Positions 1 through 64,000 are shown, numbered from the stretch's first letter. The stretch is 64,000 nt of DNA from Candidatus Marinacidobacterium sp. (GCA_965262645.1 CBDHFO010000017.1:1252134-1316133); one strand, 5' to 3'. Notes: generated from the sequence alone by a model not told the origin. Made by a program: numbers and translations.

Positions 1-86
1 CCGTGCCGGAAGATGGAAGTCCAGACCTGCGAGTCGGTCGCCTCCTTCCAGGCGGCGCGGAGGGGAGCGATGATGCGGTTCAACAT
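1..86 (-). CDS. partial CDS (N-terminus only, runs off window edge); possibly cytochrome b subunit downstream of the Rieske gene
   Basis: Minus-strand ATG at 86..84 opens MLNRIIAPLRAAWKEATDSQVWTSIFRHG with strong G/C third-position bias. Its position directly downstream of a Rieske gene fits Rieske-cytochrome b operons. Identity is positional inference only. Confidence 0.35.
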   Translation of the reverse strand, partial: MLNRIIAPLRAAWKEATDSQVWTSIFRH

Positions 87-105
87 GACGCCCCCTTCGC
101 TTGCC

Positions 106-284
106 TTAGCAGTCCGTGGACCAGGAAGCCCGAGCACCGAAAGCGGTGAGGCACCCGGCTGACAAGGCGCGATTCGGGAGGAATACCGAGTGTATTCCGA
201 CTGAAGCGGAACGCAGAGCGAAGCGGTTCAGCCGGGATGGATCGCCGCTCGAATGCCGGGCTACTTGGTTCACGGGCTGCTCAG
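106..284 (+). repeat. F1 hairpin repeat, copy 1 (diverged), forward orientation
   Basis: TTAGCAGTCCGTGGACCAGGAAGCCCG...GGCTGACAAGGCGCG...GGGAGGAATACCGAGTGTATTCC...CAGCCGGGATGGATCGCC...CGGGCTACTTGGTTCACGGGCTGCTCAG. Collinear with the copy at 934..1117. The arms pair over about 23 positions with three G-T wobbles on the + strand. Confidence 0.85.
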
Positions 285-844
285 GTCAGGGAAAGGAACG
301 AGGCGGAATCGGTCCACTGGCCCGCTTCGAACTTGAAAAGGCGCGACTTGTCGATGAGCAGTTGGCCGTCCTCCGCGAGGCTCACGCCGACGCGTTCCAG
401 CGGGCGGGGCGCCGGGCCCTCGAAGTTGATCCCCGTCGCGTAGAACCCGCTCCCGTGACAGGGACACTTGAACTTGCTCTCGGCCTCGAGCCAGTTCGGC
501 GTACATCCCAAGTGGGTGCAGATGGTGGAGAGGGCGTAGATCTTTTCCTCGTCCCGGACGATCCACACCTGGTAGCGCTCCTTGAAACGGGTATCCACCA
601 CCCCGATCGAGAAGTCAGCCGGAAAGCCCGCCTTGAACTCCGAAGGCGGCTCCGTCAGGACGTTCGGGAACATGAACCGGCCCACGGCGGTGAGCCCGGC
701 GGCCATGGCAGCCGTGAAAACAGCCCAGCCGATGGCCAGAAAAGGAAATTCCCGGCGGGTGACCTTTTTGGCGGCGGCGGAGGCTCGTTTGGGGGCCGGC
801 GCACGGGCGGACCGGGTTGCTGGACTCGCCGGAGGGTCAGGCAT
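281..844 (-). CDS. Rieske [2Fe-2S] protein of a cytochrome bc-type complex
   Basis: CTHLGCTPNW...KCPCHGSGF are the two Rieske cluster-binding boxes. There is an N-terminal hydrophobic anchor. The TGA stop at 283..281 lies in the last bases of F1 copy 1. Confidence 0.85.
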   Translation of the reverse strand: MPDPPASPATRSARAPAPKRASAAAKKVTRREFPFLAIGWAVFTAAMAAGLTAVGRFMFPNVLTEPPSEFKAGFPADFSIGVVDTRFKERYQVWIVRDEEKIYALSTICTHLGCTPNWLEAESKFKCPCHGSGFYATGINFEGPAPRPLERVGVSLAEDGQLLIDKSRLFKFEAGQWTDSASFLSLT

Positions 845-933
845 GGGCTGGATTCAGAGGGGTGTGGGATCGGCGCGGAATTCTAACGGAAGGCTCTCAG
901 AATCGGTCCACGGATTTCCGCGCGTGCCGCCCC

Positions 934-1117
934 AACAGCCTGTGGTGGAACCCGGGTGAGCGCCGAGAGCGGCGAGGCGCCCGGCTGACAAGGCGCGTGA
1001 GGGAGGAATACCTGGTGTATTTCGACCGAAACGAAACGCAGAGCGCCGCGAAGCGACGCGGTGAACAGCCGGGATGCATCGCCGCTCGAACGCCTGGGTT
1101 TCGCCACAGGCTGTTAG
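934..1117 (+). repeat. F1 hairpin repeat, copy 2 (reference copy without core-box insertions), forward orientation
   Basis: AACAGCCTGTGG...CCACAGGCTGTT termini. Hand folding gives a 25-bp outer stem (four G-T wobbles), a 9-bp stem (GAGCGGCGA/TCGCCGCTC), an 8-bp stem (CCCGGCTG/CAGCCGGG) and a roughly 75-nt apical domain containing GAGGGAGGA. Confidence 0.9.
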
Positions 1118-2005
1118 TCACGGACGCGGCCCACCGGGTCGCCGACCTTCGGCAGCGAGAGCCGAGAGCGCGGCCGCCCGGACTCGCAGGTCGGGATCAC
1201 CCGCCGCCACCTCCTCGAGCCGCGCCCGGACGACCGGGGTTTCGAGGACGCCCGCCGCCTGAACCGCACTCAGCCGCGCCAGGACCCTTTCGCCTTCCAG
1301 CATTCCCGGGACGCCCGCCCAGTATTCCGGTTCCATCATCCCGAGGAGCCGCTCCCCCGCAGCCTCGTCTCCGATTCGGGCAAGCGCCACGACGGCGTTC
1401 ACGGAGACATCGAGGATCGGATCCTCGACCGCTCGACTCAAAGCGGCGGCAGCCGCCGGATCACCGATCGCGCCGAGCCCATAAACCGCCATGGTCCGCA
1501 GCCCCGCATCGTCGGCCCGGCTGGCCTCGCCAAGCGCCGAGACCGCGGCTCCCCCACCGATGGAGCCGAGCGCCCAGGCGGCATAGACCCGCACGGTTTC
1601 ATCCGGATCGGCAAGCGCCTCCGTCAAGACGGAAACGGCGGTGGGCTCCGAGAGCGTTCCCAGCGCCAGCGCGAGGTATTGGCGCACCCAGGGATCCGCC
1701 GGGGCTTGCTCCTCTCCAAACGCTCGCACCAGGTCGGGGCCGAGCGCGCCGAATTCTCCGGGCTCGCCATGCTGGATCCGGTTTGCGAGCTCGAACGCCG
1801 CCTGCCTCCTCTCCCGGTGTCCCCCGGCACGGATTCGCTGGAGGTGTTCTTGGGCGGTCGAGTCGTCGGAAACCAGCCACGCGAACCCGAGGAAGATCCC
1901 GACGCCGAGTACCACGACCAGCATGGGGATCACGAAGAACTGGAGCAGGGTCCGGCCGAAAGAGACGTCGCCGGGGTCCGGAGCGGGGGAGGAGTTTTCG
2001 GTCAT
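1118..2005 (-). CDS. HEAT-repeat (PBS-lyase-like) protein with N-terminal TM helix
   Basis: Repeated ...VRxxAAxALGxIGdpaA.. units (HEAT/PBS lyase style) and the hydrophobic segment FFVIPMLVVVLGVGIFLGFAWLV. I trimmed the 487-aa ORF to the ATG at 2005 because upstream codons run through F1 copies 3 and 4. No clear SD, so the start is uncertain. Confidence 0.6.
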   Translation of the reverse strand: MTENSSPAPDPGDVSFGRTLLQFFVIPMLVVVLGVGIFLGFAWLVSDDSTAQEHLQRIRAGGHRERRQAAFELANRIQHGEPGEFGALGPDLVRAFGEEQAPADPWVRQYLALALGTLSEPTAVSVLTEALADPDETVRVYAAWALGSIGGGAAVSALGEASRADDAGLRTMAVYGLGAIGDPAAAAALSRAVEDPILDVSVNAVVALARIGDEAAGERLLGMMEPEYWAGVPGMLEGERVLARLSAVQAAGVLETPVVRARLEEVAAGDPDLRVRAAALSALAAEGRRPGGPRP

Positions 2006-2007
2006 CT

Positions 2008-2193
2008 TTAGCAGCCGGTAGTGGAACCCGGGTGAGCGCCGAGGCTGGCCAGTCTCCCGGTGGGGGCGAGGCGCCCGGCTGACAATGCGCGTGAAGGAGG
2101 AGCCCCCACCCGGAGAACCGGCCCGAGTGTATGTCGACCGAAACGCAACGCAGAACACCAGTTCTCCCGGTGGGGGGGCGCAGCGGAGTGGTG
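2008..2193 (+). repeat. F1 hairpin repeat, copy 3 (right arm truncated, fused head-to-tail to copy 4)
   Basis: TTAGCAGCCGGTAGTGGAACCCGGGTGAGCGCCGAG...GACCGAAACGCAACGCAGAAC...GGTGAACAGCC runs directly into the left terminus of the next copy. Contains three core-box variants. Confidence 0.85.
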
Positions 2194-2431
2194 AACAGCC
2201 TGTGGTGGAACCCGCGTGAGCGCCGAGGCTGGCCAGTCTCCCGGTGGGGGCGAGGCGCTTGGCTGACAAGGCGCGTGAGGGAGGAGCCCCCACCGGGAGA
2301 ACTGGCCCGGGTGTATTCCGACCGAAACGCAACGATGAGCGGCGCGCAGCGACGCGGTCAGCCGGGATGGATCGCCGGCCGAGCCCCCACCGGGAGAACT
2401 GGGCCGCGTGAGTTTCACCACAGGCTGCTAA
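2194..2431 (+). repeat. F1 hairpin repeat, copy 4, forward orientation, with core-box insertions in both arms and the apical loop
   Basis: AACAGCCTGTGGTGGAACCCGCGTGAGCGCCGAG...GAGGGAGGAGCCCCCACCGGGAGAACTGGCCCGG...GAGTTTCACCACAGGCTGCTAA. Confidence 0.9.
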
Positions 2432-2456
2432 CCGGAATGTCGAAAGTGGAGGTTCT

Positions 2457-3461
2457 TCAGAGGCGCTCGAGATCCCGAATCGTACGGAGATCCCGGAAGA
2501 TCCCTTCGAAGGTCGGGATGTCCACAGTCTGGCGTGGATCGGTATAGGCCGTATCGGGATGCGTATGCACGGCGATCGCAAGTCCGGATGCGCCGGCCGC
2601 GAGAGCAGCGCGGGCCAGCGGTCGAACCCGGTCCCGCTCGGCGACTGCGTGCGAGGGGTCCACCAATACCGGCAGATGCGAAGTGCGCCGCACCACCGGC
2701 ACCGCGTGGAGGTCGAGGAGCGTGCGCCGCTGGCCCCCAGCTCGGATTCCCCGTTCGCAAAGGATCACGTCCCGCTTCTGTCGGGCCAGGAGGGATTCCG
2801 CGGCCATCAGCCACTCTTCGACCGTTGCCGACGGACCACGTTCCAGAATGACCGGCTTCGGGAGGCTGGCGGCGATCTCCAACAGGGCTTCGTTCTCCAT
2901 ATGCCGGCCGGCGATCTGGACCAGATCTACGTGCTCGGCGACCCGCTCCGCGGAACGCGGATCCACGATTTCCGAAACGACCGGAAGTCCCGTCTCTTCC
3001 CGGACCCGATCCAGAGTGTGCAGGCCCTCGTCGCCCACACCGCCGAAGTGGTAGGGGCCGATCCGTTCCGACCACAAGCGGGCGCGGAACAGGTCGGCTC
3101 CTGCCGCTCGGACCGCGCGGGCGATGTCCACGGTGCGGGCCTCGGTTTCGATGCTACAGGGTCCCGCAATCACCACCGCGTCGGGGCCGCCGACCGTCAC
3201 GCCGGCAACCTCCACGACGGTGTCCGCCGGATGCACTTCGCGGCTGACCAGCTTGAAGGGCTTGGTGACCGGAATACAGTGCGCGACGCCCGGGAGCCGG
3301 ACCAGGAACGATGGATCCACGGGCCCACGATTCCCGGTGACGCAGATGGCGGTCCGGTCGGCACCCGGAACCCGGAGCGGCGTGAATCCCATGTCGCGAA
3401 TCGCGGTTTCCACGCGCCGGCATTGCTCTTCGGTGGGGACCGCCCCCATGATGACCAACAT
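2457..3461 (-). CDS. 3-deoxy-7-phosphoheptulonate (DAHP) synthase, type I-beta with N-terminal ferredoxin-like regulatory domain
   Basis: AGPCSIE...GAD.FR core and C-terminal DPSH..G motifs typical of KDO8PS-like DAHP synthases. A roughly 80-aa N-terminal extension resembles the Thermotoga-type enzyme. It is the last gene of the trp string. Confidence 0.8.
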   Translation of the reverse strand: MLVIMGAVPTEEQCRRVETAIRDMGFTPLRVPGADRTAICVTGNRGPVDPSFLVRLPGVAHCIPVTKPFKLVSREVHPADTVVEVAGVTVGGPDAVVIAGPCSIETEARTVDIARAVRAAGADLFRARLWSERIGPYHFGGVGDEGLHTLDRVREETGLPVVSEIVDPRSAERVAEHVDLVQIAGRHMENEALLEIAASLPKPVILERGPSATVEEWLMAAESLLARQKRDVILCERGIRAGGQRRTLLDLHAVPVVRRTSHLPVLVDPSHAVAERDRVRPLARAALAAGASGLAIAVHTHPDTAYTDPRQTVDIPTFEGIFRDLRTIRDLERL

Positions 3462-3478
3462 GGTTCTTCCTTTCGCTG

Positions 3479-4276
3479 TTAACCGCTTGCGGTGAGTTGA
3501 AGCACCGCGGAACGGTAACCGGCGATCAGGTCATCCGCGTCCCCCGCCCTTCGGTAAAGGCGTTCGACGGCCCGCGCGAGGTGGCTCCCGACGACCGCGA
3601 TCCGCGCGCCGGCTTCGAAGCCGCGAACGACCTGAGTGCGGTCCGACAGCCCAAAACCGAGACACACGGGAACCTGCACAACTCCGGCGACTTCGGCGAC
3701 CCGGCGAAGGACGCCGGAGAACCCGCCGCGACGAACGCCGGTGACGCCCTGGAAGCCCGCGAGGTAAACGAAACAGGAGTCCCCGGCGAGGCGTTTGAGA
3801 CGCGGCGCCGGGGTGAGGGGCCCCGCCAGTTCAACGTGCCCGAGTCGGGCGCGCCGGCACGCCCGGCGGAGCGGAGCGGCCTCCTCCAGCGGTATATCCG
3901 GGACGAGCAGCGAAGAGGCGCCGGCATCGCACACGGTGTCGGTGAACCGTTCGTATCCGATCCGATGCACCAGATTCCCGTACACCAGCAGGTTGAGCGG
4001 TACTCCCGGACAGGTCTTTGCGATCCGCGCCAGAAGTTCGAACCCGCGGAACGTTGAGGTGCCTCCGGCAAGCGCGCGGCTCGCCGCCGCCTGGATCGCT
4101 GGACCATCGGCGACCGGATCGCTATAGGGAAATCCGATCTCGAGCATCCGGGCACCCGCCGAGACCGCCGTCCGCGCCAGCTCCACACACAGGTCAGGAG
4201 TCGGATCTCCGAGCACCAGAAACGGGGAAACCGCCGGCCCCTCCCCCAGCGTGGTACGGAGCGCGGCGAGGCTCAT
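3479..4276 (-). CDS. trpA: tryptophan synthase alpha chain
   Basis: [20 protein letters not shown] motif. The ATG at 4276 overlaps the trpB stop (ATGA), so the longer ORF start at 4330 is rejected. Confidence 0.9.
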
Positions 4277-5469
4277 GACGATCGCCCGAGCGCGAAATAG
4301 GTCTCGAGATCCTTGTCGCCGCGGCCGCAAAGGTTCACGAGTACCCGCGCCCCGGCGGCAATCTCCCCCGATTGCCGGGCGCGGAGGACGAAAGCGAGCG
4401 CGTGGGAAGGTTCGAAAGCGGGAATGATCCCTTCGGTGGCCGACAGCACCTCGAAGGCATCCAGCGCCTCTTCATCGGTGGCGGCGACGTAGGTGGCTCG
4501 ACCGATCTCCTGAAGGTACGCGTGCTCCGGGCCCACCCCGGGATAGTCGAGCCCTGCCGAAATGCTGTGGGGTTCGCGGATCTGGCCTTCGTCGTCCTGG
4601 AGGACCATGGTGCGGGCGCCGTGGAGCAGGCCCGGAGTGCCGCGCACGAGGGTCGCACCGTGCCGGCCGCTTTCCAGTCCGGCTCCTCCGGGCTCCACGC
4701 CGACAAGCCGAACCGATTTTTCGGGCACGAAGGCGTGGAAGATCCCGATCGCGTTGCTTCCGCCCCCCACGCACGCCACGACCACATCGGGGAGCCCGCC
4801 GAGCTCACGCCGCCACTGCCGTTTGGCCTCGCGCCCGATGACTGCCTGAAAATCCCGGACCAGGCGTGGAAAGGGATGCGGTCCCGCCGCCGTCCCGAGC
4901 AGGTAGTGCGTATCGGCGAGGCTCCCGGTCCAATCGCGCAGCGCTTCGTTGATCGCGTCCTTCAGGGTGCGGGCCCCCGCGGTGACGGGAACCACTTCGG
5001 CGCCGCACAGCTCCATTCGCTTCACGTTGGGGGCCTGGCGGGCCATGTCCTTTGCCCCCATGTAGATCACCGCCCGCATATCGAACCGCGCCGCGATCAT
5101 CGCCGTCGCGACCCCATGCTGACCGGCGCCGGTCTCGGCGATCAGCCGGGTCTTGCCCATGTGCCGGGCCAGGAGGGCCTGCCCGAGCACGTTATTCGCC
5201 TTGTGCGCCCCTCCATGGAGCAGGTCCTCGCGCTTGAATACCGTTTCGAATCCGGCCCTTGCCGAGAACCGTGGGACCCTGGTAAGCGGAGTCGGCCGCC
5301 CCACCCAGTCCCGCGCCTCCCGGTCCAGTTCGCTGCGGAACGCCGCCGTAGGCAGGATCTCCTTGCGGGCGGTTTCCAGCTCCTCGAGCGCAGGCGTGAG
5401 GAGTTCCGGAGCAAACCGTCCCCCGAAGGAACCGAACGCTCCCTGCCGGGGCCGAAGTCCGCGTTTCAC
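4273..5469 (-). CDS. trpB: tryptophan synthase beta chain
   Basis: [25 protein letters not shown] and [11 protein letters not shown]-enzyme motifs. The GTG at 5469 overlaps the trpF stop (GTGA). Confidence 0.9.
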
Positions 5470-6089
5470 GCGGCGAATTCTGGCTGCAACCGGCTGAACA
5501 AAAGCCGCAACCGATCGGGGTCCTTGACGCCGGGAGCCGACTCGATGCCGCTTGAAATATCCACACCCCATGGCTGAAAGGGAAGCAGGCGCCCGATGTT
5601 CTCGGGTTTCAATCCTCCCGCGATGAAAGCCCGTGCCGGAGCCTGTTCCCCGAGAATGCGCCAGTCGAAGGCGCGGCCGCTACCGCCGCCACCCACGTCG
5701 AAAACGAGCGGGCCGTCCCCGTCGCCGGGAGGGACGAAGTCCGGAAGACGGTCTGCGGTCTCCGGAACGGTCACGACCCGATGGACGATCAGGCCGGCCT
5801 GCCCAAGCGACCGGACTCCGGCGTCCGACAGCCCGTGCGGCTGAACCCTTTCTATCCCCAGCGCGAATGCGTCGGCGGCGACTTCGTCCCGAGTACGCCT
5901 TCCGGTCGCGAGCACCGGACGAACCTCCGGATGAACCTCCCGAGCAGCCGCGATCACCCTGCGGGCTTCCTCGAGCGTTGCCGAACGCGGGGAATCCGGA
6001 GCCCGCACGACCCCGATCCAGCGGGCCCCAAGCCGTACGGCCAACCGGGCATCCTCCGGTCTCCGAAGGCCGCAGATCTTGACTTCCAA
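5466..6089 (-). CDS. trpF: phosphoribosylanthranilate isomerase
   Basis: [14 protein letters not shown]... N-terminus is typical of TrpF. About 207 aa, sitting between trpC and trpB. Confidence 0.85.
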
Positions 6090-6109
6090 GACGCGCGCCC
6101 CGGTCTTCC

Positions 6110-6886
6110 TCAGGCGCCGACGGGCTGCGGTTCGGTGGCGGCGCGGAGAAACGCCGAAGGGTCCGGGGCGCGCATCAGTGCGGTCCCGATCAGCACCGCG
6201 TCTGCTCTTCCGCGCAGTTCAGCAAGGTGCGCCGGCTCGAGATAGCCGCTCTCCGCCACGGCAATGCGTCCCGGCGGGACTCGGGGGAGCAGCGCCGCGG
6301 CGCGCCGGCGGTCCGTGCCCAGCGTGTCCAGATTCCGGTTGTTGATCCCGACGATCGCATCGTCAAGGACCAGGGCGCGATCGAGTTCCGCCGCGCTGTG
6401 CACCTCAACCAGGGCGTCAAGCCCGAGGGATCGCGCTTCCTCGTAGAGATGATGGAGTAGGGAGTCGTGGAGACAACGAACGATGAGGAGCACCGCCGAC
6501 GCTCCCGCCGCCCACCCCGCCCGGATCTGCGCGGGGTGTACGACGAAGTCCTTCATCAGGATGGGAAGTGAGGAGGTAACCGAAGCAGCTTGCAGATCCT
6601 CCAGGGAACCACCGAAGGCATCGGGATCGGTCAGCACCGAAATCGCGGAGGCGCCCGCGTCCCGATAAGCGCGGGCCCGTGCCCCCGGATCGTCGTCGCG
6701 GATGGCCCCGGCGCTCGGACTTTTCCGCTTGAACTCGGCGATCACCGAGAGCGTGTCGCGCCCGCCGACCGCGTTCCGGAAGGAAGGGGGCTCGCGTTCA
6801 GGACGCTGGGGCGGTGGTCCGGTAGCGAGACGCACCGCTCTCGCTTCGGCCGAGCGGACGAGTCGGTCGAGTACCCCTCCGTTCAT
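6110..6886 (-). CDS. trpC: indole-3-glycerol-phosphate synthase
   Basis: VIAEFKRKSPSAG..., ISVLTD, LLIVR and VGINNRNL motifs. The ATG at 6886 overlaps the trpD stop (ATGA). The upstream part of the 382-aa ORF is Arg/Gly-rich read-through of trpD in another frame. Confidence 0.9.
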   Translation of the reverse strand: MNGGVLDRLVRSAEARAVRLATGPPPQRPEREPPSFRNAVGGRDTLSVIAEFKRKSPSAGAIRDDDPGARARAYRDAGASAISVLTDPDAFGGSLEDLQAASVTSSLPILMKDFVVHPAQIRAGWAAGASAVLLIVRCLHDSLLHHLYEEARSLGLDALVEVHSAAELDRALVLDDAIVGINNRNLDTLGTDRRRAAALLPRVPPGRIAVAESGYLEPAHLAELRGRADAVLIGTALMRAPDPSAFLRAATEPQPVGA

Positions 6887-7950
6887 GCGACATTCAGTCC
6901 GGTCATCCGCATGCTCGTTTCCACGTAGCGCTCCAGGGTGCGCAGGGCGCGGCCGGAGGACAGGGTTGCCAGCGCGGTACGCACTCCGGTCTCGAGGTCC
7001 GGGGCGAGCCCGGCAACGGTAAGCGCGGCGCCCGCGTTCGCCGCGACGACGTCCCGCTTCGGTCCCTGATCCTTCCCGGACAGCACCGCTGTGAGAATCT
7101 CGGCGTTTTCCGCGGTGCCACCACCTCGGAGTTCCTCGATCGGCGCCTCCCGCAGTCCGAGTTCGGAAACCCGGATCTCGACTGGACGCACCTCTCCTCC
7201 GCTGAGCGAATGGCCCCGGGTCGTTGCGTGAAGGCCAATTTCGTCCAAGCCATCGCAATGCACGACCAGCGCTGAGGCGGACCCCAACCTGGCCAGGGCT
7301 CCGGCAACGGTCTCGGTCAACGAAGGATCGTAGACACCGATCAACTGACGTTCCGCCAGCGCCGGATTCGCGAGCGGTCCGAGGACATTGAAGAGCGTCC
7401 GGATTCCGAGAGCGCGGCGGGCGGGTCCGACATGGGCCATCGCGGGGTGGAAAGCGGGGGCAAAGAGGAACACGAAACCAGTGGAATCCAGAATCCGGGA
7501 CGCTTGGCCCGGCTCAAGATGGAGGGGCGCTCCACAAGCCTCCAGCACGTCGGCGCTGCCGGTGATGGAAGAAACGCTGCGGTTGCCGTGTTTGGCGACA
7601 GCCCCGCCGGCGGCCGCCACGACCAGCGCCGACGCCGTCGAAATGTTGAAGGTGCCGCTCTTGTCACCGCCAGTGCCGCAGGTGTCCACGAGAGGTCGGA
7701 CCTGAGACATGACGGCCTTGCGGTGACTCCGGAGTGCGCGAGCGCACGCGGCAAGGGTTGCGGAGTCGGGCTCGCTGACGCGGAGCGCCACGAGCAGCCC
7801 CGCCGTCTGGGCGATGTCGCTTTCCCCGGACAGGATTCGGTGCAGAGCGCTCTCCAGCGCTCCGGAATCGGCAGATTCGCCGGAGAGGAGAGTTTCGAGG
7901 AGTGGGGCGATCACTGGAGTTGGCTCCTTGGTGGTGTGAGTGACGGTCAC
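6883..7950 (-). CDS. trpD: anthranilate phosphoribosyltransferase
   Basis: DTCGTGGDKSGTFNISTA and HGNRSVSS motifs. Confidence 0.9.
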   Translation of the reverse strand: MTVTHTTKEPTPVIAPLLETLLSGESADSGALESALHRILSGESDIAQTAGLLVALRVSEPDSATLAACARALRSHRKAVMSQVRPLVDTCGTGGDKSGTFNISTASALVVAAAGGAVAKHGNRSVSSITGSADVLEACGAPLHLEPGQASRILDSTGFVFLFAPAFHPAMAHVGPARRALGIRTLFNVLGPLANPALAERQLIGVYDPSLTETVAGALARLGSASALVVHCDGLDEIGLHATTRGHSLSGGEVRPVEIRVSELGLREAPIEELRGGGTAENAEILTAVLSGKDQGPKRDVVAANAGAALTVAGLAPDLETGVRTALATLSSGRALRTLERYVETSMRMTGLNVA

Positions 7951-8344
7951 AGCGTCCCGTACCGGGAACCTCAGAAGCCTTAGCGGGCGCTCTTGAGCAC
8001 CCTTTCGCGCCGTCGTCCAGAGGCGTCCCGGGTCGGGCCGCCTCCCGCCGCAATCAGTGGATCAAACGGACGCGAGGCGAGCCCGGCCTAAAGCAAAATC
8101 GCCATCGCCACAGCAAATGCCGGGAAAGGCGCGGCCGGGCTGACTCGCTGAGCGTCATGGGTCAGCATTGTAACGAAGCCGTCCGGCAAGCGACACCGCA
8201 ACCCGGAAGGCTCTCACCGTCAGGGACGCGACCCGGGTCTTCTCGCTCCCGGCCCTCCGTTCGCGCGGATACCTCCAGCAAGCAGCCGCCCCCGGCCGCG
8301 GACAGACGAATAGAATCGGACCATGGTAGGGACAGCGAGAACAC

Positions 8345-8594
8345 TTAGCAGGCTGTGGCGAAACTCGGGTGCGATCCATTCGCGGCGCCGAGCGCCGCGG
8401 GGGAGGGGTGTGGGGAGGGGTTTCCCCTCCCCACGAAAGACGATGGCGCGGGCCCCCACCGGGAGAACTGGCGCGGAGCGATTCGCGCCATCACCCCGTG
8501 GGGAAAGCGCCCCGCACGCGCACAAATCGTCGGAATTGCCGCACGTACCGTTCCGGAAATCGTGCGGGGTGCTTTTTCCACGGGCTGTCGGTAG
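8345..8594 (+). repeat. F2 repeat, copy 1 (reference orientation), carries one core box at 8453..8471
   Basis: TTAGCAGGCTGTGGCGAAAC...GGGGAGGGGTTTCCCCTCCCC...CCCCGTGGGGAAAGCGCCCCGCACGCG...GTGCGGGGTGCTTTTTCCACGGGCTGTCGGTA. Collinear in reverse with 54121..54338 and 55207..55425. Confidence 0.8.
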
Positions 8595-8607
8595 GCGAAG
8601 CGGGATC

Positions 8608-10143
8608 GTGCTGGCGGTTTCCGCGTCGTTCGTCATGGCTGGTTGCGGCGCTCCGGGGCCGGAGCTTCCCACTGGGCCGGAGGTCGTAGAACTCGACATT
8701 TCCGGAATCCACCAAGGCCTTCAGAACGGAGATTTCACCTGCGTCGATCTGGTAGCCGCCTACCTGGCGCGTATCGAAGCGTACGACCGGCAGGGTCCGG
8801 CACTGCACGCCATCGTCACCATCAATCCGGAGGCCATGACCCGTGCCCGCGAAGCCGACGCGCGCCTCGCCGCCTCCGGCCTCAGCCCGGACCGTCCGCT
8901 CGAATGCGTTCCGATGATCGTGAAGGACAACTACGACACCGCCGATCTCCCCACCACGGCGGGATCAGCATCGCTCAAGGATTCGTTGCCACCCGACGAC
9001 GCCTTCCAGGTCCGGAAAATCCGTGAGGCGGGAGCCATCGTCCTGGCCAAGTCCAACATGGCCGAGTTCGCGTTCAGTGCCTACGAGAGCCTCGGCTCGG
9101 TAGTGCCCGGGCACACCCGCAACCCATACGACCCCTACCGCGTCCCTGCCGGCTCTTCCGGCGGTACCGGGGCCGCGGTAGCGGCCAGTTTCGGCGCCGT
9201 CGGATTGGGGACCGACACCGGCAACTCCATCCGGGGCCCTTCTTCCCACAATGCGCTCTTCGGGATCCGGTCCACGATGGGCCTCACCAGCCGTGACGGA
9301 ATCGTTCCCCTGAATCTGTTCCGGGATGTCGGCGGCCCCATGGCGCGCACGGTCGAGGACGGGGTGCGGGTCTTCGATGTGTTGGCAGGACCGGACCCGG
9401 CCGATGAGGCAACCACCGGGTTCGAGCGCGAAGCCGACTATCTCCAGTACCTCGACGCCGGGATTCTGGCCGACTTCCGCATCGGGGTGGTGCGCCAGCT
9501 CAGCGATACCGAAACAGCCGACCCCGAGATCTCGGCGCTCTTCGAAGCGGCCCTGGCCGACCTCACCGAACTGGGAGCCACGATCGTTGATCCGGTTCGG
9601 ATCGAGGGGCTCGAAGCCGAGAGGTCGCTGTGGTGCAATCCCTTCCGCGCCCAGTTGGAGGCCTATCTGGGAAGCCTTGGGCCGAACGCGCCGGTAACGA
9701 CTCTTGAGGAGCTTATCGACGGCGGCGACTTCCATCCGTCGATCAGGCCCCGGCTCGCAACTGCGCTCGAGGTGGAAGGCGAGCCGGATGAGGTCTGTGC
9801 GGAAGCCAACGAACGGGCTGCGGAACTTCGGGCGGAAGTCCAAGGCCTTCTCGCGGACCAGGATCTCGACGCCCTCGCCTTCCCAACCTGGAGCAACCCG
9901 CCGCGCCTGCTGGGCGACCTGACGACTCCCGACGGAAACAACTCGCCCCAGCTCTCTCCGCCCACCGGCTTCCCCGCGGTCACCGTTCCCATGGGCTTCA
10001 CCCCCTCCGGACTTCCCGGCGGGTTGCAGTTGCTCGGGAACGCGCTCGGCGAAGGCGCGCTCTTTCGGATCTCCTACGCGTACGAGCAGGCGACCCGGCG
10101 CCGGCGACCACCGACGACGACACCGCCCCTCCAGAGTCGATAA
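8608..10143 (+). CDS. amidase-signature family amidase, probably a secreted lipoprotein
   Basis: GGSSGGTGAAVAASFGAVGLGTDTGNSIRGPSS amidase signature. The N-terminus VLAVSASFVMAGC looks like a lipobox. The start is set at the in-frame GTG at 8608 just after the F2 repeat and is uncertain (ATG at 8635 is an alternative). Confidence 0.75.
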   Translation: MLAVSASFVMAGCGAPGPELPTGPEVVELDISGIHQGLQNGDFTCVDLVAAYLARIEAYDRQGPALHAIVTINPEAMTRAREADARLAASGLSPDRPLECVPMIVKDNYDTADLPTTAGSASLKDSLPPDDAFQVRKIREAGAIVLAKSNMAEFAFSAYESLGSVVPGHTRNPYDPYRVPAGSSGGTGAAVAASFGAVGLGTDTGNSIRGPSSHNALFGIRSTMGLTSRDGIVPLNLFRDVGGPMARTVEDGVRVFDVLAGPDPADEATTGFEREADYLQYLDAGILADFRIGVVRQLSDTETADPEISALFEAALADLTELGATIVDPVRIEGLEAERSLWCNPFRAQLEAYLGSLGPNAPVTTLEELIDGGDFHPSIRPRLATALEVEGEPDEVCAEANERAAELRAEVQGLLADQDLDALAFPTWSNPPRLLGDLTTPDGNNSPQLSPPTGFPAVTVPMGFTPSGLPGGLQLLGNALGEGALFRISYAYEQATRRRRPPTTTPPLQSR

Positions 10144-10213
10144 CCCCGCAAGAGCCGAACGGCGGCGGACCGCCGAACGCCGCTAGACTCCGAGCCCCAA
10201 CGTCGAGTAGGGC

Positions 10214-10600
10214 ATGCCTATATACGAATATCGCTGCAACGACTGCGACGTAGTCTTCGAAGCCCTCCAGCGTCTCAGCGATGAACCGCTGGATGTCTGC
10301 CGGCACTGTGGTGGATCGGCCAGGAAGATCATTTCCAGCCCCGCCATCCATTTCGTAGGTAGTGGCTGGTACGTGACCGACTACGCCCGGAAAGCAGGGG
10401 AGAAAGGCGCAAACGGCAACAACGGCGCGTCCGCGAAAGGCGAGGATTCGGGTAAGACGGATTCGGAGAAGATGGATTCTGGCAAGACGGATTCGGGGAA
10501 CAGGGCCGGCAAGGAGAAGGCGGGGCAGAAGGCCGGCGCCGCAAGCGGCGCCAAGCCCTCCTCTTCCGGGAGCGAGTCGCGGGCCGGCTCGCCGTCGTAG
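10214..10600 (+). CDS. FmdB-family zinc-ribbon protein with low-complexity tail
   Basis: MPIYEYRCNDC...CRHCGG (CxxC...CxxC zinc ribbon typical of the FmdB/CxxC_CxxC_SSSS family). The tail has GKTDSEKMDSGKTDSG repeats. Confidence 0.8.
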   Translation: MPIYEYRCNDCDVVFEALQRLSDEPLDVCRHCGGSARKIISSPAIHFVGSGWYVTDYARKAGEKGANGNNGASAKGEDSGKTDSEKMDSGKTDSGNRAGKEKAGQKAGAASGAKPSSSGSESRAGSPS

Positions 10601-10613
10601 CAGCCTGGGTACC

Positions 10614-11555
10614 GTGCCCGGCAGGGCCATCACCTGGTCGGCAGTCGCATCCTTGTGGCTGGTCGCTGCTCCGGTGGCCGCCGCGCCGGCGCAGGCCGGA
10701 CGGGCGGCCGCGCGCGAGTGCGAAACCGCGATGCAGGCGTCCGCCTGGGACGGCGCAGTAACCCATTGCGAGGCCGCGATTCGGGCACTTCCGGACACGT
10801 ACGGCATTCACTACTTCCTCGGCCTTGCCTATCAGGCGAAACAGGCATGGAATGAGGCGGCGACCGCATTCGAATCCTTCGTTGCGGCGGCCGAAGCGGA
10901 GCCGGAGGGGGAAGCTCGGCTGGCCGAGCAGATCAGCACCGCCGTCCGCGGAGCCGCAATCGCGCGGTTTCGCGCCGCCGACCGTGAACTGGCAATGCCC
11001 CTGCTCCGGCGGGCCGCCGAAGCCGACCCGGGGGACGCCGAAGTGGCCTTTCTTCTCGGTGTCGGACTCCTGGAAGAGGGTGACCGCACAGGTGCGGAGG
11101 CCGCTTTTTCGGTCGTGGCGCGGGAAGCACCCCAGATCAGCCAGGCCCTCTTCTTTCTGGGACAACTCCGCTACGACTCCGGAGACTACGAAACGGCGCG
11201 GGCCCACCTCGCCGGGTATCTGGCGGCCGCTCCTGACGGGCCATTCCGCGCCGACGCCCACTGGATGGCGGGTTCCATGGCGCTCCGGAGTTCAGAGTCC
11301 GAGGCGGCGGATGCCGGCGCCACGGAGGACGAAGCCCTACTTCACTTCGCCGCATTTCTCGAAATCGAACCGGAGAGCGCCCGGGCCGCGGTTGCCCACT
11401 ACTTCATCGGCACGATCGCCGCCGATCGCGAAGAGTGCGATCAAGCCCGTCGCCACTATCAGGACTTCCTCAGAATCGCGCCGGAGCACGAGCGCGCCTC
11501 GGAGGTGCAGCGCTATCTGGAGGAGGATTTGGCACTCTGCAGCGCGCCCGGATAA
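10614..11555 (+). CDS. secreted TPR-repeat protein, paralogue 1 of 3
   Basis: Signal-like N-terminus (WSAVASLWLVAAPVAAAPAQA). TPR-like helices. Shares conserved Cys positions and block order with 11690..12745 and 12965..14062. GTG start. Confidence 0.65.
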   Translation: MPGRAITWSAVASLWLVAAPVAAAPAQAGRAAARECETAMQASAWDGAVTHCEAAIRALPDTYGIHYFLGLAYQAKQAWNEAATAFESFVAAAEAEPEGEARLAEQISTAVRGAAIARFRAADRELAMPLLRRAAEADPGDAEVAFLLGVGLLEEGDRTGAEAAFSVVAREAPQISQALFFLGQLRYDSGDYETARAHLAGYLAAAPDGPFRADAHWMAGSMALRSSESEAADAGATEDEALLHFAAFLEIEPESARAAVAHYFIGTIAADREECDQARRHYQDFLRIAPEHERASEVQRYLEEDLALCSAPG

Positions 11556-11689
11556 CCGGCGCCCTGAGCAAAACGCTCCAAGACTTCCCTCCGGCTGTGC
11601 TAGTTTCCTACACTTCGCGCGGGCCACGCTCGTCGAGTCGAAGCGCACATGACGAAGCGGTCGCCAGATCAGGCAAGGAGACTTCCGCC

Positions 11690-12745
11690 ATGCACACCCG
11701 ATTTCTGACTCTTTCCCTGGTCCTCATCGTTGGCGTCATCGCGGGAGGGGCCCGCGAAGCCGCGGCCCAGGATGTGGACCCGCAGAAGGCGACCGCCTGC
11801 ATGCAGGCGGTGGACAGCGCGAACTACGAGCAGGTCCTCGCCGCCTGCCCCGAGGTGGTCAACGCGCTCCCGGAGGATCACCCGTACTACGCCCACTGGT
11901 CGCAAACCGTGCAGTACGCGTACAGCCTCCAGTGCCAACCGGCGTTCGCTGCGCAGCAGTGGGACAGCGTCATCGCGTACTGCCAGATGGCGATCGAGGC
12001 GAACCCCGGGGCGTTCATCATGAACTACTTCCTCGGTGTCGCCCACCAGACGAAGCAGGACTGGGTGAACACCGCGGTCAATTTCCAGGCGTTCCTGAAC
12101 GGGGTCCAGGGGAATTCCGAGGCAGCGTCGCAACTGGCCCAGCAGATCACCATCGCGCAGCGGTCGGGCGGCATCGCCTTCGCCCGCGAGAACGCCGCCC
12201 AGGACGCCATTCCGCTCCTCCAGGCGGCAGCGAGGGCCAACCCGAAGGATGTCGAAGTGCATTTCCGTCTCGGACGCGCGCTCTTGGCGACCGGGGAAGA
12301 AGCAGGCGCCGAACGCGCACTCTCGGTCTATATCGCGGAGGCTCCGAACCCGGTCCCGGGGATCGTTTTCCTGGCCGGCCAGCTCAATTTCAACGCTGGC
12401 GACTACGCCAGGGCCGACGAACGGCTGAGCGCCTTCCTGGTCGCCGAGCCGAACGGCAGGGGCGCCCCGGAAGCCCACTACATGCTGGCGCTAGCGCATC
12501 AAGACTCCGATGAGGATCGCGCCATCACCCACTACCGGGGCTTCCTCGACGGCGCCGCCACGGGCGATCCGCGGCTTCCGGATGTCAACTACGCTCTCGG
12601 CACCATGTACTTCAATCGCGACGACTGCGGAAACGCCGAGCAGCACTACCAGGCGCTGATAGAACTGGCTCCGGATCACGGCAACGCCGCCCAGGTAACC
12701 GAGATTCTGGCGTCGATCGCTGAAGGCGGCTGCCAGGGAGACTGA
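11690..12745 (+). CDS. secreted TPR-repeat protein, paralogue 2 of 3
   Basis: ATG at 11690 preceded by AAGGAG. Signal peptide MHTRFLTLSLVLIVGVIAGGAREAAAQ. Blocks such as NYFLGVAHQTKQDW, EVHFRLGRALL and a C-terminal ...GGCQGD parallel the neighbours. Confidence 0.7.
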   Translation: MHTRFLTLSLVLIVGVIAGGAREAAAQDVDPQKATACMQAVDSANYEQVLAACPEVVNALPEDHPYYAHWSQTVQYAYSLQCQPAFAAQQWDSVIAYCQMAIEANPGAFIMNYFLGVAHQTKQDWVNTAVNFQAFLNGVQGNSEAASQLAQQITIAQRSGGIAFARENAAQDAIPLLQAAARANPKDVEVHFRLGRALLATGEEAGAERALSVYIAEAPNPVPGIVFLAGQLNFNAGDYARADERLSAFLVAEPNGRGAPEAHYMLALAHQDSDEDRAITHYRGFLDGAATGDPRLPDVNYALGTMYFNRDDCGNAEQHYQALIELAPDHGNAAQVTEILASIAEGGCQGD

Positions 12746-12964
12746 GCCTCCGACGGCCCCGCCGCGGGTCATCCCGACAGGCTCCGGCCTGACCCAGATT
12801 GGGGTGACAGGTGACTGATCGACCTTTCTTTCTTGGCTTTTGCCACCCGTACGGGTGTCCTGTGCTAGGCTGCTTCGTTCCATTCACGGGGGCGGGGTAT
12901 TGAGGGTGATAGCCCCGGTCACGGCTGGCCGGAACGCCCTTCCCGACCTCAAGGAGATTCTGTT

Positions 12965-14062
12965 ATGCCACTTCAGAGCAACCTCGGACTCCCCCTTCTG
13001 TTCGCTGCGACGCTCGCCTTCCCCGGTCTTGCGCTTTCTGCGACCGCGTCCCACCCCTTGGTGCAAGACGATCCGGACGCAGCGTGCGACGCCGCGATCG
13101 AGAGCCAGGTTTGGGAAGACGTCATCGCGGCCTGCGAACCGCTGCTCTCCGTTCACGACGAGAGTCATTCTTCGTGGGAGTTCTACAAAGAGAACGTGGA
13201 ATACGCCCACACGAGCATCAACTACGCCAACCAGACGCAGTGCGTAGAGTCGGCGGAGGCTGCGGCCTGGGACACCACCCTCACCGCCTGCCCGGCAACC
13301 CTTGAGGTCAATCCCGACTTTTTCGCTGGCCATCTCTTCCTCGGCTTCGCCCATCAGGCGAAGGGAAACGCGACGGAAGCCATGAGTTCGTTCGAAAAGT
13401 TTCTTGCCGGCACCGATACAAATCCGGAAATGGCGGCCCAACTCGGCGATCAGATCGCCATGGCCCGACGCAATGTCGCGCTTGGCCGCAGCGAGTCGGG
13501 GGACCGGGCAGCGGCGATCCCGTTGCTTCGCCAGGTAGCCGCCGCCGATCCCACCGACGTGGAAATCCACTTTCGTCTTGGATTCGCGCTGCTCCAGGAG
13601 GAGGACACCGCGGGAGCCGAGGAAGCCTTCTCGGTCGTCATCGCGCAGAATCCGGACATTCCCCAGTTGTCCCAAGTGCTCTACCGGGCCGCCTCGATCA
13701 ACTTCAACGCTCGGGACTACGACAAGGCGGGGCCACGCCTTACCGGCTACCTCGAGGCTGAACCCGAAGGGGAATACGTCACCGAAGCCCATTGGATGCT
13801 GGGTTTCATCGCGCAGCTGGCCCAAGACCAGAGGGGCGTGATGCGCCACTACGGCGTCGCGCTCCAGGCCGCTCCCAACGATCCCCGGGCGAAGGAGGCC
13901 AATTACTCGCTGGGCGTGATCACCTTCAACGGGGGCCAGTGCAACACCGCGCAGCGCTACTTCAACGCCTTCCTGAGGCTCGCGGGTAACGACTCGAGAC
14001 GTGCGGATGTCGACGACATGATCCTCGATATCGAGGACGGCGTCTGCGAAGGCGGAGCCTGA
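12965..14062 (+). CDS. secreted TPR-repeat protein, paralogue 3 of 3
   Basis: Signal peptide MPLQSNLGLPLLFAATLAFPGLALSA. HLFLGFAHQAKGN, EIHFRLGFALL and a C-terminal ...DGVCEGGA parallel the two upstream genes. Confidence 0.7.
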   Translation: MPLQSNLGLPLLFAATLAFPGLALSATASHPLVQDDPDAACDAAIESQVWEDVIAACEPLLSVHDESHSSWEFYKENVEYAHTSINYANQTQCVESAEAAAWDTTLTACPATLEVNPDFFAGHLFLGFAHQAKGNATEAMSSFEKFLAGTDTNPEMAAQLGDQIAMARRNVALGRSESGDRAAAIPLLRQVAAADPTDVEIHFRLGFALLQEEDTAGAEEAFSVVIAQNPDIPQLSQVLYRAASINFNARDYDKAGPRLTGYLEAEPEGEYVTEAHWMLGFIAQLAQDQRGVMRHYGVALQAAPNDPRAKEANYSLGVITFNGGQCNTAQRYFNAFLRLAGNDSRRADVDDMILDIEDGVCEGGA

Positions 14063-14087
14063 AGCTCCCGCGGGGTCAGATCCGCTC

Positions 14088-14292
14088 TTAACAGCCGGTG
14101 GCAAAACCCACGCGGCGTTCGGCGCGGGCTGCATCCCGGCTGAACCACTCCGCTTCGCTGCGTTCTGCGTTGCGTTTCGGTCGGAATACACCCGGGCCAG
14201 TTCTCCCGGTGGGGGCTCCTCCCTCACGCGCCTTGTCAGCCGGGCGCTTCCCGCACCTCGGCGCTCACGGGGGTTTCACCACCGGCTGTTAA
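14088..14292 (-). repeat. F1 hairpin repeat, copy 5, reverse orientation
   Basis: TTAACAGCCGGTGG...GCGTTGCGTTTCGGTCGGAATACACCCGGGCCAGTTCTCCCGGTGGGGGCTCCTCCCTCACGCGCCTTGTCAGCCGGG...CCACCGGCTGTTAA. Perfect 14-bp terminal inverted repeat. Inner arm mismatches are G-T only in the forward sense. Confidence 0.9.
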
Positions 14293-14747
14293 CCCGCCCC
14301 CACCGGCTCGCGCAGGTAGCGCGGCAGCAGCGGTGGATCCATGAACGCGATCCGTTGCCGTTCCACAAGCCAGATCCGGGCGAGGAGAAGGTTCAGGTAG
14401 CGCAGCTCTTCCAGCGAGTACCGAACCTCGCCCTGCTCGTAGCGTCGCAGCCAGTGGCCCGGCAGCTCCCTCGCGATCTCGTACCAGAGACCATCCACGG
14501 CGGCGGTCGCCGTCCGCGCCGTCTCAACCGTGTGCGCCACCAGGTAGAGCACCGAGTCCGGTTCCAGGAGACGGCTGCTGGCTGCCACCGAGCGTATCCC
14601 GCGGAGGAGATAGACCAGGCACCACCGCACCTCCGGGGTCAGTGACTGCGGGTCCGCGAGCATTCGCGGTGCGAGAAACGCTGCCGCTCCCTGTTCGTCG
14701 TCGAAGAGCAACCGGTAAAGCTCGGTGCGGAGGGCGTCTCTCGGCAT
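14289..14747 (-). CDS. hypothetical protein (152 aa)
   Basis: Good G/C third-position bias. Starts 16 nt after the stop of the FG-GAP/ASPIC gene. No motif I recognise. Its TAA stop is the TTAA terminus of F1 copy 5. Confidence 0.5.
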   Translation of the reverse strand: MPRDALRTELYRLLFDDEQGAAAFLAPRMLADPQSLTPEVRWCLVYLLRGIRSVAASSRLLEPDSVLYLVAHTVETARTATAAVDGLWYEIARELPGHWLRRYEQGEVRYSLEELRYLNLLLARIWLVERQRIAFMDPPLLPRYLREPVGAG

Positions 14748-14762
14748 GACCCAAACGATTGT

Positions 14763-17700
14763 TCAGCGACGTCGCTCCCGGCTGCCGCCAGCGGGCGGGA
14801 CGGGAGCGCCGGTCGTCACGCCCGGCGGCTCACCGTCGTCCAGGAATCCGTGCCGCCCCTCGGGGCCGATACGCCGGGTGTTGTATTCGGCCCGCCAGCG
14901 CGCCAACTCTTCGGAATCCGGATAGACCTCTTCGGGATACGGGTAGCTGGGCATCCCGTGGAAGGGGAGGGGCCCGACGGTGTGGGGCCGGGCGGAGTTC
15001 AGGTCCATGTCCTTCCCGAATCCATCAGCGAATGCAAAGAACGTGCGTCGGGTTCCGGGGGCCGTCGGCGGGAGTTGCTGCGCGTCGAAGCGGAGCCGTA
15101 GTTCGTCTCCGTGCCGGGCGATCACGTAGCGGTCGTCTATCTCAGCGAGGAGCGGCAGCACATCCCCGTAGCGGGTGTAATCCCCCTCGTGGGCGCCCCA
15201 GATGTCCCGGGCGGCGCGAGTCGCGTATCGGTATTCGGTGGGAGGGATTCCGCGTGGGCGATGGGGTTCGGGATATCCCGCGAAGCCGAACTCAGCGCTC
15301 GCGGCGTCCAGTCGCCACTCCTGAATCGAGGTCTCGGCGACCTCGGCAAGTTCGATTCGATCCCAGTAGATCCGCATGTTGGTCCGGATCCGGAGCGGGC
15401 GTCCGCTCTCCACCGCGGCATCCTCGAGCGGCACCACCATCGTCTTGGGCAGACCCGCCGGGAATCCCATTCGGTCCACGGCCATCCGGAACCCGCCGTC
15501 TTCGGCAACCTCGAGGACCGGAGGCTGGCTCCGGACGCCCGCCTGGGAGGCCGCGAGATTGGAACTGGAATCCGCGTAGTCCACCCATCCGTAGAGGAGG
15601 AGGACGTGCTGAACGCCGGGGCGCACCTCATCGAAGGTCAGCGTCAGTGCGTGGGGTTCCGCGTATCCCTTGAACGGGAGCAAGGCGAAATCGTCCACAT
15701 AGTCCCGATCCACGCGCGAGAGCGCCGCCGTCACGTCCCGTCCGCCTCCAGTCTTGCTGGACGAGGACGCGGCGGTGGGAGCGCGCCGGTTGCTTACTGC
15801 GATCAGCCCCGGCTCCGGGTATGGCGGGCCCGGCATGAGGCGTTCCTCCGGGAAGACGTCCACCTCCTCCGGATGGTCCGCCACCCAGAGTGCCGCGCGA
15901 TCGTAGAAGATGACCTCCTCAAGCTGGTTTACCCAGCGCATCTCGAACGCCCCGTTCCGCGGAACCAGCGGGAACGCTTCAATCTTCACGACTTCGGCAG
16001 TATCCGGGAAGTTGTGGGTTCCGGGAGCGAGGAGGTTTCCGAGAGCGCTGCCGCCAAGAAAGTCGGTGACGAAGCGGATCCGTTCCCCATCCCACGCGTA
16101 GAGGACGGGACACGAGGTGCCCTTGCGGTTCAGCTCCTCCACCGACGCAACCGCCTGCGCCGGAACGTCGAGCTCTACCTGTTTCACGCCTCCCGGCCAG
16201 AGGAACCGGACATAGTCGGCAGCCAGCGCATCCCCCAGCCCGAAATGCACGGGAAGATCGTTCTGCGACAGGTAACCCGAGGTCGTCTGCACCTGACGGC
16301 GCTGGCTGACCCCGGAAACCCGGACCTCTATCTTGGTGCCGACGCCATCGAGATTGCTGCGCAGGCCCCGCGGGCTCACCGCCATCCAGTTTCCGGCGCC
16401 CGTCTGAGTGTTCTGGAAGGCAAGGACGCGGCCTCGCGTCGTGCCGATCACCGCGTCGAGGTCACCGTCACCGTCCAGGTCACCGGTCGCCAGCGCCCTC
16501 GCTTCTTCTCCCGATGCAAGCCCGTCGCCGAACGTTCCGGCGCGTGAGAATCCGGCAGCCGTGTTCTCGTAGAAGGTCAGAGGCGCTCCGGCGCCGGCAG
16601 TGACCATCAGGAGGTCCAGATCCATGTCATGGTCGGCGTCGAGGAAGGAGACGCCGTAGCGAGCCCCCGGAACGCCGGCGCGGAGCAGGAACGGAGACCC
16701 GATGTCCGGAGAAAAACCGCCAGGTCCGGATCCCCGCAGCAGCAGGTTGAGAGCGTTTCCCTCGGCTGAGAGCAGAAGGTCGAAGAAGCCATCCCGGTCG
16801 TAGTCGGCGGCCGCGGCGCCCCGCATCCGGGAAGCCGTTTCGACGCCCCATGCCTCGGAGCTCTCGGTAAAGGTCCCGACTCGATCATTCGAAAAGACCT
16901 GCACGGGGCTGCCGTCATTCACCACCAGGAAGTCGACATCCCGGTCGTCATCCCAGTCCGCGAACAGCGCGAAGAGGCTGCGCCGGGCTCCGCCGGCAGT
17001 CCGGGTTTCCTCGGCTACATCCGTGAAATTCCCGCTGCCGTCATTCCGATAGAGGCGGTTCGGAGCACCTGGTAGATCATCCGGAACGCGAAGCACCTCC
17101 GGAACCCCATCGAACCCGTCCAGCGAAGAAGGGGCGTAGTTGGACACCTGGAGATCGAGATCGCCGTCATGGTCGAAGTCAGCGAAAGTGGCGCCCACCG
17201 AAACGTCGTCTCCCTCAGCTCCCGAAGCCTCCGCCGGAACGAAGAGCGGTCCGGTCTCGCCCGACTGGTTGAGGAGCAGCGTGTTGGGCCCGACGCCCGC
17301 GACATAGAGGTCCGGATCCCCATCGAGGTCCACATCACCCACGGTCACGCTGACCGCCCCGCCGACCTCGAGTCCGGCGTTCTCCCAGACTTCAAAGCCA
17401 GCTCCCGTGTTGCGAAACAGGACAACCGTCCCGTTCCGCACGAAGAGGATTTCCGGCCTCCCGTCTCGGTCGAGATCCCGTATCGCGACCCCGGAGCCGA
17501 GTTGAGGCAGCAGGTGCCGCGCCACCCAATCGGTCGAATAGTCCTCCATCCGGAGGGTCCGAGGCGGTTCGGGAGTCCGGTCCAGAGGAGGCAGCGCGAG
17601 GTCCCACTCGGCGGTGGATTCCGAGAAACCGGCCGCACCCTGGGTAACGGGCTCGTTCTGTCCGCCATGCAGCGGAACCGGGCGCTCTTCGACGGCTTCT

Positions 17701-18359
17701 GCGTAGGGCCCCAGCTCGGTGTACTGGAGCCCCGCCGAGACGCCGCCTCCCGAAAAGCTGTTCTTCAGTTCCTGGAACCGCATCAACTGGGCACGGCCCT
17801 CGTCCCGACGGCCCGCCCGAACGAGCACGTTCCCCAAGCTGAAGTGGGCTGATTCGTGCTCCGGCTGAAGCCGGATGGCGGTGCGCAGCGCGGTCTCGGC
17901 CTCCTCGAGACGACCGGCAGCGGCGTAGGCGGCGCCCAGGTAGTACTGCGTCATGGCGTCGTCGGGATCGGCCTCGGCGACACGCCGGAAGGCGGTCAGC
18001 GCCGCCTCGGTATTGCCCTCGAGCTTCTCGATGAGACCCAGGTTGTACCGCGCGTGAAGCCCAGCGGGATCGAGATCACGGGCCCGAGCGAAGGAATCGC
18101 GAGCCGCTGCGAAGTCACGCTCGTTGAACCACGCAATTCCGAGATTCACGTGGGCGGCTGCCGACTCCGGTCGAAGCTCCACCACCCTCTCGAACTCGGC
18201 GGCCGCATCCGAGAACCGAAACTGCTCGAGTAGCGCTACCCCACGACTCATTCTGGCGGCCGCTTCCTGCCCGGGTGTCTGGGCGCCAACAGCGCAAAGG
18301 GCAACGGCCGCCGCCAGGAGCAGAAGCCGGCGACGGTGGGGCTGGATCCTCCGATTCAT
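14763..18359 (-). CDS. secreted TPR + FG-GAP/VCBS repeat + ASPIC/UnbV-like protein (CRTAC1-like) with long C-terminal extension
   Basis: Signal peptide MNRRIQPHRRRLLLLAAAVALCAVGAQ, then TPR helices. Repeated D.D.DGD.D calcium-binding FG-GAP/VCBS units follow, then GVG..IEV...G..Q...V....GYLSQND (ASPIC/UnbV-like). I use the ATG at 18359 rather than the ORF top at 18476. Confidence 0.7.
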   Translation of the reverse strand: MNRRIQPHRRRLLLLAAAVALCAVGAQTPGQEAAARMSRGVALLEQFRFSDAAAEFERVVELRPESAAAHVNLGIAWFNERDFAAARDSFARARDLDPAGLHARYNLGLIEKLEGNTEAALTAFRRVAEADPDDAMTQYYLGAAYAAAGRLEEAETALRTAIRLQPEHESAHFSLGNVLVRAGRRDEGRAQLMRFQELKNSFSGGGVSAGLQYTELGPYAEAVEERPVPLHGGQNEPVTQGAAGFSESTAEWDLALPPLDRTPEPPRTLRMEDYSTDWVARHLLPQLGSGVAIRDLDRDGRPEILFVRNGTVVLFRNTGAGFEVWENAGLEVGGAVSVTVGDVDLDGDPDLYVAGVGPNTLLLNQSGETGPLFVPAEASGAEGDDVSVGATFADFDHDGDLDLQVSNYAPSSLDGFDGVPEVLRVPDDLPGAPNRLYRNDGSGNFTDVAEETRTAGGARRSLFALFADWDDDRDVDFLVVNDGSPVQVFSNDRVGTFTESSEAWGVETASRMRGAAAADYDRDGFFDLLLSAEGNALNLLLRGSGPGGFSPDIGSPFLLRAGVPGARYGVSFLDADHDMDLDLLMVTAGAGAPLTFYENTAAGFSRAGTFGDGLASGEEARALATGDLDGDGDLDAVIGTTRGRVLAFQNTQTGAGNWMAVSPRGLRSNLDGVGTKIEVRVSGVSQRRQVQTTSGYLSQNDLPVHFGLGDALAADYVRFLWPGGVKQVELDVPAQAVASVEELNRKGTSCPVLYAWDGERIRFVTDFLGGSALGNLLAPGTHNFPDTAEVVKIEAFPLVPRNGAFEMRWVNQLEEVIFYDRAALWVADHPEEVDVFPEERLMPGPPYPEPGLIAVSNRRAPTAASSSSKTGGGRDVTAALSRVDRDYVDDFALLPFKGYAEPHALTLTFDEVRPGVQHVLLLYGWVDYADSSSNLAASQAGVRSQPPVLEVAEDGGFRMAVDRMGFPAGLPKTMVVPLEDAAVESGRPLRIRTNMRIYWDRIELAEVAETSIQEWRLDAASAEFGFAGYPEPHRPRGIPPTEYRYATRAARDIWGAHEGDYTRYGDVLPLLAEIDDRYVIARHGDELRLRFDAQQLPPTAPGTRRTFFAFADGFGKDMDLNSARPHTVGPLPFHGMPSYPYPEEVYPDSEELARWRAEYNTRRIGPEGRHGFLDDGEPPGVTTGAPVPPAGGSRERRR

Positions 18360-18474
18360 GGACTCCGCATTATGACCAACCCTGATGGGTTCCAGCGGGC
18401 GGAGGCAGTTTCCACGGTCATCCTGAAACCCGGCCGGAAGGCCGTTCCCCGCGATACGGTTCTCCGCGGAAACC

Positions 18475-20415
18475 ATGATCCAGCTCGTCGGGGTCTCGAA
18501 AGCCTACGGGGAACAGGTCCTGCTCCGTGAAGTGTCCTGGCAGGTCGGCAACGGCGATCGCATCGGTCTGGTCGGACCCAACGGATCCGGGAAATCCACC
18601 CTACTGAAGATTCTGGCGGGAAAAGTCCCGCTGGACGGCGGAAAAGTTGTGCTGGCCAAGGGCAAGCGGGTCGGATACCTGCCCCAGGACGGTCTCCAAC
18701 TGACGGGCCGCAGCGTCTTTGAAGAAGTACGCACTGCCTTCGCCGACCTGTTGCGGCTGCGCCGGGAGCAGGAGGAGGTAGCCGAGCGACTGTCCCGGAC
18801 GCGCGATGAGCCGGAACTCCTCGCACGCTACGGAGAACTGGAAGAGGAGTGGCAGCGCCGCGGCGGATACGAAATGGATGTCCGCATCAGCGAAGTGCTT
18901 TCCGGTCTGGGATTCGCCACCGCGGATCAGGACCGTCCCGTGGAAACCTTCAGCCAGGGTTGGCAGATGCGAATCGCCCTCGCCCGGTTGCTGGTCGAAG
19001 CGAACGATCTCGTTCTCCTCGATGAACCGACAAACTACCTGGACATCGAGGCCCGAACCTGGTTGCTCGGATTCCTCGCACGGCACCGCGGAGGACTGGT
19101 GCTGGTCGCCCACGACCGGTTTTTTCTCAATTCCGTGGTTACGCGGATCACCGAGATCGGGCTCGGTCGCCTTGGCAACTACCCCGGCAACTACAGTCGG
19201 TACGAGTCCCAACGGGCGGCAGAAATCGCCGACCTGCGGAAGCGGGCTGCTGAGCAGGCGGCCGAAATCGAACGTACCGAGCGCTTCATCAGCCGTTTCC
19301 GCTACCAGGCCAGCCGGGCGCGGCAGGTCCAGAGCCGGGTCCGCATGCTCGGAAAGATCGAGCGGATCGAAGTACCTCCCGAGCGTCGACGGGTAGCGCT
19401 GCGGCTGCCGCATCCGCCGCGCTCAGGCAGAATTCTCGTGACGCTTACCGGCATCGCAAGAGCGTTCGGGGATAACGAAGTCTTCCGCGGCGTGGATCTG
19501 GTCGTGGAGCGCGGCCAGCGCCTGGCGCTCGTCGGTCCGAACGGCGCCGGGAAATCCACCCTCATCCGTCTCATCGCCGGCGAGGACCCTCCAAATTCGG
19601 GAACGCGTGAACTCGGCCATAACGCCCGCATCGCCTACTACGGACCCGACCGGCACGACCTGGATCCCGCGCGTACCGTGCGGGAGACCATGGCCGACGC
19701 GGCGCCGCTCTCGATGCTTCCCGAGATTCGCAACATCCTGGGCGCGTTCCTGTTCTCCGGAGACACGGTGGAAAAAAAGACAGAGGTCCTGTCAGGAGGA
19801 GAACGAAGTCGACTGGCACTGGCTCGGCTGTTCCTTCGTCCCGCAAATCTCCTCTTGCTCGACGAGCCCACCAACCATCTCGATCTGGATGCCAAAGCAG
19901 CGCTGCTGAACGCCCTCTCGACCTATCAGGGAACCATCGTGTTCGTCGCCCACGACCGGCACTTCATGGACGCCCTCGCCACCCGGGTAGCGGCGATCGG
20001 CGGCGGCGGGGCGGCTCTTTACTGGGGCAACTATTCGGACTACCTCGCGAGAACCGGCCCGACGGCGCCCGCCGAGAAGCGGCCCCCGGCCCCTGACTCC
20101 CGGGCGGCCCGCGTGGCCAAGCGGCCGAAGCGGGATGCGAAGCAGAAGACGGTGGTTGGCGAGCGCCGGCCACCGGGCAAGAACCGCCTGCGACAATTAC
20201 GGCGCGAATGGCGGGAAGTGTTCGACACGATCGCGGACACGGAAGCGGCCGTCGAGAGCCTGGAAGCGCGCATGGCCGCTCCCGGCTTCTTCGGCGATCG
20301 CGATGGATCCCGGGAGGTCACCGCTACCTACGAGGATCTCAAGAGCCGATTGCCGTCTCTTTACGAAGAACTCGAAAGACTCGACCACGCCGTAGGCAGC
20401 CAGGGGGTCCGCTGA
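18475..20415 (+). CDS. ABC-F family ATPase (two ABC cassettes, no TM domain)
   Basis: Two Walker A motifs (GPNGSGKST, GPNGAGKST), two LSGG signatures (FSQGWQMR, LSGGERSR) and a charged linker plus C-terminal coiled tail. Confidence 0.85.
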   Translation: MIQLVGVSKAYGEQVLLREVSWQVGNGDRIGLVGPNGSGKSTLLKILAGKVPLDGGKVVLAKGKRVGYLPQDGLQLTGRSVFEEVRTAFADLLRLRREQEEVAERLSRTRDEPELLARYGELEEEWQRRGGYEMDVRISEVLSGLGFATADQDRPVETFSQGWQMRIALARLLVEANDLVLLDEPTNYLDIEARTWLLGFLARHRGGLVLVAHDRFFLNSVVTRITEIGLGRLGNYPGNYSRYESQRAAEIADLRKRAAEQAAEIERTERFISRFRYQASRARQVQSRVRMLGKIERIEVPPERRRVALRLPHPPRSGRILVTLTGIARAFGDNEVFRGVDLVVERGQRLALVGPNGAGKSTLIRLIAGEDPPNSGTRELGHNARIAYYGPDRHDLDPARTVRETMADAAPLSMLPEIRNILGAFLFSGDTVEKKTEVLSGGERSRLALARLFLRPANLLLLDEPTNHLDLDAKAALLNALSTYQGTIVFVAHDRHFMDALATRVAAIGGGGAALYWGNYSDYLARTGPTAPAEKRPPAPDSRAARVAKRPKRDAKQKTVVGERRPPGKNRLRQLRREWREVFDTIADTEAAVESLEARMAAPGFFGDRDGSREVTATYEDLKSRLPSLYEELERLDHAVGSQGVR

Positions 20416-20438
20416 GAGCCTCCCAACCAGCCCCGAAG

Positions 20439-21002
20439 CTAAGGCCCGGATCCCGCCTCTTCCAACTCCACACCGAGGCCGTTGGCCATGCGGTTCACGA
20501 AGCAGTAGTAGGAGGCCACCGCACACGCGTCATGGATGTCGCGGTCGGAAAGCCCGGCGTTCCGGAGCGGCGCGAGGTCTTCCTCGGCAAGACTCGCCGG
20601 AGTCCGCGCCAGCTTGATCGCGTAGTCAACGAGAGCCCGGCGTCGCAGCGGAAGGGAACATCCTTCGGGATCGCGGCGCAATGCGTCCACCAGTTCCGGA
20701 TCTCTCGTCAGCCGGAGAAGACCCCTCCGGTGATGCTCGATTCAATAGTGGCACTCGTTGACCACGGAAACGGCGACCGCAATCAGTTCCCGCTCCGCCA
20801 GCTCGAGCCCCGATTCGCCACGCATCAGGTGCTCGTACAGGGACAGGTGGTGCTCCAGCGTTTCGGGGTTCAAGCTGGATACCCCAAGGATGTTGTCCAC
20901 GAGGCCATCGGGACGCCGGTGTCGCCGGTAGAGAGTTCCGAGCCGCCCCGAACGGCCCTCGGGGGCGTCGGGGGAAATCATGCGGATCCAGGGCACTGGC
21001 AA
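20439..21002 (-). CDS. AhpD/CMD-family peroxidase-related protein with in-frame TGA at 20744..20742 read as selenocysteine (CxxU)
   Basis: ORFs 20742..21002 and 20439..20690 are in the same frame, separated only by one TGA. The joined product reads ...LIAVAVSVVNECHY-[TGA]-IEHH.... The TGA therefore replaces the second Cys of the N-x-C-x-Y-C motif of the peroxidase-related CMD family. A hairpin follows (next feature). Confidence 0.7.
20708..20733 (-). promoter_or_regulatory. candidate bacterial SECIS hairpin
   Basis: mRNA sense: UGA-AUCGAGCA-UCA CCGGAG GGGUCUU CUCCGG C UGA. A 6-bp GC-rich core stem starts 11 nt after the UGA and is extendable by 3 bp across a bulged C. The apical loop contains GGUCU, like the GGUC loop of E. 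coli fdhF SECIS (from memory). Confidence 0.55.
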
Positions 21003-21025
21003 CCCGAAGCGTAGGATACTGGCCG

Positions 21026-21511
21026 ATGCTGCGTATCTCGTGCGACGGCTCCTGCCTCGGAAACCCCGGGCCGGGCGGCTGGGCGGCGGTGATCCTTTCG
21101 GGCGCTGGGGAGGAACGCACTCTTTCTGGCGGCGAACCGCAGACCACGAACAACCGGATGGAACTCACCGCCGCGATTCGGGCCGTGGAAGCCGTTCCGG
21201 ACGGAATACCCGCGACCGTGATCTGTGACAGCCAGTACGTGGTCAAGGGCATTACCGAATGGCTTCCGTCGTGGATACGTCGCGGCTGGCAGACGGCTGG
21301 CCGGCGCCCCGTGAAGAACGCCGACCTGTGGCGACGACTGGCAAACGCGCGCGCGAAGCGGCCCGCAGTTCGGTTCGAGTGGGTTCGGGGTCATTCCGGG
21401 CACCCGGGGAATGAACGGGCCCATGAACTCGCTTCGGAAGAAGCCATCCGGCAGAAACAGCAAACGCCAAACCGCCACCGAAGCGGTCGCCTCTTCCCTC
21501 CTAGCGGATAG
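21026..21511 (+). CDS. rnhA: ribonuclease HI
   Basis: CDGSCLGNPGPGGWAAV...TNNRMEL.A...DSQYV...W..W..NG W....V.N.DLW...W.WVRGHSGHPGNERAHELA, the canonical RNase H fold motifs (DEDD residues). Confidence 0.85.
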   Translation: MLRISCDGSCLGNPGPGGWAAVILSGAGEERTLSGGEPQTTNNRMELTAAIRAVEAVPDGIPATVICDSQYVVKGITEWLPSWIRRGWQTAGRRPVKNADLWRRLANARAKRPAVRFEWVRGHSGHPGNERAHELASEEAIRQKQQTPNRHRSGRLFPPSG

Positions 21512-21524
21512 ACTCGGGGCGTTC

Positions 21525-22475
21525 GTGCGCGAATACCGGTTCCTTCAGGCGGACGTTTTTACCGACCAGGCGTTCGCGGGGAATCCGCTGGCCATCGTTA
21601 CCGACGCCGAGGGGCTCTCCGGCGAAGACATGCAGCGGATCGCGGCAGAAATGAACCTGTCGGAAACCGCGTTCGTACTCCCGCCGACCGATGTGCAGGC
21701 GCTCTGCCGCCTTCGGATCTTCACTCCCAACACCGAACTTCCACTGGCGGGGCACCCCGTCGTGGGAACGGTCTTTGTGCTCGCCCGGCGCGGGGAACTG
21801 GGGCTTGGTGAGAAGCTCAGGAACCTCGGAACGGGTGTCCATCGAATCCATCAGGAATGCGGCGCCGGGGTGCTCCCAGTGGATATCCGCGTCTCGGGCG
21901 GTGCCGTGCAACAGGTCGTAATGACGCAGGCGCCTCCACGTTTCTTCGCCGAGTTCGCGGACCGAAACTCCCTCGCCGCCTGCCTCGGAATCGGCGCCGA
22001 TGAAGTCCTGCCCGACGACCGGCCGGCACAGGTCGTTTCGACGGCGCTCCCTCAGTTGCTGGTGCCGGTACGGTCGCTTCGCAGCATCGAAAAGCTGGAG
22101 CTCGATGCGATGGCGGCGCAGGCCTTGCTCAACAGGGAGGAAATCGGCTCCGACTGCATGATGGTCTTCTCCACCCAGTGCGTCGACGAGGAGAACGCTG
22201 CTCACGCCCGGATGTTCGCTCCGGGACTCGGAGTGACCGAGGACCCGGCGACCGGGAGTGCCGCGGGGGCGCTGGGCGCCTGGCTCGTCCGGCATGGATT
22301 GGTGAAGGACGGCGATCGGGATCCGGTCCGTCTGGTAATTGAACAGGGCTACGAGATCGGACGCCCCAGCTCGATCCATGTGGAGGTCGAGCGCGAGAAC
22401 GGCCAACCCTCCCTGGTGCGCGTCGGCGGCCAGGCGGTCGAGGTCGCCGAAGGGGTACTGCGGATTCCGGACTAG
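21525..22475 (+). CDS. PhzF-family isomerase/epimerase-like protein
   Basis: FLQADVFTDQAFAGNPLAIV...MQRIAAEMNLSETAFV... and C-terminal EDPATGSAAGALGAWL are typical of PhzF. The start is set at the in-frame GTG just after the rnhA stop and is uncertain. Confidence 0.7.
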   Translation: MREYRFLQADVFTDQAFAGNPLAIVTDAEGLSGEDMQRIAAEMNLSETAFVLPPTDVQALCRLRIFTPNTELPLAGHPVVGTVFVLARRGELGLGEKLRNLGTGVHRIHQECGAGVLPVDIRVSGGAVQQVVMTQAPPRFFAEFADRNSLAACLGIGADEVLPDDRPAQVVSTALPQLLVPVRSLRSIEKLELDAMAAQALLNREEIGSDCMMVFSTQCVDEENAAHARMFAPGLGVTEDPATGSAAGALGAWLVRHGLVKDGDRDPVRLVIEQGYEIGRPSSIHVEVERENGQPSLVRVGGQAVEVAEGVLRIPD

Positions 22476-22482
22476 CCCCGGG

Positions 22483-23051
22483 CTAGCCCGGATTTCTCAT
22501 ACTCGGGAGCGCTCGCCGAGTCGCAGAAGGCGCCACGCGGACGCTGAACATGGCGCATGGCGCCCATGCCACCAAGCGGAGCGACGCGCAGGCAAGGGAG
22601 CCCCCACCGGGAGAACTGGGCCGACCTCTGGCCAGTTCTCCCGGTGGGGGCCGGTACCGCCCCGCGCAGCGGGGCGAGCGGCGCAGATCTGAGTGAGCGG
22701 AAGCGCGGCCGGGCACCGGAACGCCACCTCCTGGGATGGGGACAGTGCCGAGACCTGAACCATCCCGGTGTGCGGCGATACGCGACTCCGCCCGCCTCCG
22801 GCGGGCTGTGCCGGGCCCCACCGGGAGAACTGCCCGGAGGTCGGCGTTCCCTGACTGGCGGCACCATCTGGATGGTGGCGTACCTGTGAGACCTGCTCTT
22901 TCGCAGCAACGCGCTGGAAGTCGGCGTTCCCTATCCGACACGCCGTCAGGTGGGTCGGGATCCGCGTTTCACATGGAACCGTCTTCCTCGTCAACAGGTT
23001 GCGGTTCCGCGGGGTGCGCTTCGGGCCGTGAGTATGAGAAATGCGGACTAG
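22483..23051. mobile_element. F3: 569-bp non-coding element with about 20-bp terminal inverted repeats (MITE-like), carrying three core boxes
   Basis: Left end CTAGCCCGGATTTCTCATACTC. The right end reverse-complements to CTAGTCCGCATTTCTCATACTC. Internal inverted core-box doublet at 22601..22650. Direct repeat GGA(G/A)GTCGGCGTTCCCT at 22836 and 22916. No credible ORF. It fills the whole gap between two convergent genes. Confidence 0.6.
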
Positions 23052-23062
23052 CGGCCTACGGA

Positions 23063-24676
23063 TCAGCGATAGTTGATTCGTTCACCGGGCAGCGGCGGAG
23101 TGTGCTCGGGCACCCGGTGCGCCTTCACTCGCTGCTCGAACGCGTAACCGATCGCGAGGAGTCGCGGCTCGCTGAACGCCCGGCCAAGGAAAGAAATGCC
23201 TACCGGCAAGCCGCCGCCGGTGAACCCGGCAGGAACGATCAAGTCCGGGAACCCGCTCATGTTCGCAAGGCGCGTGGGAGACGGTCCATAGAGATCCGAG
23301 GGGCGGCGATCAATCAGCGCCGGTCGTGTCGACGAAGTCGGATACACGATGGCGTCCAGTTCCTCCTGGTCCATCAGGCCCTCGACAAGTGAACGGACCA
23401 GCGGCAGGGCGTGTTCTCGCACGGCAATGTGCGCGTAGTCCGTGACCTCCCCGCTTGCGTTTTCGCGCAGGAAAAGGCTCCAGCGGCTCGGATTCGGACG
23501 AAGTCCGTCCCGATGGGAAGGCAAAGCCATCGAACGGTCCACGAGTTCGTCCAGCGTCCTGGGGTAGCCCTCGCCGAGACCTCCCAGATACTCCGCGATC
23601 TGCCCGCGAAACTCCGCCCAGCGGACGGTCGTGTAGAAGTCGCTCTCAACCTCCAGGAGCCATCCCGGGAATCGAACATCGACGACTTCGGCGCCAGCGT
23701 CGCGCATCGCGTCGAGGCCCGCTTCGATGGCCCAGTCCACCTCGCGATCAACCCCCATGAAGTCGCGGGCTACGCCGAGGCGAGCCCCCGCGAGGGCGTC
23801 GGAATCCAGGAACTGGGTGTAGTCGTCATGGAACTTCCCGGCGCTTCTCGACGTCGCCGCGTCAGCCTCATCCACCCCGACCATGGTTCCCAGCGAAACC
23901 GCGACGTCGTAGACACTACGCGCCATCGGGCCGCCGGTGTCGAAGGAAAGGGCAAGCGGCACGATGCCGTCACGACTGAGGAGCCCAAGCGTCGGCTTGA
24001 GCCCGGCAAGTCCGTTCGCAGTGGAAGGCCCGCGGATAGATCCCCCGGTGTCCGAGCCCAGTCCGACGAAGGCGTAGCCGGCAGCAACGGCCGCACCGGT
24101 CCCACCCGACGATCCGGAGGGGGTGCGGGCCGGATCGTGCGGGTTCCGGGTGATCCCGCCGAGCGAACTCATGGCGCCGCCGGAAGCGAATTCGCTGAGA
24201 TTCACCTTGGCCAGCACAATGGCGCCGGCCTCCCTCAGTTTCCGCACCACGAAAGCATCGTCCGGGGGAAGCGAATCCTGAAGCAGGAAAGATCCCGCGG
24301 TGGTCGGGATATCCGCGGTGTCGAAATTGTCCTTGAGGACGACCGGGATTCCGTGGAGGGGCGAACGGCGCCCCGACCGCTCCCGCTCGGCGTCCAACTC
24401 GCGGGCTCGCTCCCGGGCGTTGGGATTCAGCGAAATGACGGCGTTGATGCGTGGCCCCTGATCGTCGTAGGCGGCGATCCGGGCAAGGCACAACTCAACG
24501 AGCCGTTCGGCGGTCAGTGCGCCGGCATCCACTGCCTCGTTGATCTCGGCGATCGTGGCCGAAGTGAGGTCTATTTCCCGCGCTTGCCAGGCGTCGGAGC
24601 GGGTGACGGACAGCAGGACGAGGGTGACAAGCACCCCGCCCCGAAAGACGGAAGGGGTCGGCAGCACAAGACGCAT
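23063..24676 (-). CDS. amidase-signature family amidase, secreted (paralogue of 8608..10143)
   Basis: GGSSGGTGAAVAAGYAFVGLGSDTGGSIRGPS signature. Signal-like MRLVLPTPSVFRGGVLVTLVLLSV from the ATG at 24676. Collinear with the first amidase (ARI.AYDDQGP..NAV...NP...). Confidence 0.8.
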   Translation of the reverse strand: MRLVLPTPSVFRGGVLVTLVLLSVTRSDAWQAREIDLTSATIAEINEAVDAGALTAERLVELCLARIAAYDDQGPRINAVISLNPNARERARELDAERERSGRRSPLHGIPVVLKDNFDTADIPTTAGSFLLQDSLPPDDAFVVRKLREAGAIVLAKVNLSEFASGGAMSSLGGITRNPHDPARTPSGSSGGTGAAVAAGYAFVGLGSDTGGSIRGPSTANGLAGLKPTLGLLSRDGIVPLALSFDTGGPMARSVYDVAVSLGTMVGVDEADAATSRSAGKFHDDYTQFLDSDALAGARLGVARDFMGVDREVDWAIEAGLDAMRDAGAEVVDVRFPGWLLEVESDFYTTVRWAEFRGQIAEYLGGLGEGYPRTLDELVDRSMALPSHRDGLRPNPSRWSLFLRENASGEVTDYAHIAVREHALPLVRSLVEGLMDQEELDAIVYPTSSTRPALIDRRPSDLYGPSPTRLANMSGFPDLIVPAGFTGGGLPVGISFLGRAFSEPRLLAIGYAFEQRVKAHRVPEHTPPLPGERINYR

Positions 24677-24863
24677 CGCGCCATCGTACCCGCGTATCCG
24701 TCGAGCGCTCCCCGGACGGAACCACCGGTGGCGTCGAGTTAGCGCCTGTCGTCTTCGGTTGAGTGGCCTGGGCTGCGTGGCGATACACCACTCGCCTCCA
24801 GGGAGGTAGGCGATGAGCCGGCTCGCGTTGCCGGCCAACCTCCGGAGATGGCGGCCGGGAGCG

Positions 24864-25104
24864 CTAACAGCCTGTGGTGGAACCCGGGTGAGCGCCGAGA
24901 GCGGTGAGGCCCAGTTCTCCCGGTGGGGGTCCGGCTGACAAGGCGCGTGAGGGAGGAATACCGGGTGTATTTCGACCGAAACGCAACGCAGAACGCCAGT
25001 TCTCCCGGTGGGGGGGCGAAGCGGAGTGGTTCAGCCGGGATGCATCGCCGCTCGAGCCCCCACCGGGAGAACTGGGCCGCCTGGGTTTCACCACAGGCTG
25101 TTAA
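24864..25104 (+). repeat. F1 hairpin repeat, copy 6, forward orientation, three core boxes
   Basis: CTAACAGCCTGTGGTGGAACCCGGGTGAGCGCCGAGAGCGG...GAGGGAGGAATACCGGGTGTATTTCGACCGAAACGCAACGCAGAAC...GGGTTTCACCACAGGCTGTTAA. Confidence 0.9.
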
Positions 25105-26135
25105 CCCACGGAAACGCGGAGGCGCGGATCCTGGCGGAGCCGGAGAAGCGCTTCGGTCTCGAGCTGCCGCACCCGTTCCCGGGTCAGGTGAAGCTCACGC
25201 CCGATCTCCTCGAGGTTCGCCTCACCGCCACCCAGAATCCCGAAGCGTCGCTTGAGCACATGCTGCAACCGATCGGGGAGGTCCGAAATGGCATCCCGGA
25301 CGTGGCGGCGCTGTTCGGCATCGGTGACACCTTCGATCGGATTCAACTGATCCGGATCGGGAGTCAGCGCGATCCGCGGCGTCCCATCAGGAACCAACGG
25401 CGCATCAAGGGAGTCAATCTGCGGCACCGAACGGAGCGCATCCTTGAGCCTGTCCGCGGGCACTCCTATCTCGCGAGCGATGTCGTCGGCCGTCGGGAAT
25501 TGCCGCTTCCCGCGTCGCGCAGGATCGTTCCGGTACCGCTGCTCGAGTTCCGCCCGAACCTTGGAAGCCTTGCGGTGAAGATCCAGCTTGTTGATAGGAA
25601 CCTTGATCGTGCGTGACTTTTGGGAAAGTGCACGCCAGATCGCCTGCCGAATCCACCACGTCGCATAGGTCGAGAACTTCAGATTGCGCTCCGGCTCGAA
25701 CTTGCGAACCGCCTGCATGAGTCCGATGTTGCCTTCCTGGATGAGATCGCCCAGCGGGAGCCCCTTGCCTCGGGACTGCTTGGCAATGGAGATGACGAGG
25801 CGCAGGTTCCCCTCGATCATCTTTTCCCGGTTCTTGTAGAAGGCACTAAGGTCCTGGTTCGCCGGATCCTCGGTGCCCTCAATGCCGCGAAGGGCTTGCT
25901 GCATGGCGCGGCTGTAGCGCTGCTCGTCATTCTTGGTGAGCAGCCGGTGCCGGTGCGTATCCCGCAGATAGAGCCCCATCGAGTCCAGATCGCCGGTCTG
26001 GTGGGTATCTGGAGCGAGGCCGAGTTCTCGAGCCTCATCCAACTCATCCTCAGTGGACTCTTCCTCTTCCTCCTCGAGATCGAAAGCCTCGTCGACGAAC
26101 TCAATGGTTTCGTAGTCTGTAGTCGTAGGGTCCAT
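25101..26135 (-). CDS. RNA polymerase sigma-70 family factor (group 1/2-like)
   Basis: Acidic N-terminus, then [37 protein letters not shown] (region 2) and [18 protein letters not shown] (region 4.2). GGAGGG lies 5 nt before the ATG at 26135. The TAA stop is the TTAA terminus of F1 copy 6. Confidence 0.85.
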
Positions 26136-26324
26136 GACGCCCTCCTGGCAACTCCTGATTTGACCTACTTTGTGTCTAGACAAGGTAAGCACGCAGCGTG
26201 CCATCCTTGCCAATCTAACCGCTCCGTCTCCAAGCGGAACGACCCTAATAACGCCGCATCCGAACCAAGCGTTCCCTTCCCGCTGGATGGAACCTTCGAA
26301 TCGCTCCGGCGGGGCCGGAACGGT

Positions 26325-27041
26325 TCAGCCCGCCGGAGGCGGCTCGGAAAGCGGCAATCGCACGATGCTGGCGTTGGACTTCAACTCGTCCACCCAAGCG
26401 GAAATCCGCCGGTTCAGATCGCGCTGTCCAAGTATATTCCGAATCAGGCTCTCCACTTCACCCAAAGTTGCCGGTGAACCGGGATCCAGATCCGGAAGCA
26501 GCACGGTCCCGTAGTACTCCTCGACTTCGCGCTGGGCGACCTGGACCAGAGGCCGGAAACGGCGGTCCACATATCGGTCCACGATCAGCTCCCTCTGGAT
26601 TCGTTTCCGCAGATAGTCCTCGGCAATGCCGAGGCGCCGCAGTGTGGCCCGATAGTCCTCCGGGGTCGCAAACCGGTCCATGAGAGCCCGCAGCGTCGCC
26701 TCGCTTTCCTCTTCGGAAGGCGGCTCTTGCGGATACCGCCGTGCCTCATGTTCCATGAGCCGTGCATCGATCAGGCGATCCAGAGCCTCTGCAAGAGCGG
26801 GCGGCGGTCTGACTCCCGGCATGAGCGCGATCGCCTCGAGGACTTCAGAGAACGTAATCGGTTCGCCGTTGACGACCGCGAGCACCCGATCGATCCCTCC
26901 GGGCTCCGAAGCTCGCTGGGTTTGCCGCAGCGCCCCCGGGCCGCCGCTTCCGGAAGCCGCCGGGGCGGGGCAAAACACCGAGGCGGCGGCGACCATTGCG
27001 AGACGAGCGGCCCACCGACCAGCGTACGGTGAGTACTTCAC
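26325..27041 (-). CDS. SurA N-terminal-domain-like periplasmic chaperone
   Basis: Signal-like start (GTG at 27041: VKYSPYAGRWAARLAMVAAASVF). ...VLAVVNGEPITFSEV...IDARLMEHEA... matches the SurA_N style. Lies directly downstream of bamA. Start is uncertain. Confidence 0.5.
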   Translation of the reverse strand: MKYSPYAGRWAARLAMVAAASVFCPAPAASGSGGPGALRQTQRASEPGGIDRVLAVVNGEPITFSEVLEAIALMPGVRPPPALAEALDRLIDARLMEHEARRYPQEPPSEEESEATLRALMDRFATPEDYRATLRRLGIAEDYLRKRIQRELIVDRYVDRRFRPLVQVAQREVEEYYGTVLLPDLDPGSPATLGEVESLIRNILGQRDLNRRISAWVDELKSNASIVRLPLSEPPPAG

Positions 27042-27117
27042 GCTCTGCGGGCCTCCGGGCCGCGTCCGAACCGACACACCTGGACAGTCTGGCACAGCCC
27101 CGCCGAAAGCGTGCGTC

Positions 27118-27193
27118 TTACAGCCTGTGGTGGAACCCGCGTGAGCGCCGAGGCTGGCCAGTTCTCCCGGTGGGGGCGAGGCGCCCGGCTGAA
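27118..27193 (+). repeat. F1 repeat, copy 7 (left arm only)
   Basis: TTACAGCCTGTGGTGGAACCCGCGTGAGCGCCGAGGCTGGCCAGTTCTCCCGGTGGGGGCGAGGCGCCCGGCTGA, then homology stops. Confidence 0.8.
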
Positions 27194-27201
27194 ATCGCCC
27201 G

Positions 27202-30018
27202 CTAGAAAGCGTGGCCGATCGTGAAATGCCACTGCCCGCGCGGGGCATCACCGATGTCGCCGAGGCGGATTCCGTAATCGAAACGCAGCGGCCCGAGCGG
27301 AGTGTTCCATCGCAAGCCAGCGCCTACGTTGTGGCCGAGGTCTCCCACCCGAAAGGAGTTCACTTCGCTGTAGACCCCGCCATGATCCGAGAAAACCGCG
27401 CCGCGCAGACTGCTCAGGATGGGGAATCGAACCTCCAGATTGCCGACGATCAGCAGGTTGCCACCGACCGGGTAACCGCTCGGGTCGAGCGGTCCCGCGC
27501 GGTCCAGTTTGTAACCACGCAAGGAGGTCGCTCCACCGGCGAAGAATCGCTCGGTGATCGGTACGAGAGCCGGCTCGTCCGCGCCCAGAGTCCACGCAAG
27601 ACCGAGTCGGCCCGCAACCGCAACGACTACCTGTCCCCCGACCGGGAAAAACAGATATTGCTGTGCGAGGCCCTTCAGGAAGGGCGCTCGGGAGCGGAGA
27701 AGTGCGGACGACCACTCCACATCCAGGATGCCGAAACGGCCCCGACGAGGATCCACCGGGTCATCGCGGGTGTCCGTGACCACGGAAGCCGACACCGCCG
27801 AGAGCCAGAGATTGTCCGCAAAGTTGCGGTCAATCTGATTCGGATTGATCTTCAGATCGAACAGCTCGCTCGTGGTCAGGTCATAGCGGAGAAAAAAACT
27901 TCGCCCGAGGACTCTCCGGGTAACCTGCACGCCGATTCCAGAGCGGATGAAATCCAGGCTCTCCCGGTCCTGCGACTCACGGAACGCGCTCACGAAGATA
28001 GGGACCTCGCCCTCCACGCTCTCCGCCCCCCGGTAGGTCGCCACCATCCGCGTGCCCTTGAGCGAAAACCGGCCGAACAGACTCAAGGTATGGCCCATCC
28101 CGAAGAGATTGTTCCGGGTCCATTCGCCATCTCCCCGGACCTGCTCGCGTTCGCTGTACCCCGCGCCGTAGCCGATGCTGGTGCGCGGGCCCTCCACAAC
28201 CCGGATCAGCACGTTGCGCTCGCTGATCGGTTCCTCGGGCTCGAGGAGATTCACGTCGACGCTGCGAAAGATCCCCATGGAAACGAGGCGCCGGCGCACC
28301 TCGAGGAGATCGCCGCTCCCCAGCGGATCGCCCTCCTCAAAAGGAAGCCGGGACCGGATCACTGAATCCCTCGTGGTATCGAGGCCCGCGACGATGATCC
28401 CTCCGACCGTGAAGTAGTTGCCGGGTCGGATCCGGAAGACGACCTCCGCATCGTGGCTGATCGGATCGACCGGAGCCTCGACCTCCACCACGGCTTCCAG
28501 ATATCCCCGGTTTCGATGAAACGTCTCGAGATCTTCGCGGGCGCCCACGATTTCTTCGGCTACGTAGGGTGTACCCGGCGCAATGGCGGCCACCTCCGAC
28601 AGGTCGGTATCGGTGAATGCGGAACCCCCTTCGAAACGCACCGCCCGCACCGAGGCCGCCGGACCCGGATCAACCCGCACATTGAGATCAAGCGAGAGGC
28701 CTTCGTCGGCCGGGACGGGCGGGCCCGGCTCCAGCGGCACCACCTCAACCCGGAAATAACCCCGCCGCCGCAGCGTTCGGCGCAGGCTGTCGGTCAGGGC
28801 CCTCCACTCTTCTTCGCGGTAGGGACGGCCGGGCCGCAGCGGCAGAAGGGCTTCGGCGACGCTATCCGCCTCCTCCGGAGGGGCGCCTTCCGATGAGACC
28901 GCGCCGACAACGTAACGCGGGCCCGGGTCGGCGGAGAACCGGAAGGTCTGCCGGAGCCCATCCGGACTCTCGACGCTCTCCACCACCACGGTACCGTCCC
29001 GATGTCCTTCCCGACGAAGCTCGGCAAGGAGTTGCTGCCTGGTCGCTTCGATCGCATCCAAAGTGAGCGTGCGCTCCGAAAGGGAATCCACGACGCGCTC
29101 GGCAGCCCCCCCGGAAGCACCGAACCCTTCCACTTCCAGGGTAACCTCGGGGCCGGGCTCCACCGACAGAACCACCCGAACATCTCCCGTGTCGATGGGC
29201 CTCCAATCGAGACTGGCAGTGGCGAAGAGGAAGCCTCGATCCCGAAGTCTTTCCTCGACTTCGGGAAGGCGCGCAGCAACTTCGGCTTCGAGCCAGGGAT
29301 CCTCTGGAGAAACCCGGAGCGCGGGGATGACGTTCCGGCCGAGCTCGTCTTCCACCCCGACGGCCTCGATGAAGGCGACCCGGGCGCGCGCTCCCGAGGT
29401 CACCCGCACCTCCAGGCGCGCATCGCGGCCGTCCGGCACGCTCCGGATGTCCACTTCCGCGGTCAGGTAACCCCGCGAGCGCAACCACCCTTCGGCTGTC
29501 GCTCCTCGAACGGGCAGGTCGTCCGGAACGGATTCGCCGACCTCGAGACCGAGCGTGGCGATCAGCCCCAAATCCTCTCCGGGAGGGGCACCGTCAACGC
29601 TAAACCGGGCGATACTTGGAATGGGGTCGAGTTCAAAGACGAGCCGAAGTCCCCCACCCGACGCCGCCTCGGAACGAATCCGGACGTCGCGGAAGCGTCC
29701 GAGAGCAAACACCTGCTTCACAGATTGCCGGGCGACCAGTGGCCGGAAGCGAGTTCCGGGACGAACCGAGATCAGCCGGGACACCTCTTCGGGTACCGGG
29801 TCGTTGCTCCCATCCGCCCAGCGCACCACCACCGACTCCACGCGCTGTGACAACGGATCTTCCGCCTGACCGGCGCCGGTCTGGCCAGCGGCAAGGCGCC
29901 CGCTCGGGATCGCCGACAAGCCAGCGGCGAGGAGGATCGCTCCCGGACGGCCTAGGCTGCGCCAGGAATCCTTAACGGCCTGTGGACAAAGTCGCACGGC
30001 ATTCAAGCGGCGATGCAT
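27202..30018 (-). CDS. bamA: outer membrane protein assembly factor BamA
   Basis: POTRA-like repeats, then a beta-barrel ending ...GLRWNTPLGPLRFDYGIRLG...WHFTIGHAF (C-terminal aromatic). The N-terminal 96 codons of the ORF run through F1 copy 8. The first usable in-frame start (ATG at 30018) lies inside the repeat, so the start is uncertain. Confidence 0.8.
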   Translation of the reverse strand: MHRRLNAVRLCPQAVKDSWRSLGRPGAILLAAGLSAIPSGRLAAGQTGAGQAEDPLSQRVESVVVRWADGSNDPVPEEVSRLISVRPGTRFRPLVARQSVKQVFALGRFRDVRIRSEAASGGGLRLVFELDPIPSIARFSVDGAPPGEDLGLIATLGLEVGESVPDDLPVRGATAEGWLRSRGYLTAEVDIRSVPDGRDARLEVRVTSGARARVAFIEAVGVEDELGRNVIPALRVSPEDPWLEAEVAARLPEVEERLRDRGFLFATASLDWRPIDTGDVRVVLSVEPGPEVTLEVEGFGASGGAAERVVDSLSERTLTLDAIEATRQQLLAELRREGHRDGTVVVESVESPDGLRQTFRFSADPGPRYVVGAVSSEGAPPEEADSVAEALLPLRPGRPYREEEWRALTDSLRRTLRRRGYFRVEVVPLEPGPPVPADEGLSLDLNVRVDPGPAASVRAVRFEGGSAFTDTDLSEVAAIAPGTPYVAEEIVGAREDLETFHRNRGYLEAVVEVEAPVDPISHDAEVVFRIRPGNYFTVGGIIVAGLDTTRDSVIRSRLPFEEGDPLGSGDLLEVRRRLVSMGIFRSVDVNLLEPEEPISERNVLIRVVEGPRTSIGYGAGYSEREQVRGDGEWTRNNLFGMGHTLSLFGRFSLKGTRMVATYRGAESVEGEVPIFVSAFRESQDRESLDFIRSGIGVQVTRRVLGRSFFLRYDLTTSELFDLKINPNQIDRNFADNLWLSAVSASVVTDTRDDPVDPRRGRFGILDVEWSSALLRSRAPFLKGLAQQYLFFPVGGQVVVAVAGRLGLAWTLGADEPALVPITERFFAGGATSLRGYKLDRAGPLDPSGYPVGGNLLIVGNLEVRFPILSSLRGAVFSDHGGVYSEVNSFRVGDLGHNVGAGLRWNTPLGPLRFDYGIRLGDIGDAPRGQWHFTIGHAF

Positions 30019-30209
30019 CCCGGCTGAAGCGCCCCCCCACCGGGAGAACTGGCGCTTCGCGTCGTTCGTCGTTGCGCTTCGGTCGAAATACACCCGGGCC
30101 AGTTCTCCCGGTGGGGGCTCCTCCCTCACGCGCCTTGTCAGCCGGACCCCCACCGGGACTGGGCCTCCCCGCTCTCGGCGCTCCCCCGGGTTCCACCACA
30201 GGCCGTTAA
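29972..30209 (-). repeat. F1 hairpin repeat, copy 8, reverse orientation (arms from two different subfamilies)
   Basis: TTAACGGCCTGTGGACAAAGTCGCACGG...GGTCGAAATACACCCGGGCCAGTTCTCCCGGTGGGGGCTCCTCCCTCACGCGCCTTGTCAGCCGG...GGGTTCCACCACAGGCCGTTAA. Confidence 0.9.
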
Positions 30210-30326
30210 GCCGGGCGGCCCGCTCGCAGAATCGCGGGGCCCAGGTCCTCTCGCGGGGGCTCACCCAGCGACCCGCAGTTCTTCCGGTCGGGGCCTCGTC
30301 ACTCACGCGAATTGATCCACGAGACC

Positions 30327-33300
30327 CTAGAAGCTCCGGTGAAAGCGGACATCCACGCCCAGCGAGCCATCCTGATCCCGCGAAAAGATCCAGGAAACCG
30401 GGCCGCTTGGTGTGTACTCGACCACGATGATGGACTCTTCAGCGTCCGAGAGGCTCGAGGAATAGCGGACGTTGAGATCCCGGGTCACCTGTTTGCCCAG
30501 GGTGACCCTGGCGGTCGGGTTGCTGAACCGGCCGATCATGAAGGGGTCGATGCTCACTCGGTCAATCCCGAAGACCCTGCCGGCGCGCCGGCCGATCATG
30601 TTGCTGAGCTGTTGGCTCAACAGGCTCGCCGCCGAGGCTGCCACGAGTTCGTCGTCGCTCGCCGCCGTCAGGAGATCCTGTTCGGGGGCGCCGGAGAGAA
30701 GCCGGAGAATGTCCGCCTCCCGAAGCGGAGGTTCAGAACTCAGGTTCGCGTCGATCTGCTCGGCCGTTCCCGATGCGGCCAGCCGCACGCGATAGCTGCG
30801 GACGCTGGTTTCCGCCTCGATGTCGAACACCGGTTCGATCCCTTCGGGATCGATGAAATCAGCGCGTCCGTCGACGATCTGGAAGCGATGCGCACCAAAG
30901 TACACCTCACCCCCGACGAGGTCGGCCCGACCCAACACCGCGGGTGACCCGGCCGTCCCCCGAAGGCCGAAATCGGCAATCGCATCGAGCCTGAAAATGG
31001 AGTTGCGGACCGCAAAGGGAGAGTCGGTCCCCACGCGGATGTCCATCCGGAGCTCGTCCAGAAAACCACTTGCCTCCGTTTCTCCGGAACGCGCGACGCT
31101 GTTGATGTCGGCGAGAATGCTGGCAAACAACTCATACTCGCGGCTCCAGACCGCGTCATCGAGGCGAACCTCCCCGGTGAGCAGGCGTCCGCTCTGGTCG
31201 CCCAGGAGCCGCAGGTCGGCATCCACCGTCGCGCTCAAATCGCTCGGATAACGCAAGCTGGAATCGGATAGCTGCACGCGGAGATCGGTGGCGGCGAACT
31301 CCGCGTCCTCGATCGAGATCGAGCCGGATACAACCGCGTCGCCGCCACCCATACGACCGATGACTTCCGCAATCCGGAGCGTCCGGCGATCGAAGTCCAC
31401 GGAGCCTTCCACGTCGCTCAGGGCGTGTGGAAACCCTTCGACCCGGAAAGAGCCGTTTCGGATCGTCCCCGTGCCCAGTACCTCCGGCTCCGTCCAGGGA
31501 CCGACGACCGCGGCCTCCAGACCGAAATCTCCATCTGCGGCAAGCCAGGGCACAAACGGTGCCGCGACCCGCAGCGATGTCTGCCCCAGGAGCGAAAAGT
31601 CCAGGAGCTGGTCATCGAGTCCGATCGAACCGGCCAGACCGAGTTGGCTGTCATCGTGGAGGAGGCGGAGTCCTTCGATGTGCACGCGCGCATCCTCGAG
31701 GCGGACGTGGGTCGGCCCTCCCGACTCGGCGACGAAGTCCGGCGCCGAGAGTTTCAGGGTTTCGAGGGTCGCCGTGCCGGTCATCCATTCGTCGAGCGGG
31801 TTCTCGATGTGGAATTCACCGGATCCGCCAACGAGGATCGAGATCCCCCGTTCGCCCGGGGCATCGAAGAGGATGGGAGCAACATCAACCTCTCGAACCG
31901 TAACGGTGCCGGCGCCGTCGGTGCCGAGCGGGACCCGCCCCTCCATCCGGAAGGACGCGGCTCCCGAATCCAGGGCTCCGCTGCCCTCGAAGTCTTCGCC
32001 GTGGACGGTTCCCGTGATGTCGCCGGGGCCGAGGGACAAGCCGAGGACGGCGACGTTGGGGACGCGTGCCTCAAGAAGCAGTTCGGGAACCAGCAGATCG
32101 CCGCCGACGTCGAGGCGAAAGTCGGAACGGATGGAAATCCATTCGGGTGCGAGACCGGGCGTCAGCGGGTAGTCGGTCCCGGTAACGAGACCTTCCATCT
32201 CCCAGTCGACAAGCCCGATGTCCAGGACTCCCTCGGCGGTTCCATCTCGAAACACTCCGCTCATGGGGGCCAGGCGAGCCTTGTCGCCATCCATGTTCCA
32301 GGTGATGGTCAACTGGTCGAAGGGTTGCTCCAGAACGTGTCCGGCGGAACCGACGACCGATCCCCCTCCCGTATAGCGTTCATCCCGCCGTACCGTGTGG
32401 CTCCGGCCGGTTGCTGTCCCGTCCGCTTCGAGATCCCACTCCAGAAAGTCAATGATCTCCCGAGCGTCCCATTGTTCCCAGTCGGCGTCGAATTCCATGT
32501 CCGGGTACTCAACCGCGGCGCGGTCGAAGCTCCCCGAGGCGGAGATCCGCCCCTCTCCGCGCCGCGCGGTCAGGCTGCCGAGCCAGATCGTGTCCCGTTC
32601 GATCCTGCCGGTCGCAATCAGCGTCTCCGTTTGGATCGTGGAGAAGCGCATCATCTGACCTTCGACCTCTCCCTCGAGCACAAGGTCGGGCCACCGGCCG
32701 CGCGCGATGCCTTCAAATCCGCCGGCGCCGGATACATCCCAAAAGGTCGTTTCGGGATCTTCCCCGAAGAGGACACGGCGAAGCTCCTGCTGGACAGCGT
32801 CCGCTTCGGCTGATTCTCCGGCCAGCGCGGTTCCCGCGATGCTGGCGTTGCCGGATCGGGGGTAGCGGCCTTCGAGGGTGCTGCGAAAAGCCTCTCCTTC
32901 GAGGACGACGCGGCGGATTCCGGTTCCCGTGTCATCCATCACCAGGTCCGTTTCAAAGCCGAGCGGCAACTCCTCCGGCCCGGTCTCATCCGGCCTCAGC
33001 CCTGCGGCCTGGATGGTCCCGGTCATCAACCCCGGGTCAGCGAGGGGCATGAGCAGGTCCGCGTCCAACGTCACCCGCGAACGCAGCGAGGTCGGCATGC
33101 CGAACAGGCCTTCGAGCGCGGGGGCCAACGCTCCGTCGCGGACGCTCAGAAGGATTTCCGCCGGGTTGTCTTCTCGTGGTTGCACCTGCAGCAATTCGAG
33201 GGTGGCCGGGCCATCGGACGCCAACCCCTCGGAGGAGAGGATCTCAATGCGCTCGGGATCCCAGTGCACGAGTCCCGTCCAATCGCGGAGCGGAACACCA

Positions 33301-34241
33301 TAGAACCGGCTTACCGGCAGTGCGAATCTGCCGTCGATCGCCAGACCGTTTTCCTGGAACCCCGCCGTCCCGTCGAACTGGACCCAGGGGTCTCCCTGGG
33401 TATCGATCCCTTCGTATTCGAACAGGAAACGACCGAGAGCACCGGCATCTCCGCTCCCGACCATCTTCAACCGTCCGGCCAGGTCGTTGGCCAGGTCCAT
33501 GGTTCCTTCGAAGCGGACCGCGAGCAAGTCGGAGCGGAGCTCGAGGAAATCGAAGTGGAGATCGTCCTGGCGGACCCGGAAGTCCGCCGACAGCGCCATC
33601 GGAAGGTCCGGCCGCTCCCAAAGACGGATCACCCCCCATCCGGACCGAATTTCACCGTCCACCCCCCCCTCTTCGCCGGTGTGCAGGCTGACCGCGACGT
33701 CATCCGCGCGCACTTCCCAGGGGGTGGGCCGATTCCGATACCCGATGGTGGTGCCCGACACCGACATTCGGTTCGACGAGAAAGACAGCCGCGTGGCCAC
33801 TGCCTGAATCGTCGGCCCGAGAGGAGCGGATTCAGGCTGCGGGTTTCCCCCGTCATCCAGACCCCAAAGACCCACTCCCTCTACAGCGAGGCTCTCCATG
33901 TGGAGGCGCGCCGGAAAGAGCGAACGCCAACTCAGTTTGCCGCGGACGCGGTCGATCGAAAATATCGGCGGCGCCGGCCCGATCTCCATCGGTTCCCTCC
34001 CGATCTGAAGACCCCGAAGGACGAACTCACCTTCGGCAAGCGATACCTCGAAACCGCTCGCCGCGACGGGGCGGCCCAGCGCAGCGCTGAGGCGGCCGGT
34101 GACTTGAACGAGCAGCCGCTGCGAATCCAGGTTCGACACCACCCAGAGGATTACGGCAATCGAAGCGAGGAGAACGGCGGAAGAACCCGCCAGCAGAAGC
34201 CAAAACCGGCGGAATCGGCGAGGTGGATCGGAAGAAGTCAC
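30327..34241 (-). CDS. tamB: translocation and assembly module protein TamB (DUF490 family)
   Basis: N-terminal anchor FWLLLAGSSAVLLASIAVILWVV and a very long beta-rich body. C-terminus ...VTLGKQVTRDLNVRYSSSL...VVEYT....W.F.... is typical of DUF490. The GTG start overlaps the BCCP stop (GTGA). Confidence 0.8.
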   Translation of the reverse strand: MTSSDPPRRFRRFWLLLAGSSAVLLASIAVILWVVSNLDSQRLLVQVTGRLSAALGRPVAASGFEVSLAEGEFVLRGLQIGREPMEIGPAPPIFSIDRVRGKLSWRSLFPARLHMESLAVEGVGLWGLDDGGNPQPESAPLGPTIQAVATRLSFSSNRMSVSGTTIGYRNRPTPWEVRADDVAVSLHTGEEGGVDGEIRSGWGVIRLWERPDLPMALSADFRVRQDDLHFDFLELRSDLLAVRFEGTMDLANDLAGRLKMVGSGDAGALGRFLFEYEGIDTQGDPWVQFDGTAGFQENGLAIDGRFALPVSRFYGVPLRDWTGLVHWDPERIEILSSEGLASDGPATLELLQVQPREDNPAEILLSVRDGALAPALEGLFGMPTSLRSRVTLDADLLMPLADPGLMTGTIQAAGLRPDETGPEELPLGFETDLVMDDTGTGIRRVVLEGEAFRSTLEGRYPRSGNASIAGTALAGESAEADAVQQELRRVLFGEDPETTFWDVSGAGGFEGIARGRWPDLVLEGEVEGQMMRFSTIQTETLIATGRIERDTIWLGSLTARRGEGRISASGSFDRAAVEYPDMEFDADWEQWDAREIIDFLEWDLEADGTATGRSHTVRRDERYTGGGSVVGSAGHVLEQPFDQLTITWNMDGDKARLAPMSGVFRDGTAEGVLDIGLVDWEMEGLVTGTDYPLTPGLAPEWISIRSDFRLDVGGDLLVPELLLEARVPNVAVLGLSLGPGDITGTVHGEDFEGSGALDSGAASFRMEGRVPLGTDGAGTVTVREVDVAPILFDAPGERGISILVGGSGEFHIENPLDEWMTGTATLETLKLSAPDFVAESGGPTHVRLEDARVHIEGLRLLHDDSQLGLAGSIGLDDQLLDFSLLGQTSLRVAAPFVPWLAADGDFGLEAAVVGPWTEPEVLGTGTIRNGSFRVEGFPHALSDVEGSVDFDRRTLRIAEVIGRMGGGDAVVSGSISIEDAEFAATDLRVQLSDSSLRYPSDLSATVDADLRLLGDQSGRLLTGEVRLDDAVWSREYELFASILADINSVARSGETEASGFLDELRMDIRVGTDSPFAVRNSIFRLDAIADFGLRGTAGSPAVLGRADLVGGEVYFGAHRFQIVDGRADFIDPEGIEPVFDIEAETSVRSYRVRLAASGTAEQIDANLSSEPPLREADILRLLSGAPEQDLLTAASDDELVAASAASLLSQQLSNMIGRRAGRVFGIDRVSIDPFMIGRFSNPTARVTLGKQVTRDLNVRYSSSLSDAEESIIVVEYTPSGPVSWIFSRDQDGSLGVDVRFHRSF

Positions 34242-34765
34242 GCGGATTTCGCGGGCTCCACGACGAACAGAAGTTCGCCACCCTCCATTGGAGTTCCCGC
34301 GATAGCCCTCATGTTAGCGATGACTCCGCCCTCCGGGGCCCGGATCTGGTTCTGCATCTTCATCGCTTCAAAAACCAACACACCATCGCCCGCGGCGACC
34401 CTGTCTCCTTCTTCCCGCACAAGGCGTACCACCTTGCCCGGCATGGGGGTTCGCACTTCGCATCGGCCGCCCGCCGCCCCCCGGGCGCCGGACTGCCGCC
34501 TGCCGGACTCGCCAGCGGCCTCCCGGCCGGTCCGGAAGCGATACGTATGTCCCGCGATCTGAACCACCAGATCTCCGGATCGCCCGCTGGAGACACCGGC
34601 TTCGGCGGTTTGGCGTCCGTGGGTCACGTTCCACCCGCCGGGGGCCGCGCGCGCGACCAGTTCCTCGTCGGCGCCCTCGATCCTTAGGTTCAGGGTGGCG
34701 TCACCGGGCTCCGCGTGTACCTCGACCCAAAGGTCGTGTCCGTCGAGAGTGAGTACCCGCCGCAT
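34238..34765 (-). CDS. biotin carboxyl carrier / biotinyl-domain protein
   Basis: C-terminal GDGVLVFEAMKMQNQIRAPEGGVI has the biotinyl-lysine motif (E)AMKM. Confidence 0.75.
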   Translation of the reverse strand: MRRVLTLDGHDLWVEVHAEPGDATLNLRIEGADEELVARAAPGGWNVTHGRQTAEAGVSSGRSGDLVVQIAGHTYRFRTGREAAGESGRRQSGARGAAGGRCEVRTPMPGKVVRLVREEGDRVAAGDGVLVFEAMKMQNQIRAPEGGVIANMRAIAGTPMEGGELLFVVEPAKSA

Positions 34766-36279
34766 TACATCCGGTCCCGATGCGCCTCGGAGACACCCGC
34801 AAATCGCCAGTGGGAGGACGAGGCGGAAGAGTTCTGCGAGCCGGAGCTTTCGCGCCGCCAGAGTTCCGCCGCCGCCGCTGCGAGAGCCAGGGGAGCGAGT
34901 GCCGCCCGGGCTCTCGAATCGTCTCCGTCTCCACCCAAGCCGGGAGCTGGCCAGTGGGCGGTGACGAATGAGGTATCGAAGTTCCCGCTACGGAACGGGT
35001 CGCCGGCGAGGACCCTTTCGAAAAACGGAAGAGTCGACGCTACTCCAACGAGTCTCGTTTCCCTCACCGCCCGCAGCGCCCGTCGCCGCGCCGTCTCCCG
35101 ATCGGGTCCGGAAGCGATGATCTTGGCGAGCAGGGGATCGTAGTGGGGTGACACGACGCTTCCCGAGGCAATCCCCGCATCGCACCTCACCCCAGGACCC
35201 GCGGGGGCGCGGAACTCGCGGATACGGCCGGTGGCGGGCACAAAACCGGCGAACGGATCCTCCGCGGTGATTCGGAGCTCGATGGCGGCCCCGGCAATCG
35301 CAACGTCCTCCTGCGCGAAACCGAGCGGTTCTCCGGCGGCTACCCGCAACTGGAGCACCACCAGATCCATACCCGATACGAGTTCGGTGACCGGATGCTC
35401 GACCTGGAGTCGCGCATTCATTTCGAGGAAGTAGAAGCGCCCCTGCGGATCGAGAAGGAACTCGACGGTCCCCGCGTTCCGGTAACCGGCATCGCGCGCC
35501 AGACGCACGGCCGCCTCTCCCATCGCCGCGCGCAGTTCCGGCGAAGTCGCGGGCGACGGACTCTCCTCGAGGAGTTTCTGGTTGCGGCGTTGGATCGAAC
35601 AATCCCGCTCTCCCAGATGGACGACGGAGCCGAAGTTGTCGCCGAACACCTGGATTTCCACGTGACGGGGGTTTTCCACGAAGCGCTCGAGAAACACCCG
35701 CGAGTCTCCGAAGGCGGCGTCGGCCTCGGATCGCGCCTCCCGGAAAGCGTCGTGGAGGTTGGCCGGCTCCCGCACGAGCCGCATCCCCATGCCGCCGCCA
35801 CCCGCGGCCGCCTTGATCAGGAGCGGGAATCCGATCCTGGCGGCAGCCCGCTCGGCTTCTGACTCCGACACGATGTCCGAGCCGGCCACGACCGGCACCC
35901 CGGCCTGAATGGCCGCCTCGCGAGCGGCAGCCTTGTCTCCCATCCGGCGCATCGCATCGGGAGGCGGTCCCACGAAAACGACACCGCGCTCGGCGCAGCG
36001 AGCCGCGAACTCCGCGTTCTCCGCCAGGAACCCATACCCCGGATGCAGGGCCTCCGCCCCCATGGAATGTGCGGCCTCGATCACTCGCTCGCCGTTCAGG
36101 TAGCTGTCGCGCGAGGCCGCTCCTCCCACTTCGAAGGATTCGTCAGCCAGGCGCACATGCAGGCTGTCCCGGTCCGCCTCGGAGTGGACCGTCACGGGAG
36201 AAACGCCCAGGTCGCGGCAGGCCCGGATGATCCGGACCGCAATCTCGCCCCGGTTGGCGATGAGGACGCGGCGGAACAT
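34765..36279 (-). CDS. accC: biotin carboxylase subunit of an acyl-CoA carboxylase
   Basis: MFRRVLIANRGEIAVRIIRAC..., HPGYGFLAEN, GGGGMGMR and EMNARLQVEHPVTE motifs. The stop overlaps the BCCP start by 1 nt (TAATG). Confidence 0.9.
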   Translation of the reverse strand: MFRRVLIANRGEIAVRIIRACRDLGVSPVTVHSEADRDSLHVRLADESFEVGGAASRDSYLNGERVIEAAHSMGAEALHPGYGFLAENAEFAARCAERGVVFVGPPPDAMRRMGDKAAAREAAIQAGVPVVAGSDIVSESEAERAAARIGFPLLIKAAAGGGGMGMRLVREPANLHDAFREARSEADAAFGDSRVFLERFVENPRHVEIQVFGDNFGSVVHLGERDCSIQRRNQKLLEESPSPATSPELRAAMGEAAVRLARDAGYRNAGTVEFLLDPQGRFYFLEMNARLQVEHPVTELVSGMDLVVLQLRVAAGEPLGFAQEDVAIAGAAIELRITAEDPFAGFVPATGRIREFRAPAGPGVRCDAGIASGSVVSPHYDPLLAKIIASGPDRETARRRALRAVRETRLVGVASTLPFFERVLAGDPFRSGNFDTSFVTAHWPAPGLGGDGDDSRARAALAPLALAAAAAELWRRESSGSQNSSASSSHWRFAGVSEAHRDRM

Positions 36280-36376
36280 CAGGTGGTCGGCCACCTGCCA
36301 GGATTTTTCCCGAGCCGCAACGTCGCCCACGGCAGCAGGGAACGCATCCCGTACGCGTTTTCGGCCATCACCCCGG

Positions 36377-36457
36377 CAGTCCGTGGACAGTGTTCTGGCG
36401 GCCCGGTCCTCCCGCGGGAGGCTTGGCGCTCACACCACTCTACCCACAGGCTGTTAG
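36377..36457 (-). repeat. F1 repeat, short internally deleted copy, reverse orientation
   Basis: CAGTCCGTGGACAGTGTTCTGGCGGCCCGGTCCTCCCGCGGG...GGCGCTCACACCACTCTACCCACAGGCTGTTAG. Resembles the deleted copy at 51153..51276. Confidence 0.6.
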
Positions 36458-38019
36458 AGCGGGATGTTGCCGTGCTTTTTCGGAGGATTCCGGTCCCGCT
36501 TGGTGGAAAGGGAAGAGAGTGCGGAAGCCAGCTTCCGGCGCGTGCTGCGCGGAAGGATCACCTCGTCCACGTAACCTCGCTCCGCCGCCACGTAAGGATT
36601 CGCGAAGCGCTCCCGGTAGGCGGCCACGCGATCGGCGCGCTCCTGTTCAGGATCCTCGGCCTTCTCAAGTTCCTGGCGATACAGGACGTTCACGGCGCCT
36701 TCCGGCCCCATCACCGCTATTTCCGCGGCCGGCCACGCGTAGTTGAGGTCGGTGCGGATGTGCTTGCTGGCCATCACGCAGTACGCACCCCCGTACGCCT
36801 TACGGGTGATCACCGTGACCTTGGGCACGGTGGCTTCGGCGAACGCGTAGAGCAGCTTCGCGCCGTGACGGATGATCCCTCCCCATTCCTGCTGGGTTCC
36901 CGGCAAAAAACCCGGAACGTCCTCGAACACGACGAGCGGAATGTTGAAGGCGTCGCAGAACCGCACGAACCGCGCCCCCTTCACCGAGGCATGAATGTCC
37001 AAGACGCCGGCCAACACGGCCGGCTGGTTCGCGACGACGCCCACCGGGGCTCCGGCGATCCGGGCGAAACCGACCACCAGGTTCCCGGCGTGCAGCGCCT
37101 GGACTTCCAGAAAACCACCGTCGTCCACAATCTCGCCGATGAGGTCCTTGACGTCGTAGGGCTGATCGGGCTGCTCGGGCACCAGACTGTCGAGCGACGG
37201 GATTTCCCGGTCGGGCGGGTCCGCCGACGGACGCCGCGGGGGTCCTTCGAGGTTGTTCGAAGGGAGGAAGGAGAGGAGCTGCCGGATCAGACCGAGGCAG
37301 TCCTCGTCGTTTTCGCCGAGGAAGTGGGCGTTCCCTGACACGGTGTTGTGGGTTTCCGCGCCACCGAGGTCCTCCATGGTCACTTCCTCGTGGGTGACCG
37401 CGCGGATCACGTCGGGCCCGGTCACGAACATGTAGCTGGTGCCGCGAGACATGATCGTGAAATCGGTGATTGCCGGGGAATAGACGGCACCGCCTGCACA
37501 CGGCCCGAGGATGGCCGAAATCTGGGGAACCACCCCCGAAGCCAGCGTGTTTCTCAGGAAAATGTCCGCATACCCGGCGAGCGAAACCACCCCTTCCTGA
37601 ATGCGGGCCCCGCCCGAATCGTTCAGTCCGATGATCGGGGCCCCCTGCCGGACCGCCAAGTCCATGGTCCGGCAGATTTTTTCGGCGTACGCCTCACTTA
37701 GCGAGCCGCCGAGAACCGTGAAATCCTGGGAGAACAGGTAGACCAGTCGTCCGTCAATCCGCGCGTATCCCGTCACCACTCCATCCCCGGGATAGCGCCG
37801 GCGGTCGAGCCCAAAGTCGCGCGAACGATGTTCGACCAGTTTCCCGGTCTCCTCGAAGGACCCGGCGTCGGCGAGCGTCGCGATCCGCTCGCGCGCCGTC
37901 AGTCTTCCCGAACGTCGCTGGCGTTCGAGCCTCTCCTCGCCTCCCCCCGCTTCCGCGGCGCGGTTCCGCGCTTCAAGTTCGGCGAAGGACTCCGCACGGC
38001 CTCCGGATTTCGCGGACAC
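36454..38019 (-). CDS. acyl-CoA carboxylase carboxyltransferase subunit (propionyl-/methylmalonyl-CoA type)
   Basis: About 520 aa. [35 protein letters not shown] and a second-half ...[13 protein letters not shown].. are typical of the PccB/AccD5 family. GTG start. The TAA stop lies in the CTGTTAG terminus of the short F1 copy. Confidence 0.85.
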
Positions 38020-38020
38020 C

Positions 38021-38125
38021 TCAGCGGCCTGTGGACGAAGTCACGCGGCCCGGTTCGGCGGGCGAACAGCGATGCCCGTTCTCCCAGTGCGGCCCCCGAC
38101 GCTCACGCGATTTGTCCCCAGGATG
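38021..38125 (-). repeat. F1 repeat, decayed copy, reverse orientation
   Basis: TCAGCGGCCTGTGGACGAAGTCACGCGGCCCGGTT...CCCGTTCTCCCAGTGCGGCCCCCGACGCTCACGCGATTTGTCCCCAGG parallels the ...GTGGACA.AGTC.CGCGG / core box / CTCACGCGCCTTGTCAGCC order. Confidence 0.5.
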
Positions 38126-38146
38126 CTGGCCGGACCCGGCGGCGGG

Positions 38147-38794
38147 TCAGCTGACCCTGGCGGCGGCCCAGTCCTTCAAGAAGCGCTCGAGACCGATGTC
38201 CGTCAGCGGATGTTTGATCAGCAGATTCAGCACCTTCGCCGGCATCGTGGCGATATCAGCTCCCAGCCGCGCCGCTTCCACGACGTGCAGGGGATTCCGG
38301 ATGCTGGCCACCAGAATCTGGGTGGGAAAGCCGTAGTTGTCGTAGACCTCCCGAATGTCCGCAATCAACTGCATTCCGGGAGCGGCGATGTCGTCAAGCC
38401 GACCCACGAAAGGACTCACGATGTAGGCGCCGGCCTTGGCGGCGAAAAGCGCCTGTGGAAGGCTGAAGCAGAGGGTTACGTTGACGCGAATCCCGTCCTC
38501 CTTCAGCTCCCGGACCGCGCGCAGGCCATCGGGCGTCAGCGGACACTTGACAATGATGTTCGGGGCGATGGTGGCGAGTTCCCGGCCCTCGGCCACCATG
38601 CCGGCGGTGCCCGTTGAGAGCACCTCCGCCGAAACATCGCCCGGAACCAACTCGGCAATCCGAGCCAGGATTTCCCGCGGGTCTCCCGTTTCCTTCGCCA
38701 TGAGCGAAGGGTTCGTGGTGACGCCGTCCACGAGCCCCATCTCGGCGGCGCGCGAGATCTCGTCGAGATTGGCAGTGTCGAGAAATATTTGCAT
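38147..38794 (-). CDS. transaldolase / fructose-6-phosphate aldolase family (short type)
   Basis: MQIFLDTANLDEI..., VTTNPSL and IVKCP motifs, about 215 aa. Confidence 0.85.
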   Translation of the reverse strand: MQIFLDTANLDEISRAAEMGLVDGVTTNPSLMAKETGDPREILARIAELVPGDVSAEVLSTGTAGMVAEGRELATIAPNIIVKCPLTPDGLRAVRELKEDGIRVNVTLCFSLPQALFAAKAGAYIVSPFVGRLDDIAAPGMQLIADIREVYDNYGFPTQILVASIRNPLHVVEAARLGADIATMPAKVLNLLIKHPLTDIGLERFLKDWAAARVS

Positions 38795-39013
38795 TCGCGC
38801 CCGGCACCCGCCGGGCCGGAATCCGGCCCGGAAGTCTGAACCCGATCCCCGATGCGATTCTACCGTCTGCCGGGAACGCCGGGCCAGTTCTTCCGGTGGG
38901 GGTCTTCAGACCGGCATCGCCAGCCGCAGGCTGGCAAAACTCCCAGCGCGATCGGGACACCTGATCCTTGGCAATCGCGGGCATTTCAAGGCCTCATTCA
39001 CCCCGTCGATCCC

Positions 39014-40849
39014 CTATCTCGGATTGGCTCTGCGGCTCTCGGACGGCAGGCTCTCGTTGGGCGGATCGGCGCCGTCGATGGCCGTCACGGCGTAGCGAAA
39101 GGCCCCCCGCGGATCCCGGGCTCCGTCACCGAACGTGGTCTGCTCGATGGGCGATTCCGTCAAACGCTCGAAGCCGGAGCCGTCCGGGCCGGAGCGGTAG
39201 ACGTGGTATCCGACGACGTCCTGCGAGACCGACTCGCTCCAACTGAGCTCGGTTTGCTCGGCTCGCCAGAACAGACGCAGATCCGACGGAGGCAGCGGTG
39301 GAAAGACATCGACCGGAGTGACGCAGGCTTCGGCTGACAGCGGCCCGACGCTGAGCGCCGATGATCCGGTCCCGGAGACCCGGATCGGGATCGGGCTCCA
39401 GGGCGCCTCTGCCGCCTCCAGCGCGTCCGGGGCCGAAGACGCCGGATCCTCGTTCGGGATCGCGGATTCCTGAGACGGATCGGTCGGGGCGACGCCTTCG
39501 ACTTCGGGGTCCTGGAAACCAGGTGCCTCCGTGCCGTCGTTCGCCTCGAGATCGCCCGACGCCGCATCCGGACCGGGATCGGGGAGCGTCCGTTCGTCAT
39601 CACCCCCCGCCATGACGAGCCGCGCGCTGTAGCAGACCGCTTGCCCCCAGATCACTTCGGAATCAGCGAGAGTCGGCCCGAAAGACCTTCCGAAGCGTTC
39701 GGCCGGGCCATCCCGTCGCCGGAAGACCTCGAAAATCGGGTCGGTCAGGGTCGAAACCGACTCCAAGCCGGCCCGTGGATCCAACCACCGGACAGTCAGC
39801 GCCTGGGGGCCGACTTCAACGCTGACCTCGCGTACCGGCGGAAGTGGTCCGATCACGTCGAGGGATTGCGGTTCGCTCTCCTCGCTCGAACCACCGCGGG
39901 CCTCGTACCGGACGCTGATCTCCAACCGCCGGCCAATCCATTCCGGATCGACCGGCAGTTCCAGGACCCGCTCTTCCCCGAGGACTTCCGAATCCACTTC
40001 GGACAGAACCTCGAACTCGAACTCGTCGTAGTCGAGCAGCACTCCCGCGGGTTCGGGGTCGTCCTCCGGCTCCGGGGGTTCGGTTGAGTCCTCGCTGTCA
40101 GGCTCTCCCCCTTCGGGTTCCGGGTCGTCCTCCGTCTCCGGGGGTTGAGCAGCGCCCTCGCTGTCAGGCTCTCCCCCTTCGGGTTCCGTGATCCCCGGCT
40201 CTTCCGGCGCTTCCCCCGGCCCCGGTACCGGGTCTGATTCTTCGGCAGGCAGCTCACCGGCGGCAGGCTCCTCCTGCCCTTCGGCAACCGGCGGCGCCTC
40301 GTCCGGCAGCGTCTCGCCCGCCTCCCCCTCCGGTTCGGTGGTCAGCGCAGTTTCCGCAGCGGGAGCGGGTGGCTCCCCCTCGGGGGCCAGTTCGACGGTC
40401 TCCGGGACTTCGGGATCGGACGTAGCTTCCTCGACTGTTTGTGTCTCGGTACTTTCCGACTCAGGCGGCTCGGGGACCGCCTCGTCCTCGGGAGGCGCCT
40501 CCCCGCTTTCTTCTTCCTCGGCGTCTTCCTCGCCCGCACGTTGGGCGGCGCGCTCCTCGGCGGCCAGACGATGGATGTCCACAAGGCGGTAGGACACGAC
40601 CGCTCTGCGCAGCCGTAACTCTTCCACGTCCCCACCGGAGCTGAGACGCGGCGCGTACCAACGAATCAGGATCTGTCCTCCCTCCTCCCGCAGGGGAAGG
40701 AGCCGAGGCGTCTCCGGCTCCACCTGTAGCGGCGGGAGCGGTGGTCCCCGGCGACCGCATCCCGCCGTACCGAGCCCCAGAAGGAGGGCGAGCGCGCCAA
40801 TCGAGGCGCGGCCCCAACCCGCAAATCCGACAAGCCCGGTCCAGTTCAT
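39014..40849 (-). CDS. lipoprotein with a roughly 180-aa acidic Pro/Glu-rich low-complexity insert and beta-rich (Fn3-like?) C-terminal part
   Basis: MNWTGLVGFAGWGRASIGALALLLGLGTAGC lipobox. PE-rich tract with near-identical PEGGEPDSE..PPE.EDDPE units. C-terminal ...VVGYHVYRSG... The start is taken at the ATG at 40849; the ORF top is a GTG at 40891 inside an F1 fragment. Confidence 0.55.
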   Translation of the reverse strand: MNWTGLVGFAGWGRASIGALALLLGLGTAGCGRRGPPLPPLQVEPETPRLLPLREEGGQILIRWYAPRLSSGGDVEELRLRRAVVSYRLVDIHRLAAEERAAQRAGEEDAEEEESGEAPPEDEAVPEPPESESTETQTVEEATSDPEVPETVELAPEGEPPAPAAETALTTEPEGEAGETLPDEAPPVAEGQEEPAAGELPAEESDPVPGPGEAPEEPGITEPEGGEPDSEGAAQPPETEDDPEPEGGEPDSEDSTEPPEPEDDPEPAGVLLDYDEFEFEVLSEVDSEVLGEERVLELPVDPEWIGRRLEISVRYEARGGSSEESEPQSLDVIGPLPPVREVSVEVGPQALTVRWLDPRAGLESVSTLTDPIFEVFRRRDGPAERFGRSFGPTLADSEVIWGQAVCYSARLVMAGGDDERTLPDPGPDAASGDLEANDGTEAPGFQDPEVEGVAPTDPSQESAIPNEDPASSAPDALEAAEAPWSPIPIRVSGTGSSALSVGPLSAEACVTPVDVFPPLPPSDLRLFWRAEQTELSWSESVSQDVVGYHVYRSGPDGSGFERLTESPIEQTTFGDGARDPRGAFRYAVTAIDGADPPNESLPSESRRANPR

Positions 40850-40888
40850 CGGGGACACCCCGGGCGCGGGCCGCCCGTTCTCGCCCAT

Positions 40889-40984
40889 CACACGCGCCTT
40901 GTCAGCCGGGCCCCCACCGGGAGAACTGGCCCCACCGGGAGAACTGGCCGGGCTCGGCGCTCACCCGGGTTCCACCACAGGCTG

Positions 40985-40988
<4 letters not shown>
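40889..40988 (-). repeat. F1 repeat, copy 9 (partial; one arm plus two tandem core boxes), reverse orientation
   Basis: CACGCGCCTTGTCAGCCGGGCCCCCACCGGGAGAACTGGCCCCACCGGGAGAACTGGCCGGGCTCGGCGCTCACCCGGGTTCCACCACAGGCTGTTAG. Confidence 0.85.
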
Positions 40989-42403
<1,415 letters not shown>

Positions 42404-42427
42404 TGGAGGGAGATAGTTGACCAGACG

Positions 42428-42964
42428 TCACACCTCTTCGAACATCACTTGCCCGTTCGTGTAGATGCAGATGGCGTCGGTGACGCGCATCGCCTCCTCG
42501 GCGATTTCTCTCGCCGAGAGCCTGGTGCGCGAGGCCAGCGCCCGCGCCGCAGCCATAGCGAAGGGAGCACCCGCCCCGATCGCCATGATGCCGTCGTCCG
42601 GTTGCATGAGGTCCCCGTCGCCGGAAAGGAGGAACATGTGGTCCTTGTCGACGACGAGCAACAGGGCATCCAGATGCCGGAGAACCCGGTCCGTCCGCCA
42701 ATCCTGAGCAAGTTCCACCGAGGCCCGCTCCAGATTGCCCCGATGCGCCTCCAGCTTCATCTCGAACTTCGCGAAGAGCGCCTGAGCGTCCGCGGTGGCG
42801 CCAGCGAAACCGGCCAGGACCGACCCTTCGCTCAGACGGCGCAGCTTGCGCGCTCCGTGCTTGACCACGATGTCCCCAAGAGTGACCTGCCCGTCGGCGG
42901 CGAGGGTCGTCCGTCCGCTGCGCCGGACGGCCAGCACGGTCGTGGAGTGGAACGGTGACGGCAC
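42428..42964 (-). CDS. hslV: ATP-dependent protease subunit HslV
   Basis: ...HSTTVLAVRRSGRTTLAADGQVTLGDIVVKHGARKLRRL... is the HslV N-terminal Thr region. The start is set at the only nearby in-frame start (GTG at 42964), giving a short propeptide. Uncertain. Confidence 0.85.
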   Translation of the reverse strand: MPSPFHSTTVLAVRRSGRTTLAADGQVTLGDIVVKHGARKLRRLSEGSVLAGFAGATADAQALFAKFEMKLEAHRGNLERASVELAQDWRTDRVLRHLDALLLVVDKDHMFLLSGDGDLMQPDDGIMAIGAGAPFAMAAARALASRTRLSAREIAEEAMRVTDAICIYTNGQVMFEEV

Positions 42965-43072
42965 GGAGCGGAACTGATGCGGAACCCCCGCGCGCCTGGA
43001 CCATCGCGAAGCCGAGCGCAACCCGCTGATTGCGGGCAACCGAGAGCGGTTTTCCACACGGGGTAGTCGGGC

Positions 43073-43101
43073 AGTATAGCCGGGGCCCCGAGGGCTTGTA
43101 A
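43073..43101 (-). promoter_or_regulatory. candidate sigma-70 promoter for hslVU
   Basis: Minus strand reads TTACAA, a 17-nt spacer, then TATACT, about 110 nt upstream of the hslV start, in a locally AT-richer patch. Sequence match only. Confidence 0.35.
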
Positions 43102-43162
43102 TTCCACAATGACAACGCCCGGGTGGCCTCGTAAGGGGCGGATCGGCGGGTACTCTTGGCGA

Positions 43163-43549
43163 ATGAGGCTGCTCTTCGCCGTAGTTGTGGTCAGCGGCAT
43201 CTACGATGTTCTGCTGGGCGGCGCGCTGCTCTTCGCTCTCGAAGAAGTCCGGCGACTGTTCGGCACCGAGCCGCCGCTTTTCCCGATCCACGCGAATCTG
43301 AACGGCCTCTTCGCCCTGGGGATCGGTCTTGGGTATTTCGCGATCCTGAAGAATCTGGAAGCGAATCGCTGGTACATCTGGATCATGGGTCCCCTGCTCA
43401 AGGGAGGTGGGGCGCTGCTCTTTGTGCTGGACTTCGTGCTCCGGGGTTCTCCTCCCGTATTCCTGGTATTCGCCGCTTCGGACGGCGCCCTCGCCGCCAT
43501 CACGACCGCCGCACTCCTTGGCTCTGCTCCTCGGAGCCGCGGCGCGTGA
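43163..43549 (+). CDS. hypothetical integral membrane protein (about 4 TM)
   Basis: MRLLFAVVVVSGIYDVLLGGALLFAL..., LFALGIGLGYFAIL, WIMGPLLKGGGALLFVLDFVL and VFLVFAASDGALAAITTAALL hydrophobic segments. No recognised family. Confidence 0.45.
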   Translation: MRLLFAVVVVSGIYDVLLGGALLFALEEVRRLFGTEPPLFPIHANLNGLFALGIGLGYFAILKNLEANRWYIWIMGPLLKGGGALLFVLDFVLRGSPPVFLVFAASDGALAAITTAALLGSAPRSRGA

Positions 43550-43560
43550 AGAAGCCGCTC

Positions 43561-43590
43561 CCCGACCCGATCCGACCCGACCCGACCCGA
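43561..43590. repeat. pentanucleotide tandem repeat (CCCGA)x6
   Basis: CCCGACCCGATCCGACCCGACCCGACCCGA lies just after the stop of the membrane-protein gene and upstream of the sigma-like gene. Confidence 0.8.
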
Positions 43591-43671
43591 CGCCTAAGTC
43601 TTAGACAGGAACACGCAAAAGGGTTTCTTACAGCGAGCCGAAGGGAATAGAATACCCCGCTCGCGCCGTCG

Positions 43672-44376
43672 ATGAATTCCTGGGAGCTGCTTCGCCGCCT
43701 TGTGGTAGCGCGTCGGGATGACCCCTTGTGGGAGGTCCTCTTTCGCCGGTGCCAAGTCCTGATTCGGGCGAGGCTGCGATCGCGGTTCCGGGGCCGCCGG
43801 CGGGTGGACACCGCCCTCGAGGATGACCTTTGCCAGGACGTAATGGAAAGGCTCGTCTCAGACGGGCGCAGGGTCCTCAGCCGGTTCGAGGGGAAGCGCG
43901 AAGAGGCTTTCGCGGGCTACATCCGCCGGATAACGGAGAATCTTCTCTGTGACCAATTCCGTCGTGAAGCGTTCCGCCTCAAGATGGAAACGTCCTTTGG
44001 CCCCGAAGAGCTGTGGCGGCTTGAAGCGGCCCTTGCGGACAGCACGTTCCAGTATGTCGGAGACGATCCCGAAGCGGCGGTGGAGAGACGTGAGTACGAT
44101 GAAAGCGTCGAACGGATGCTCCGGCAGATTTCCGTTGATGATCGCCAACGCGCCCTGAACCGGTTTCTCTACCAGCGGTTTTTCAAAAGCCAGTACAGCA
44201 TCCCGCAAATCGCGCGGCTGCGGGCGGTGCCGCTCAGCGTCTCCTCCGTCGCCCGGCGAATCAGGCTGATGCGCCGAGAGCTGGCGACGTACCTGGCACC
44301 CCACTGGCAACGGGCGGCTATCCGACCGGCGGGCCGGTCGACCCGCAAAAAACGGACAACGAAAAAGTCCACCTGA
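43672..44376 (+). CDS. sigma-70 family (ECF-like) sigma factor
   Basis: DLCQDVMERLV...F.GYIRRITENLLCDQFRRE is region-2-like. SIPQIARLRAVPLSVSSVARRIRLMRRELA is a region-4 HTH. Basic tail. No adjacent anti-sigma seen. Confidence 0.5.
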   Translation: MNSWELLRRLVVARRDDPLWEVLFRRCQVLIRARLRSRFRGRRRVDTALEDDLCQDVMERLVSDGRRVLSRFEGKREEAFAGYIRRITENLLCDQFRREAFRLKMETSFGPEELWRLEAALADSTFQYVGDDPEAAVERREYDESVERMLRQISVDDRQRALNRFLYQRFFKSQYSIPQIARLRAVPLSVSSVARRIRLMRRELATYLAPHWQRAAIRPAGRSTRKKRTTKKST

Positions 44377-44417
44377 AGCCCAATTCCCCGGCAGAATCGG
44401 AAAAACAGCAGCGGCGC

Positions 44418-45788
44418 TCAGCGGAACCGGGAATCAGCCGTACTTCCGGCGCTGAGTCCCACCATGAGGTCCATGACGTTCGTACCGGTCGGGCCCGTGA
44501 TCAACAAATCGCCGGTTTCCCGGAACAGTGACCAGGAATCGTTCGTCTGCAGCGTGACGACCGGATCCACCCCCCTCTCCCGGGCCCGGCTCCAGGAATC
44601 CCCGTCAGCGAAAGCCCCGGCCGCATTCGTGGGGCCGTCGGTGCCGTCCGTGCCGGCCGCGAGCAGCGCCACCCCGGGAACCCCGTCGAGATCTCCGGCG
44701 GCGACCAGCGCAAACTCCTGGCTCCTCCCCCCCCGGCCGTCTCCCGTTACCCGCAGGGTCAGCTCGCCTCCCGCGAGCAGCGCCGCCGGGACGGGTCTCG
44801 AACCGAGGGCCGTCAGGCGGCGCGCGAACCGGTGAGCGGTGGCGTGGACTTCGCCGGAGAGATCCCGTCCGAAGATCTCCGTGAGGTAGCCGAGGCGGGA
44901 CGCCTCCTCCACGGCGGCACGAAGGGAATGGAAGTTGCTGGCGACAATGTGGTGGGGAACCGCGCCGTCGGGGGAGTCCGGGGTTTCGGGAATCGCGCCG
45001 GCGACTCCCTCCCGGAGGCGGTGGATGACCGATCCCGGGACGCGGCCCGTCAAATCAAACTTCCGGAGCACCTCCACGGCATCCCGGAAGGTCGTGGGAT
45101 CGGCCGTCGCCGGCCCGGAACCGATGGAAGTCAACTGGTCGCCGATGACATCGGAAATGACGAGCGCCGCGGCTCGCCCGGCTGGCAGCAGGGGCATCAA
45201 TCCTCCCCCCTTGACCGCCGAGAGGTGCTTCCTGACCGTGTTCATTTCGTGGATATCGGCACCGCAGGCGAGCAACAGGGAACTCACCTGCGATTTGTCT
45301 TCGAGGGTGATGCCGGCGGCGGGGGCGACGAGAAGCGCGGAGGCTCCGCCGGTCAGCAGCACGAGGACCCGGCTGTCCTTGCCGATCCTTCCGAGATCCT
45401 CGAGCAACCGCTCCGTTGCCGCGACCGAGTTGGCGTCCGGAACCGGATGCCCCGCCTCCTCGACAACCACGCCCGGAACCTCGATCCGGTGGTCGTGCTT
45501 GACGATGATCCTTCCCCGGACGGTCTCCCCGACGAGCCGGCGCTGGACCCCCCTCGCGAGAGCCGCCGCCGCCTTGCCGGCCCCAAACAGGAAGACCGGT
45601 TCTCCCTCCACGCGAGGCGGCGGCAACACATGCTCTCCCCGGAAGGACCAGCCGGAAACCAAGTCTCCCTGGAGATCCCGTTCCAGGATCCGTTCCGGAT
45701 CGGCGGCTCGCAGCGCGGCCTGGTAGATGGCGGAAAGATCCCGGCGCAGCGGTTCGGACACCGGCGACCGGCCTTTTCGACCCCCCAT
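44418..45788 (-). CDS. glycerate 2-kinase / hydroxypyruvate reductase-like (DUF4147 + MOFRL)
   Basis: FLFGAGKAAAALARGV, LLTGGASALL, ...ISDVIGD.L..IGSGP... and GGELT..V.G.GRGGRSQEFAL...L......LLAAGTDGTDGPT are typical of the GckA/TtuD family. ATG at 45788. Confidence 0.75.
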   Translation of the reverse strand: MGGRKGRSPVSEPLRRDLSAIYQAALRAADPERILERDLQGDLVSGWSFRGEHVLPPPRVEGEPVFLFGAGKAAAALARGVQRRLVGETVRGRIIVKHDHRIEVPGVVVEEAGHPVPDANSVAATERLLEDLGRIGKDSRVLVLLTGGASALLVAPAAGITLEDKSQVSSLLLACGADIHEMNTVRKHLSAVKGGGLMPLLPAGRAAALVISDVIGDQLTSIGSGPATADPTTFRDAVEVLRKFDLTGRVPGSVIHRLREGVAGAIPETPDSPDGAVPHHIVASNFHSLRAAVEEASRLGYLTEIFGRDLSGEVHATAHRFARRLTALGSRPVPAALLAGGELTLRVTGDGRGGRSQEFALVAAGDLDGVPGVALLAAGTDGTDGPTNAAGAFADGDSWSRARERGVDPVVTLQTNDSWSLFRETGDLLITGPTGTNVMDLMVGLSAGSTADSRFR

Positions 45789-45853
45789 GTCGGTCAAGAA
45801 CACCGGGTTGGGGACGGCGGAGATACCGGCATCCGGACAGTTAGAGTTGCCCG

Positions 45854-45982
45854 ATGAACGGGCCGGCGCAAACGGGCGGACCGAACCCGAAGCGCTGGCA
45901 CTTCGTATTGGCATTCGCGCCCATCGTCGTGGCGCTGCTCGCCCTCGGCGGCCTCCTGTGGTTTCACTGCGGAAGGGTCTGA
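45854..45982 (+). CDS. candidate small membrane protein (42 aa), not in the ORF track
   Basis: MNGPAQTGGPNPKRWHFVLAFAPIVVALLALGGLLWFHCGRV has one clear TM helix. 35 of 41 sense codons end in G/C, as real genes here do. Lies 40 nt upstream of the GYF-AIM24 gene. Confidence 0.35.
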   Translation: MNGPAQTGGPNPKRWHFVLAFAPIVVALLALGGLLWFHCGRV

Positions 45983-46022
45983 GGGAACGATCGGCGCGTC
46001 CGGGTTCGCGAAAGGAGAAATC

Positions 46023-47024
46023 ATGTCAACCAGTCAATGGTACGTAGCGGAAGGAGGCCGGACGCTTGGTCCGTTCTCCAGCGCCGATGTCCTGCAGGCT
46101 CTCCAGAGCGGACGCTGGACCGCGGCGACCATGGTTTGCCCTCTCGGGGAAACCTCCTGGAAACCCGCCTCCAGCATCCCCGAACTGCGGGTCGGCATCG
46201 GCGCCGGCTCAGCCCCGCCCCGTCCTCGGGCGCCGCGGCGGATGCACGAAGTGGACTACCGGATCGTCGGCGAGGAAATGCAGTTCGTGGAAGTCGAGCT
46301 CGATCCCAGCGAAGGGGCGATCGCCGAAGCGGGCGCCATGATGTTCATGAGCTCCGGAATCGAGATGCAGACCATCTTCGGCACCGGTGGAGAGAGCGGC
46401 TTCATGGACAAGGTGCTCGGCGCCGGAAAGCGGCTGCTGACCGGCGAGAGCCTCTTCATGACCGAGTTCGTGAACCGCGGCGCCGGAAAGCAGCACGTGG
46501 CCTTCGCTTCACCCTACCCAGGCAAGATCCTGCCGGTGCGACTCGACGAACTCGGGGGCCGGCTTATCGCGCAGAAGGATGCCTTCCTGTGCGGCGCCAA
46601 AGGGGTGTCGATCGGGATCGCCTTTCAGCGGAAGATCGGTACGGCGCTCTTCGGAGGCGAGGGTTTCATCATGCAGTCGCTCGAGGGCGACGGCCTGGCC
46701 TTCCTGCACGCCGGCGGCACGATCATCAAGAAGGAACTGGCGGCCGGCGAGAACCTGCGGGTAGACACCGGGTGTCTGGTCGCGCTCGCCCCTTCGGTGA
46801 ACTACGACATTCAGTCCGTGGGCGGGATCAAGTCCGCCCTCTTCGGCGGAGAGGGATTCTTCTTCGCCAGCCTCACGGGACCGGGGTGGGTCTGGCTGCA
46901 GTCCCTGCCCTTCAGCCGATTGGCCGGCCGGATCCATCAGGCCGCGCCGCAGACAGGCCGCGGTGGCAAGGGAGAGGGTTCGCTCCTCGGCCGGCTCTCC
47001 GGGGTCGGTTGGGACGGCTCTTAG
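46023..47024 (+). CDS. GYF_2 (DUF4339) domain fused to AIM24/TIGR00266-family protein
   Basis: WYVAEGGRTLGPFSSADVLQALQSGRWTAATMVCPLGETSWKPASSIPEL is GYF_2-like. Then Y.I.G...Q.VEV.L.P.E...AE.GAMM.M...I.M.T and GEGFIMQSLEGDG.AFLHAGG are AIM24-like. AGGAGA precedes the ATG. The TAG stop is the TTAG terminus of F1 copy 10. Confidence 0.65.
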   Translation: MSTSQWYVAEGGRTLGPFSSADVLQALQSGRWTAATMVCPLGETSWKPASSIPELRVGIGAGSAPPRPRAPRRMHEVDYRIVGEEMQFVEVELDPSEGAIAEAGAMMFMSSGIEMQTIFGTGGESGFMDKVLGAGKRLLTGESLFMTEFVNRGAGKQHVAFASPYPGKILPVRLDELGGRLIAQKDAFLCGAKGVSIGIAFQRKIGTALFGGEGFIMQSLEGDGLAFLHAGGTIIKKELAAGENLRVDTGCLVALAPSVNYDIQSVGGIKSALFGGEGFFFASLTGPGWVWLQSLPFSRLAGRIHQAAPQTGRGGKGEGSLLGRLSGVGWDGS

Positions 47025-47207
47025 CAGCCTATGGAAAAAGTCACGCGGCATTCGAACGGCGATGCATCCCGGCTGAACCGGGCCGCTTCGCGACCCTCAT
47101 CGTTGCGTTTCGGTCGGAATACACTCGGTATTCCTCCCTCACGCGCCTTGTCAGCCGGGCGCCTCGCCGTTCTCGGTGCTCACGTCACTTTCTCCACAGG
47201 CTGCTAG
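47021..47207 (-). repeat. F1 hairpin repeat, copy 10, reverse orientation, arm-variant subfamily without core boxes
   Basis: TTAGCAGCCTATGGAAAAAGTCACGCGG...GCGTTTCGGTCGGAATACACTCGGTATTCCTCCCTCACGCGCCTTGTCAGCCGGG...CACGTCACTTTCTCCACAGGCTGCTAG. A solo terminus-like fragment follows (CAGCCTGCGGACAA, 47208..47221). Confidence 0.9.
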
Positions 47208-47226
47208 CAGCCTGCGGACAACTGAC

Positions 47227-47829
47227 TTGGCCGAAACCACGATTTCCCAAGCTGCCCGGGCGTTCCTGGAGGGTTTCGCCTGGGACGGCTGGATTCCCGA
47301 CGAAAGAGCCACGCTTCTCTTCGTGGTGCGAAACGGCAAGATCCTGCTCATCGAGAAACATCGGGGACTCGGCCGGGGAAAGATCAATGGACCCGGGGGA
47401 CGGTTGGAGCCGGGGGAGACCCCGAGGGCCGCAGCCATCCGCGAAGTCGAGGAAGAGATTCGGGTCCGGCCCACCGGGATCCATCCTGCGGGTGAACTTC
47501 GATTCCAGTTCGTGAACGGGTATGCGATCCACGTCTATGTCTTTCGCGCCGACGGATTCGTCGGGAGCCCGGCGCCGACCGAGGAAGCCACCCCGGTCTG
47601 GGCGGATGTCGAGTCCATTCCCTACGAACGCATGTGGCAGGACGACGTCATCTGGCTTCCGCTACTCCTCAAGAACCAGCCTTTTGCCGGCCGCTTCGTG
47701 TTCGATGGCGACCTCATGCTGACAAACGAGATCGAACTTCACAGTGGCTCAGCACTCGGTTCGTGGGACGCCGCACCCGCGGCGCCAAACCAGCCACCAA
47801 TCCCCCGTGAGGCGGCCGGCGCGGACTGA
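47227..47829 (+). CDS. NUDIX hydrolase (MutT-like)
   Basis: GKINGPGGRLEPGETPRAAAIREVEEEIRV is the Nudix box GX5EX7REUXEEXGU. The ORF top at 47176 lies inside the F1 repeat, so I start at the in-frame TTG at 47227. Very uncertain. Confidence 0.65.
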   Translation: MAETTISQAARAFLEGFAWDGWIPDERATLLFVVRNGKILLIEKHRGLGRGKINGPGGRLEPGETPRAAAIREVEEEIRVRPTGIHPAGELRFQFVNGYAIHVYVFRADGFVGSPAPTEEATPVWADVESIPYERMWQDDVIWLPLLLKNQPFAGRFVFDGDLMLTNEIELHSGSALGSWDAAPAAPNQPPIPREAAGAD

Positions 47830-47858
47830 GCCACGCCGGCCACCGCATCGAGGCGCGG

Positions 47859-50800
47859 CTACTCCGGCGTTTTCGAGCGGCCAGCGTCCACCGGGTCTCC
47901 GCCGGAAGCGGTGATCTTGCCGTTCAGGTCGTCGAGTCGCTCGCCGAGCAATCCGCCGAGTCGTCCGAGGTGCTGATTCAGCTCCCCTGACAGCTCCTCG
48001 AACACGGCGTAGGCGCCGTCGGTGGGTTTCGCGTCGCCGTTCTCCACGCTGCGGCGGAGCGAGGCCAGGCGGTTGTTCAGCCGAATCGGGAAGTTCAGGG
48101 GGTCCTGGTTGCTTCGGTTCTTCGTCTGGTAGAGGGCCTCCTCGACCTCGGTCATCTCCTCGATCAGGCGGCCGCCGTCGGCTATCACCCCCTGGTCGCT
48201 GCTTCCCTCGAGTCGGTCCTCAAGCTGAAGCCGAACGTCCCGGATCTGGATGACTGCCTCGTTCGCCTCGGAAGTCCGGTCCCGGATCCTGCTGGCAAAT
48301 TCGAACTGCTCCACCAGGTCGGCGGTGGTCACGCCCTTGAGCCTCGGATTGGCGATCAGGGTCAGGTTCGTGGTTTCGGTCATCCCGGCGGCGCTGACGC
48401 TCACCCGGTATTCGCCCGGGGGCGCCTTCGGACCACTGGTAGCCCGCGCGCTCCAAAGGATCATTCCGTCGAACTCGACAGCACCGGAGTAGCGGCCGTT
48501 CCAACTGAAACGGTTGAGCCCGTTTCCGGTGGTCGGCAGTGACGAACGACGGGAGCGGAAGAAGGAAAAGTCGGCTTCGGCCTCAAAATCCGGCTCGGTT
48601 CCCTCGAAGCGGTCCACCAGCGTCCCGCTGCTGTCATGGATTTCGACGACCACGGAATCCGTTTCTTCCGCCAGGTGATACTGAATCACCGCGTTCTGGA
48701 CCCCGCGCACGGCCGGGTCCGGATCGAAAACGGTCAGCGTGGCGTTGAGGGACTCGGCCGTGAACTGCCGTAGGGGCTGGATGTCATCGAGGATCCAGAA
48801 ACCGCGTCCGTGGGTACCGAGCACCACGTCCCCTTCCTTGACGGCGAGATCGCGGATGGGGGTATCAGGAAGGTTCTGCTGCAGGGACATCCAGTGGTCT
48901 CCGTCGTCCCAGGAGGCGTAGGCCCCGTGTTCGGTCCCCAGGAAGAGCAGTCCCTGCCGCACCGGATCCTCGCGCACGGCGCGCGCGAAGTGTCCCGGGG
49001 CGATCCCATCCACGATCTTGGTCCACGTCGCGCCGTAGTCGGTGGTGCGGAAGACGTAGGGCTCGCGGTCGTCCACCTGGTAGCGGTTGGCCGCGACGAA
49101 GATCGTTCCCGACCGGTGGGCCGACTCTTCGATGATGCTCACCCGGCTGAACTTCGGAAGCTCCGCCGGAGTGATGTCGGTCCAATTGGCTCCGTGATCG
49201 CGAGTGACGTGGATGCGTCCGTCGTCGGAACCCACCCAGATCGTGTCGATATCGTGCTGTGAAGGAGCCACCGCAAAGATCGTCGCGTAGATCTCCGGAC
49301 CGTTCATGTCCATCGTGATCACCCCGCCGGTCTCGCCGAGGGTTTCCGGATCGGCATAGGTCAGGTCCGGGCTGATCTTTTCCCATGACTGGCCGTCATC
49401 GGTGGTCAGGTAGAGGAATTGCGAACTCGTGTAGAGGCGGTTCTCGTCGAGCGGCGAAAACACGATCGGGAACGTCCACTGCCAGCGATCGGGAAGCGCA
49501 CTCGCCGGTTCCCCCGAAAAGAACCGCGGGTAGACCTGAATGTCACGAATCTGGCCGTTGGCCCGGTTGTAGCGGGTCAGCAGCGCACCCTGGCTGCCGG
49601 CGTAAAAGACATCCAGATCGGAAGGGTGCTGGGTGATGTATCCGCTTTCGCCGCCGCCCGCATCGTAGTACCAGCGGCTTCCCGGCCCCCTCGCCTGCAT
49701 GTGGTCCCAACCCTCGCTGGGCATGCAGAGCGTGGAGTTGTCCTGTTGCGCGCCGCAGACGTGGTAGGGGAAGTCGTTCGTCACGTTCACGTGGTAGAGC
49801 TGGGTGGTCACGTAGGCCTGACCCGTCCACGTCTCGCCCCCGTTGACGCTGACGTTGCCCCCGCCGTCGTTCGAGTTGCACATGCGGAGAGGGTTGTTCG
49901 GGTCGATCCACAGATCGTGCTGGTCGCCGTGGGGGGGACGGATCACGATGTCGAAGGTCTCCCCGCCGTCCGTTGACTTGTAGAACCCGGTGTTGAGCGC
50001 GTACACCGTGTCGGCATCCACCGGATCCGCGTATACCCGCGAGTAGTAGAAGGCCCGCTGGCGCAGCTTCCGCTCGTTGTTCGTGAGTCGCCAGGTGGCG
50101 CCGCGGTCGTCGGACCGGAACACCCCGCCCTCGGGGGCCTCGACGATCGCCCAGACCCGGTCCGGATTCGTTGGAGAAACCGTGACTCCGATCTTGCCGA
50201 TGGGACCCTCCGGCATTCCGGGGTTTTCGGTGAGTTCGGTCCAGGTATCGCCGCCATCATCCGAGCGGTAAAACCCGGAATCGGGGCCGCCACCCCACAT
50301 CTGCCACGCCTTGCGGTAGACCTGCCAGATGCTCGCGTAGATCACGTCGGGGTTCGTCCGATCGATGATGAGGTCGGCCGCACCGGCTCGCGGGCTCACA
50401 AAGAGCACCCGCTCCCACGTCGCCCCGCCATCGCGTGAACGAAAAATCCCGCGCTCTTCGTTGTCCCCATAGGGGTGACCAAGGGCGGCAACGTAAACGA
50501 TGTCGGGATTCACCGGATGGATCCGGATCCGGGCGATCGCCTGGGTGTCGCGCAAGCCGACGTGGCGCCAGGTCTCACCCCCGTCCGAGCTCTTGTACAC
50601 CCCATCGCCCTGGGTGATGCTCCCCCGGAGCTGTGTTTCTCCCCCGCCAATGAAGATGATGTCGGGATTGGTCTCCGCCACCGCGACCGCCCCGATCGAG
50701 GAACTCGAGATCTGGCCGTCGGTCACCGGAAACCAGGTCGTCCCGGAGTCAACGGTCTTCCAGAGCCCACCGCCGGTGGCCCCGAAGTAGTACTCGTGGC

Positions 50801-50987
50801 GTCGGCCCGGACTGCCGGTACAGGAGAGGGAGCGCCCACCGCGGGCCGGGCCGATGTTCCGCCATTCCATCGTCCGGAGGTGGGAGGCCTCGAGCCGTAG
50901 ATCCTGAGCGAGGCCGGTCGCGGGGAGAGCTGAAATCGCCAGACCGGCGAGTGCGATACGTGCGAATACCAGTTGTCGAAGCAACAT
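47859..50987 (-). CDS. secreted BNR/Asp-box repeat, sortilin/VPS10-like beta-propeller protein
   Basis: Signal peptide MLLRQLVFARIALAGLAISALPATGLAQ. Many S.DGG.TW Asp-box units (SDGGETW, SRDGGATW, SDDGGDTW, STDGGETF, DDGQSW, DHGANW, TDYGATW). About 1040 aa. Confidence 0.65.
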   Translation of the reverse strand: MLLRQLVFARIALAGLAISALPATGLAQDLRLEASHLRTMEWRNIGPARGGRSLSCTGSPGRRHEYYFGATGGGLWKTVDSGTTWFPVTDGQISSSSIGAVAVAETNPDIIFIGGGETQLRGSITQGDGVYKSSDGGETWRHVGLRDTQAIARIRIHPVNPDIVYVAALGHPYGDNEERGIFRSRDGGATWERVLFVSPRAGAADLIIDRTNPDVIYASIWQVYRKAWQMWGGGPDSGFYRSDDGGDTWTELTENPGMPEGPIGKIGVTVSPTNPDRVWAIVEAPEGGVFRSDDRGATWRLTNNERKLRQRAFYYSRVYADPVDADTVYALNTGFYKSTDGGETFDIVIRPPHGDQHDLWIDPNNPLRMCNSNDGGGNVSVNGGETWTGQAYVTTQLYHVNVTNDFPYHVCGAQQDNSTLCMPSEGWDHMQARGPGSRWYYDAGGGESGYITQHPSDLDVFYAGSQGALLTRYNRANGQIRDIQVYPRFFSGEPASALPDRWQWTFPIVFSPLDENRLYTSSQFLYLTTDDGQSWEKISPDLTYADPETLGETGGVITMDMNGPEIYATIFAVAPSQHDIDTIWVGSDDGRIHVTRDHGANWTDITPAELPKFSRVSIIEESAHRSGTIFVAANRYQVDDREPYVFRTTDYGATWTKIVDGIAPGHFARAVREDPVRQGLLFLGTEHGAYASWDDGDHWMSLQQNLPDTPIRDLAVKEGDVVLGTHGRGFWILDDIQPLRQFTAESLNATLTVFDPDPAVRGVQNAVIQYHLAEETDSVVVEIHDSSGTLVDRFEGTEPDFEAEADFSFFRSRRSSLPTTGNGLNRFSWNGRYSGAVEFDGMILWSARATSGPKAPPGEYRVSVSAAGMTETTNLTLIANPRLKGVTTADLVEQFEFASRIRDRTSEANEAVIQIRDVRLQLEDRLEGSSDQGVIADGGRLIEEMTEVEEALYQTKNRSNQDPLNFPIRLNNRLASLRRSVENGDAKPTDGAYAVFEELSGELNQHLGRLGGLLGERLDDLNGKITASGGDPVDAGRSKTPE

Positions 50988-51152
50988 CAGACGATCTCCT
51001 CGGAGAGACAAATCGGAAAACCCAAGAGCATACGGCCTCCGGCGGGGAGTTGCCCCGTACCGGGAGTCCGTCGCGAACGGCGGCCGAGGCCGGCCATCCT
51101 CACCCGACGGTCAGCGCCTGACGCGGCCGGGCTGGCGGCGCTCCACACGCTG

Positions 51153-51276
51153 CCAGCAGCCTGTGGACACAGTCGCGCGGCCCGGTTCTCCCGGTGGGGG
51201 CTCCTCCCTCGCGCGCCTTGTCGGCCGGGCGACTCGCCGGGCTCGGCGCTCACCCGGGTCCACCACCGGCTGCTAG
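51153..51276 (-). repeat. F1 repeat, copy 11, reverse orientation, internally deleted
   Basis: CCAGCAGCCTGTGGACACAGTCGCGCGG|CCCGGTTCTCCCGGTGGGGGCTCCTCCCTCGCGCGCCTTGTCGGCCGGG...CACCCGGGTCCACCACCGGCTGCTAG. Confidence 0.8.
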
Positions 51277-51289
51277 CATTCCTGACCCC

Positions 51290-51559
51290 ATGGCCAACCG
51301 CTCCCGACAGACCTTCCTCAAGCGCCGGAAGGAAAAGGAGCGCGTAGCGCGTCAGCGGGCCAAGGCTGTGCAGCGCCGGGAGCGGTCCATCGAGAAAGAG
51401 CGCGAAATTCCGGTGCGCACGGATGGAGATCCGGATATTCAGGGTTTGGTTGCGGGTCCGCAGGAACCCGTCTGGAAGATGGCCGACGTCCTGACGGACG
51501 ATGAACGGGTCGCGCTCGAAGAAGAAGAAGAAGAAGAAGAGGAACAGGCCGCATCCTGA
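51290..51559 (+). CDS. small highly charged protein (89 aa; basic N-half, poly-Glu C-terminus)
   Basis: MANRSRQTFLKRRKEKERVARQRAKAVQRRERSIEKERE...LEEEEEEEEEQAAS. The poly-E is encoded by (GAA)7-GAG-GAA at 51518..51544. No recognised family. Flanked by F1 copies 11 and 12. Confidence 0.45.
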   Translation: MANRSRQTFLKRRKEKERVARQRAKAVQRRERSIEKEREIPVRTDGDPDIQGLVAGPQEPVWKMADVLTDDERVALEEEEEEEEEQAAS

Positions 51560-51576
51560 GCGATTGGGCGCAGCTC

Positions 51577-51612
51577 CCAATCAGCTGGCCAATCAGCTGG
51601 CCAATCAGCCGG
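51577..51612. repeat. 12-nt tandem repeat x3 (CCAATCAGCTGG)
   Basis: CCAATCAGCTGG CCAATCAGCTGG CCAATCAGCCGG lies 18 nt after the stop of the small charged ORF. Each unit holds a CAGCTG palindrome. Confidence 0.8.
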
Positions 51613-51654
51613 TCTCCCGGAGAACACCCCGGGGGACAAGAAAGCGCTTCGGTG

Positions 51655-51832
51655 AACAGCCGGTGGTGGAACCCGGGTGAGCGCCGAGGCCGGCCAGTTC
51701 TCCCGGTGGGGGCAAGGCCCAGTTCTCCCGGTGGGGCCAGTTCTCCCGGTGGGGGCCCGGCTGACAAGGCGCGTGAGGGAGGAGCCCCCACCGGGAGAAC
51801 TGGGCCGCGTGGGTTTCACCACCGGCTGTTAA
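51655..51832 (+). repeat. F1 repeat, copy 12, forward orientation, apical domain deleted, three tandem core boxes at 51694..51755
   Basis: AACAGCCGGTGGTGGAACCCGGGTGAGCGCCGAGG, then the box three times, then GGCTGACAAGGCGCGTGAGGGAGGAGCCCCCACCGGGAGAACTGGGCCGCGTGGGTTTCACCACCGGCTGTTAA. Confidence 0.85.
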
Positions 51833-51851
51833 AGCCGGTAGCGGGCTACCG

Positions 51852-52553
51852 TCAGGTGCCGCGCGCGCCTCGCCGGCTCCGCGCTTCCGGCTGGTTCCGC
51901 CGTTCGGGGCGGCCGCGCTCGCCGCGGTTCCGGCGCATCTGCGCGAGCCGCTCACGCTGCTCTTCGGTCAGGATGCCGGCCAGCCGGTCCCGATCGGCGC
52001 GTCCCCGGACGACTGCATCGGCCTGGGCCTTCCCGAGAGCCTCTCCGAGCGCCTGAATCTCTTCTGCGGTCCTCTCTGAGTCTCGCGCCGCTTGACGGAA
52101 AGAGCGCCGCGCGTCGGCAATCTCGCGCCGGCTGTCCCGGCGGTTGTCGCCGTTTTCGCGCATCGCCTGTCGCATCTGATCGCGCTGCTCGTCAGTGAGG
52201 TCCAGCGCCGCGGCCGCCCGGCGTCCGAACCAGCGTCCGGCCTGATCCATGCGGGAGTCACGGCCGGAGTCACGGCGGGCGTCACGGCGCCCCTCGCGGC
52301 GCCCGCTGCGGCGGATGCGACGTTCCTGAATCACCGTCCGGCGCTCGAACCGGCGCGCCATCCGCTCGCGGTCCGGCTGAACCGCCGACTCAATTCCGGC
52401 CTCCGCGGACGAAACGGCGGCGACGCGGGCATCCGGCTCCGGGCGGGGTTCCGCCGCTGCCTGTCCGACGGAGGCGAGGCCAAACGGCACGGCCACCAGG
52501 AGAGTCCGGAACGGGCCGAGCCGAACCGGCGTGGGGCGCTCGATCTTCTTCAT
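51852..52553 (-). CDS. Spy/CpxP-family (LTxxQ motif) periplasmic protein
   Basis: Signal-like MKKIERPTPVRLGPFRTLLVAVPFGLASVGQAAA. Two LTxxQ motifs (LDLTDEQRDQM, ILTEEQRERL). Arg/Asp/Glu-rich helical body. Confidence 0.55.
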   Translation of the reverse strand: MKKIERPTPVRLGPFRTLLVAVPFGLASVGQAAAEPRPEPDARVAAVSSAEAGIESAVQPDRERMARRFERRTVIQERRIRRSGRREGRRDARRDSGRDSRMDQAGRWFGRRAAAALDLTDEQRDQMRQAMRENGDNRRDSRREIADARRSFRQAARDSERTAEEIQALGEALGKAQADAVVRGRADRDRLAGILTEEQRERLAQMRRNRGERGRPERRNQPEARSRRGARGT

Positions 52554-52663
52554 GAGAATGGCTCCTTTCCGCGCCTTGGGGCGCGAGACAACGCACTAAA
52601 ACGCAACCGGCGTGCCAAGCTGGCGCGGTGATAAAGTTGGCCGGTTCCGACGAAATATCGGTT

Positions 52664-52737
52664 GGCGGGGTAGCTCAGCCGGTCAGAGCGAAGGACTCAT
52701 AACCCTTAGGTCGGCGGTTCAAGTCCGCCCCCCGCTA
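52664..52737 (+). tRNA. tRNA with CAT anticodon (Met; could be the lysidine-modified Ile2 type)
   Basis: GGCGGGG-TA-GCTC-AGCCGGTC-AGAGC-G-AAGGA-CTCATAA-CCCTT-AGGTC-GGCGG-TTCAAGT-CCGCC-CCCCGCT-A. Cloverleaf with anticodon loop CTCATAA. There is a G1-T72 wobble and one A-C at the loop end of the anticodon stem. No encoded CCA. Confidence 0.8.
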
Positions 52738-52776
52738 CCGACGGTAACCTCCGAGTTGGAGATCCCATTGCTGGAG

Positions 52777-53112
52777 ATGTTTATGGACATGAAGAAAACG
52801 TTCAAGATCAAGGCTCGGCGCGATGTCCAGTGTCCGGAGGTGTATGCGAACTTCTGCGAAGCAACGCATTCGCCGTTCGACCTGACGCTCACTTTCTGTA
52901 GTCTCACGGGCATTCAGCCGGAGGATCTTTCCCATACCGATGCGACCGGGGAGCCTGTCGTGCTCGCGGATCCCAAGACGCGGATCACGCTTCCCTTCCG
53001 GATTGTCCCTGCCCTCATCAAGATGCTCGAAACCCAGTTGCACGCCGTAGAGCAGGCCGAAAACGAGAATGTCCCCCGACCCCAGGGGACCGATTCCTCG
53101 ACGGTTCACTAG
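52777..53112 (+). CDS. DUF3467-like small protein
   Basis: ...VYANFCEATHSPFDLTLTFCSL... resembles the DUF3467 core (from memory). The ORF-track start at 52612 overlaps the tRNA, so it is trimmed to the ATG at 52777 (ATGs at 52783 and 52789 are alternatives). The TAG stop is the terminus of an F2 fragment. Confidence 0.55.
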   Translation: MFMDMKKTFKIKARRDVQCPEVYANFCEATHSPFDLTLTFCSLTGIQPEDLSHTDATGEPVVLADPKTRITLPFRIVPALIKMLETQLHAVEQAENENVPRPQGTDSSTVH

Positions 53113-53200
53113 CAGCCCGTGGCAAAGCACCCCTTCGCACGCCCCACTCCGGCGGCGCTCCGCGCCGCCGGCGGACACGGGCCGACTTTCGCCCCCCGCT
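53110..53200 (-). repeat. F2-like terminal fragment
   Basis: TAGCAGCCCGTGGCAAAGCACCCCTTCGCACGCC matches the CCCGTGGGGAAAGCACCCCG end of F2 copies at 54121 and 55207. The inner boundary is unclear. Confidence 0.45.
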
Positions 53201-53229
53201 GCCAAGGCCGTCGCTGACTCGTTGCTGAG

Positions 53230-53685
53230 ATGCCGGTAACTGGCCGTCCCCGCTTGCGCGCCGAACCGCCGAAGCCCCGGCGCACGGAACGGGACGGGGC
53301 TTTGGACCGGATTCAGACCGCGCGAGCCTCGGTGGCCAGCAGGTCGCTCTGGTTGAAGCGCGGGAGCGTCGCCGTGGTGGCGGGCGCCATGGGCGTCGGC
53401 GCTCTGCAGGGATGGCTGTTGCTGCGCCTGGCAGCTCTGCCGATCGCGCTGTGGTTTTGGTGGCTCGACGCCTCGCTCACCCGCACCGACGAGCGACTGG
53501 AACGCCTCTACGACGACGTGTTCCAGCGGACCGCGGAACCGCCCCTGATGGGAGACGAGACGGGGGCAGCCGCCCGGATGACGGAGCCGCCCGGTTCGCT
53601 CCGGCAGGCCCTGCTCTCAGGACCCGGAACCAGTCTCCACTGGATGATGACCGGAGTCGCCGCCCTCTTCAACATCCTGGTCTGA
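53230..53685 (+). CDS. hypothetical membrane protein
   Basis: Hydrophobic stretches SVAVVAGAMGVGALQGWLLLRLAALPIALWFWWL and HWMMTGVAALFNILV. No known motif. The 3' end overlaps the convergent Trm112-like ORF by 69 nt. Confidence 0.4.
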   Translation: MPVTGRPRLRAEPPKPRRTERDGALDRIQTARASVASRSLWLKRGSVAVVAGAMGVGALQGWLLLRLAALPIALWFWWLDASLTRTDERLERLYDDVFQRTAEPPLMGDETGAAARMTEPPGSLRQALLSGPGTSLHWMMTGVAALFNILV

Positions 53686-53955
53686 CTCTGCGGGGACGTC
53701 CCCGAGCGCGGAAATCGGGATCCGGTCCTCGATCAGCATGATCGGAATCCCGTTCCGGACGGGGTAGAGAAACTTCCCGTCCTCCCGAACCAAGCCGCCG
53801 TCCACGGCCTCGGGCTTCGCAGTGCCGGCCGGCACCTCAAGACTTCCGTCGCGGATGGCGCGGTTCACGGATTCCACCAGCGCCGCAGGCGCCACCCTTA
53901 CCGGTTGGCGCGTCTCCGGGCAGCAGAGGATTTCCAGGAGTTCGGGATGGATCAT
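53617..53955 (-). CDS. Trm112/YcaR (UPF0434)-like protein with long C-terminal tail
   Basis: MIHPELLEILCCPETRQPV...LVREDGKFLYPVRNGIPIMLIEDRIPI is typical of the Trm112p-like family. An acidic tail follows. Confidence 0.6.
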   Translation of the reverse strand: MIHPELLEILCCPETRQPVRVAPAALVESVNRAIRDGSLEVPAGTAKPEAVDGGLVREDGKFLYPVRNGIPIMLIEDRIPISALGDVPAESDQDVEEGGDSGHHPVETGSGS

Positions 53956-53989
53956 CGGGTCACGGAGCCCAGCGCGGCGAGCAGGGGGC

Positions 53990-54077
53990 TGGTGCCGGAG
54001 GAGGGACTCGAACCCTCATGGCCCCAGGGACCGCGGGATTTTGAGTCCCGTGCGTCTACCAATTCCGCCACTCCGGC
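53990..54077 (-). tRNA. tRNA-Leu (anticodon CAA), CCA encoded
   Basis: Reverse complement reads GCCGGAG-TG-GCGG-AATTGGTAG-ACGC-A-CGGGA-CTCAAAA-TCCCG-(long variable arm CGGTCCCTGGGGCCATG)-AGGGT... TTCGAGT ...CTCCGGC-A-CCA. Class II tRNA cloverleaf. Confidence 0.92.
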
Positions 54078-54120
54078 TATCCCCCGAAGTCACCGCCGGA
54101 CCGGCGCTCGGAAGGACAGT

Positions 54121-54338
54121 CTACCCACGGCCCGTGGGGAAAGCACCCCGGATCGCGTCCATGACCGGAAACGCGCCAAGTCTCAGATCTTTGGTTGCGG
54201 GTGCTTTCCCCCACACAATGGCGGCGCAAATCGTTCCGCGATGCACCCCACCGTCTTGGGGAAATCCCTCCCCACACGTCGCCTGCGGCGCTGCACGCCG
54301 CAATTTGACGCTGCGCGACTTGCGCCACCGGCTGTTGA
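54121..54338 (-). repeat. F2 repeat, copy 2, reverse orientation
   Basis: CTACCCACGGCCCGTGGGGAAAGCACCCCGGATCGCG...GCGGGTGCTTTCCCCCACA...GGGGAAATCCCTCCCCACAC...TTGCGCCACCGGCTGTTGA. Collinear with the reverse complement of 8345..8594. Confidence 0.75.
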
Positions 54339-54484
54339 CGATCCCTCCTCCCAAGCGTCCTCGACCCTGAAGGAGACGTCACGAGGGCCGTCATTCGTAC
54401 CTCTCACCCGGCGGCGGGCAACGGCGAGGTTCCGAAAGCCAACCCCGGCAAGTGGACAAAGTCACCAAATCCCAAGAGTGCCAG

Positions 54485-54514
54485 TAGTCAGGGTCTTTCC
54501 GAGTGTGGTATCAT
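54485..54514 (+). promoter_or_regulatory. candidate extended -10 sigma-70 promoter for carD
   Basis: TAGTCA, an 18-nt spacer, then TGGTATCAT (TGn plus TATCAT), about 48 nt upstream of the carD start in an unusually AT-rich patch. Sequence match only. Confidence 0.35.
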
Positions 54515-54561
54515 CACTGGTTCGCGTACTAAAAATGCTATCCGGGAGGCGTCGTTGAGTA

Positions 54562-55209
54562 TTGATGCGGTTTGAAGTGGGAGACAAGGTGATCTACCCG
54601 AATCAGGGGATCAGCGTCGTCGAGAGCATTGAACTCACCAACGGGGCGGCGGGGCCGAGCTTCTATCGTCTGCGCCTGCTGGCGAAGTCCACACTGGTCA
54701 TGGTGCCGGTGGAAAAGGTTGATGAAGTCGGGCTGCGCCGGATCATGACCGAAGGTGATGTCGAGGAGGTTCTCGACGTCCTCGAAAACGGCGCGGTGGA
54801 TGAACAGGTCAACTGGAAGACCCGTTACAAGGACAACTCCGACCGCATGAAGGGCGGTTCTCCGGTGGAGGTCGCTGGCGTCCTCAAAGGTCTCTTCTAC
54901 CTGAGCGAGCGCAAGACCCTTTCCTTCCGCGAGAAGCGGATGCTCGACCGGGCGCACCAGCTCACCGTGACCGAGGTCGCCGAAGTCGCCAACGAGACCC
55001 TCGAGGCGGTGGAACGCAAGGTCGTGGAGGCGCTGCGCCGGAGCCGGAACGGAATGGTTGGCCACGAGGCCCGAGAGGGAGAGCGCGAAGGAAGCGCCGC
55101 CGGCGCCGCCACCAGCGTAGTGCCCCTGCGACCGCCCAAGCGGCGGCGGGTGGCCAAGGGCTTGGACAGCGGGCGGCGTCCCGTCTCCATCTCGATAAAC
55201 CGCTACTAG
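54562..55209 (+). CDS. carD: CarD/CdnL-family transcriptional regulator
   Basis: F.VGDKVIYPNQGISVVESIE.......FYRLRLL...T.MVPV is the CarD_TRCF RNAP-interacting domain, followed by a helical C-terminal domain. The TAG stop is the terminus of F2 copy 3. Confidence 0.8.
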   Translation: MMRFEVGDKVIYPNQGISVVESIELTNGAAGPSFYRLRLLAKSTLVMVPVEKVDEVGLRRIMTEGDVEEVLDVLENGAVDEQVNWKTRYKDNSDRMKGGSPVEVAGVLKGLFYLSERKTLSFREKRMLDRAHQLTVTEVAEVANETLEAVERKVVEALRRSRNGMVGHEAREGEREGSAAGAATSVVPLRPPKRRRVAKGLDSGRRPVSISINRY

Positions 55210-55425
55210 CGCCCGGGGGGAAGCACCCCGCTCGCGATCACGACGGGAAACACCCCACGTCTGCGGAATCGGTCGGATGCGGGGCGTTTCCCTCTCTGGA
55301 TGGCGGAGCGCATCGCTTCGCGATCCGCTCCACCGTCTTTCGTTTCGAGGGGATACCCCTCCCGAGCGGCGCTCGGCGCCGCGGGCTCGGCCTGGCGCCA
55401 GGCGACTTCCTCCGCACGCTGCTAG
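55207..55425 (-). repeat. F2 repeat, copy 3, reverse orientation
   Basis: TAGCGCCCGGGGGGAAGCACCCCGCTCGCGATC...GCGGGGCGTTTCCCTCTCTGGATGGCGGAGCGCATCGCTTCGCGATCC...GAGGGGATACCCCTCCC...CCGCACGCTGCTAG. Confidence 0.7.
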
Positions 55426-55484
55426 ACGAGCCCATCCGCGCCGGAACAGAATTCGGCGCGTGACTGCCTGAGCGGCCCATACTC

Positions 55485-56264
55485 ATGGTTCGAGAGTCTG
55501 TCCGGCGCAGGCCACTACGGACCGTACGCGCCATCCTCGGCACCATTGGGATCGCCGCGGTTTTGCCGATTCTGCTGTTTCTCGGGGCGTTCCTGATGCC
55601 GCTAGGGGATGTCTTCAGCGGCCGGCATCGTCTTGGCTACGAGATCGGACGCCAGATCATTGCCGTTCTCTGGTTCGTTGGCGGAATCCGGATGCACGAA
55701 GTGGACCGGTGGCGTGTCGAACCGTTCCGTACTCGGGTGTACATGCCGAACCACCAGTCGCTGACGGACATGCCGCAGGTGCTCTACCTCCTGCCCAAAG
55801 CCAACGGAACGCTCATCAAGAAAGAGTCATTCCGGGTGCCGCTGCTCGGCTGGGGCCTCCGCGCCGCGGGATTCACGCCCGTGGATCGGTCGGGTGTGAA
55901 GGCAGCCCGAAAGAGCCTCGAAGCGGCGGTCACCGCTCTCAAGGGTGGTCGATCGTTCGTGATCGCGCCCGAAGGAACCCGTAGTCGCACCGGGGAACTT
56001 GGCCCGTTCAAAACGGGCGGATTCCGTCTCGCAATCCAGGCGGAGGTCCCGATCGTGCCCATCACGGTTACCGGGGCCAGGGACATCCTTCCCCCGCGCG
56101 GCAAGCTCATCTATCCGGGAACCATCCAGGTCCGGTATCACGACCCCATAGAGACCGAGGGAATCGACGGCCGGGACCGCCGGCAGATCGGGGCTCTGAT
56201 GGACCGGGTCCGGAACGCCATCCAGAGCGGGCTCGACGAAGGGGAGCCAACCGCCAGCGGATGA
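55485..56264 (+). CDS. plsC: 1-acyl-sn-glycerol-3-phosphate acyltransferase
   Basis: PNHQSLTD (HX4D) and FVIAPEGTRSRTG acyltransferase motifs. N-terminal TM. Confidence 0.8.
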   Translation: MVRESVRRRPLRTVRAILGTIGIAAVLPILLFLGAFLMPLGDVFSGRHRLGYEIGRQIIAVLWFVGGIRMHEVDRWRVEPFRTRVYMPNHQSLTDMPQVLYLLPKANGTLIKKESFRVPLLGWGLRAAGFTPVDRSGVKAARKSLEAAVTALKGGRSFVIAPEGTRSRTGELGPFKTGGFRLAIQAEVPIVPITVTGARDILPPRGKLIYPGTIQVRYHDPIETEGIDGRDRRQIGALMDRVRNAIQSGLDEGEPTASG

Positions 56265-56331
56265 TCGGTCAGAGCCAAAACGGCGGCCGAATGGAGCACC
56301 ACCCGGCGCACGCCGGCGTTCGAATTCGGCA

Positions 56332-56554
56332 CCAGCAGCCGGTGGCGAAACCCGCGCGGCCCAGTTCTCCCGGTGGGGGCTCGGCCGGCGATCCATCCCG
56401 GCTGAACCGCGTCGCTGCGCGCCGCTCATCGTTGCGTTTCAGTCGAAATACACCCGGGCCAGTTCTCCCGGTGGGGGCTCCTCCCTCACGCGCCTCGTCA
56501 GCCGGGCGCCTCGCCGGCCTCGGCGCTCACGTGGGTTCCGCCACCGGCTGTTAA
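56332..56554 (-). repeat. F1 hairpin repeat, copy 13, reverse orientation
   Basis: CCAGCAGCCGGTGGCGAAACCCGCGCGGCCCAGTTCTCCCGGTGGGGGC...GCGTTTCAGTCGAAATACACCCGGGCCAGTTCTCCCGGTGGGGGCTCCTCCCTCACGCGCCTCGTCAGCCGGG...GGGTTCCGCCACCGGCTGTTAA. Confidence 0.9.
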
Positions 56555-56684
56555 CCGCGTCGCTGCGCGCCGCTCATCGTTGCATTTCGGTCGAAATACA
56601 CCCGGTATTCCTCCCTCACGCGCCTTGTCAGCCCGGCGCCTCACCGGCCTCGGCGCTCACGTGGGTTCCGCCACCAACTACTAG
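56555..56684 (-). repeat. F1 repeat, copy 14 (partial, fused head-to-tail to copy 13), reverse orientation
   Basis: Restarts at CCGCGTCGCTGCGCGCCGCTCATCGTTGCATTTCGGTCGAAATACACCCGGTATTCCTCCCTCACGCGCCTTGTCAGCC...GGGTTCCGCCACCAACTACTAG. Confidence 0.85.
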
Positions 56685-56850
56685 AATCAACGCCTCCCGA
56701 CTCCTGATCGAGTCGTCCGGCGGGAGACCCCGGTGCCGTAAGGGGCGGTTTGCGACGCCTGGAGCACGCCAGCCGACCGCGCAGCGGTCCCAGGCCGGCA
56801 GCACCTTCCATCTACGCCGCCGATTTCGCTCCCCGTCCGTATTCCCCGCA

Positions 56851-58479
56851 TTGACCCATCTAGCAACAGAACATTTCGGTTTCGCCCGGAGTCGCCACGA
56901 CCTGCAGCTTGCCGGTATCCGCTACCCCCGCCGCATCTTCTGGAACCTCTCGAGCGCCGCGCTGACCCAGGAAGCCGTCTTTCGCGGGGAGGCGACTCTT
57001 GCGCACGGCGGGCCGATCGTGGTCCGTACCGGGGAGTTCACCGGCCGTTCGCCTTCCGACAAGTACGTGGTCGGCGGCCCGGCGACGAACGACGAGGTGT
57101 GGTGGGGCCCCCACAATCAGCCATTCCCGGAGTCGCGCTACGCGCAGTTGCGCTGGCGCCTCACCGCGTTCCTTCAGGGACGGGATCTGTTTGTCCAGGA
57201 CTGCTACGTGGGCGCCCATCCCCGCTTCCGCATGCCCCTGCGGGTCATCACCACGGAGGCCTGGCAGAGCCTGTTCGCGCGCAACATGTTCGTGCGGACG
57301 AGAGACCGCGACACGCTGGGGGAGCACCTGCCGGAGTACACGGTCATCGCAGCGCCCGGGTTCCGCGCCGCGCCGGATCAGGACGGCACCCGTTCCGAGG
57401 TCTTCGTCATCGTCAATTTCGAGCGGAAGGAAATCCTGATCGGCGGCACCGCCTATGCGGGCGAGATCAAGAAATCGGTGTTTTCGGTCATGAACTGGCT
57501 GATGCCGGAACGCGACGTATTGCCGATGCACTGCGCGGCGAACTGCGACGCCGACGGCGGCAATCTCGCCATCTTCTTCGGCCTCTCGGGAACCGGAAAA
57601 ACGACGCTTTCAGCGGATCCCGGAAGAACGTTGATCGGTGACGACGAGCACGGCTGGGGGGCTGACGGTGTCTTCAACTTCGAAGGCGGCTGCTACGCCA
57701 AGGTAATCCGGCTTTCCCGGACCGGGGAGCCGGAAATCCACGCCACCACCCGGAAGTTCGGCACCATTCTCGAAAACGTGGTGGTGCACGAGGACACCCG
57801 CCGGCTGGACCTCGACAGTGCGGAGTTCACCGAAAACACCCGCGCCTCGTACCCCGTGACCCACATCCCGAGCGCTTCCAGGACGGGGGCCGGTGGACAA
57901 CCCGAAGTCGTGCTGATGTTGACCGCCGACGCCTTCGGCGTACTTCCTCCCATCTCGCGGCTGACCGCCGAGCAGGCCATGCATCACTTCCTCTCCGGCT
58001 ACACCGCAAAGGTCGCCGGGACGGAACGGGGAATCAAGGAACCCCAAGCGACGTTCAGCGCCTGCTTCGGAGCGCCGTTCATGACGCGGCGGCCCGAGGC
58101 GTACGCGCGCTTGCTGGGACGCCGCATCGAGGATAACGACGTGCGGTGCTATCTCGTGAACACCGGCTGGGCCGGCGGTCCCTGCGGGGTTGCCGACCGC
58201 ATGCCCCTCGCCCTGACGCGCCAACTGGTCCGGGGGGCGCTGAGCGGAGAAATCGATCGGGCGGGGTTCAGCCGGGAACCGGTCTTCGGTCTCGACATTC
58301 CCCGTGAATGCCCCGGCGTTCCTTCCCGGGTGCTCGATCCTCGCCAGACCTGGGATGACGGGTCGGCCTACGACCGGCAGGCACAGCAGCTCTCCGAAAT
58401 GTTCGAGGAGAACGCGAAACAGCTCGGAATCCCGGCGGCCCCGGCAGCCAGCGAGATCACGCTCGTCCCGACCGGATGA
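56851..58479 (+). CDS. pckA: phosphoenolpyruvate carboxykinase (ATP)
   Basis: GRSPSDK, FFGLSGTGKTTLSADP, IGDDEHGW and the NTGW..G motif. TTG start as given by the ORF track. Confidence 0.9.
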   Translation: MTHLATEHFGFARSRHDLQLAGIRYPRRIFWNLSSAALTQEAVFRGEATLAHGGPIVVRTGEFTGRSPSDKYVVGGPATNDEVWWGPHNQPFPESRYAQLRWRLTAFLQGRDLFVQDCYVGAHPRFRMPLRVITTEAWQSLFARNMFVRTRDRDTLGEHLPEYTVIAAPGFRAAPDQDGTRSEVFVIVNFERKEILIGGTAYAGEIKKSVFSVMNWLMPERDVLPMHCAANCDADGGNLAIFFGLSGTGKTTLSADPGRTLIGDDEHGWGADGVFNFEGGCYAKVIRLSRTGEPEIHATTRKFGTILENVVVHEDTRRLDLDSAEFTENTRASYPVTHIPSASRTGAGGQPEVVLMLTADAFGVLPPISRLTAEQAMHHFLSGYTAKVAGTERGIKEPQATFSACFGAPFMTRRPEAYARLLGRRIEDNDVRCYLVNTGWAGGPCGVADRMPLALTRQLVRGALSGEIDRAGFSREPVFGLDIPRECPGVPSRVLDPRQTWDDGSAYDRQAQQLSEMFEENAKQLGIPAAPAASEITLVPTG

Positions 58480-59258
58480 GCGGTTCCGAACGAATCCCCG
58501 AACGAATTCCCGAACGAATTCCCGAACGAATTCTTGTCCTCCTCCGCCACGGGGAGAGCGTCTGGAATCGGAAGAACCGCTTCACCGGTTGGACCGACGT
58601 AGCGCTCACCGAAACCGGGCGGGAGCAGGCGCGCCGGGCCGGCGAAGAACTGCGGGATGCCGGAATCGTTCCGGCGGTTGCGCACACCTCCGTCCTCCAG
58701 CGCGCCATTCACACGCTCGAGGAGGTCCTGGTCCGGCTGGAGTCTCCGGCGATCCCGACCCGGTACGCCTGGGAACTGAACGAACGGCACTACGGGGCGC
58801 TCCAGGGGAAGGGCAAGGCGGAAACGGAACGCGAGTTCGGCCCGGAAAGGACACTTTCCTGGCGGCGCAGCTTCGCTGACCGGCCACCCCTGGTGGATTT
58901 CGACGATCCGCGGAATCCGCGATTCGACGAGCGTTACGCGGCGGTTCCCGATGAGCGGCTACCTCGCGGGGAATCCCTTCAGGACACCGGGCGCCGGGTC
59001 ATTCCTTACTGGGAGCAGCGAATCGTTCCGGATCTCGCCTCGGGTCCGGTTCTGGTGGTCGCCCACGGCAACAGCCTGCGCGCGCTGATCATGCACCTCG
59101 AGGCCTTGGGACCTGCGGAAATCCAGCGAACGAACATTCCGACCGGCATGCCGCTCGTGTACCGTCTCGGCGAGGCGCTGAAGGTGATCGGCCGGCGCTA
59201 TCTCGCAGGCGAACGAGAACTCGCGGCCGGAATCGCCAAGGCGATCCGGCGTCCCTGA
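58476..59258 (+). CDS. gpmA: 2,3-bisphosphoglycerate-dependent phosphoglycerate mutase with (ERIP)4 N-terminal extension
   Basis: LVLLRHGESVWNRKNRFTGWTDV..LTE.G..QA and ...AHGNSLRAL motifs. The ATG overlaps the pckA stop (ATGA). No alternative start lies between the repeat and the RHGES motif. Confidence 0.88.
   Translation: MSGSERIPERIPERIPERILVLLRHGESVWNRKNRFTGWTDVALTETGREQARRAGEELRDAGIVPAVAHTSVLQRAIHTLEEVLVRLESPAIPTRYAWELNERHYGALQGKGKAETEREFGPERTLSWRRSFADRPPLVDFDDPRNPRFDERYAAVPDERLPRGESLQDTGRRVIPYWEQRIVPDLASGPVLVVAHGNSLRALIMHLEALGPAEIQRTNIPTGMPLVYRLGEALKVIGRRYLAGERELAAGIAKAIRRP
58486..58533 (+). repeat. 12-nt tandem repeat x4 (CCGAACGAATTC) inside the gpmA 5' coding region
   Basis: CCGAACGAATCC CCGAACGAATTC CCGAACGAATTC CCGAACGAATTC, in frame, encoding SERIPERIPERIPERIL. 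Confidence 0.9.
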
Positions 59259-59269
59259 AGGCCACCTCG

Positions 59270-59307
59270 GCGGGCGGACCGCGCCGCCCGCTTCTCCGCG
59301 TTTTTTT
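59270..59307. terminator. candidate bidirectional intrinsic terminator between gpmA and the flotillin gene
   Basis: GCGGGCGG-ACCGCG-CCGCCCGC is an 8-bp GC stem at 59270..59291. A 9-nt spacer and T7 (59301..59307) follow. The spacer before the T-run weakens the call. Confidence 0.45.
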
Positions 59308-59327
59308 GTAGCCTCAGCGGGCCGTCG

Positions 59328-60626
59328 TCAATGACCCTTGTGCCCTAGCGGGCCCCGGGCTGAACCGCGCTTCGCTCCACCCTCGTCGTCGTCGCCGTTT
59401 CCGCTGCCGCGGAGCAGCGCCGGCACGTCCACGCCCGTCGAAGTCTTCAACTGCTCCAGAAAGGCAGCGATGGAACCGGTGAGGCCGCGCACGTGGTTCG
59501 GAAGCGCGTCGCCGCCCCCGGAATCCACCACCGTGAGTCTTTCGACATGGAGGTTGTCGTGGAGCACGTGGGTCACCTTGTCGAGGAGCTGGGGAAGCAT
59601 CTGCAGCAGCATGATTTCCCGGGTCGTGTCGTCGGTCCACTGGGCCTTGATCTCGGCCAGGGCCTGGGCGGTCGCTTTCCCGTTCTCCCGGATACGGGAC
59701 GCCTCTCCCCGGGAGGTCAGCTCCTGGGCCTGACTCGCCGCTTCGGCCGGGACGATGGTGTTGGCGCTCTCCCGCAGCTTGTTGCGCTCCACCCGGATGG
59801 CTTCGAGCCGGCGCTCTTCCTCGACGCGCGACATGCGCTTCGCCACTTCGGCGACCTGCTCGGCCTGATTCGCGGTGGCCGCCCGCTCGGCCCGCCGCAT
59901 CCGGACGCGGTGTTCGGCGTCCACAATGGCCTCTTCCGCCTTCGTCTCGGCGACCACCGCGTCCATCCTGGCGTTCGCCGCGACATCCCGCGCCTCGGAG
60001 TCGGCCCGGGCCTCGGCCACCTTGGCATCCCGCCTGACCATGGCGCTGCGCTTCCGCCCGATGGCGTCGAGGTACCCCTCGGTGTCGGACAGGTTCTGGA
60101 TCTTGAAGGTGTCGAGCACCAGGCCGAGCTGCGAGAAGTCCTTCTGCGCGGATTCGGACACCGCCTCGGCGACCCCCAGGCGTTCGGCGTTCGCCTCCTC
60201 GGGGGACCGGGTCGCGAGCACTCCGCGCAGGCTTCCCTCGAGCGTCTGCCTCGCCACGGACTGGATTTCGTGCTGACTCCTGCCGAGGAAACGCTCCACG
60301 GCGTTTTCGAGCCCGCCCTTCGGATCGCCGGAAATCTTCACGGTCGCCATGCCGTCCACGTTGAGGGAAATCATTCCGGCGGAGAGCGCCTTCTTGACCG
60401 TCACATCAATGGGAATGGTGTTCAGGGAGATCCGCGACACCGTTTCGAGGAGGGGCCGGCGGAAACCGCGGCCGCCCCGAACGATCCGGTATCCCTTCTT
60501 CCTTCCCGAAAAGATCACCGCCTCGTTGGGGGCGCAGACCACCACGTGGGCGCGGATGAAGATGACGATCGCCAGTATTCCGGTTATCCCGAGGGCAAGG
60601 GCGATTCCAATGGTTCCTGGGGTCAT
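59328..60626 (-). CDS. flotillin-like SPFH/band-7 domain protein
   Basis: N-terminal TM (IGIALALGITGILAIVIFI), then an SPFH core (...APNEAVIFSGRK.GYRIV.GG..F..PL...). A long Ala/Glu/Arg-rich coiled region (AEARADSEARDVAA...AEQVAEVAKRMSRVEEERR) is typical of flotillins. Confidence 0.75.
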   Translation of the reverse strand: MTPGTIGIALALGITGILAIVIFIRAHVVVCAPNEAVIFSGRKKGYRIVRGGRGFRRPLLETVSRISLNTIPIDVTVKKALSAGMISLNVDGMATVKISGDPKGGLENAVERFLGRSQHEIQSVARQTLEGSLRGVLATRSPEEANAERLGVAEAVSESAQKDFSQLGLVLDTFKIQNLSDTEGYLDAIGRKRSAMVRRDAKVAEARADSEARDVAANARMDAVVAETKAEEAIVDAEHRVRMRRAERAATANQAEQVAEVAKRMSRVEEERRLEAIRVERNKLRESANTIVPAEAASQAQELTSRGEASRIRENGKATAQALAEIKAQWTDDTTREIMLLQMLPQLLDKVTHVLHDNLHVERLTVVDSGGGDALPNHVRGLTGSIAAFLEQLKTSTGVDVPALLRGSGNGDDDEGGAKRGSARGPLGHKGH

Positions 60627-60695
60627 GAAAGGGCCTCCCTGGTCGCTGGCCGGACACTCGAATTCGAGGTCCGGCGGCGGGATTCCTCACGAGAA

Positions 60696-62111
60696 TCAAC
60701 AGTCATAGTAGAGAGCGAACTCCGCCGGGTGCGGACGCTGGTCCAAGTAGGCGAGCTCGTGGCTCCGCTTGTAACGCACCCAGGTCTCGATGACATCCGG
60801 CGTGAAGACATCGCCCCGCAGCAGGTAGTCGTTGTCCTCTTCCAGGGCGTCGAGCGCCGCCTTCAGCGTCGGCGGCGTGTCGCCGATCTTGCGCTGCTCC
60901 TCTTCGGGCATCTCGTAGAGGTCGCGGTCCACCGGATCGGGAGGCACGATGCGATTCTTCATGCCGTCTATCCCGGCCATCATGATGGCGGAAAACGCCA
61001 GGTACGGGTTGGCGCTCGGGTCGGGACAGCGGAACTCGATCCGCTTCGCGCCGGGACTTGCCGAGTACATGGGGATCCGGATCGCCGCCGAGCGGTTGCG
61101 CTGGGAGTAGACGAGCTTCACCGGAGCTTCGAACCCGGGAACGAGGCGCCGGTAGGAGTTGGCCGTGGGACAGGTGAAGGCCAGGAGCGACCCCGCGTGT
61201 TTCAGGATGCCGCCGATGAAGTGAATCCCCATATCGCTGAGGCCAGCGTACCCGTCGGCATCGTAGAAGAGGTTCTGCCCCTTCCTCCACAGGCTCATGT
61301 GGCAGTGCATTCCGGAACCGTTGTCACCGAAGAGCGGCTTCGGCATGAAGGTCGCGGTTCTTCCATGCCGGTGGGCGGTGTTCTTCACGACGTACTTGAA
61401 CTTCATCATGGCGTCCGACATGTGGCTGAGGGTTTGGTACTTGAGCCCGATCTCGCACTGCCCGCCGCTTCCGACTTCCTGGTGGTGCAGTTCCGCATCG
61501 ACCCCGCAGTCCCGCAGATTGGTCACCATCTGGGAGCGCACGTCCTGATAGGGATCCGTGGGCGGCATCCGGAAATAGCCCTGCTTCAGGCCCGGCTTGT
61601 GGCCGAGGTTCGGGTTTTCGACGCGTCCGACGTTCCAGGCGCCGCTGCCGGAGTCCACGTGATAGAAGGCCTCGTTCACGGTCTGATCGAACCGGACATC
61701 GTCGAAGATATAGAACTCCGCTTCCGGGCCCACGAAACACGTATCCGCAATCGAGGAAGTCTCCAGAAAACGCGTGGCCTTCTCGACGATGTTCCGCGGA
61801 TCGCGTGAGTACAGGCTGAGGTCCACCGGATCCTTGACGTTGCAGATGAAGACCATCGTCGGATCCTTGTAGAAAGGATCGATGAAGCCGCTGTCCGGAT
61901 CGGGGCGGAGCAGCATGTCGCTGTTTTCGATGCCCTGGAAGCCGCGTACCGACGAACCGTCGAAGCCGATCCCATGGACGAACATGTCCTCGTCAAAGGC
62001 CTCGATGGCGTAGGAAATGTGGCGCCAGCCGCCCAGGAGGTCGGTGAAGCGGAAGTCCACGAACCGGATCTTCTGGTCGGTGATGACGCGGCGGACGTCG
62101 CGAAGAGACAT
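60696..62111 (-). CDS. glnA: glutamine synthetase, type I
   Basis: IRFVDFRFTDLLG..., ...GSGMHCHMSLW..G.NLF and NSY.RLVPG.EAP....S..NRSA.IRIP motifs. 471 aa. Confidence 0.92.
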   Translation of the reverse strand: MSLRDVRRVITDQKIRFVDFRFTDLLGGWRHISYAIEAFDEDMFVHGIGFDGSSVRGFQGIENSDMLLRPDPDSGFIDPFYKDPTMVFICNVKDPVDLSLYSRDPRNIVEKATRFLETSSIADTCFVGPEAEFYIFDDVRFDQTVNEAFYHVDSGSGAWNVGRVENPNLGHKPGLKQGYFRMPPTDPYQDVRSQMVTNLRDCGVDAELHHQEVGSGGQCEIGLKYQTLSHMSDAMMKFKYVVKNTAHRHGRTATFMPKPLFGDNGSGMHCHMSLWRKGQNLFYDADGYAGLSDMGIHFIGGILKHAGSLLAFTCPTANSYRRLVPGFEAPVKLVYSQRNRSAAIRIPMYSASPGAKRIEFRCPDPSANPYLAFSAIMMAGIDGMKNRIVPPDPVDRDLYEMPEEEQRKIGDTPPTLKAALDALEEDNDYLLRGDVFTPDVIETWVRYKRSHELAYLDQRPHPAEFALYYDC

Positions 62112-62120
62112 GGGAAACCG

Positions 62121-62462
62121 TCAGCCGACAGCCTGCGAGCCGCGCTCACCGGTTCGAATCCGGATGCAGTCGTGGAGGTCGGTGACGAAGATCTTCCCGT
62201 CGCCGGCCTGTCCCGTTTGCGCGGCCCGCAGGATCGCCTGCACCGCACGTTCCACGAAGTCCTCGTTCACCGCAACGTCAATGCGGACGCGCTTCAGGAT
62301 GTTCACCTGCGTCTGCACCCCGCGGAAGGTGGCTTCGTATCCCTTCTGGGTTCCGTGGCCGACTCCCGCGGTAATCGAGAACTTGTTGATCTGTGCGCCG
62401 AAGAGTTCCTCCTGAACCAGGGGAACCACTTCGGGTTGCACCAGGGCGGTGACTAGCTTCAT
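62121..62462 (-). CDS. glnB: P-II nitrogen regulatory protein
   Basis: 113 aa. T-loop region GVGHGTQKGYEATFRG and C-terminal TGQAGDGKIFVTDL...IRIRTGE. Sits between amt and glnA. Confidence 0.85.
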   Translation of the reverse strand: MKLVTALVQPEVVPLVQEELFGAQINKFSITAGVGHGTQKGYEATFRGVQTQVNILKRVRIDVAVNEDFVERAVQAILRAAQTGQAGDGKIFVTDLHDCIRIRTGERGSQAVG

Positions 62463-62490
62463 GTCGTAACAGCCTTGAAAAAAGTTCCCG

Positions 62491-63807
62491 TCAGGAACCC
62501 AGAATCTGGAAGCCGGTGTAGGACTCCATCCCGTGCTCGTTCATGTCGAGACCGCGGATCTCCTCCATCCGATCCACGCGAAGGCCGAGCACGGCCCTGA
62601 TGGCGATGAACACCATCCCCATGGAGATGAACACGAACAAACCGGATGCAAAGGTGCCGAGCGCCTGGATGCCGAGCTGCTCGAACCCTCCGCCATAGAA
62701 GAGGCCCTCTCTGGCGAGTCCGAGCGCTTCCCGTCCCCAGAGCCCGACCGTCAGCGTTCCCCAGATGCCGCAGAGGCCGTGCACCGGGAAGGCGCCGCAG
62801 GGGTCGTCCACCTTGATGATGTTCATGAGCCGCTCGCCGAGAACGATCACGAACCCGCCCGTCACGCCGATCCAGATGGCGGACGCGGGACTCACCACCG
62901 CGCAGGACGCGGTAATGGAAACGAGGCCGGCGAGCGCCCCGTTCATCGTGAAGAAGAGGTCAGGCTTGCCGAACAGGGTCCAGGAAAGGAAGGTCGTGGT
63001 CACCGCTCCGGCCGCGGCCGCGAGGTTGGTATTGATCGCGATCAGGGAGATCAACTCTCCGTCACCGACCGCGAGGGCGGATCCGGGGTTGAAGCCGAAC
63101 CAGCCGAACCAGAGGATGAAGACGCCAAGGGATGCCAGCGGTACGGAATGGCCCGGAATGGCATTCGCGGTGCCGTCGGCGTTGAAACGCCCCAGCCGCG
63201 GCCCCAGGAGCATGGCGCCGACCAGAGCCGTCGCGCCTCCGGTGAGGTGGACGACCGTGGAGCCCGCGAAGTCGAAGAAATCGAGCTGGGCGAGCCAACC
63301 CCCACCCCAGGTCCAGTGGCCGACGATCGGGTAGATGAACGAGGAAATGATGAAGGAGTAGGCGAGATAGGCGGGGAACTTCATCCGCTCCGCCATTCCG
63401 CCGGCCACGATGGTCGCGGCCGCGCCGCAAAACGCCGCCTGGAACAACCAGAAGGCCCAGATCGGTACGTCAGCGCCCGACTCGGCGCCCACCAGGAAGA
63501 AACCGCTGGTTCCGAAGAAGGGGTTTCCCTCCGAGAACATGATGGCGTAGCCGAACACGAAGAACCCGATCGACGCCATGCAGTAGTCGAGGAAGTTCTT
63601 CGTGAGGATGTTGCAGGTGTTTTTGGCCCGGATGAACCCCGCCTCGAGCATCCCGAACCCGGCCTGCATGAGGAACACCAGGAACGCCGAGATCAACACG
63701 AAGAGGGTGTCGAGCCCTACGGTGCTCACGCCCCCGTCGTCCTGCGCAAACGCCGGTGCGGCCAGCAGGAGCGCGGCCAACCCGATCAGCGGAATTCGCT
63801 TCAGCAT
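62491..63807 (-). CDS. amtB: ammonium transporter (Amt family)
   Basis: Signal peptide MLKRIPLIGLAALLLAAPAFAQ. FLMQAGFGMLEAGF, DFAGSTVVHL.GG, GWFGFNPGS and VHG.CG.WG motifs. AGGAGG precedes the ATG at 63807. Confidence 0.9.
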   Translation of the reverse strand: MLKRIPLIGLAALLLAAPAFAQDDGGVSTVGLDTLFVLISAFLVFLMQAGFGMLEAGFIRAKNTCNILTKNFLDYCMASIGFFVFGYAIMFSEGNPFFGTSGFFLVGAESGADVPIWAFWLFQAAFCGAAATIVAGGMAERMKFPAYLAYSFIISSFIYPIVGHWTWGGGWLAQLDFFDFAGSTVVHLTGGATALVGAMLLGPRLGRFNADGTANAIPGHSVPLASLGVFILWFGWFGFNPGSALAVGDGELISLIAINTNLAAAAGAVTTTFLSWTLFGKPDLFFTMNGALAGLVSITASCAVVSPASAIWIGVTGGFVIVLGERLMNIIKVDDPCGAFPVHGLCGIWGTLTVGLWGREALGLAREGLFYGGGFEQLGIQALGTFASGLFVFISMGMVFIAIRAVLGLRVDRMEEIRGLDMNEHGMESYTGFQILGS

Positions 63808-64000
63808 CAGGACCTCCTCCTGGGGAGCGCCATTGGTAGGGATTCCGCAACCCGGCCGGAAATCCCCTCTCTCGCGCGGGGAGATTATGGCCGGAGCGGG
63901 TTCCCGGTCAAGAGTTGCACGCAGCACGGATGGCGCGGCCCCGGAGAACGCCCGGTCTTCAAACCGGCGCCGCGGCCCGACAGGGCCGCGAAACGCGCCC

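Follow-up and report, generated by a model that had tools for sequence, protein, structure and literature searches.

The analysed stretch, hereafter the window, is 64,000 nt of DNA from the genome of a sponge-associated member of the Vicinamibacteria (Acidobacteriota). Its genes are housekeeping genes only, none of which is a candidate for an inserting enzyme, and the spacers between them carry the repeats F1, F2, the REP-like H hairpins and the insertion E550. A short sequence, the box, is nested in these repeats. The features used below, with S numbers denoting box slots in F1, are as follows.

934-1116, plus strand: box-free F1 reference copy, 183 nt; long hairpin; termini (T)AACAGCCTGTGGTGGAACCC / GGGTTTCGCCACAGGCTGTTA
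2048-2066, minus: degenerate box CCAGTCTCCCGGTGGGG with a 1-nt deletion; slot S1 in the first F1 of a tandem pair; twin at ~2232-2250
2103-2121, plus: box with 2 mismatches; slot S3, F1 2010-2193
2158-2176, minus: box; slot S4a, F1 2010-2193
2287-2305, plus: box; slot S3, F1 2194-2430
2384-2402, plus: box; slot S5, F1 2194-2430
8453-8471, plus: box in an F2 MITE-like element (about 8345-8585); recent gain, AT replaced by GC+box
14090-14291, minus: F1 with one box (14197-14215, slot S3); orthologs compared among strains
22476-23062, strand not assigned: E550, ~590-nt non-coding insertion; ACTAG target duplication; TIRs cggatttctcatactc/gagtatgagaaatgcgg
22601-22650, strand not assigned: perfect inverted box doublet; its 12-nt spacer GCCGACCTCTGG is half of an H-type hairpin
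24866-25103, plus: F1, 237 nt, boxes at S2 (24911), S4a (24996) and S5 (25057); compared among strains
27119-27195, plus: truncated F1 left end with S1 box 27158-27176; full, internally amplified version in L124 and L125
30003-30208, minus: F1 with boxes 30034 (plus) and 30099 (minus) and a decayed box at ~30147-30162 (3-nt deletion); L128 has an intact tandem pair at this locus
38873-38925, plus: H-type hairpin, GGAACGCCGG, box (minus), TCTTCAGACCGGCA; 20-nt insertion; box 38884-38902, 1 mismatch
40890-40987, minus: 5'-truncated F1 with tandem box pair 40911-40947, period 18; compared among strains
47021-47206, minus: box-free F1; insertion polymorphism, missing from 6 of 10 further strains (L109, L113-L116, L118); empty site ctcCTAGCAGCC
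51150-51276, minus: internally deleted F1; box 51182-51200 (1 mismatch) lies between the left flank of S3 and the right flank of S5
51656-51831, plus: F1 with boxes at S1 (51694) and S2 (two, 51719 and 51737) and a fused box at 51785 joining S3 left and S5 right flanks
54125-54340, minus: box-free F2 paralog; AT at the site matching the 8453 box
56334-56684, minus: F1 (boxes 56361 and 56459) plus partial box-free F1; 0 to 3 units by strain; empty site ggcaCTAGaatc in L114

The box (CCCCACCGGGAGAACTGG) was matched 25 times in the 64-kb window when 2 mismatches were allowed and 30 times when 3 edits were allowed, in agreement with the first-pass annotation, which had counted about 30 copies; its placements at 8453-8471 in F2, at 38884-38902 and in the tandem double at 40911-40947 also held. 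Exact matches to CCCCCACCGGGAGAACTGG make up 19 of the 25, and the expectation at up to 2 mismatches was 0.00 in 100 dinucleotide-preserving shuffles. Mean identity over the 30 copies (up to 3 edits, indels counted) is 97%. None of the 30 lies in coding sequence: as judged with the starts of the called genes, every copy in the window is intergenic, with no consistent position relative to genes. A core of 19-22 nt had been proposed; the repeated box stands, with revised boundaries, since the core is 18 nt and the flank consensus extends the conserved unit to GC on the left and SCC on the right. The unit written into a target is ~20 nt (GCCCCCACCGGGAGAACTGG) and usually replaces an A or AY, so that targets lose 0-2 nt without target duplication and the net change is +18-20 nt. 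The box ends are sharp and constant, the sequence is asymmetric and invariant, and full-length boxes hold 98% of all box 11-mers; neither split boxes nor a full-length parent element were seen. On its own the box is no palindrome; its folding energy is -1.1 kcal/mol, with a z of 0.46 relative to shuffles. It has neither terminal inverted repeats (TIRs) nor a target duplication and is therefore not itself a MITE.

The exact 18-mer is dense in several species of Vicinamibacteria / 'Ca. Marinacidobacterium', with several relatives of the source genome also filled with it, and is essentially absent elsewhere; matches outside the Vicinamibacteria are a handful of single, chance-level occurrences. 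Among 2.9 M viral contigs only one box match was found, and no link to phages. Extrapolated from the window, should it be representative, a genome would hold about 1,900 sites. The flanks of 300 boxes fell into 46 left and 44 right classes in 82 combinations, and the boxes in F1, F2, H hairpins and E550 are found in either orientation and in 20 or more distinct sequence surroundings.

F1 is an active hairpin MITE and the main host of the box. It is small (183 nt), non-coding, bounded by TIRs of 20-25 nt and folds into a long hairpin (-116 kcal/mol). It duplicates a 4-bp YTAR target, and its insertions are polymorphic with intact empty sites: CTAG (56335, 47021), CTAA (20428) and TTAA (24866), with the tetranucleotide doubled wherever the element is present. 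Box-free copies had been described and were found at 934-1116 and 47021-47206, with partial ones at 110-260 and 56553-56684. In the related DNA compared, no transposase was enclosed by a pair of F1 TIRs 0.6-3.5 kb apart; an IS4-family element in L128 has other ends. F1 and F2 share terminal sequence (TAACAGCCTGTGG vs TTAGCAGGCTGTGG), so the earlier view of three unrelated host families is correct as to several hosts and not as to the unrelatedness of F1 and F2. Similarly, the variable positions noted in F1 exist as several sites, not as free placement: boxes occupy ~7 discrete slots and, within a given slot, nearly always point the same way. F1 lengths accordingly step by 18 nt (183, 201, 219, 237, 255 nt). 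Tandem runs are limited to 2-3 units with a period of 18 nt, and inverted pairs other than 22601-22650 lie 55-190 nt apart, a spacing set by the slots.

Comparison of strains showed that the presence of a box at a given locus varies freely among close relatives. Strain-level contigs differ by +18 nt at a single F1 slot, and the 14090 locus has four structural alleles: S3 only; S3 and S5; a mini form with TIR, box and TIR; and S1 (plus), S3 and S5 with a second F1. At 24866, L128 carries the same 237-nt F1 insertion, identical except that S3 is filled and S2 empty, a box switch from S2 to S3. In five further strains the site is unoccupied and reads gcgTTAAccc. At least six alleles of the 40890 locus occur among 11 strains, and in L114 the box is at S1, not S2. 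The triple reported at 51694-51755 was recovered as 51694-51712 plus the tandem pair 51719-51755. In the same element, the fused flanks of the 51785 box mark a deletion between direct boxes, of which L110 and L113 keep the undeleted form. The first-pass annotation had taken the box for an independently varying module, and box-level polymorphism among strains bears this out, as does the derived F2 copy described below; neither outcome that it had set against this view, confinement to fixed positions in complete elements or the lack of single-box polymorphism, was found.

The clearest gain lies in F2. The window, L136 and L140 carry the box and L135 and L137-L139 lack it, so that the spacer measures 693 nt or 675 nt by strain. 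The 20-mer GCCCCCACCGGGAGAACTGG stands in place of AT, and ~730 nt around it are nearly identical. Because all four F2 paralogs and four strains keep AT at this site, the F2 box is a derived gain; no box-bearing F2 donor is known. It is the only clean gain caught in a non-F1 context. The same signature, A(Y) replaced by GC+box, also occurs at the F1 slots S3, S4b and S5. This replacement fits no known transposase chemistry, having no duplication and a junction that is not seamless.

The box also interrupts hairpins of the H family, at no fewer than seven points and in both orientations, whereas box-free H paralogs are intact; the 116-nt element containing the 38873 hairpin is absent in strain L109. 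E550 carries the three boxes reported in the 22.5-23.0 kb element, at 22601 (plus), 22632 (minus) and 22815 (plus), and a long form (box, 214 nt, box) coexists among strains with a short form with a single box. The inverted doublet at 22601-22650, recognised earlier with its 12-nt spacer, folds into a 20-bp hairpin (-30.3 kcal/mol, z -7.9) and is the only inverted doublet in the window.

Among known systems, neisserial dRS3/NIME arrays come closest; in these, 20-bp dRS3 repeats flank RS elements of over 100 families (PMC1797815). Both repeats are ~20 bp long, occur in hundreds of copies and form intergenic mosaics with many repeat families, in the case of the box F1, F2, H and E550; in both, syntenic arrays differ in repeat number by strain and the repeats are suspected recombination sites. 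However, dRS3 has 6-bp terminal inverted repeats (ATTCCC-N8-GGGAAT) and a variable core, whereas the box is asymmetric and invariant. dRS3 is also a known integration target of filamentous phage via an IS110-like recombinase; for the box, the single viral-contig match and the lack of split copies give no sign of an integration site. Moreover, the box lies inside MITEs and hairpins, not between units as dRS3 does, and the lineages are unrelated.

REP and REPIN elements, which are mobilised by RAYT (PMC2817692, PMC3116915), had been suggested as a parallel. Like REPs, REPINs and BIMEs, the box is short, GC-rich, very abundant, strictly intergenic and mosaic with other motifs; its one inverted doublet would form a REPIN-like hairpin, and the neighbouring H family looks REP-like. 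Nevertheless, the parallel was not supported. A REP unit is an imperfect palindrome of 20-40 nt that forms hairpins, whereas the single box is no palindrome and interrupts hairpins. REPINs are inverted doublets with most copies paired at fixed spacing, whereas the box doublet is exceptional. The REP stem foot has a GTAG or CGTC tetranucleotide (PMC3733652), a tag not found in the GC and SCC flanks of the box. No RAYT-like ORF was seen among the window genes, and a crude scan for an HUH...Y..NP motif in 1.29 Mb of related DNA gave one implausible match. As a single box is not palindromic and no RAYT was found in the window or in the crude 1.29-Mb scan, the box is not a REP or REPIN.

Pneumococcal BOX (boxA-boxBn-boxC; PMC3049150) and the Porphyromonas gingivalis BrickBuilt MITE with its 23-nt minisatellite (PMC4596501) likewise contain, within an inverted-repeat-bounded intergenic element, a small internal module whose copy number varies, with quantised length classes and transcription with neighbours. 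Their module varies only as a single tandem block, at one position of a single family, whereas the box has ~7 slots, both orientations and at most 2-3 tandem units, is found in further families and has entered a new site. ISPpu9 of the IS110 family inserts in REPs (PMC12288879). Such elements share the preference for stem-loops of existing extragenic repeats, but they are kilobase-sized and encode their own transposase, whereas the box, at 18-20 nt, has no coding content. Other insertion sequences also target REP or hairpin loops. DNA uptake sequences (DUS/USS) are short motifs spread over the whole genome, coding regions included, and were ruled out because 0 of 30 copies in the window lie in genes.

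We give about even weight to the reading in which the box acts as a discrete insertion cassette, non-coding and non-autonomous, resident in the hairpin-forming intergenic repeats of a sponge-associated Vicinamibacteria clade. It would then be among the smallest insertion units seen in bacteria. Weighing against this reading are the lack of an enzyme candidate, of a parent element and of split boxes in the DNA covered, the single clean gain outside F1, the replacement chemistry, the junction microhomology and the linkage of F1 slot states to neighbouring SNPs. That it is a mere consensus part of the F1, F2 and F3 subfamilies of the first-pass annotation, at fixed positions and inherited with whole-element transposition, is highly improbable. 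The discrete F1 slots with their near-fixed orientation would fit, as would the slightly closer backbones of copies sharing a filled slot and the nearest backbone neighbours with the same occupancy (23 of 63, against 10 expected). However, agreement in only 23 of 63 cases also speaks for reshuffling, the 63 F1 copies show 22 occupancy patterns, every slot pair occurs in all four combinations, H hairpins have many insertion points, and orthologous, otherwise identical elements differ by single boxes; such differences at 14090, at 24866 and in F2 refute this reading. A selected functional site (for a recombinase, nucleoid protein, regulator or small RNA target), with mobility secondary, is distinctly unlikely. 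The exact 18-mer is kept across species with genes ~84-88% identical, box identity (97%) exceeds that of the F1 backbone (92.6%), sponge metatranscriptome contigs contain abundant fragments of F1 and the box, and dRS3 in neisserial NIME arrays is a precedent (PMC1797815). Recombination also resolves exactly at boxes in three deletions between direct copies (51786, L100/L104 and E550; ~50 kb, roughly 10 strains). On the other side, isolated copies decay as neutral DNA would (38884 with its variants in other strains, ~30147-30162, 2048, 2103), diversity in orthologous box columns (0.064) is not below that of the surrounding repeat (0.062), presence at each locus is free among close strains, and placement relative to genes is inconsistent. 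The roughly 1,900 sites extrapolated for a genome would also be dangerous substrates for a long-range site-specific recombinase.

Spread without dedicated machinery is a more serious contender, though we still consider it rather unlikely: the box would arise from replication and recombination errors in hairpin-prone GC-rich repeats and hitch-hike on F1 transposition. The errors proposed, to which we attach the same modest likelihood, are microhomology template switching, switching within a hairpin that mirrors a box to the other arm, ectopic conversion among hundreds of F1 copies, and slippage. The arms of the F1 hairpin that pair with each other do both carry slots, and boxes at S2 tend to accompany boxes at S5 (odds ratio 7.5, p 0.015, 63 F1 copies); boxes at S3 and S4, in contrast, show no such tendency, despite the pairing expected in the hairpin. 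Slot states are linked to adjacent SNPs (cgaac vs cgagc+box), which indicates that most F1 polymorphisms reflect exchange of pre-existing haplotypes and not fresh insertion. F1 alleles carry mosaic SNPs, nucleotide diversity is four times higher in repeat columns than in the rest (0.062 vs 0.015), microhomology deletions are numerous in box-bearing elements, and the orthologous F1 pair of L027 and L065 is ~98% identical where the flanks are 84% identical. The lack of an enzyme candidate in the window and in the crude scan of 1.29 Mb fits as well, and the GC-rich junction microhomology (GCGCGG.., ..CGCGG) would allow a templated event without an enzyme. However, template switching should give variable extents, yet 98% of box 11-mers lie in complete, constant-ended units. 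Conversion can make neither the 20 or more non-homologous contexts nor the F2 gain, for which no box-bearing donor is known.

Returning to the insertion cassette, the differences by single units among related strains imply that the box is gained and lost on its own, and its residence in hairpin-forming repeats makes it a parasite of parasites. The box recently reached a new, non-homologous site, that in F2, within one population. Once in place, its copy number and location are rapidly altered by transposition of the carrier F1, evident from YTAR duplications and strain presence/absence, by tandem duplication with an 18-nt period, by deletion between direct copies, and by exchange of slot states between F1 copies. 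The primary insertion probably acts in trans, by a putative transposase/recombinase or template-directed polymerase, on A(Y) in GC-rich stem-loop DNA that is probably single-stranded. The main consequence appears to be hypervariable, recombination-prone intergenic spacers, with no demonstrated host function. A stronger version, in which the 20-mer is genuinely mobile, the smallest known such unit, and is written by a dedicated trans-acting machine into A(Y) of GC-rich hairpins, seems doubtful to us. The candidate machine would be an HUH- or recombinase-type enzyme or a telomerase-like or RT-like template-directed polymerase; the polymerase would explain a first unit of 20 nt followed by an 18-nt tandem period. 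The box would then be a hyperparasite of MITEs and REP-like repeats, replacing 1-2 nt without duplication and matching no described transposition pathway.

Mosaics of intergenic repeats, among them BIME, NIME and BOX, have a research history of decades. Here, long-read metagenomes caught a clean, polarised box gain (AT to 20-mer) in a natural population. The box has constant ends and dozens of contexts, and this gain makes the insertion step directly testable; an enzyme behind the box, if there is one, would write a defined 20-mer into structured DNA. In sponge symbionts the box probably drives the evolution of spacers and UTRs. In ~50 kb of housekeeping DNA, almost all structural variation falls in these repeats; closely related symbiont strains differ most at box-marked places, which makes the box a useful strain marker.

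The box is a discrete unit. Its ends do not vary, it enters non-homologous sites, and strains differ by single copies of it. It is an asymmetric repeat of 18-20 nt, written here with a left half GCCCCCACC... and a right half ...GAGAACTGG. In the 64-kb window, the 19-mer CCCCCACCGGGAGAACTGG occurs 25 times when ≤2 mismatches are tolerated (19 perfect matches), and dinucleotide-preserving shuffles of the window gave 0; at ≤3 edits including indels, 30 copies were found with a mean identity of 97%. Each box coordinate named in the first-pass annotation, which was made from the sequence alone, was recovered. All copies are intergenic (0 genic), and three that apparently lay within ORFs fell upstream of the true starts when called genes were used. 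The window has a G+C content of 66%, and its genes are housekeeping (trp operon, DAHP synthase, BamA/TamB, acetyl-CoA carboxylase, HslUV, sigma-70, ABC-F, PEPCK). Taken singly, the box forms no secondary structure; paired as the inverted doublet at 22601-22650, it makes a 20-bp hairpin (-30.3 kcal/mol, z -7.9). Full-length boxes contain 98% of all box 11-mers. The flank consensus is GC-box-SCC, and 300 boxes from the window and 98 loci fell into 46 left-flank and 44 right-flank classes in 82 combinations.

The main carrier, F1, is 183 nt long, has terminal inverted repeats of 20-25 nt, (T)AACAGCCTGTGGTGGAACCC ... GGGTTTCGCCACAGGCTGTTA, and folds into one long hairpin. Empty sites were found in strain-level contigs.

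F1 empty sites in strain-level contigs (window position, sequence)
56335, ggcaCTAGaatc
47021, ctcCTAGCAGCC
20428, agCTAAgg
24866, gcgTTAAccc

As these empty sites are intact, F1 is a MITE duplicating a 4-bp YTAR target; it is active and still mobile in the population. The box-free F1 at 47021 is itself an insertion polymorphism, and since box-free copies are polymorphic for insertion, the box is not needed for F1 movement. F1 occurs in length classes of 183, 201, 219, 237 and 255 nt, and 63 full copies were aligned to the box-free consensus, giving the following slot map.

Box slots in F1 (consensus position, strand of the box; F1 alignment)
S1, ~38, minus, rarely plus
S2, 45, minus, one or two in tandem
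S3, 76, plus
S4a and S4c, 112-128, minus
S4b, 140, plus
S5, 156, plus

The box had been described as sitting at variable positions in F1; several positions are indeed used, but they come down to a few fixed slots. Across the 63 copies there were 22 occupancy patterns, with all four combinations at every slot pair. S1 and S2 lie opposite S5 in the F1 hairpin; co-occurrence of S2 and S5 was weak (odds ratio 7.5, p 0.015), and none was seen between S3 and S4 in the 63 copies. The nearest backbone neighbour had identical occupancy in 23 of 63 cases (expected 10), and backbone similarity is only a partial predictor of occupancy. Some slot states are inherited via transposition of box-bearing F1, and most are reshuffled.

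Strains were compared on long-read metagenome contigs that share 96-99.5% identity with the window and were retrieved by exact-protein look-ups; related loci and strain contigs carry L numbers. Almost all structural differences between strains lie within repeats, where nucleotide diversity is 0.062 compared with 0.015 elsewhere. F1 at 14090-14291 has four alleles, namely S3 only, S3 with S5, a TIR-box-TIR mini element, and S1(+), S3 and S5 plus a second F1; the S3 and S5 allele is 18 nt longer and has an adjacent, linked A-to-G substitution. F1 at 24866-25103 is present only in the window and L128, at 237 nt in each, with S2 filled and S3 empty in the window and S3 filled and S2 empty in L128, the two being otherwise identical save slot-side nucleotides and one mismatch in the S5 box of L128. 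These single-box differences bear out the earlier proposal of an independently varying module, and together with the F2 spacer described below they refute the view of the box as mere part of a subfamily consensus. Tandem boxes, with a period of 18, are gained, lost or partially deleted between strains, and three deletions end exactly in one box.

Box-to-box deletions
S3 to S5 at 51786, undeleted form in L110 and L113
S1(+) to S5, in L100 and L104
214-nt segment between 22601 and 22815, missing in L127 and L128

Once in place, boxes are multiplied and rearranged in four ways: the carrier transposes, boxes duplicate in tandem, sequence between direct copies is deleted, and F1 copies swap slot states.

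A polarised gain was observed in F2, a second MITE-like host with a box at 8453-8471. The F2 spacer comes in two lengths among strains, 693 nt (the window, L136, L140) and 675 nt (L135, L137-L139). The short form reads ...GGCGCGG-AT-CGCGGAGCG... and the long form ...GGCGCGG-GC-CCCCACCGGGAGAACTGG-CGCGGAGCG..., AT versus GC plus box being the sole structural difference across ~730 nt of the F2 region. AT without a box is also found in the F2 paralog at 54125-54340 of the window and in three F2 copies elsewhere; as all F2 paralogs keep AT, AT is taken as ancestral and the box at 8453 as a recent gain. None of the F2 copies compared is known as a box-bearing donor at this site, which makes simple gene conversion unlikely. 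Empty and filled states also differ by this replacement of A or AY with GC plus the 18-mer at three F1 slots (S3, S4b, S5) and at sites in H, a REP-like hairpin family. The inserted unit is therefore ~20 nt long and adds 18-20 nt net.

H consists of GGA[AG]CGCC followed by a hairpin with compensatory stem changes and then a second hairpin. Stem variants include GCCGACC/GGTCGGC, GCCGGCC/GGCCGGC, GCCGGTCT/AGACCGGC and GCCGGTGT/ACACCGGC, and a perfect stem of ≥6 bp followed 46 of 90 motif matches compared with 1 in shuffles. H is broken by the box at no fewer than seven different points and in both orientations; box-free H paralogs are intact.

H examples and points of box entry
22850(-), 22930(-) and 38873(+) in the window, H units; also many loci, e.g. 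L052, L008, L019
Box after GCCGG
Box after the loop
Box after hairpin 1
Box inside hairpin 2 or its loop

Rfam at gathering thresholds returned two tRNAs only for the whole window, so none of F1, F2 and H belongs to a known RNA family; H appears to be this lineage's REP-type family. At least six H stem variants were seen in this abundant family, the second hairpin also covaries, and the ~80-nt units are often in tandem.

We favour primary insertion by a trans-acting activity, which would act on stem-loop DNA, and give the overall picture about an even chance of being right. Such an activity is supported by the invariant box ends, by the number of contexts and by the recurrence of the A(Y) replacement. 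Enzyme-free templated copying via GC-rich microhomology, together with gene conversion, is a possible but rather doubtful alternative. It accords with slot states being linked to nearby SNPs, with the high diversity of the repeats and with the lack of a candidate enzyme: Pfam revealed no RAYT or other transposase among 28 proteins (23 window ORFs), all housekeeping, and a scan for HUH/Y motifs in six-frame translations of 1.29 Mb gave nothing credible. However, it leaves the constant box ends and the F2 gain unexplained. That the box is a selected, putative binding site appears improbable, because solitary boxes decay and box columns, compared across orthologues, show no greater conservation than the sequence around them. 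If a dedicated mechanism writes a fixed 20-mer into new sites, the box would be categorically new; in any case, the nested mini-module is a real and unusually clear case in bacterial mosaic repeats.

Several other readings were rejected. The called genes of the strain loci are housekeeping, with an IS4-family insertion in L128 as the only exception, and the ends of that element are unrelated to F1 or the box. No parent IS of F1 was found, as pairs of F1 TIRs 0.6-3.5 kb apart enclose ordinary genes (RbfA, TruB, BamA), and of five or six partial boxes, 0 were paired as would be expected if a larger element split the box. A phage attachment site was dismissed on a single 18-mer match among 2.9 million viral contigs (IMG/VR). 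A coding role (18 nt as 6 codons, F1 as 61 codons) does not fit S1, which adds 19 nt, or the H sites, which add 19-20 nt, nor the presence of the elements in both orientations between genes with stop codons in their termini. By inspection, neither box strand begins with TGG, the complement of the tRNA CCA end, and there is no T-arm-like sequence, against a tRNA primer-binding site. No junction of site-specific inversion between inverted boxes was found, and mixed left and right flank combinations were all accounted for by deletions.

The REPIN likeness proposed initially did not hold, since the box has no palindrome, it rarely forms doublets, and the window proteins and the 1.29-Mb scan yielded no RAYT. 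In contrast to REP/REPIN-RAYT systems, the box also lacks a GTAG or CGTC tag and is not a REP; the REP-like component of this genome is H. Pneumococcal BOX (PMC3049150) and BrickBuilt (PMC4596501) likewise have a variable internal module, whereas the box fills several slots and several families. The closest analogue appears to be the neisserial NIME system, in which 20-bp dRS3 repeats, thought to be recombinase sites, join >100 repeat families in strain-variable arrays (PMC1797815). Phages integrate at dRS3, a small inverted repeat with a variable core, unlike the box, which is asymmetric, invariant and without a phage link. The literature searched contained no account of these repeats or of 'Marinacidobacterium'.

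An 18-mer scan with one genome per species matched at least 98 stretches. Among the matches listed, nearly all are MAGs labelled Vicinamibacteria, 'Candidatus Marinacidobacterium' or Acidobacteria, including sponge-derived bins, often with 2-15 boxes per 8 kb; the few Actinobacteria listed have single matches within coding sequence, which are at chance level. Complete genomes carrying the box include the circular 3.95-Mb contig ctg471316_106x_c of ERZ25074053, CAXXLQ010000004.1, OZ252286.1 and OZ244986.1. Sequencing runs of sponge metagenomes and metatranscriptomes contain the window sequence. A 6-kb contig binned as Gammaproteobacteria (L047, JAKZVH010000183.1) carries H hairpins with the box, typical of Vicinamibacteria symbionts, and is probably mis-binned. 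A 6-kb segment occurs twice in CAXXLQ010000004.1 (L056 and L097, at 3.89 Mb and 0.11 Mb) with 98.8% identity, repeats and boxes included, reflecting either segmental duplication or assembly overlap.

Further observations concern F1. Whole copies are present or absent between strains at 47021-47206, 24866-25103, 20428 and 56334-56684 (empty sites CTAG, CTAA or TTAA), site 47021 holds two different F1 versions in different strains, and new copies often adjoin existing termini, producing tandem arrays. In contigs of metatranscriptome runs X25-X27, from another sponge population, 14085 is joined to 14293 by GCTGAC alone, an F1-less allele; short F1 and box contigs there have a word depth 10-50x that of the flanks, which is to be expected of a repeat that is transcribed and present in many copies. 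F1 sub-segments are amplified in tandem in L109 (orthologue of 56335), L124/L125 (orthologue of 27192), L002, L005, L076, L083 and L095, the units being 71 nt (terminus, S5 box and ggccgggatggatcgccggcc) or ~131 nt and box-free, each in up to 3 copies, and copy number varies between strains. An orthologous F1 (L027 3876-4100, L065 537-760) is ~98% identical in two species compared with 84% for adjoining genes, which suggests homogenisation or recent replacement of the repeat. A terminus subfamily, ...ACTTTGTCCACAGGCTG / CAGCCTGTGGATAAAG (many loci, e.g. the L027 4051 region, L103 and window 30003-30020), contains perfect DnaA-box-like 9-mers, TTGTCCACA and TGTGGATAA; these may be chance, and hundreds of such copies could titrate DnaA.

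The site ACTAGccccgggCTAG downstream of a PhzF-like gene is an insertion hot spot (window 22465-23062, L128 8577-10416, L131 8365-8743). It is empty in L124 and L125, and in the window it holds a 590-nt non-coding element (22476-23062); in L128 there is also an IS4-family transposase element (TSD CTAG, ends GCCCAATACTGTTCACTTAG), and in L131 an unrelated insert. Short tandem repeats also vary between strains, jointly at ~51585-51625, ~51540-51565 and 43585-43625: a 12-nt unit, ccaatcagc[ct]gg, in 1-5 copies, a GAA run at the 3' end of a gene, and cgacc/gcgacgtgac repeats of 5-10 nt.

Follow-up and report, generated by a model that had tools for sequence, protein, structure and literature searches.

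An AhpD-like gene of Candidatus Marinacidobacterium with an in-frame UGA at its CxxC motif: a likely selenoprotein gene that gene callers split in two

Introduction

Selenoproteins of the AhpD-like type, which belong to COG2128 and carry a CxxU redox motif, have been described since 2005. The Sargasso Sea selenoproteome introduced the AhpD-like protein (COG2128, CxxU) as a new family with 27 sequences (PMC1088965), and in the GOS data it ranked fourth in abundance, with 299 Sec-containing versus 902 Cys-containing homologues (PMC2398784). A 2026 review names the family 'AhpD-like protein, TIGR01926, CxxU' and also notes that Prx-like and AhpD-like selenoprotein genes can be paired in operons (PMC13188914). 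For the phylum Acidobacteria, selenoproteins of three families are on record (PMC1794560). Our literature search returned nothing on 'Marinacidobacterium' and nothing relevant on selenocysteine in Vicinamibacteria. That bacterial selenoprotein genes are often mis-annotated is well documented (PMC13326102).

Two further systems provide a frame for comparison. In AhpD of Mycobacterium tuberculosis (Rv2429; TIGR00777), a member of the CMD/AhpD fold family, the proton relay comprises Glu118, Cys130, His132, Cys133 and His137 (PMC3141380), and the second cysteine, Cys133, is exposed, attacks AhpC and becomes cross-linked to it (PMC6626918). The SECIS element of Escherichia coli fdhF is a stem-loop that lies within the coding region right 3' of the Sec-UGA and presents GGUCU at position +19. 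A general bacterial model (bSECIS) expects an apical loop of 3-9 nt, a stem of 4-16 bp and a G among the first two loop positions (pattern G[G|U]; PMC13188914), together with a UGA-loop spacing of 16-37 nt and a minimum free energy (MFE) of -7.5 kcal/mol or lower (PMC13188914). Here we analyse a locus of Candidatus Marinacidobacterium sp. that combines an AhpD-like reading frame, an in-frame UGA at the redox motif and a SECIS-like hairpin. That AhpD-like selenoproteins are already known had been stated in a sequence-only reading of this DNA, and the records of the CxxU class bear this out (PMC1088965, PMC2398784, PMC13188914).

Results

Two open reading frames in one frame are parted by a single TGA

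We analysed a 64-kb stretch of DNA, referred to as the window. On its minus strand, the ORFs 20742..21002 and 20439..20690 share a frame and are parted by one TGA (20744..20742), just as the sequence-only reading had described them. Translation of ORF 21002..20742 stops at this TGA, after which the frame is open as far as a TAG at 20441..20439. The fused minus-strand product reads ...AERELIAVAVSVVNECHY-TGA-IEHHRRGLLRLTRD..., with ...VVNECHY*IEHHRRGLLRL... at the junction of the fused translation. The same reading had given this product a length of 187 residues; the fusion holds, and 187 residues would need a start at TTG 21002, a less likely choice. The likeliest start codon, judged from the orthologues, is GTG 20996. 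Orthologous proteins begin with M-S-W-I and those of the wider family with M-[AS]-W-I, and the Met of both pairs with GTG 20996; the gene is therefore taken as 20996..20439. From this GTG to the TAG at 20441..20439 it encodes 185 aa, with the presumed Sec as residue 85. Besides TTG 21002, ATG 20981 is a possible start and is the one used by public gene callers. The features of the coding sequence are as follows.

20439..20996, minus strand: candidate AhpD-like (TIGR01926 / CMD) selenoprotein gene, full length (from translation, profiles, orthologue N-terminus and dN/dS)
20742..20744, minus strand: in-frame UGA, putative Sec85, at the second position of the C-H-Y-U redox motif (from conservation and the Cys column)
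20730..20789, minus strand: codons of the catalytic signature Glu70-x11-Cys82-His83-Tyr84-Sec85-x3-His89 (read from the sequence)

The gene is flanked by a divergent RNase H gene (rnhA, 21026..21511) and a convergent gene for an ABC-F ATPase (18475..20415). The start of the RNase H gene (ATG 21026) lies only about 29-44 nt from that of the AhpD-like gene (20981-21026). A consensus scan of 20300-21200 yielded neither a sigma-70-like promoter nor an intrinsic terminator; promoters must therefore overlap coding sequence or be non-canonical. No AhpC/Prx partner gene lies beside the AhpD-like gene in the 64-kb window.

Elsewhere in the window, positions 22482-23052 carry 23-nt terminal inverted repeats that are 91% complementary, lie 525 nt apart and enclose internal palindromes. 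These repeats are intergenic, between a PhzF-like gene and an amidase gene, and the same spot in relatives is occupied by an IS4-family transposase (L033) or by an extra gene of 443 aa (L032). The segment resembles a MITE or a hot spot for insertions.

The TGA occupies the second cysteine position of a CMD-family redox centre

Profile searches were run on the fused protein with Cys in place of the TGA. The NCBIfam model TIGR01926 'peroxidase-related enzyme' matched with 136.4 bits (cutoff 81.8), aligning residues 22-172 to profile positions 23-174 of 178 and thus running across the TGA, and Pfam CMD (PF02627) matched the fused protein with 62.9 bits (cutoff 23). With both models above cutoff, the earlier assignment to the CMD / peroxidase-related family stands. 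Three related models remained below cutoff: the canonical AhpD model TIGR00777 (20.4 bits vs 191.95), NF041238 (AhpD_rel_CFYUT; 38.3 vs 175) and NF041047 (GSU3128 family, 'distant AhpD homologue'; 18.3 vs 110). The latter two share the CMD superfamily and a CxxU centre with the window protein but represent other subfamilies. The protein has an AhpD-type CxxC centre and yet is no AhpD orthologue. Its nearest solved structures are PDB 3c1l (Mlr4105, a putative antioxidant defence protein; E = 2.7e-29), 2pfx, 6k40 (AhpD), 2oyo and 2prr. The matches to 3c1l, 2pfx and 6k40 (E 2.7e-29 to 2e-22) extend over nearly the full length, and in 3c1l and 2pfx a C-x-Y-C-x3-H motif is aligned with the window protein; these three structures are Cys forms with no biochemical tie to selenium.

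Alignment to Cys-containing homologues, which the sequence-only reading had proposed as a check, places a cysteine in the TGA column. This holds for PDB 3c1l and 2pfx, the two alignments printed, and for six Cys-form homologues, where the codon is TGC or TGT. The window sequence NECHY-TGA-IEHH is thereby matched by NECHYCIEHH, NNCEYCLAHH, NHCYYCLTAH and others in the Cys forms. Furthermore, the relay residues of M. tuberculosis AhpD correspond to Glu70, Cys82, Tyr84, Sec85 and His89, which makes the E-x11-C-x-x-C-x3-H signature complete (Glu-x11-Cys-x-x-Cys-x3-His in AhpD; Glu70/Cys82/Sec85/His89 in the window protein). The window protein differs from M. tuberculosis AhpD in having Tyr for His132 and, as predicted, Sec for Cys133, and in lacking an adjacent ahpC; PA0269 likewise has Tyr at the His132 position. 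The sequence-only reading had located the TGA at the second, resolving cysteine. The second Cys of the CxxC is indeed affected, whereas the functional label does not fit: because Cys133 of AhpD is the residue that attacks AhpC, Sec85 would sit at the attacking position, and calling it 'resolving' appears doubtful.

Both sides of the UGA are under purifying selection as protein

The orthologue scan, which used one genome per species, recovered 18 orthologues in MAGs of Vicinamibacteria / Ca. Marinacidobacterium, with amino acid identities of 72-97%. The TGA was found at the same codon in 18 of 18, and none of the 18 contained another stop or a frameshift. Decay in close relatives, the observation that the sequence-only reading had expected of a degenerating gene, was therefore absent from these orthologues. 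In total, the TGA is shared by 19 of 19 Vicinamibacteria sequences, the window included, and by six further lineages. Pairwise dS among the clade sequences averages 0.7-0.8, and dN/dS amounts to 0.12 upstream of the TGA (codons 1-79) and 0.18 downstream of it (codons 81-175), or 0.20 downstream when the hairpin codons are left out. Given this low downstream ratio, the part of the gene that lies past the 'stop' is under purifying selection as protein.

A decayed copy served as a control for these measures. The MAG that carries the intact orthologue L014 also contains, on chromosome 2 (OZ219816.1; L020:2990-3123), a relic of about 41 codons. The relic has kept the TGA, has acquired extra stops upstream of it and loses homology beyond its own short extent. 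Its hairpin is degraded to a GAUCU loop on a 5-bp stem (-4.1). It is a decayed partial duplicate of the AhpD-like gene.

More distant relatives include both kinds of protein. Two distant homologues in the same one-per-species scan read NECHY-C-IEHH, and protein searches returned full-length Cys forms along with matches of about 100 aa that start exactly after the motif. Where the contigs behind these short matches were inspected, they proved to be Sec forms of other lineages that had been called as two abutting genes, with the following lengths.

L023-L025: 81 + 99 aa
L026 and L027: 88 + 103 aa
L028: 106 + 99 aa
L029: 72 + 104 aa

Elsewhere in the window, TGA functions as an ordinary stop: glnA, glnB, amtB and pckA all end in TGA and have full-length Pfam matches. 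We therefore rejected a genome-wide reassignment of TGA, as Pfam-verified genes of the window terminate at this codon.

A SECIS-like hairpin follows the UGA

Directly downstream of the UGA, the transcript can fold into a stem-loop, listed here as its core and an extended form.

20712..20730, minus strand: SECIS-like stem-loop core CCGGAGG / GGUCU / UCUCCGG (7-bp stem, 5-nt loop)
20709..20732, minus strand: extended hairpin with two more pairs (C-G, A-U) across a bulged C (-12.2 kcal/mol for +9..+34)

The sequence-only reading had pointed to CCGGAG-GGGUCUU-CUCCGG 11 nt past the UGA, extendable across a bulged C, and to an apical GGUCU as in E. coli fdhF. We located this hairpin at 20730..20712, and the GGUCU of both elements falls at +19. 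The core begins 11 nt past the UGA and leaves a gap of 18 nt between UGA and loop. In the hairpin as first described, a G-U closing pair can be added, which gives the 7-bp stem and reduces the loop to GGUCU. The two extension pairs are weakly conserved, and the outermost one does not form in 3 of the 14 distinct sequences among the orthologues. The stem is unrelated in sequence to that of the fdhF element, and its upper part shows no evident bulged U.

Applying the bacterial SECIS model, a step that the sequence-only reading had also suggested, placed the window hairpin within all four of its published limits, with a 5-nt loop on a 7-bp stem, the loop sequence GGUCU, a spacing of 18 nt and a dG of -9.8. 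The same was true of 17 of the 18 orthologues and of five of the six distinct distant Sec forms, and the UGA-loop spacing in the Sec forms that pass is 17-18 nt. Both sequences outside these limits nevertheless form a hairpin: that of L016 contains a single A-C mismatch (-8.1), that of L026 a single bulge and likewise a GGUCU loop (-9.2).

These energies have to be read against the base composition of the window. At 66% GC, a hairpin passing the generic bSECIS criteria follows 9.2% of all UGA triplets; a hairpin as good as the AhpD-like one follows 2.5%, and 0.7% have one at similar spacing too. The window contains 461 in-frame TGAs with the frame open on both sides. The MFE threshold of the model is thus unselective in such GC-rich DNA. 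We rejected fold stability as stand-alone evidence, since dinucleotide shuffles gave z = 0.28, and found it not significant against synonymous recoding either, with 12% of recodings folding equally well. Because the stability of the hairpin is unremarkable for GC-rich DNA, its support has to be comparative.

Comparative data point to constraint at the RNA level

Across the gene, synonymous-site diversity among the 19 sequences of the clade is lowest at codons 75-90 (0.118 vs a mean of 0.331), a dip that was matched by none of 20,000 permutations. All 19 sequences have the GGUCU loop unchanged, down to the fourfold-degenerate third base of GGT. With Gly87 encoded by GGT and Arg90 by CGG in every one of the 19, both the loop and the 3' arm are fixed. 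In the clade alignment, the main helix is paired in 96.9% of cells; five of the seven pairs are invariant, and the closing pair varies between G-C (5), A-U (4) and G-U (3). Two-sided covariation within the clade is confined to one stem pair, and the observed score was reached by 18 of 500 shuffles. As this within-clade covariation is weak and only suggestive of a conserved fold, we rely on the synonymous constraint and on the comparison between lineages.

In the latter comparison, a hairpin is present at the position downstream of the UGA in seven Sec lineages and in none of six Cys forms. The folding energy of the +9..+34 segment ranges from -8.6 to -12.2 kcal/mol in the seven Sec lineages versus -1.1 to -6.2 in the six Cys forms (Mann-Whitney U = 0, p = 0.0017), and the Cys set includes GC-matched sequences (0.60-0.66). 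The peptide encoded by the hairpin differs from lineage to lineage (RRGLLR, GEALRA, GESLRA, AAGLDR, GAGLRR), as do the arms and the register. Two registers can be told apart. In the first, seen in the window clade and in L026, a 5-nt GGUCU loop lies at +19 and the 5' arm starts from +12/+13. In the second, seen in L022, L023, L028, L029 and L030, a 3-nt loop lies at +18 and the 5' arm starts from +10/+11, so that it takes in the conserved His-His codons; here, GTG or ATG directly follows the TGA.

Gene callers miss the full-length product

Standard gene callers break the AhpD-like gene in two, as the sequence-only reading had anticipated for standard pipelines. The N-terminal 79-aa and C-terminal 83-aa fragments exist as separate unnamed proteins in public collections, the former on 24 contigs and the latter on 21, in clusters of 11 and 18 members, respectively. 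The same split into 79 and 83 aa appears in the gene calls of four locus-bearing assemblies, where the second product has no Pfam match; the calls are those of the collection, and the depositors may have annotated the locus differently. A second kind of mis-annotation is seen at L022:244-807 (JGI 3300086680), where the call P0001 renders the TGA as Trp (CHYWVKHH), presumably because an alternative genetic code was applied to a short contig.

The trait for decoding Sec is indicated indirectly

We searched for the machinery that a Sec codon would require. In the 64-kb window, ARAGORN and Rfam at gathering threshold detected tRNA-Met and tRNA-Leu only, and no tRNA-Sec. Pfam scans of 20 long window ORFs revealed housekeeping genes and none of SelA, SelB or SelD, and when the window and about 240 kb from related loci were searched by tblastn with SelA, SelB and SelD of E. 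coli, nothing relevant emerged. A protein search with E. coli SelA returned, among the matches listed, Enterobacterales only. Inspection of the sequence context likewise disclosed no other credible in-frame TGA near a Cys in the window that would point to a further selenoprotein gene. That 18 species have kept the TGA of the AhpD-like gene under purifying selection constitutes strong indirect evidence from sequence that the host genome possesses the Sec-decoding trait.

Discussion

The locus very probably represents a single functional gene in which UGA 85 encodes Sec and the downstream hairpin acts as a functional SECIS. This reading rises above chance because three lines of evidence coincide, namely the catalytic Cys column, the conservation of both TGA and hairpin, and the local synonymous dip. 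Frame, family, position of the TGA, its conservation, purifying selection on both halves, constraint at the RNA level and mis-annotation are directly observed, and a mechanism can be proposed on top of them. The minus-strand gene 20996..20439 would encode an AhpD-like, peroxidase-related thiol/selenol oxidoreductase (TIGR01926 / COG2128). The stem-loop 11 nt past the UGA, with GGUCU at +19, would serve as a bacterial SECIS, recruiting SelB-GTP-Sec-tRNA(Sec) to the ribosome, provided that SelB binds it. UGA 85 would then be decoded as Sec, allowing translation to proceed into the C-terminal 100 residues. In the folded protein, Sec85 would stand in for the second Cys of the CxxC and, by analogy with Cys133 of M. 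tuberculosis AhpD, could be the exposed attacker. A conserved Glu70/His89 relay may activate Sec85, and a selenenylsulfide between Sec85 and Cys82 might form in the catalytic cycle. The enzyme would probably reduce either a peroxiredoxin-type partner or, directly, hydroperoxides.

Among the alternatives, the one that fares best is readthrough in which a near-cognate tRNA, a suppressor or local recoding places an ordinary amino acid (Trp, Cys or Gly) at the UGA, with the hairpin stimulating readthrough without SelB. It would account for the lack of located Sec machinery in the window and related loci, and one JGI call has W at the homologous TGA. We nevertheless regard it as improbable: TGA is a normal stop in other genes of the window, the codon occupies a redox Cys column in a family for which Sec/Cys exchange is documented (PMC2398784, PMC13188914), and the hairpin agrees with a SECIS of the SelB type and carries the loop sequence of fdhF at the same offset.

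Somewhat less probable still is that the UGA terminates translation and two polypeptides result, with the C-terminal fragment made separately, or that an 84-aa N-terminal product is made alone. Several distant lineages do have GTG or ATG right after the TGA, and this is why callers begin the second gene there. The window clade, however, has ATC at this place, and its first possible start is GTG 20690, 17 codons further on. Those 17 intervening codons, including the one for the relay residue His89, are perfectly conserved at the protein level. Moreover, a split would sever the CxxC centre, and the solved homologues are single chains.

A pseudogene, in which a TGC/TGT-to-TGA nonsense mutation hit a Cys-form gene and the hairpin is coincidental, would be compatible with the two fragments reported by gene callers and with a hairpin stability inside the chance range. 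It is very improbable nonetheless, as the TGA has been kept in 18 species-level genomes at a dS of about 0.7 with a downstream dN/dS of 0.18, the orthologues contain no secondary stops or frameshifts, and true decay, as in the relic, shows itself quite differently, in additional stops and in the erosion of loop and stem. Finally, an error of sequencing or assembly that hides a true TGC or TGT, for which nothing speaks beyond its general possibility, can practically be dismissed, the TGA being identical in 19 independent clade assemblies and in six lineages from other projects.

With Sec at residue 85 as the preferred reading, the locus takes its place as a real, if unremarkable, representative of a selenoprotein family that was catalogued before. 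Compared with the AhpD-like CxxU family (representative MCB9421940.1), it likewise scores above the TIGR01926 cutoff, carries its predicted Sec at the second Cys, has widespread Cys homologues and is followed by a SECIS-type hairpin just downstream; nothing fundamental differs. Members of the window clade are distinguished by their source, marine and apparently host-associated MAGs, and by the placement of the gene between rnhA and the ABC-F gene with no peroxiredoxin beside it. Since the family has been catalogued since 2005, what our analysis offers is a correction of annotation rather than new biology, and the understanding of selenoproteins is unchanged by it. The family gains a well-supported member, backed by 18 orthologues and six other lineages, along with a clean contrast of Sec and Cys forms for studying how SECIS elements evolve in coding sequence. 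Since more than 20 contigs carry the gene split in two, standard annotation overlooks a conserved redox enzyme, and it would equally overlook the dependence of these marine Vicinamibacteria on selenium.

A more far-reaching idea is that Sec forms of the AhpD-like family arose, or rebuilt their SECIS, more than once. The idea is prompted by the two hairpin registers that share one stretch of the gene, and we hold it to be possible but rather unlikely. If it were true, independent Cys-to-Sec conversions at one column would amount to a natural experiment on how a coding sequence gains a SECIS, each conversion having turned the six codons that follow (RRGLLR, GEALRA, AAGLDR) into hairpin-forming sequence. 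In a lesser variant of this idea, Sec use may be a clade-wide, unreported trait of marine, host-associated Vicinamibacteria.

An additional observation, which speaks for the Sec reading and agrees with the operonic pairing on record (PMC13188914), concerns three of the distant loci. In L023 (2112-2363 and upstream), L024 (1578-2735) and L025 (1366-2523), an AhpC-TSA / Prx-like gene lies directly upstream of the Sec AhpD-like homologue. This Prx-like gene has an in-frame TGA of its own, FYRGYW-U-PYC (UxxC), and is split by gene callers into 261 + 102 aa. Just upstream of it is a gene for a pyridine-nucleotide disulfide oxidoreductase. Together, the genes of these three loci look like a two-selenoprotein operon for peroxide detoxification.
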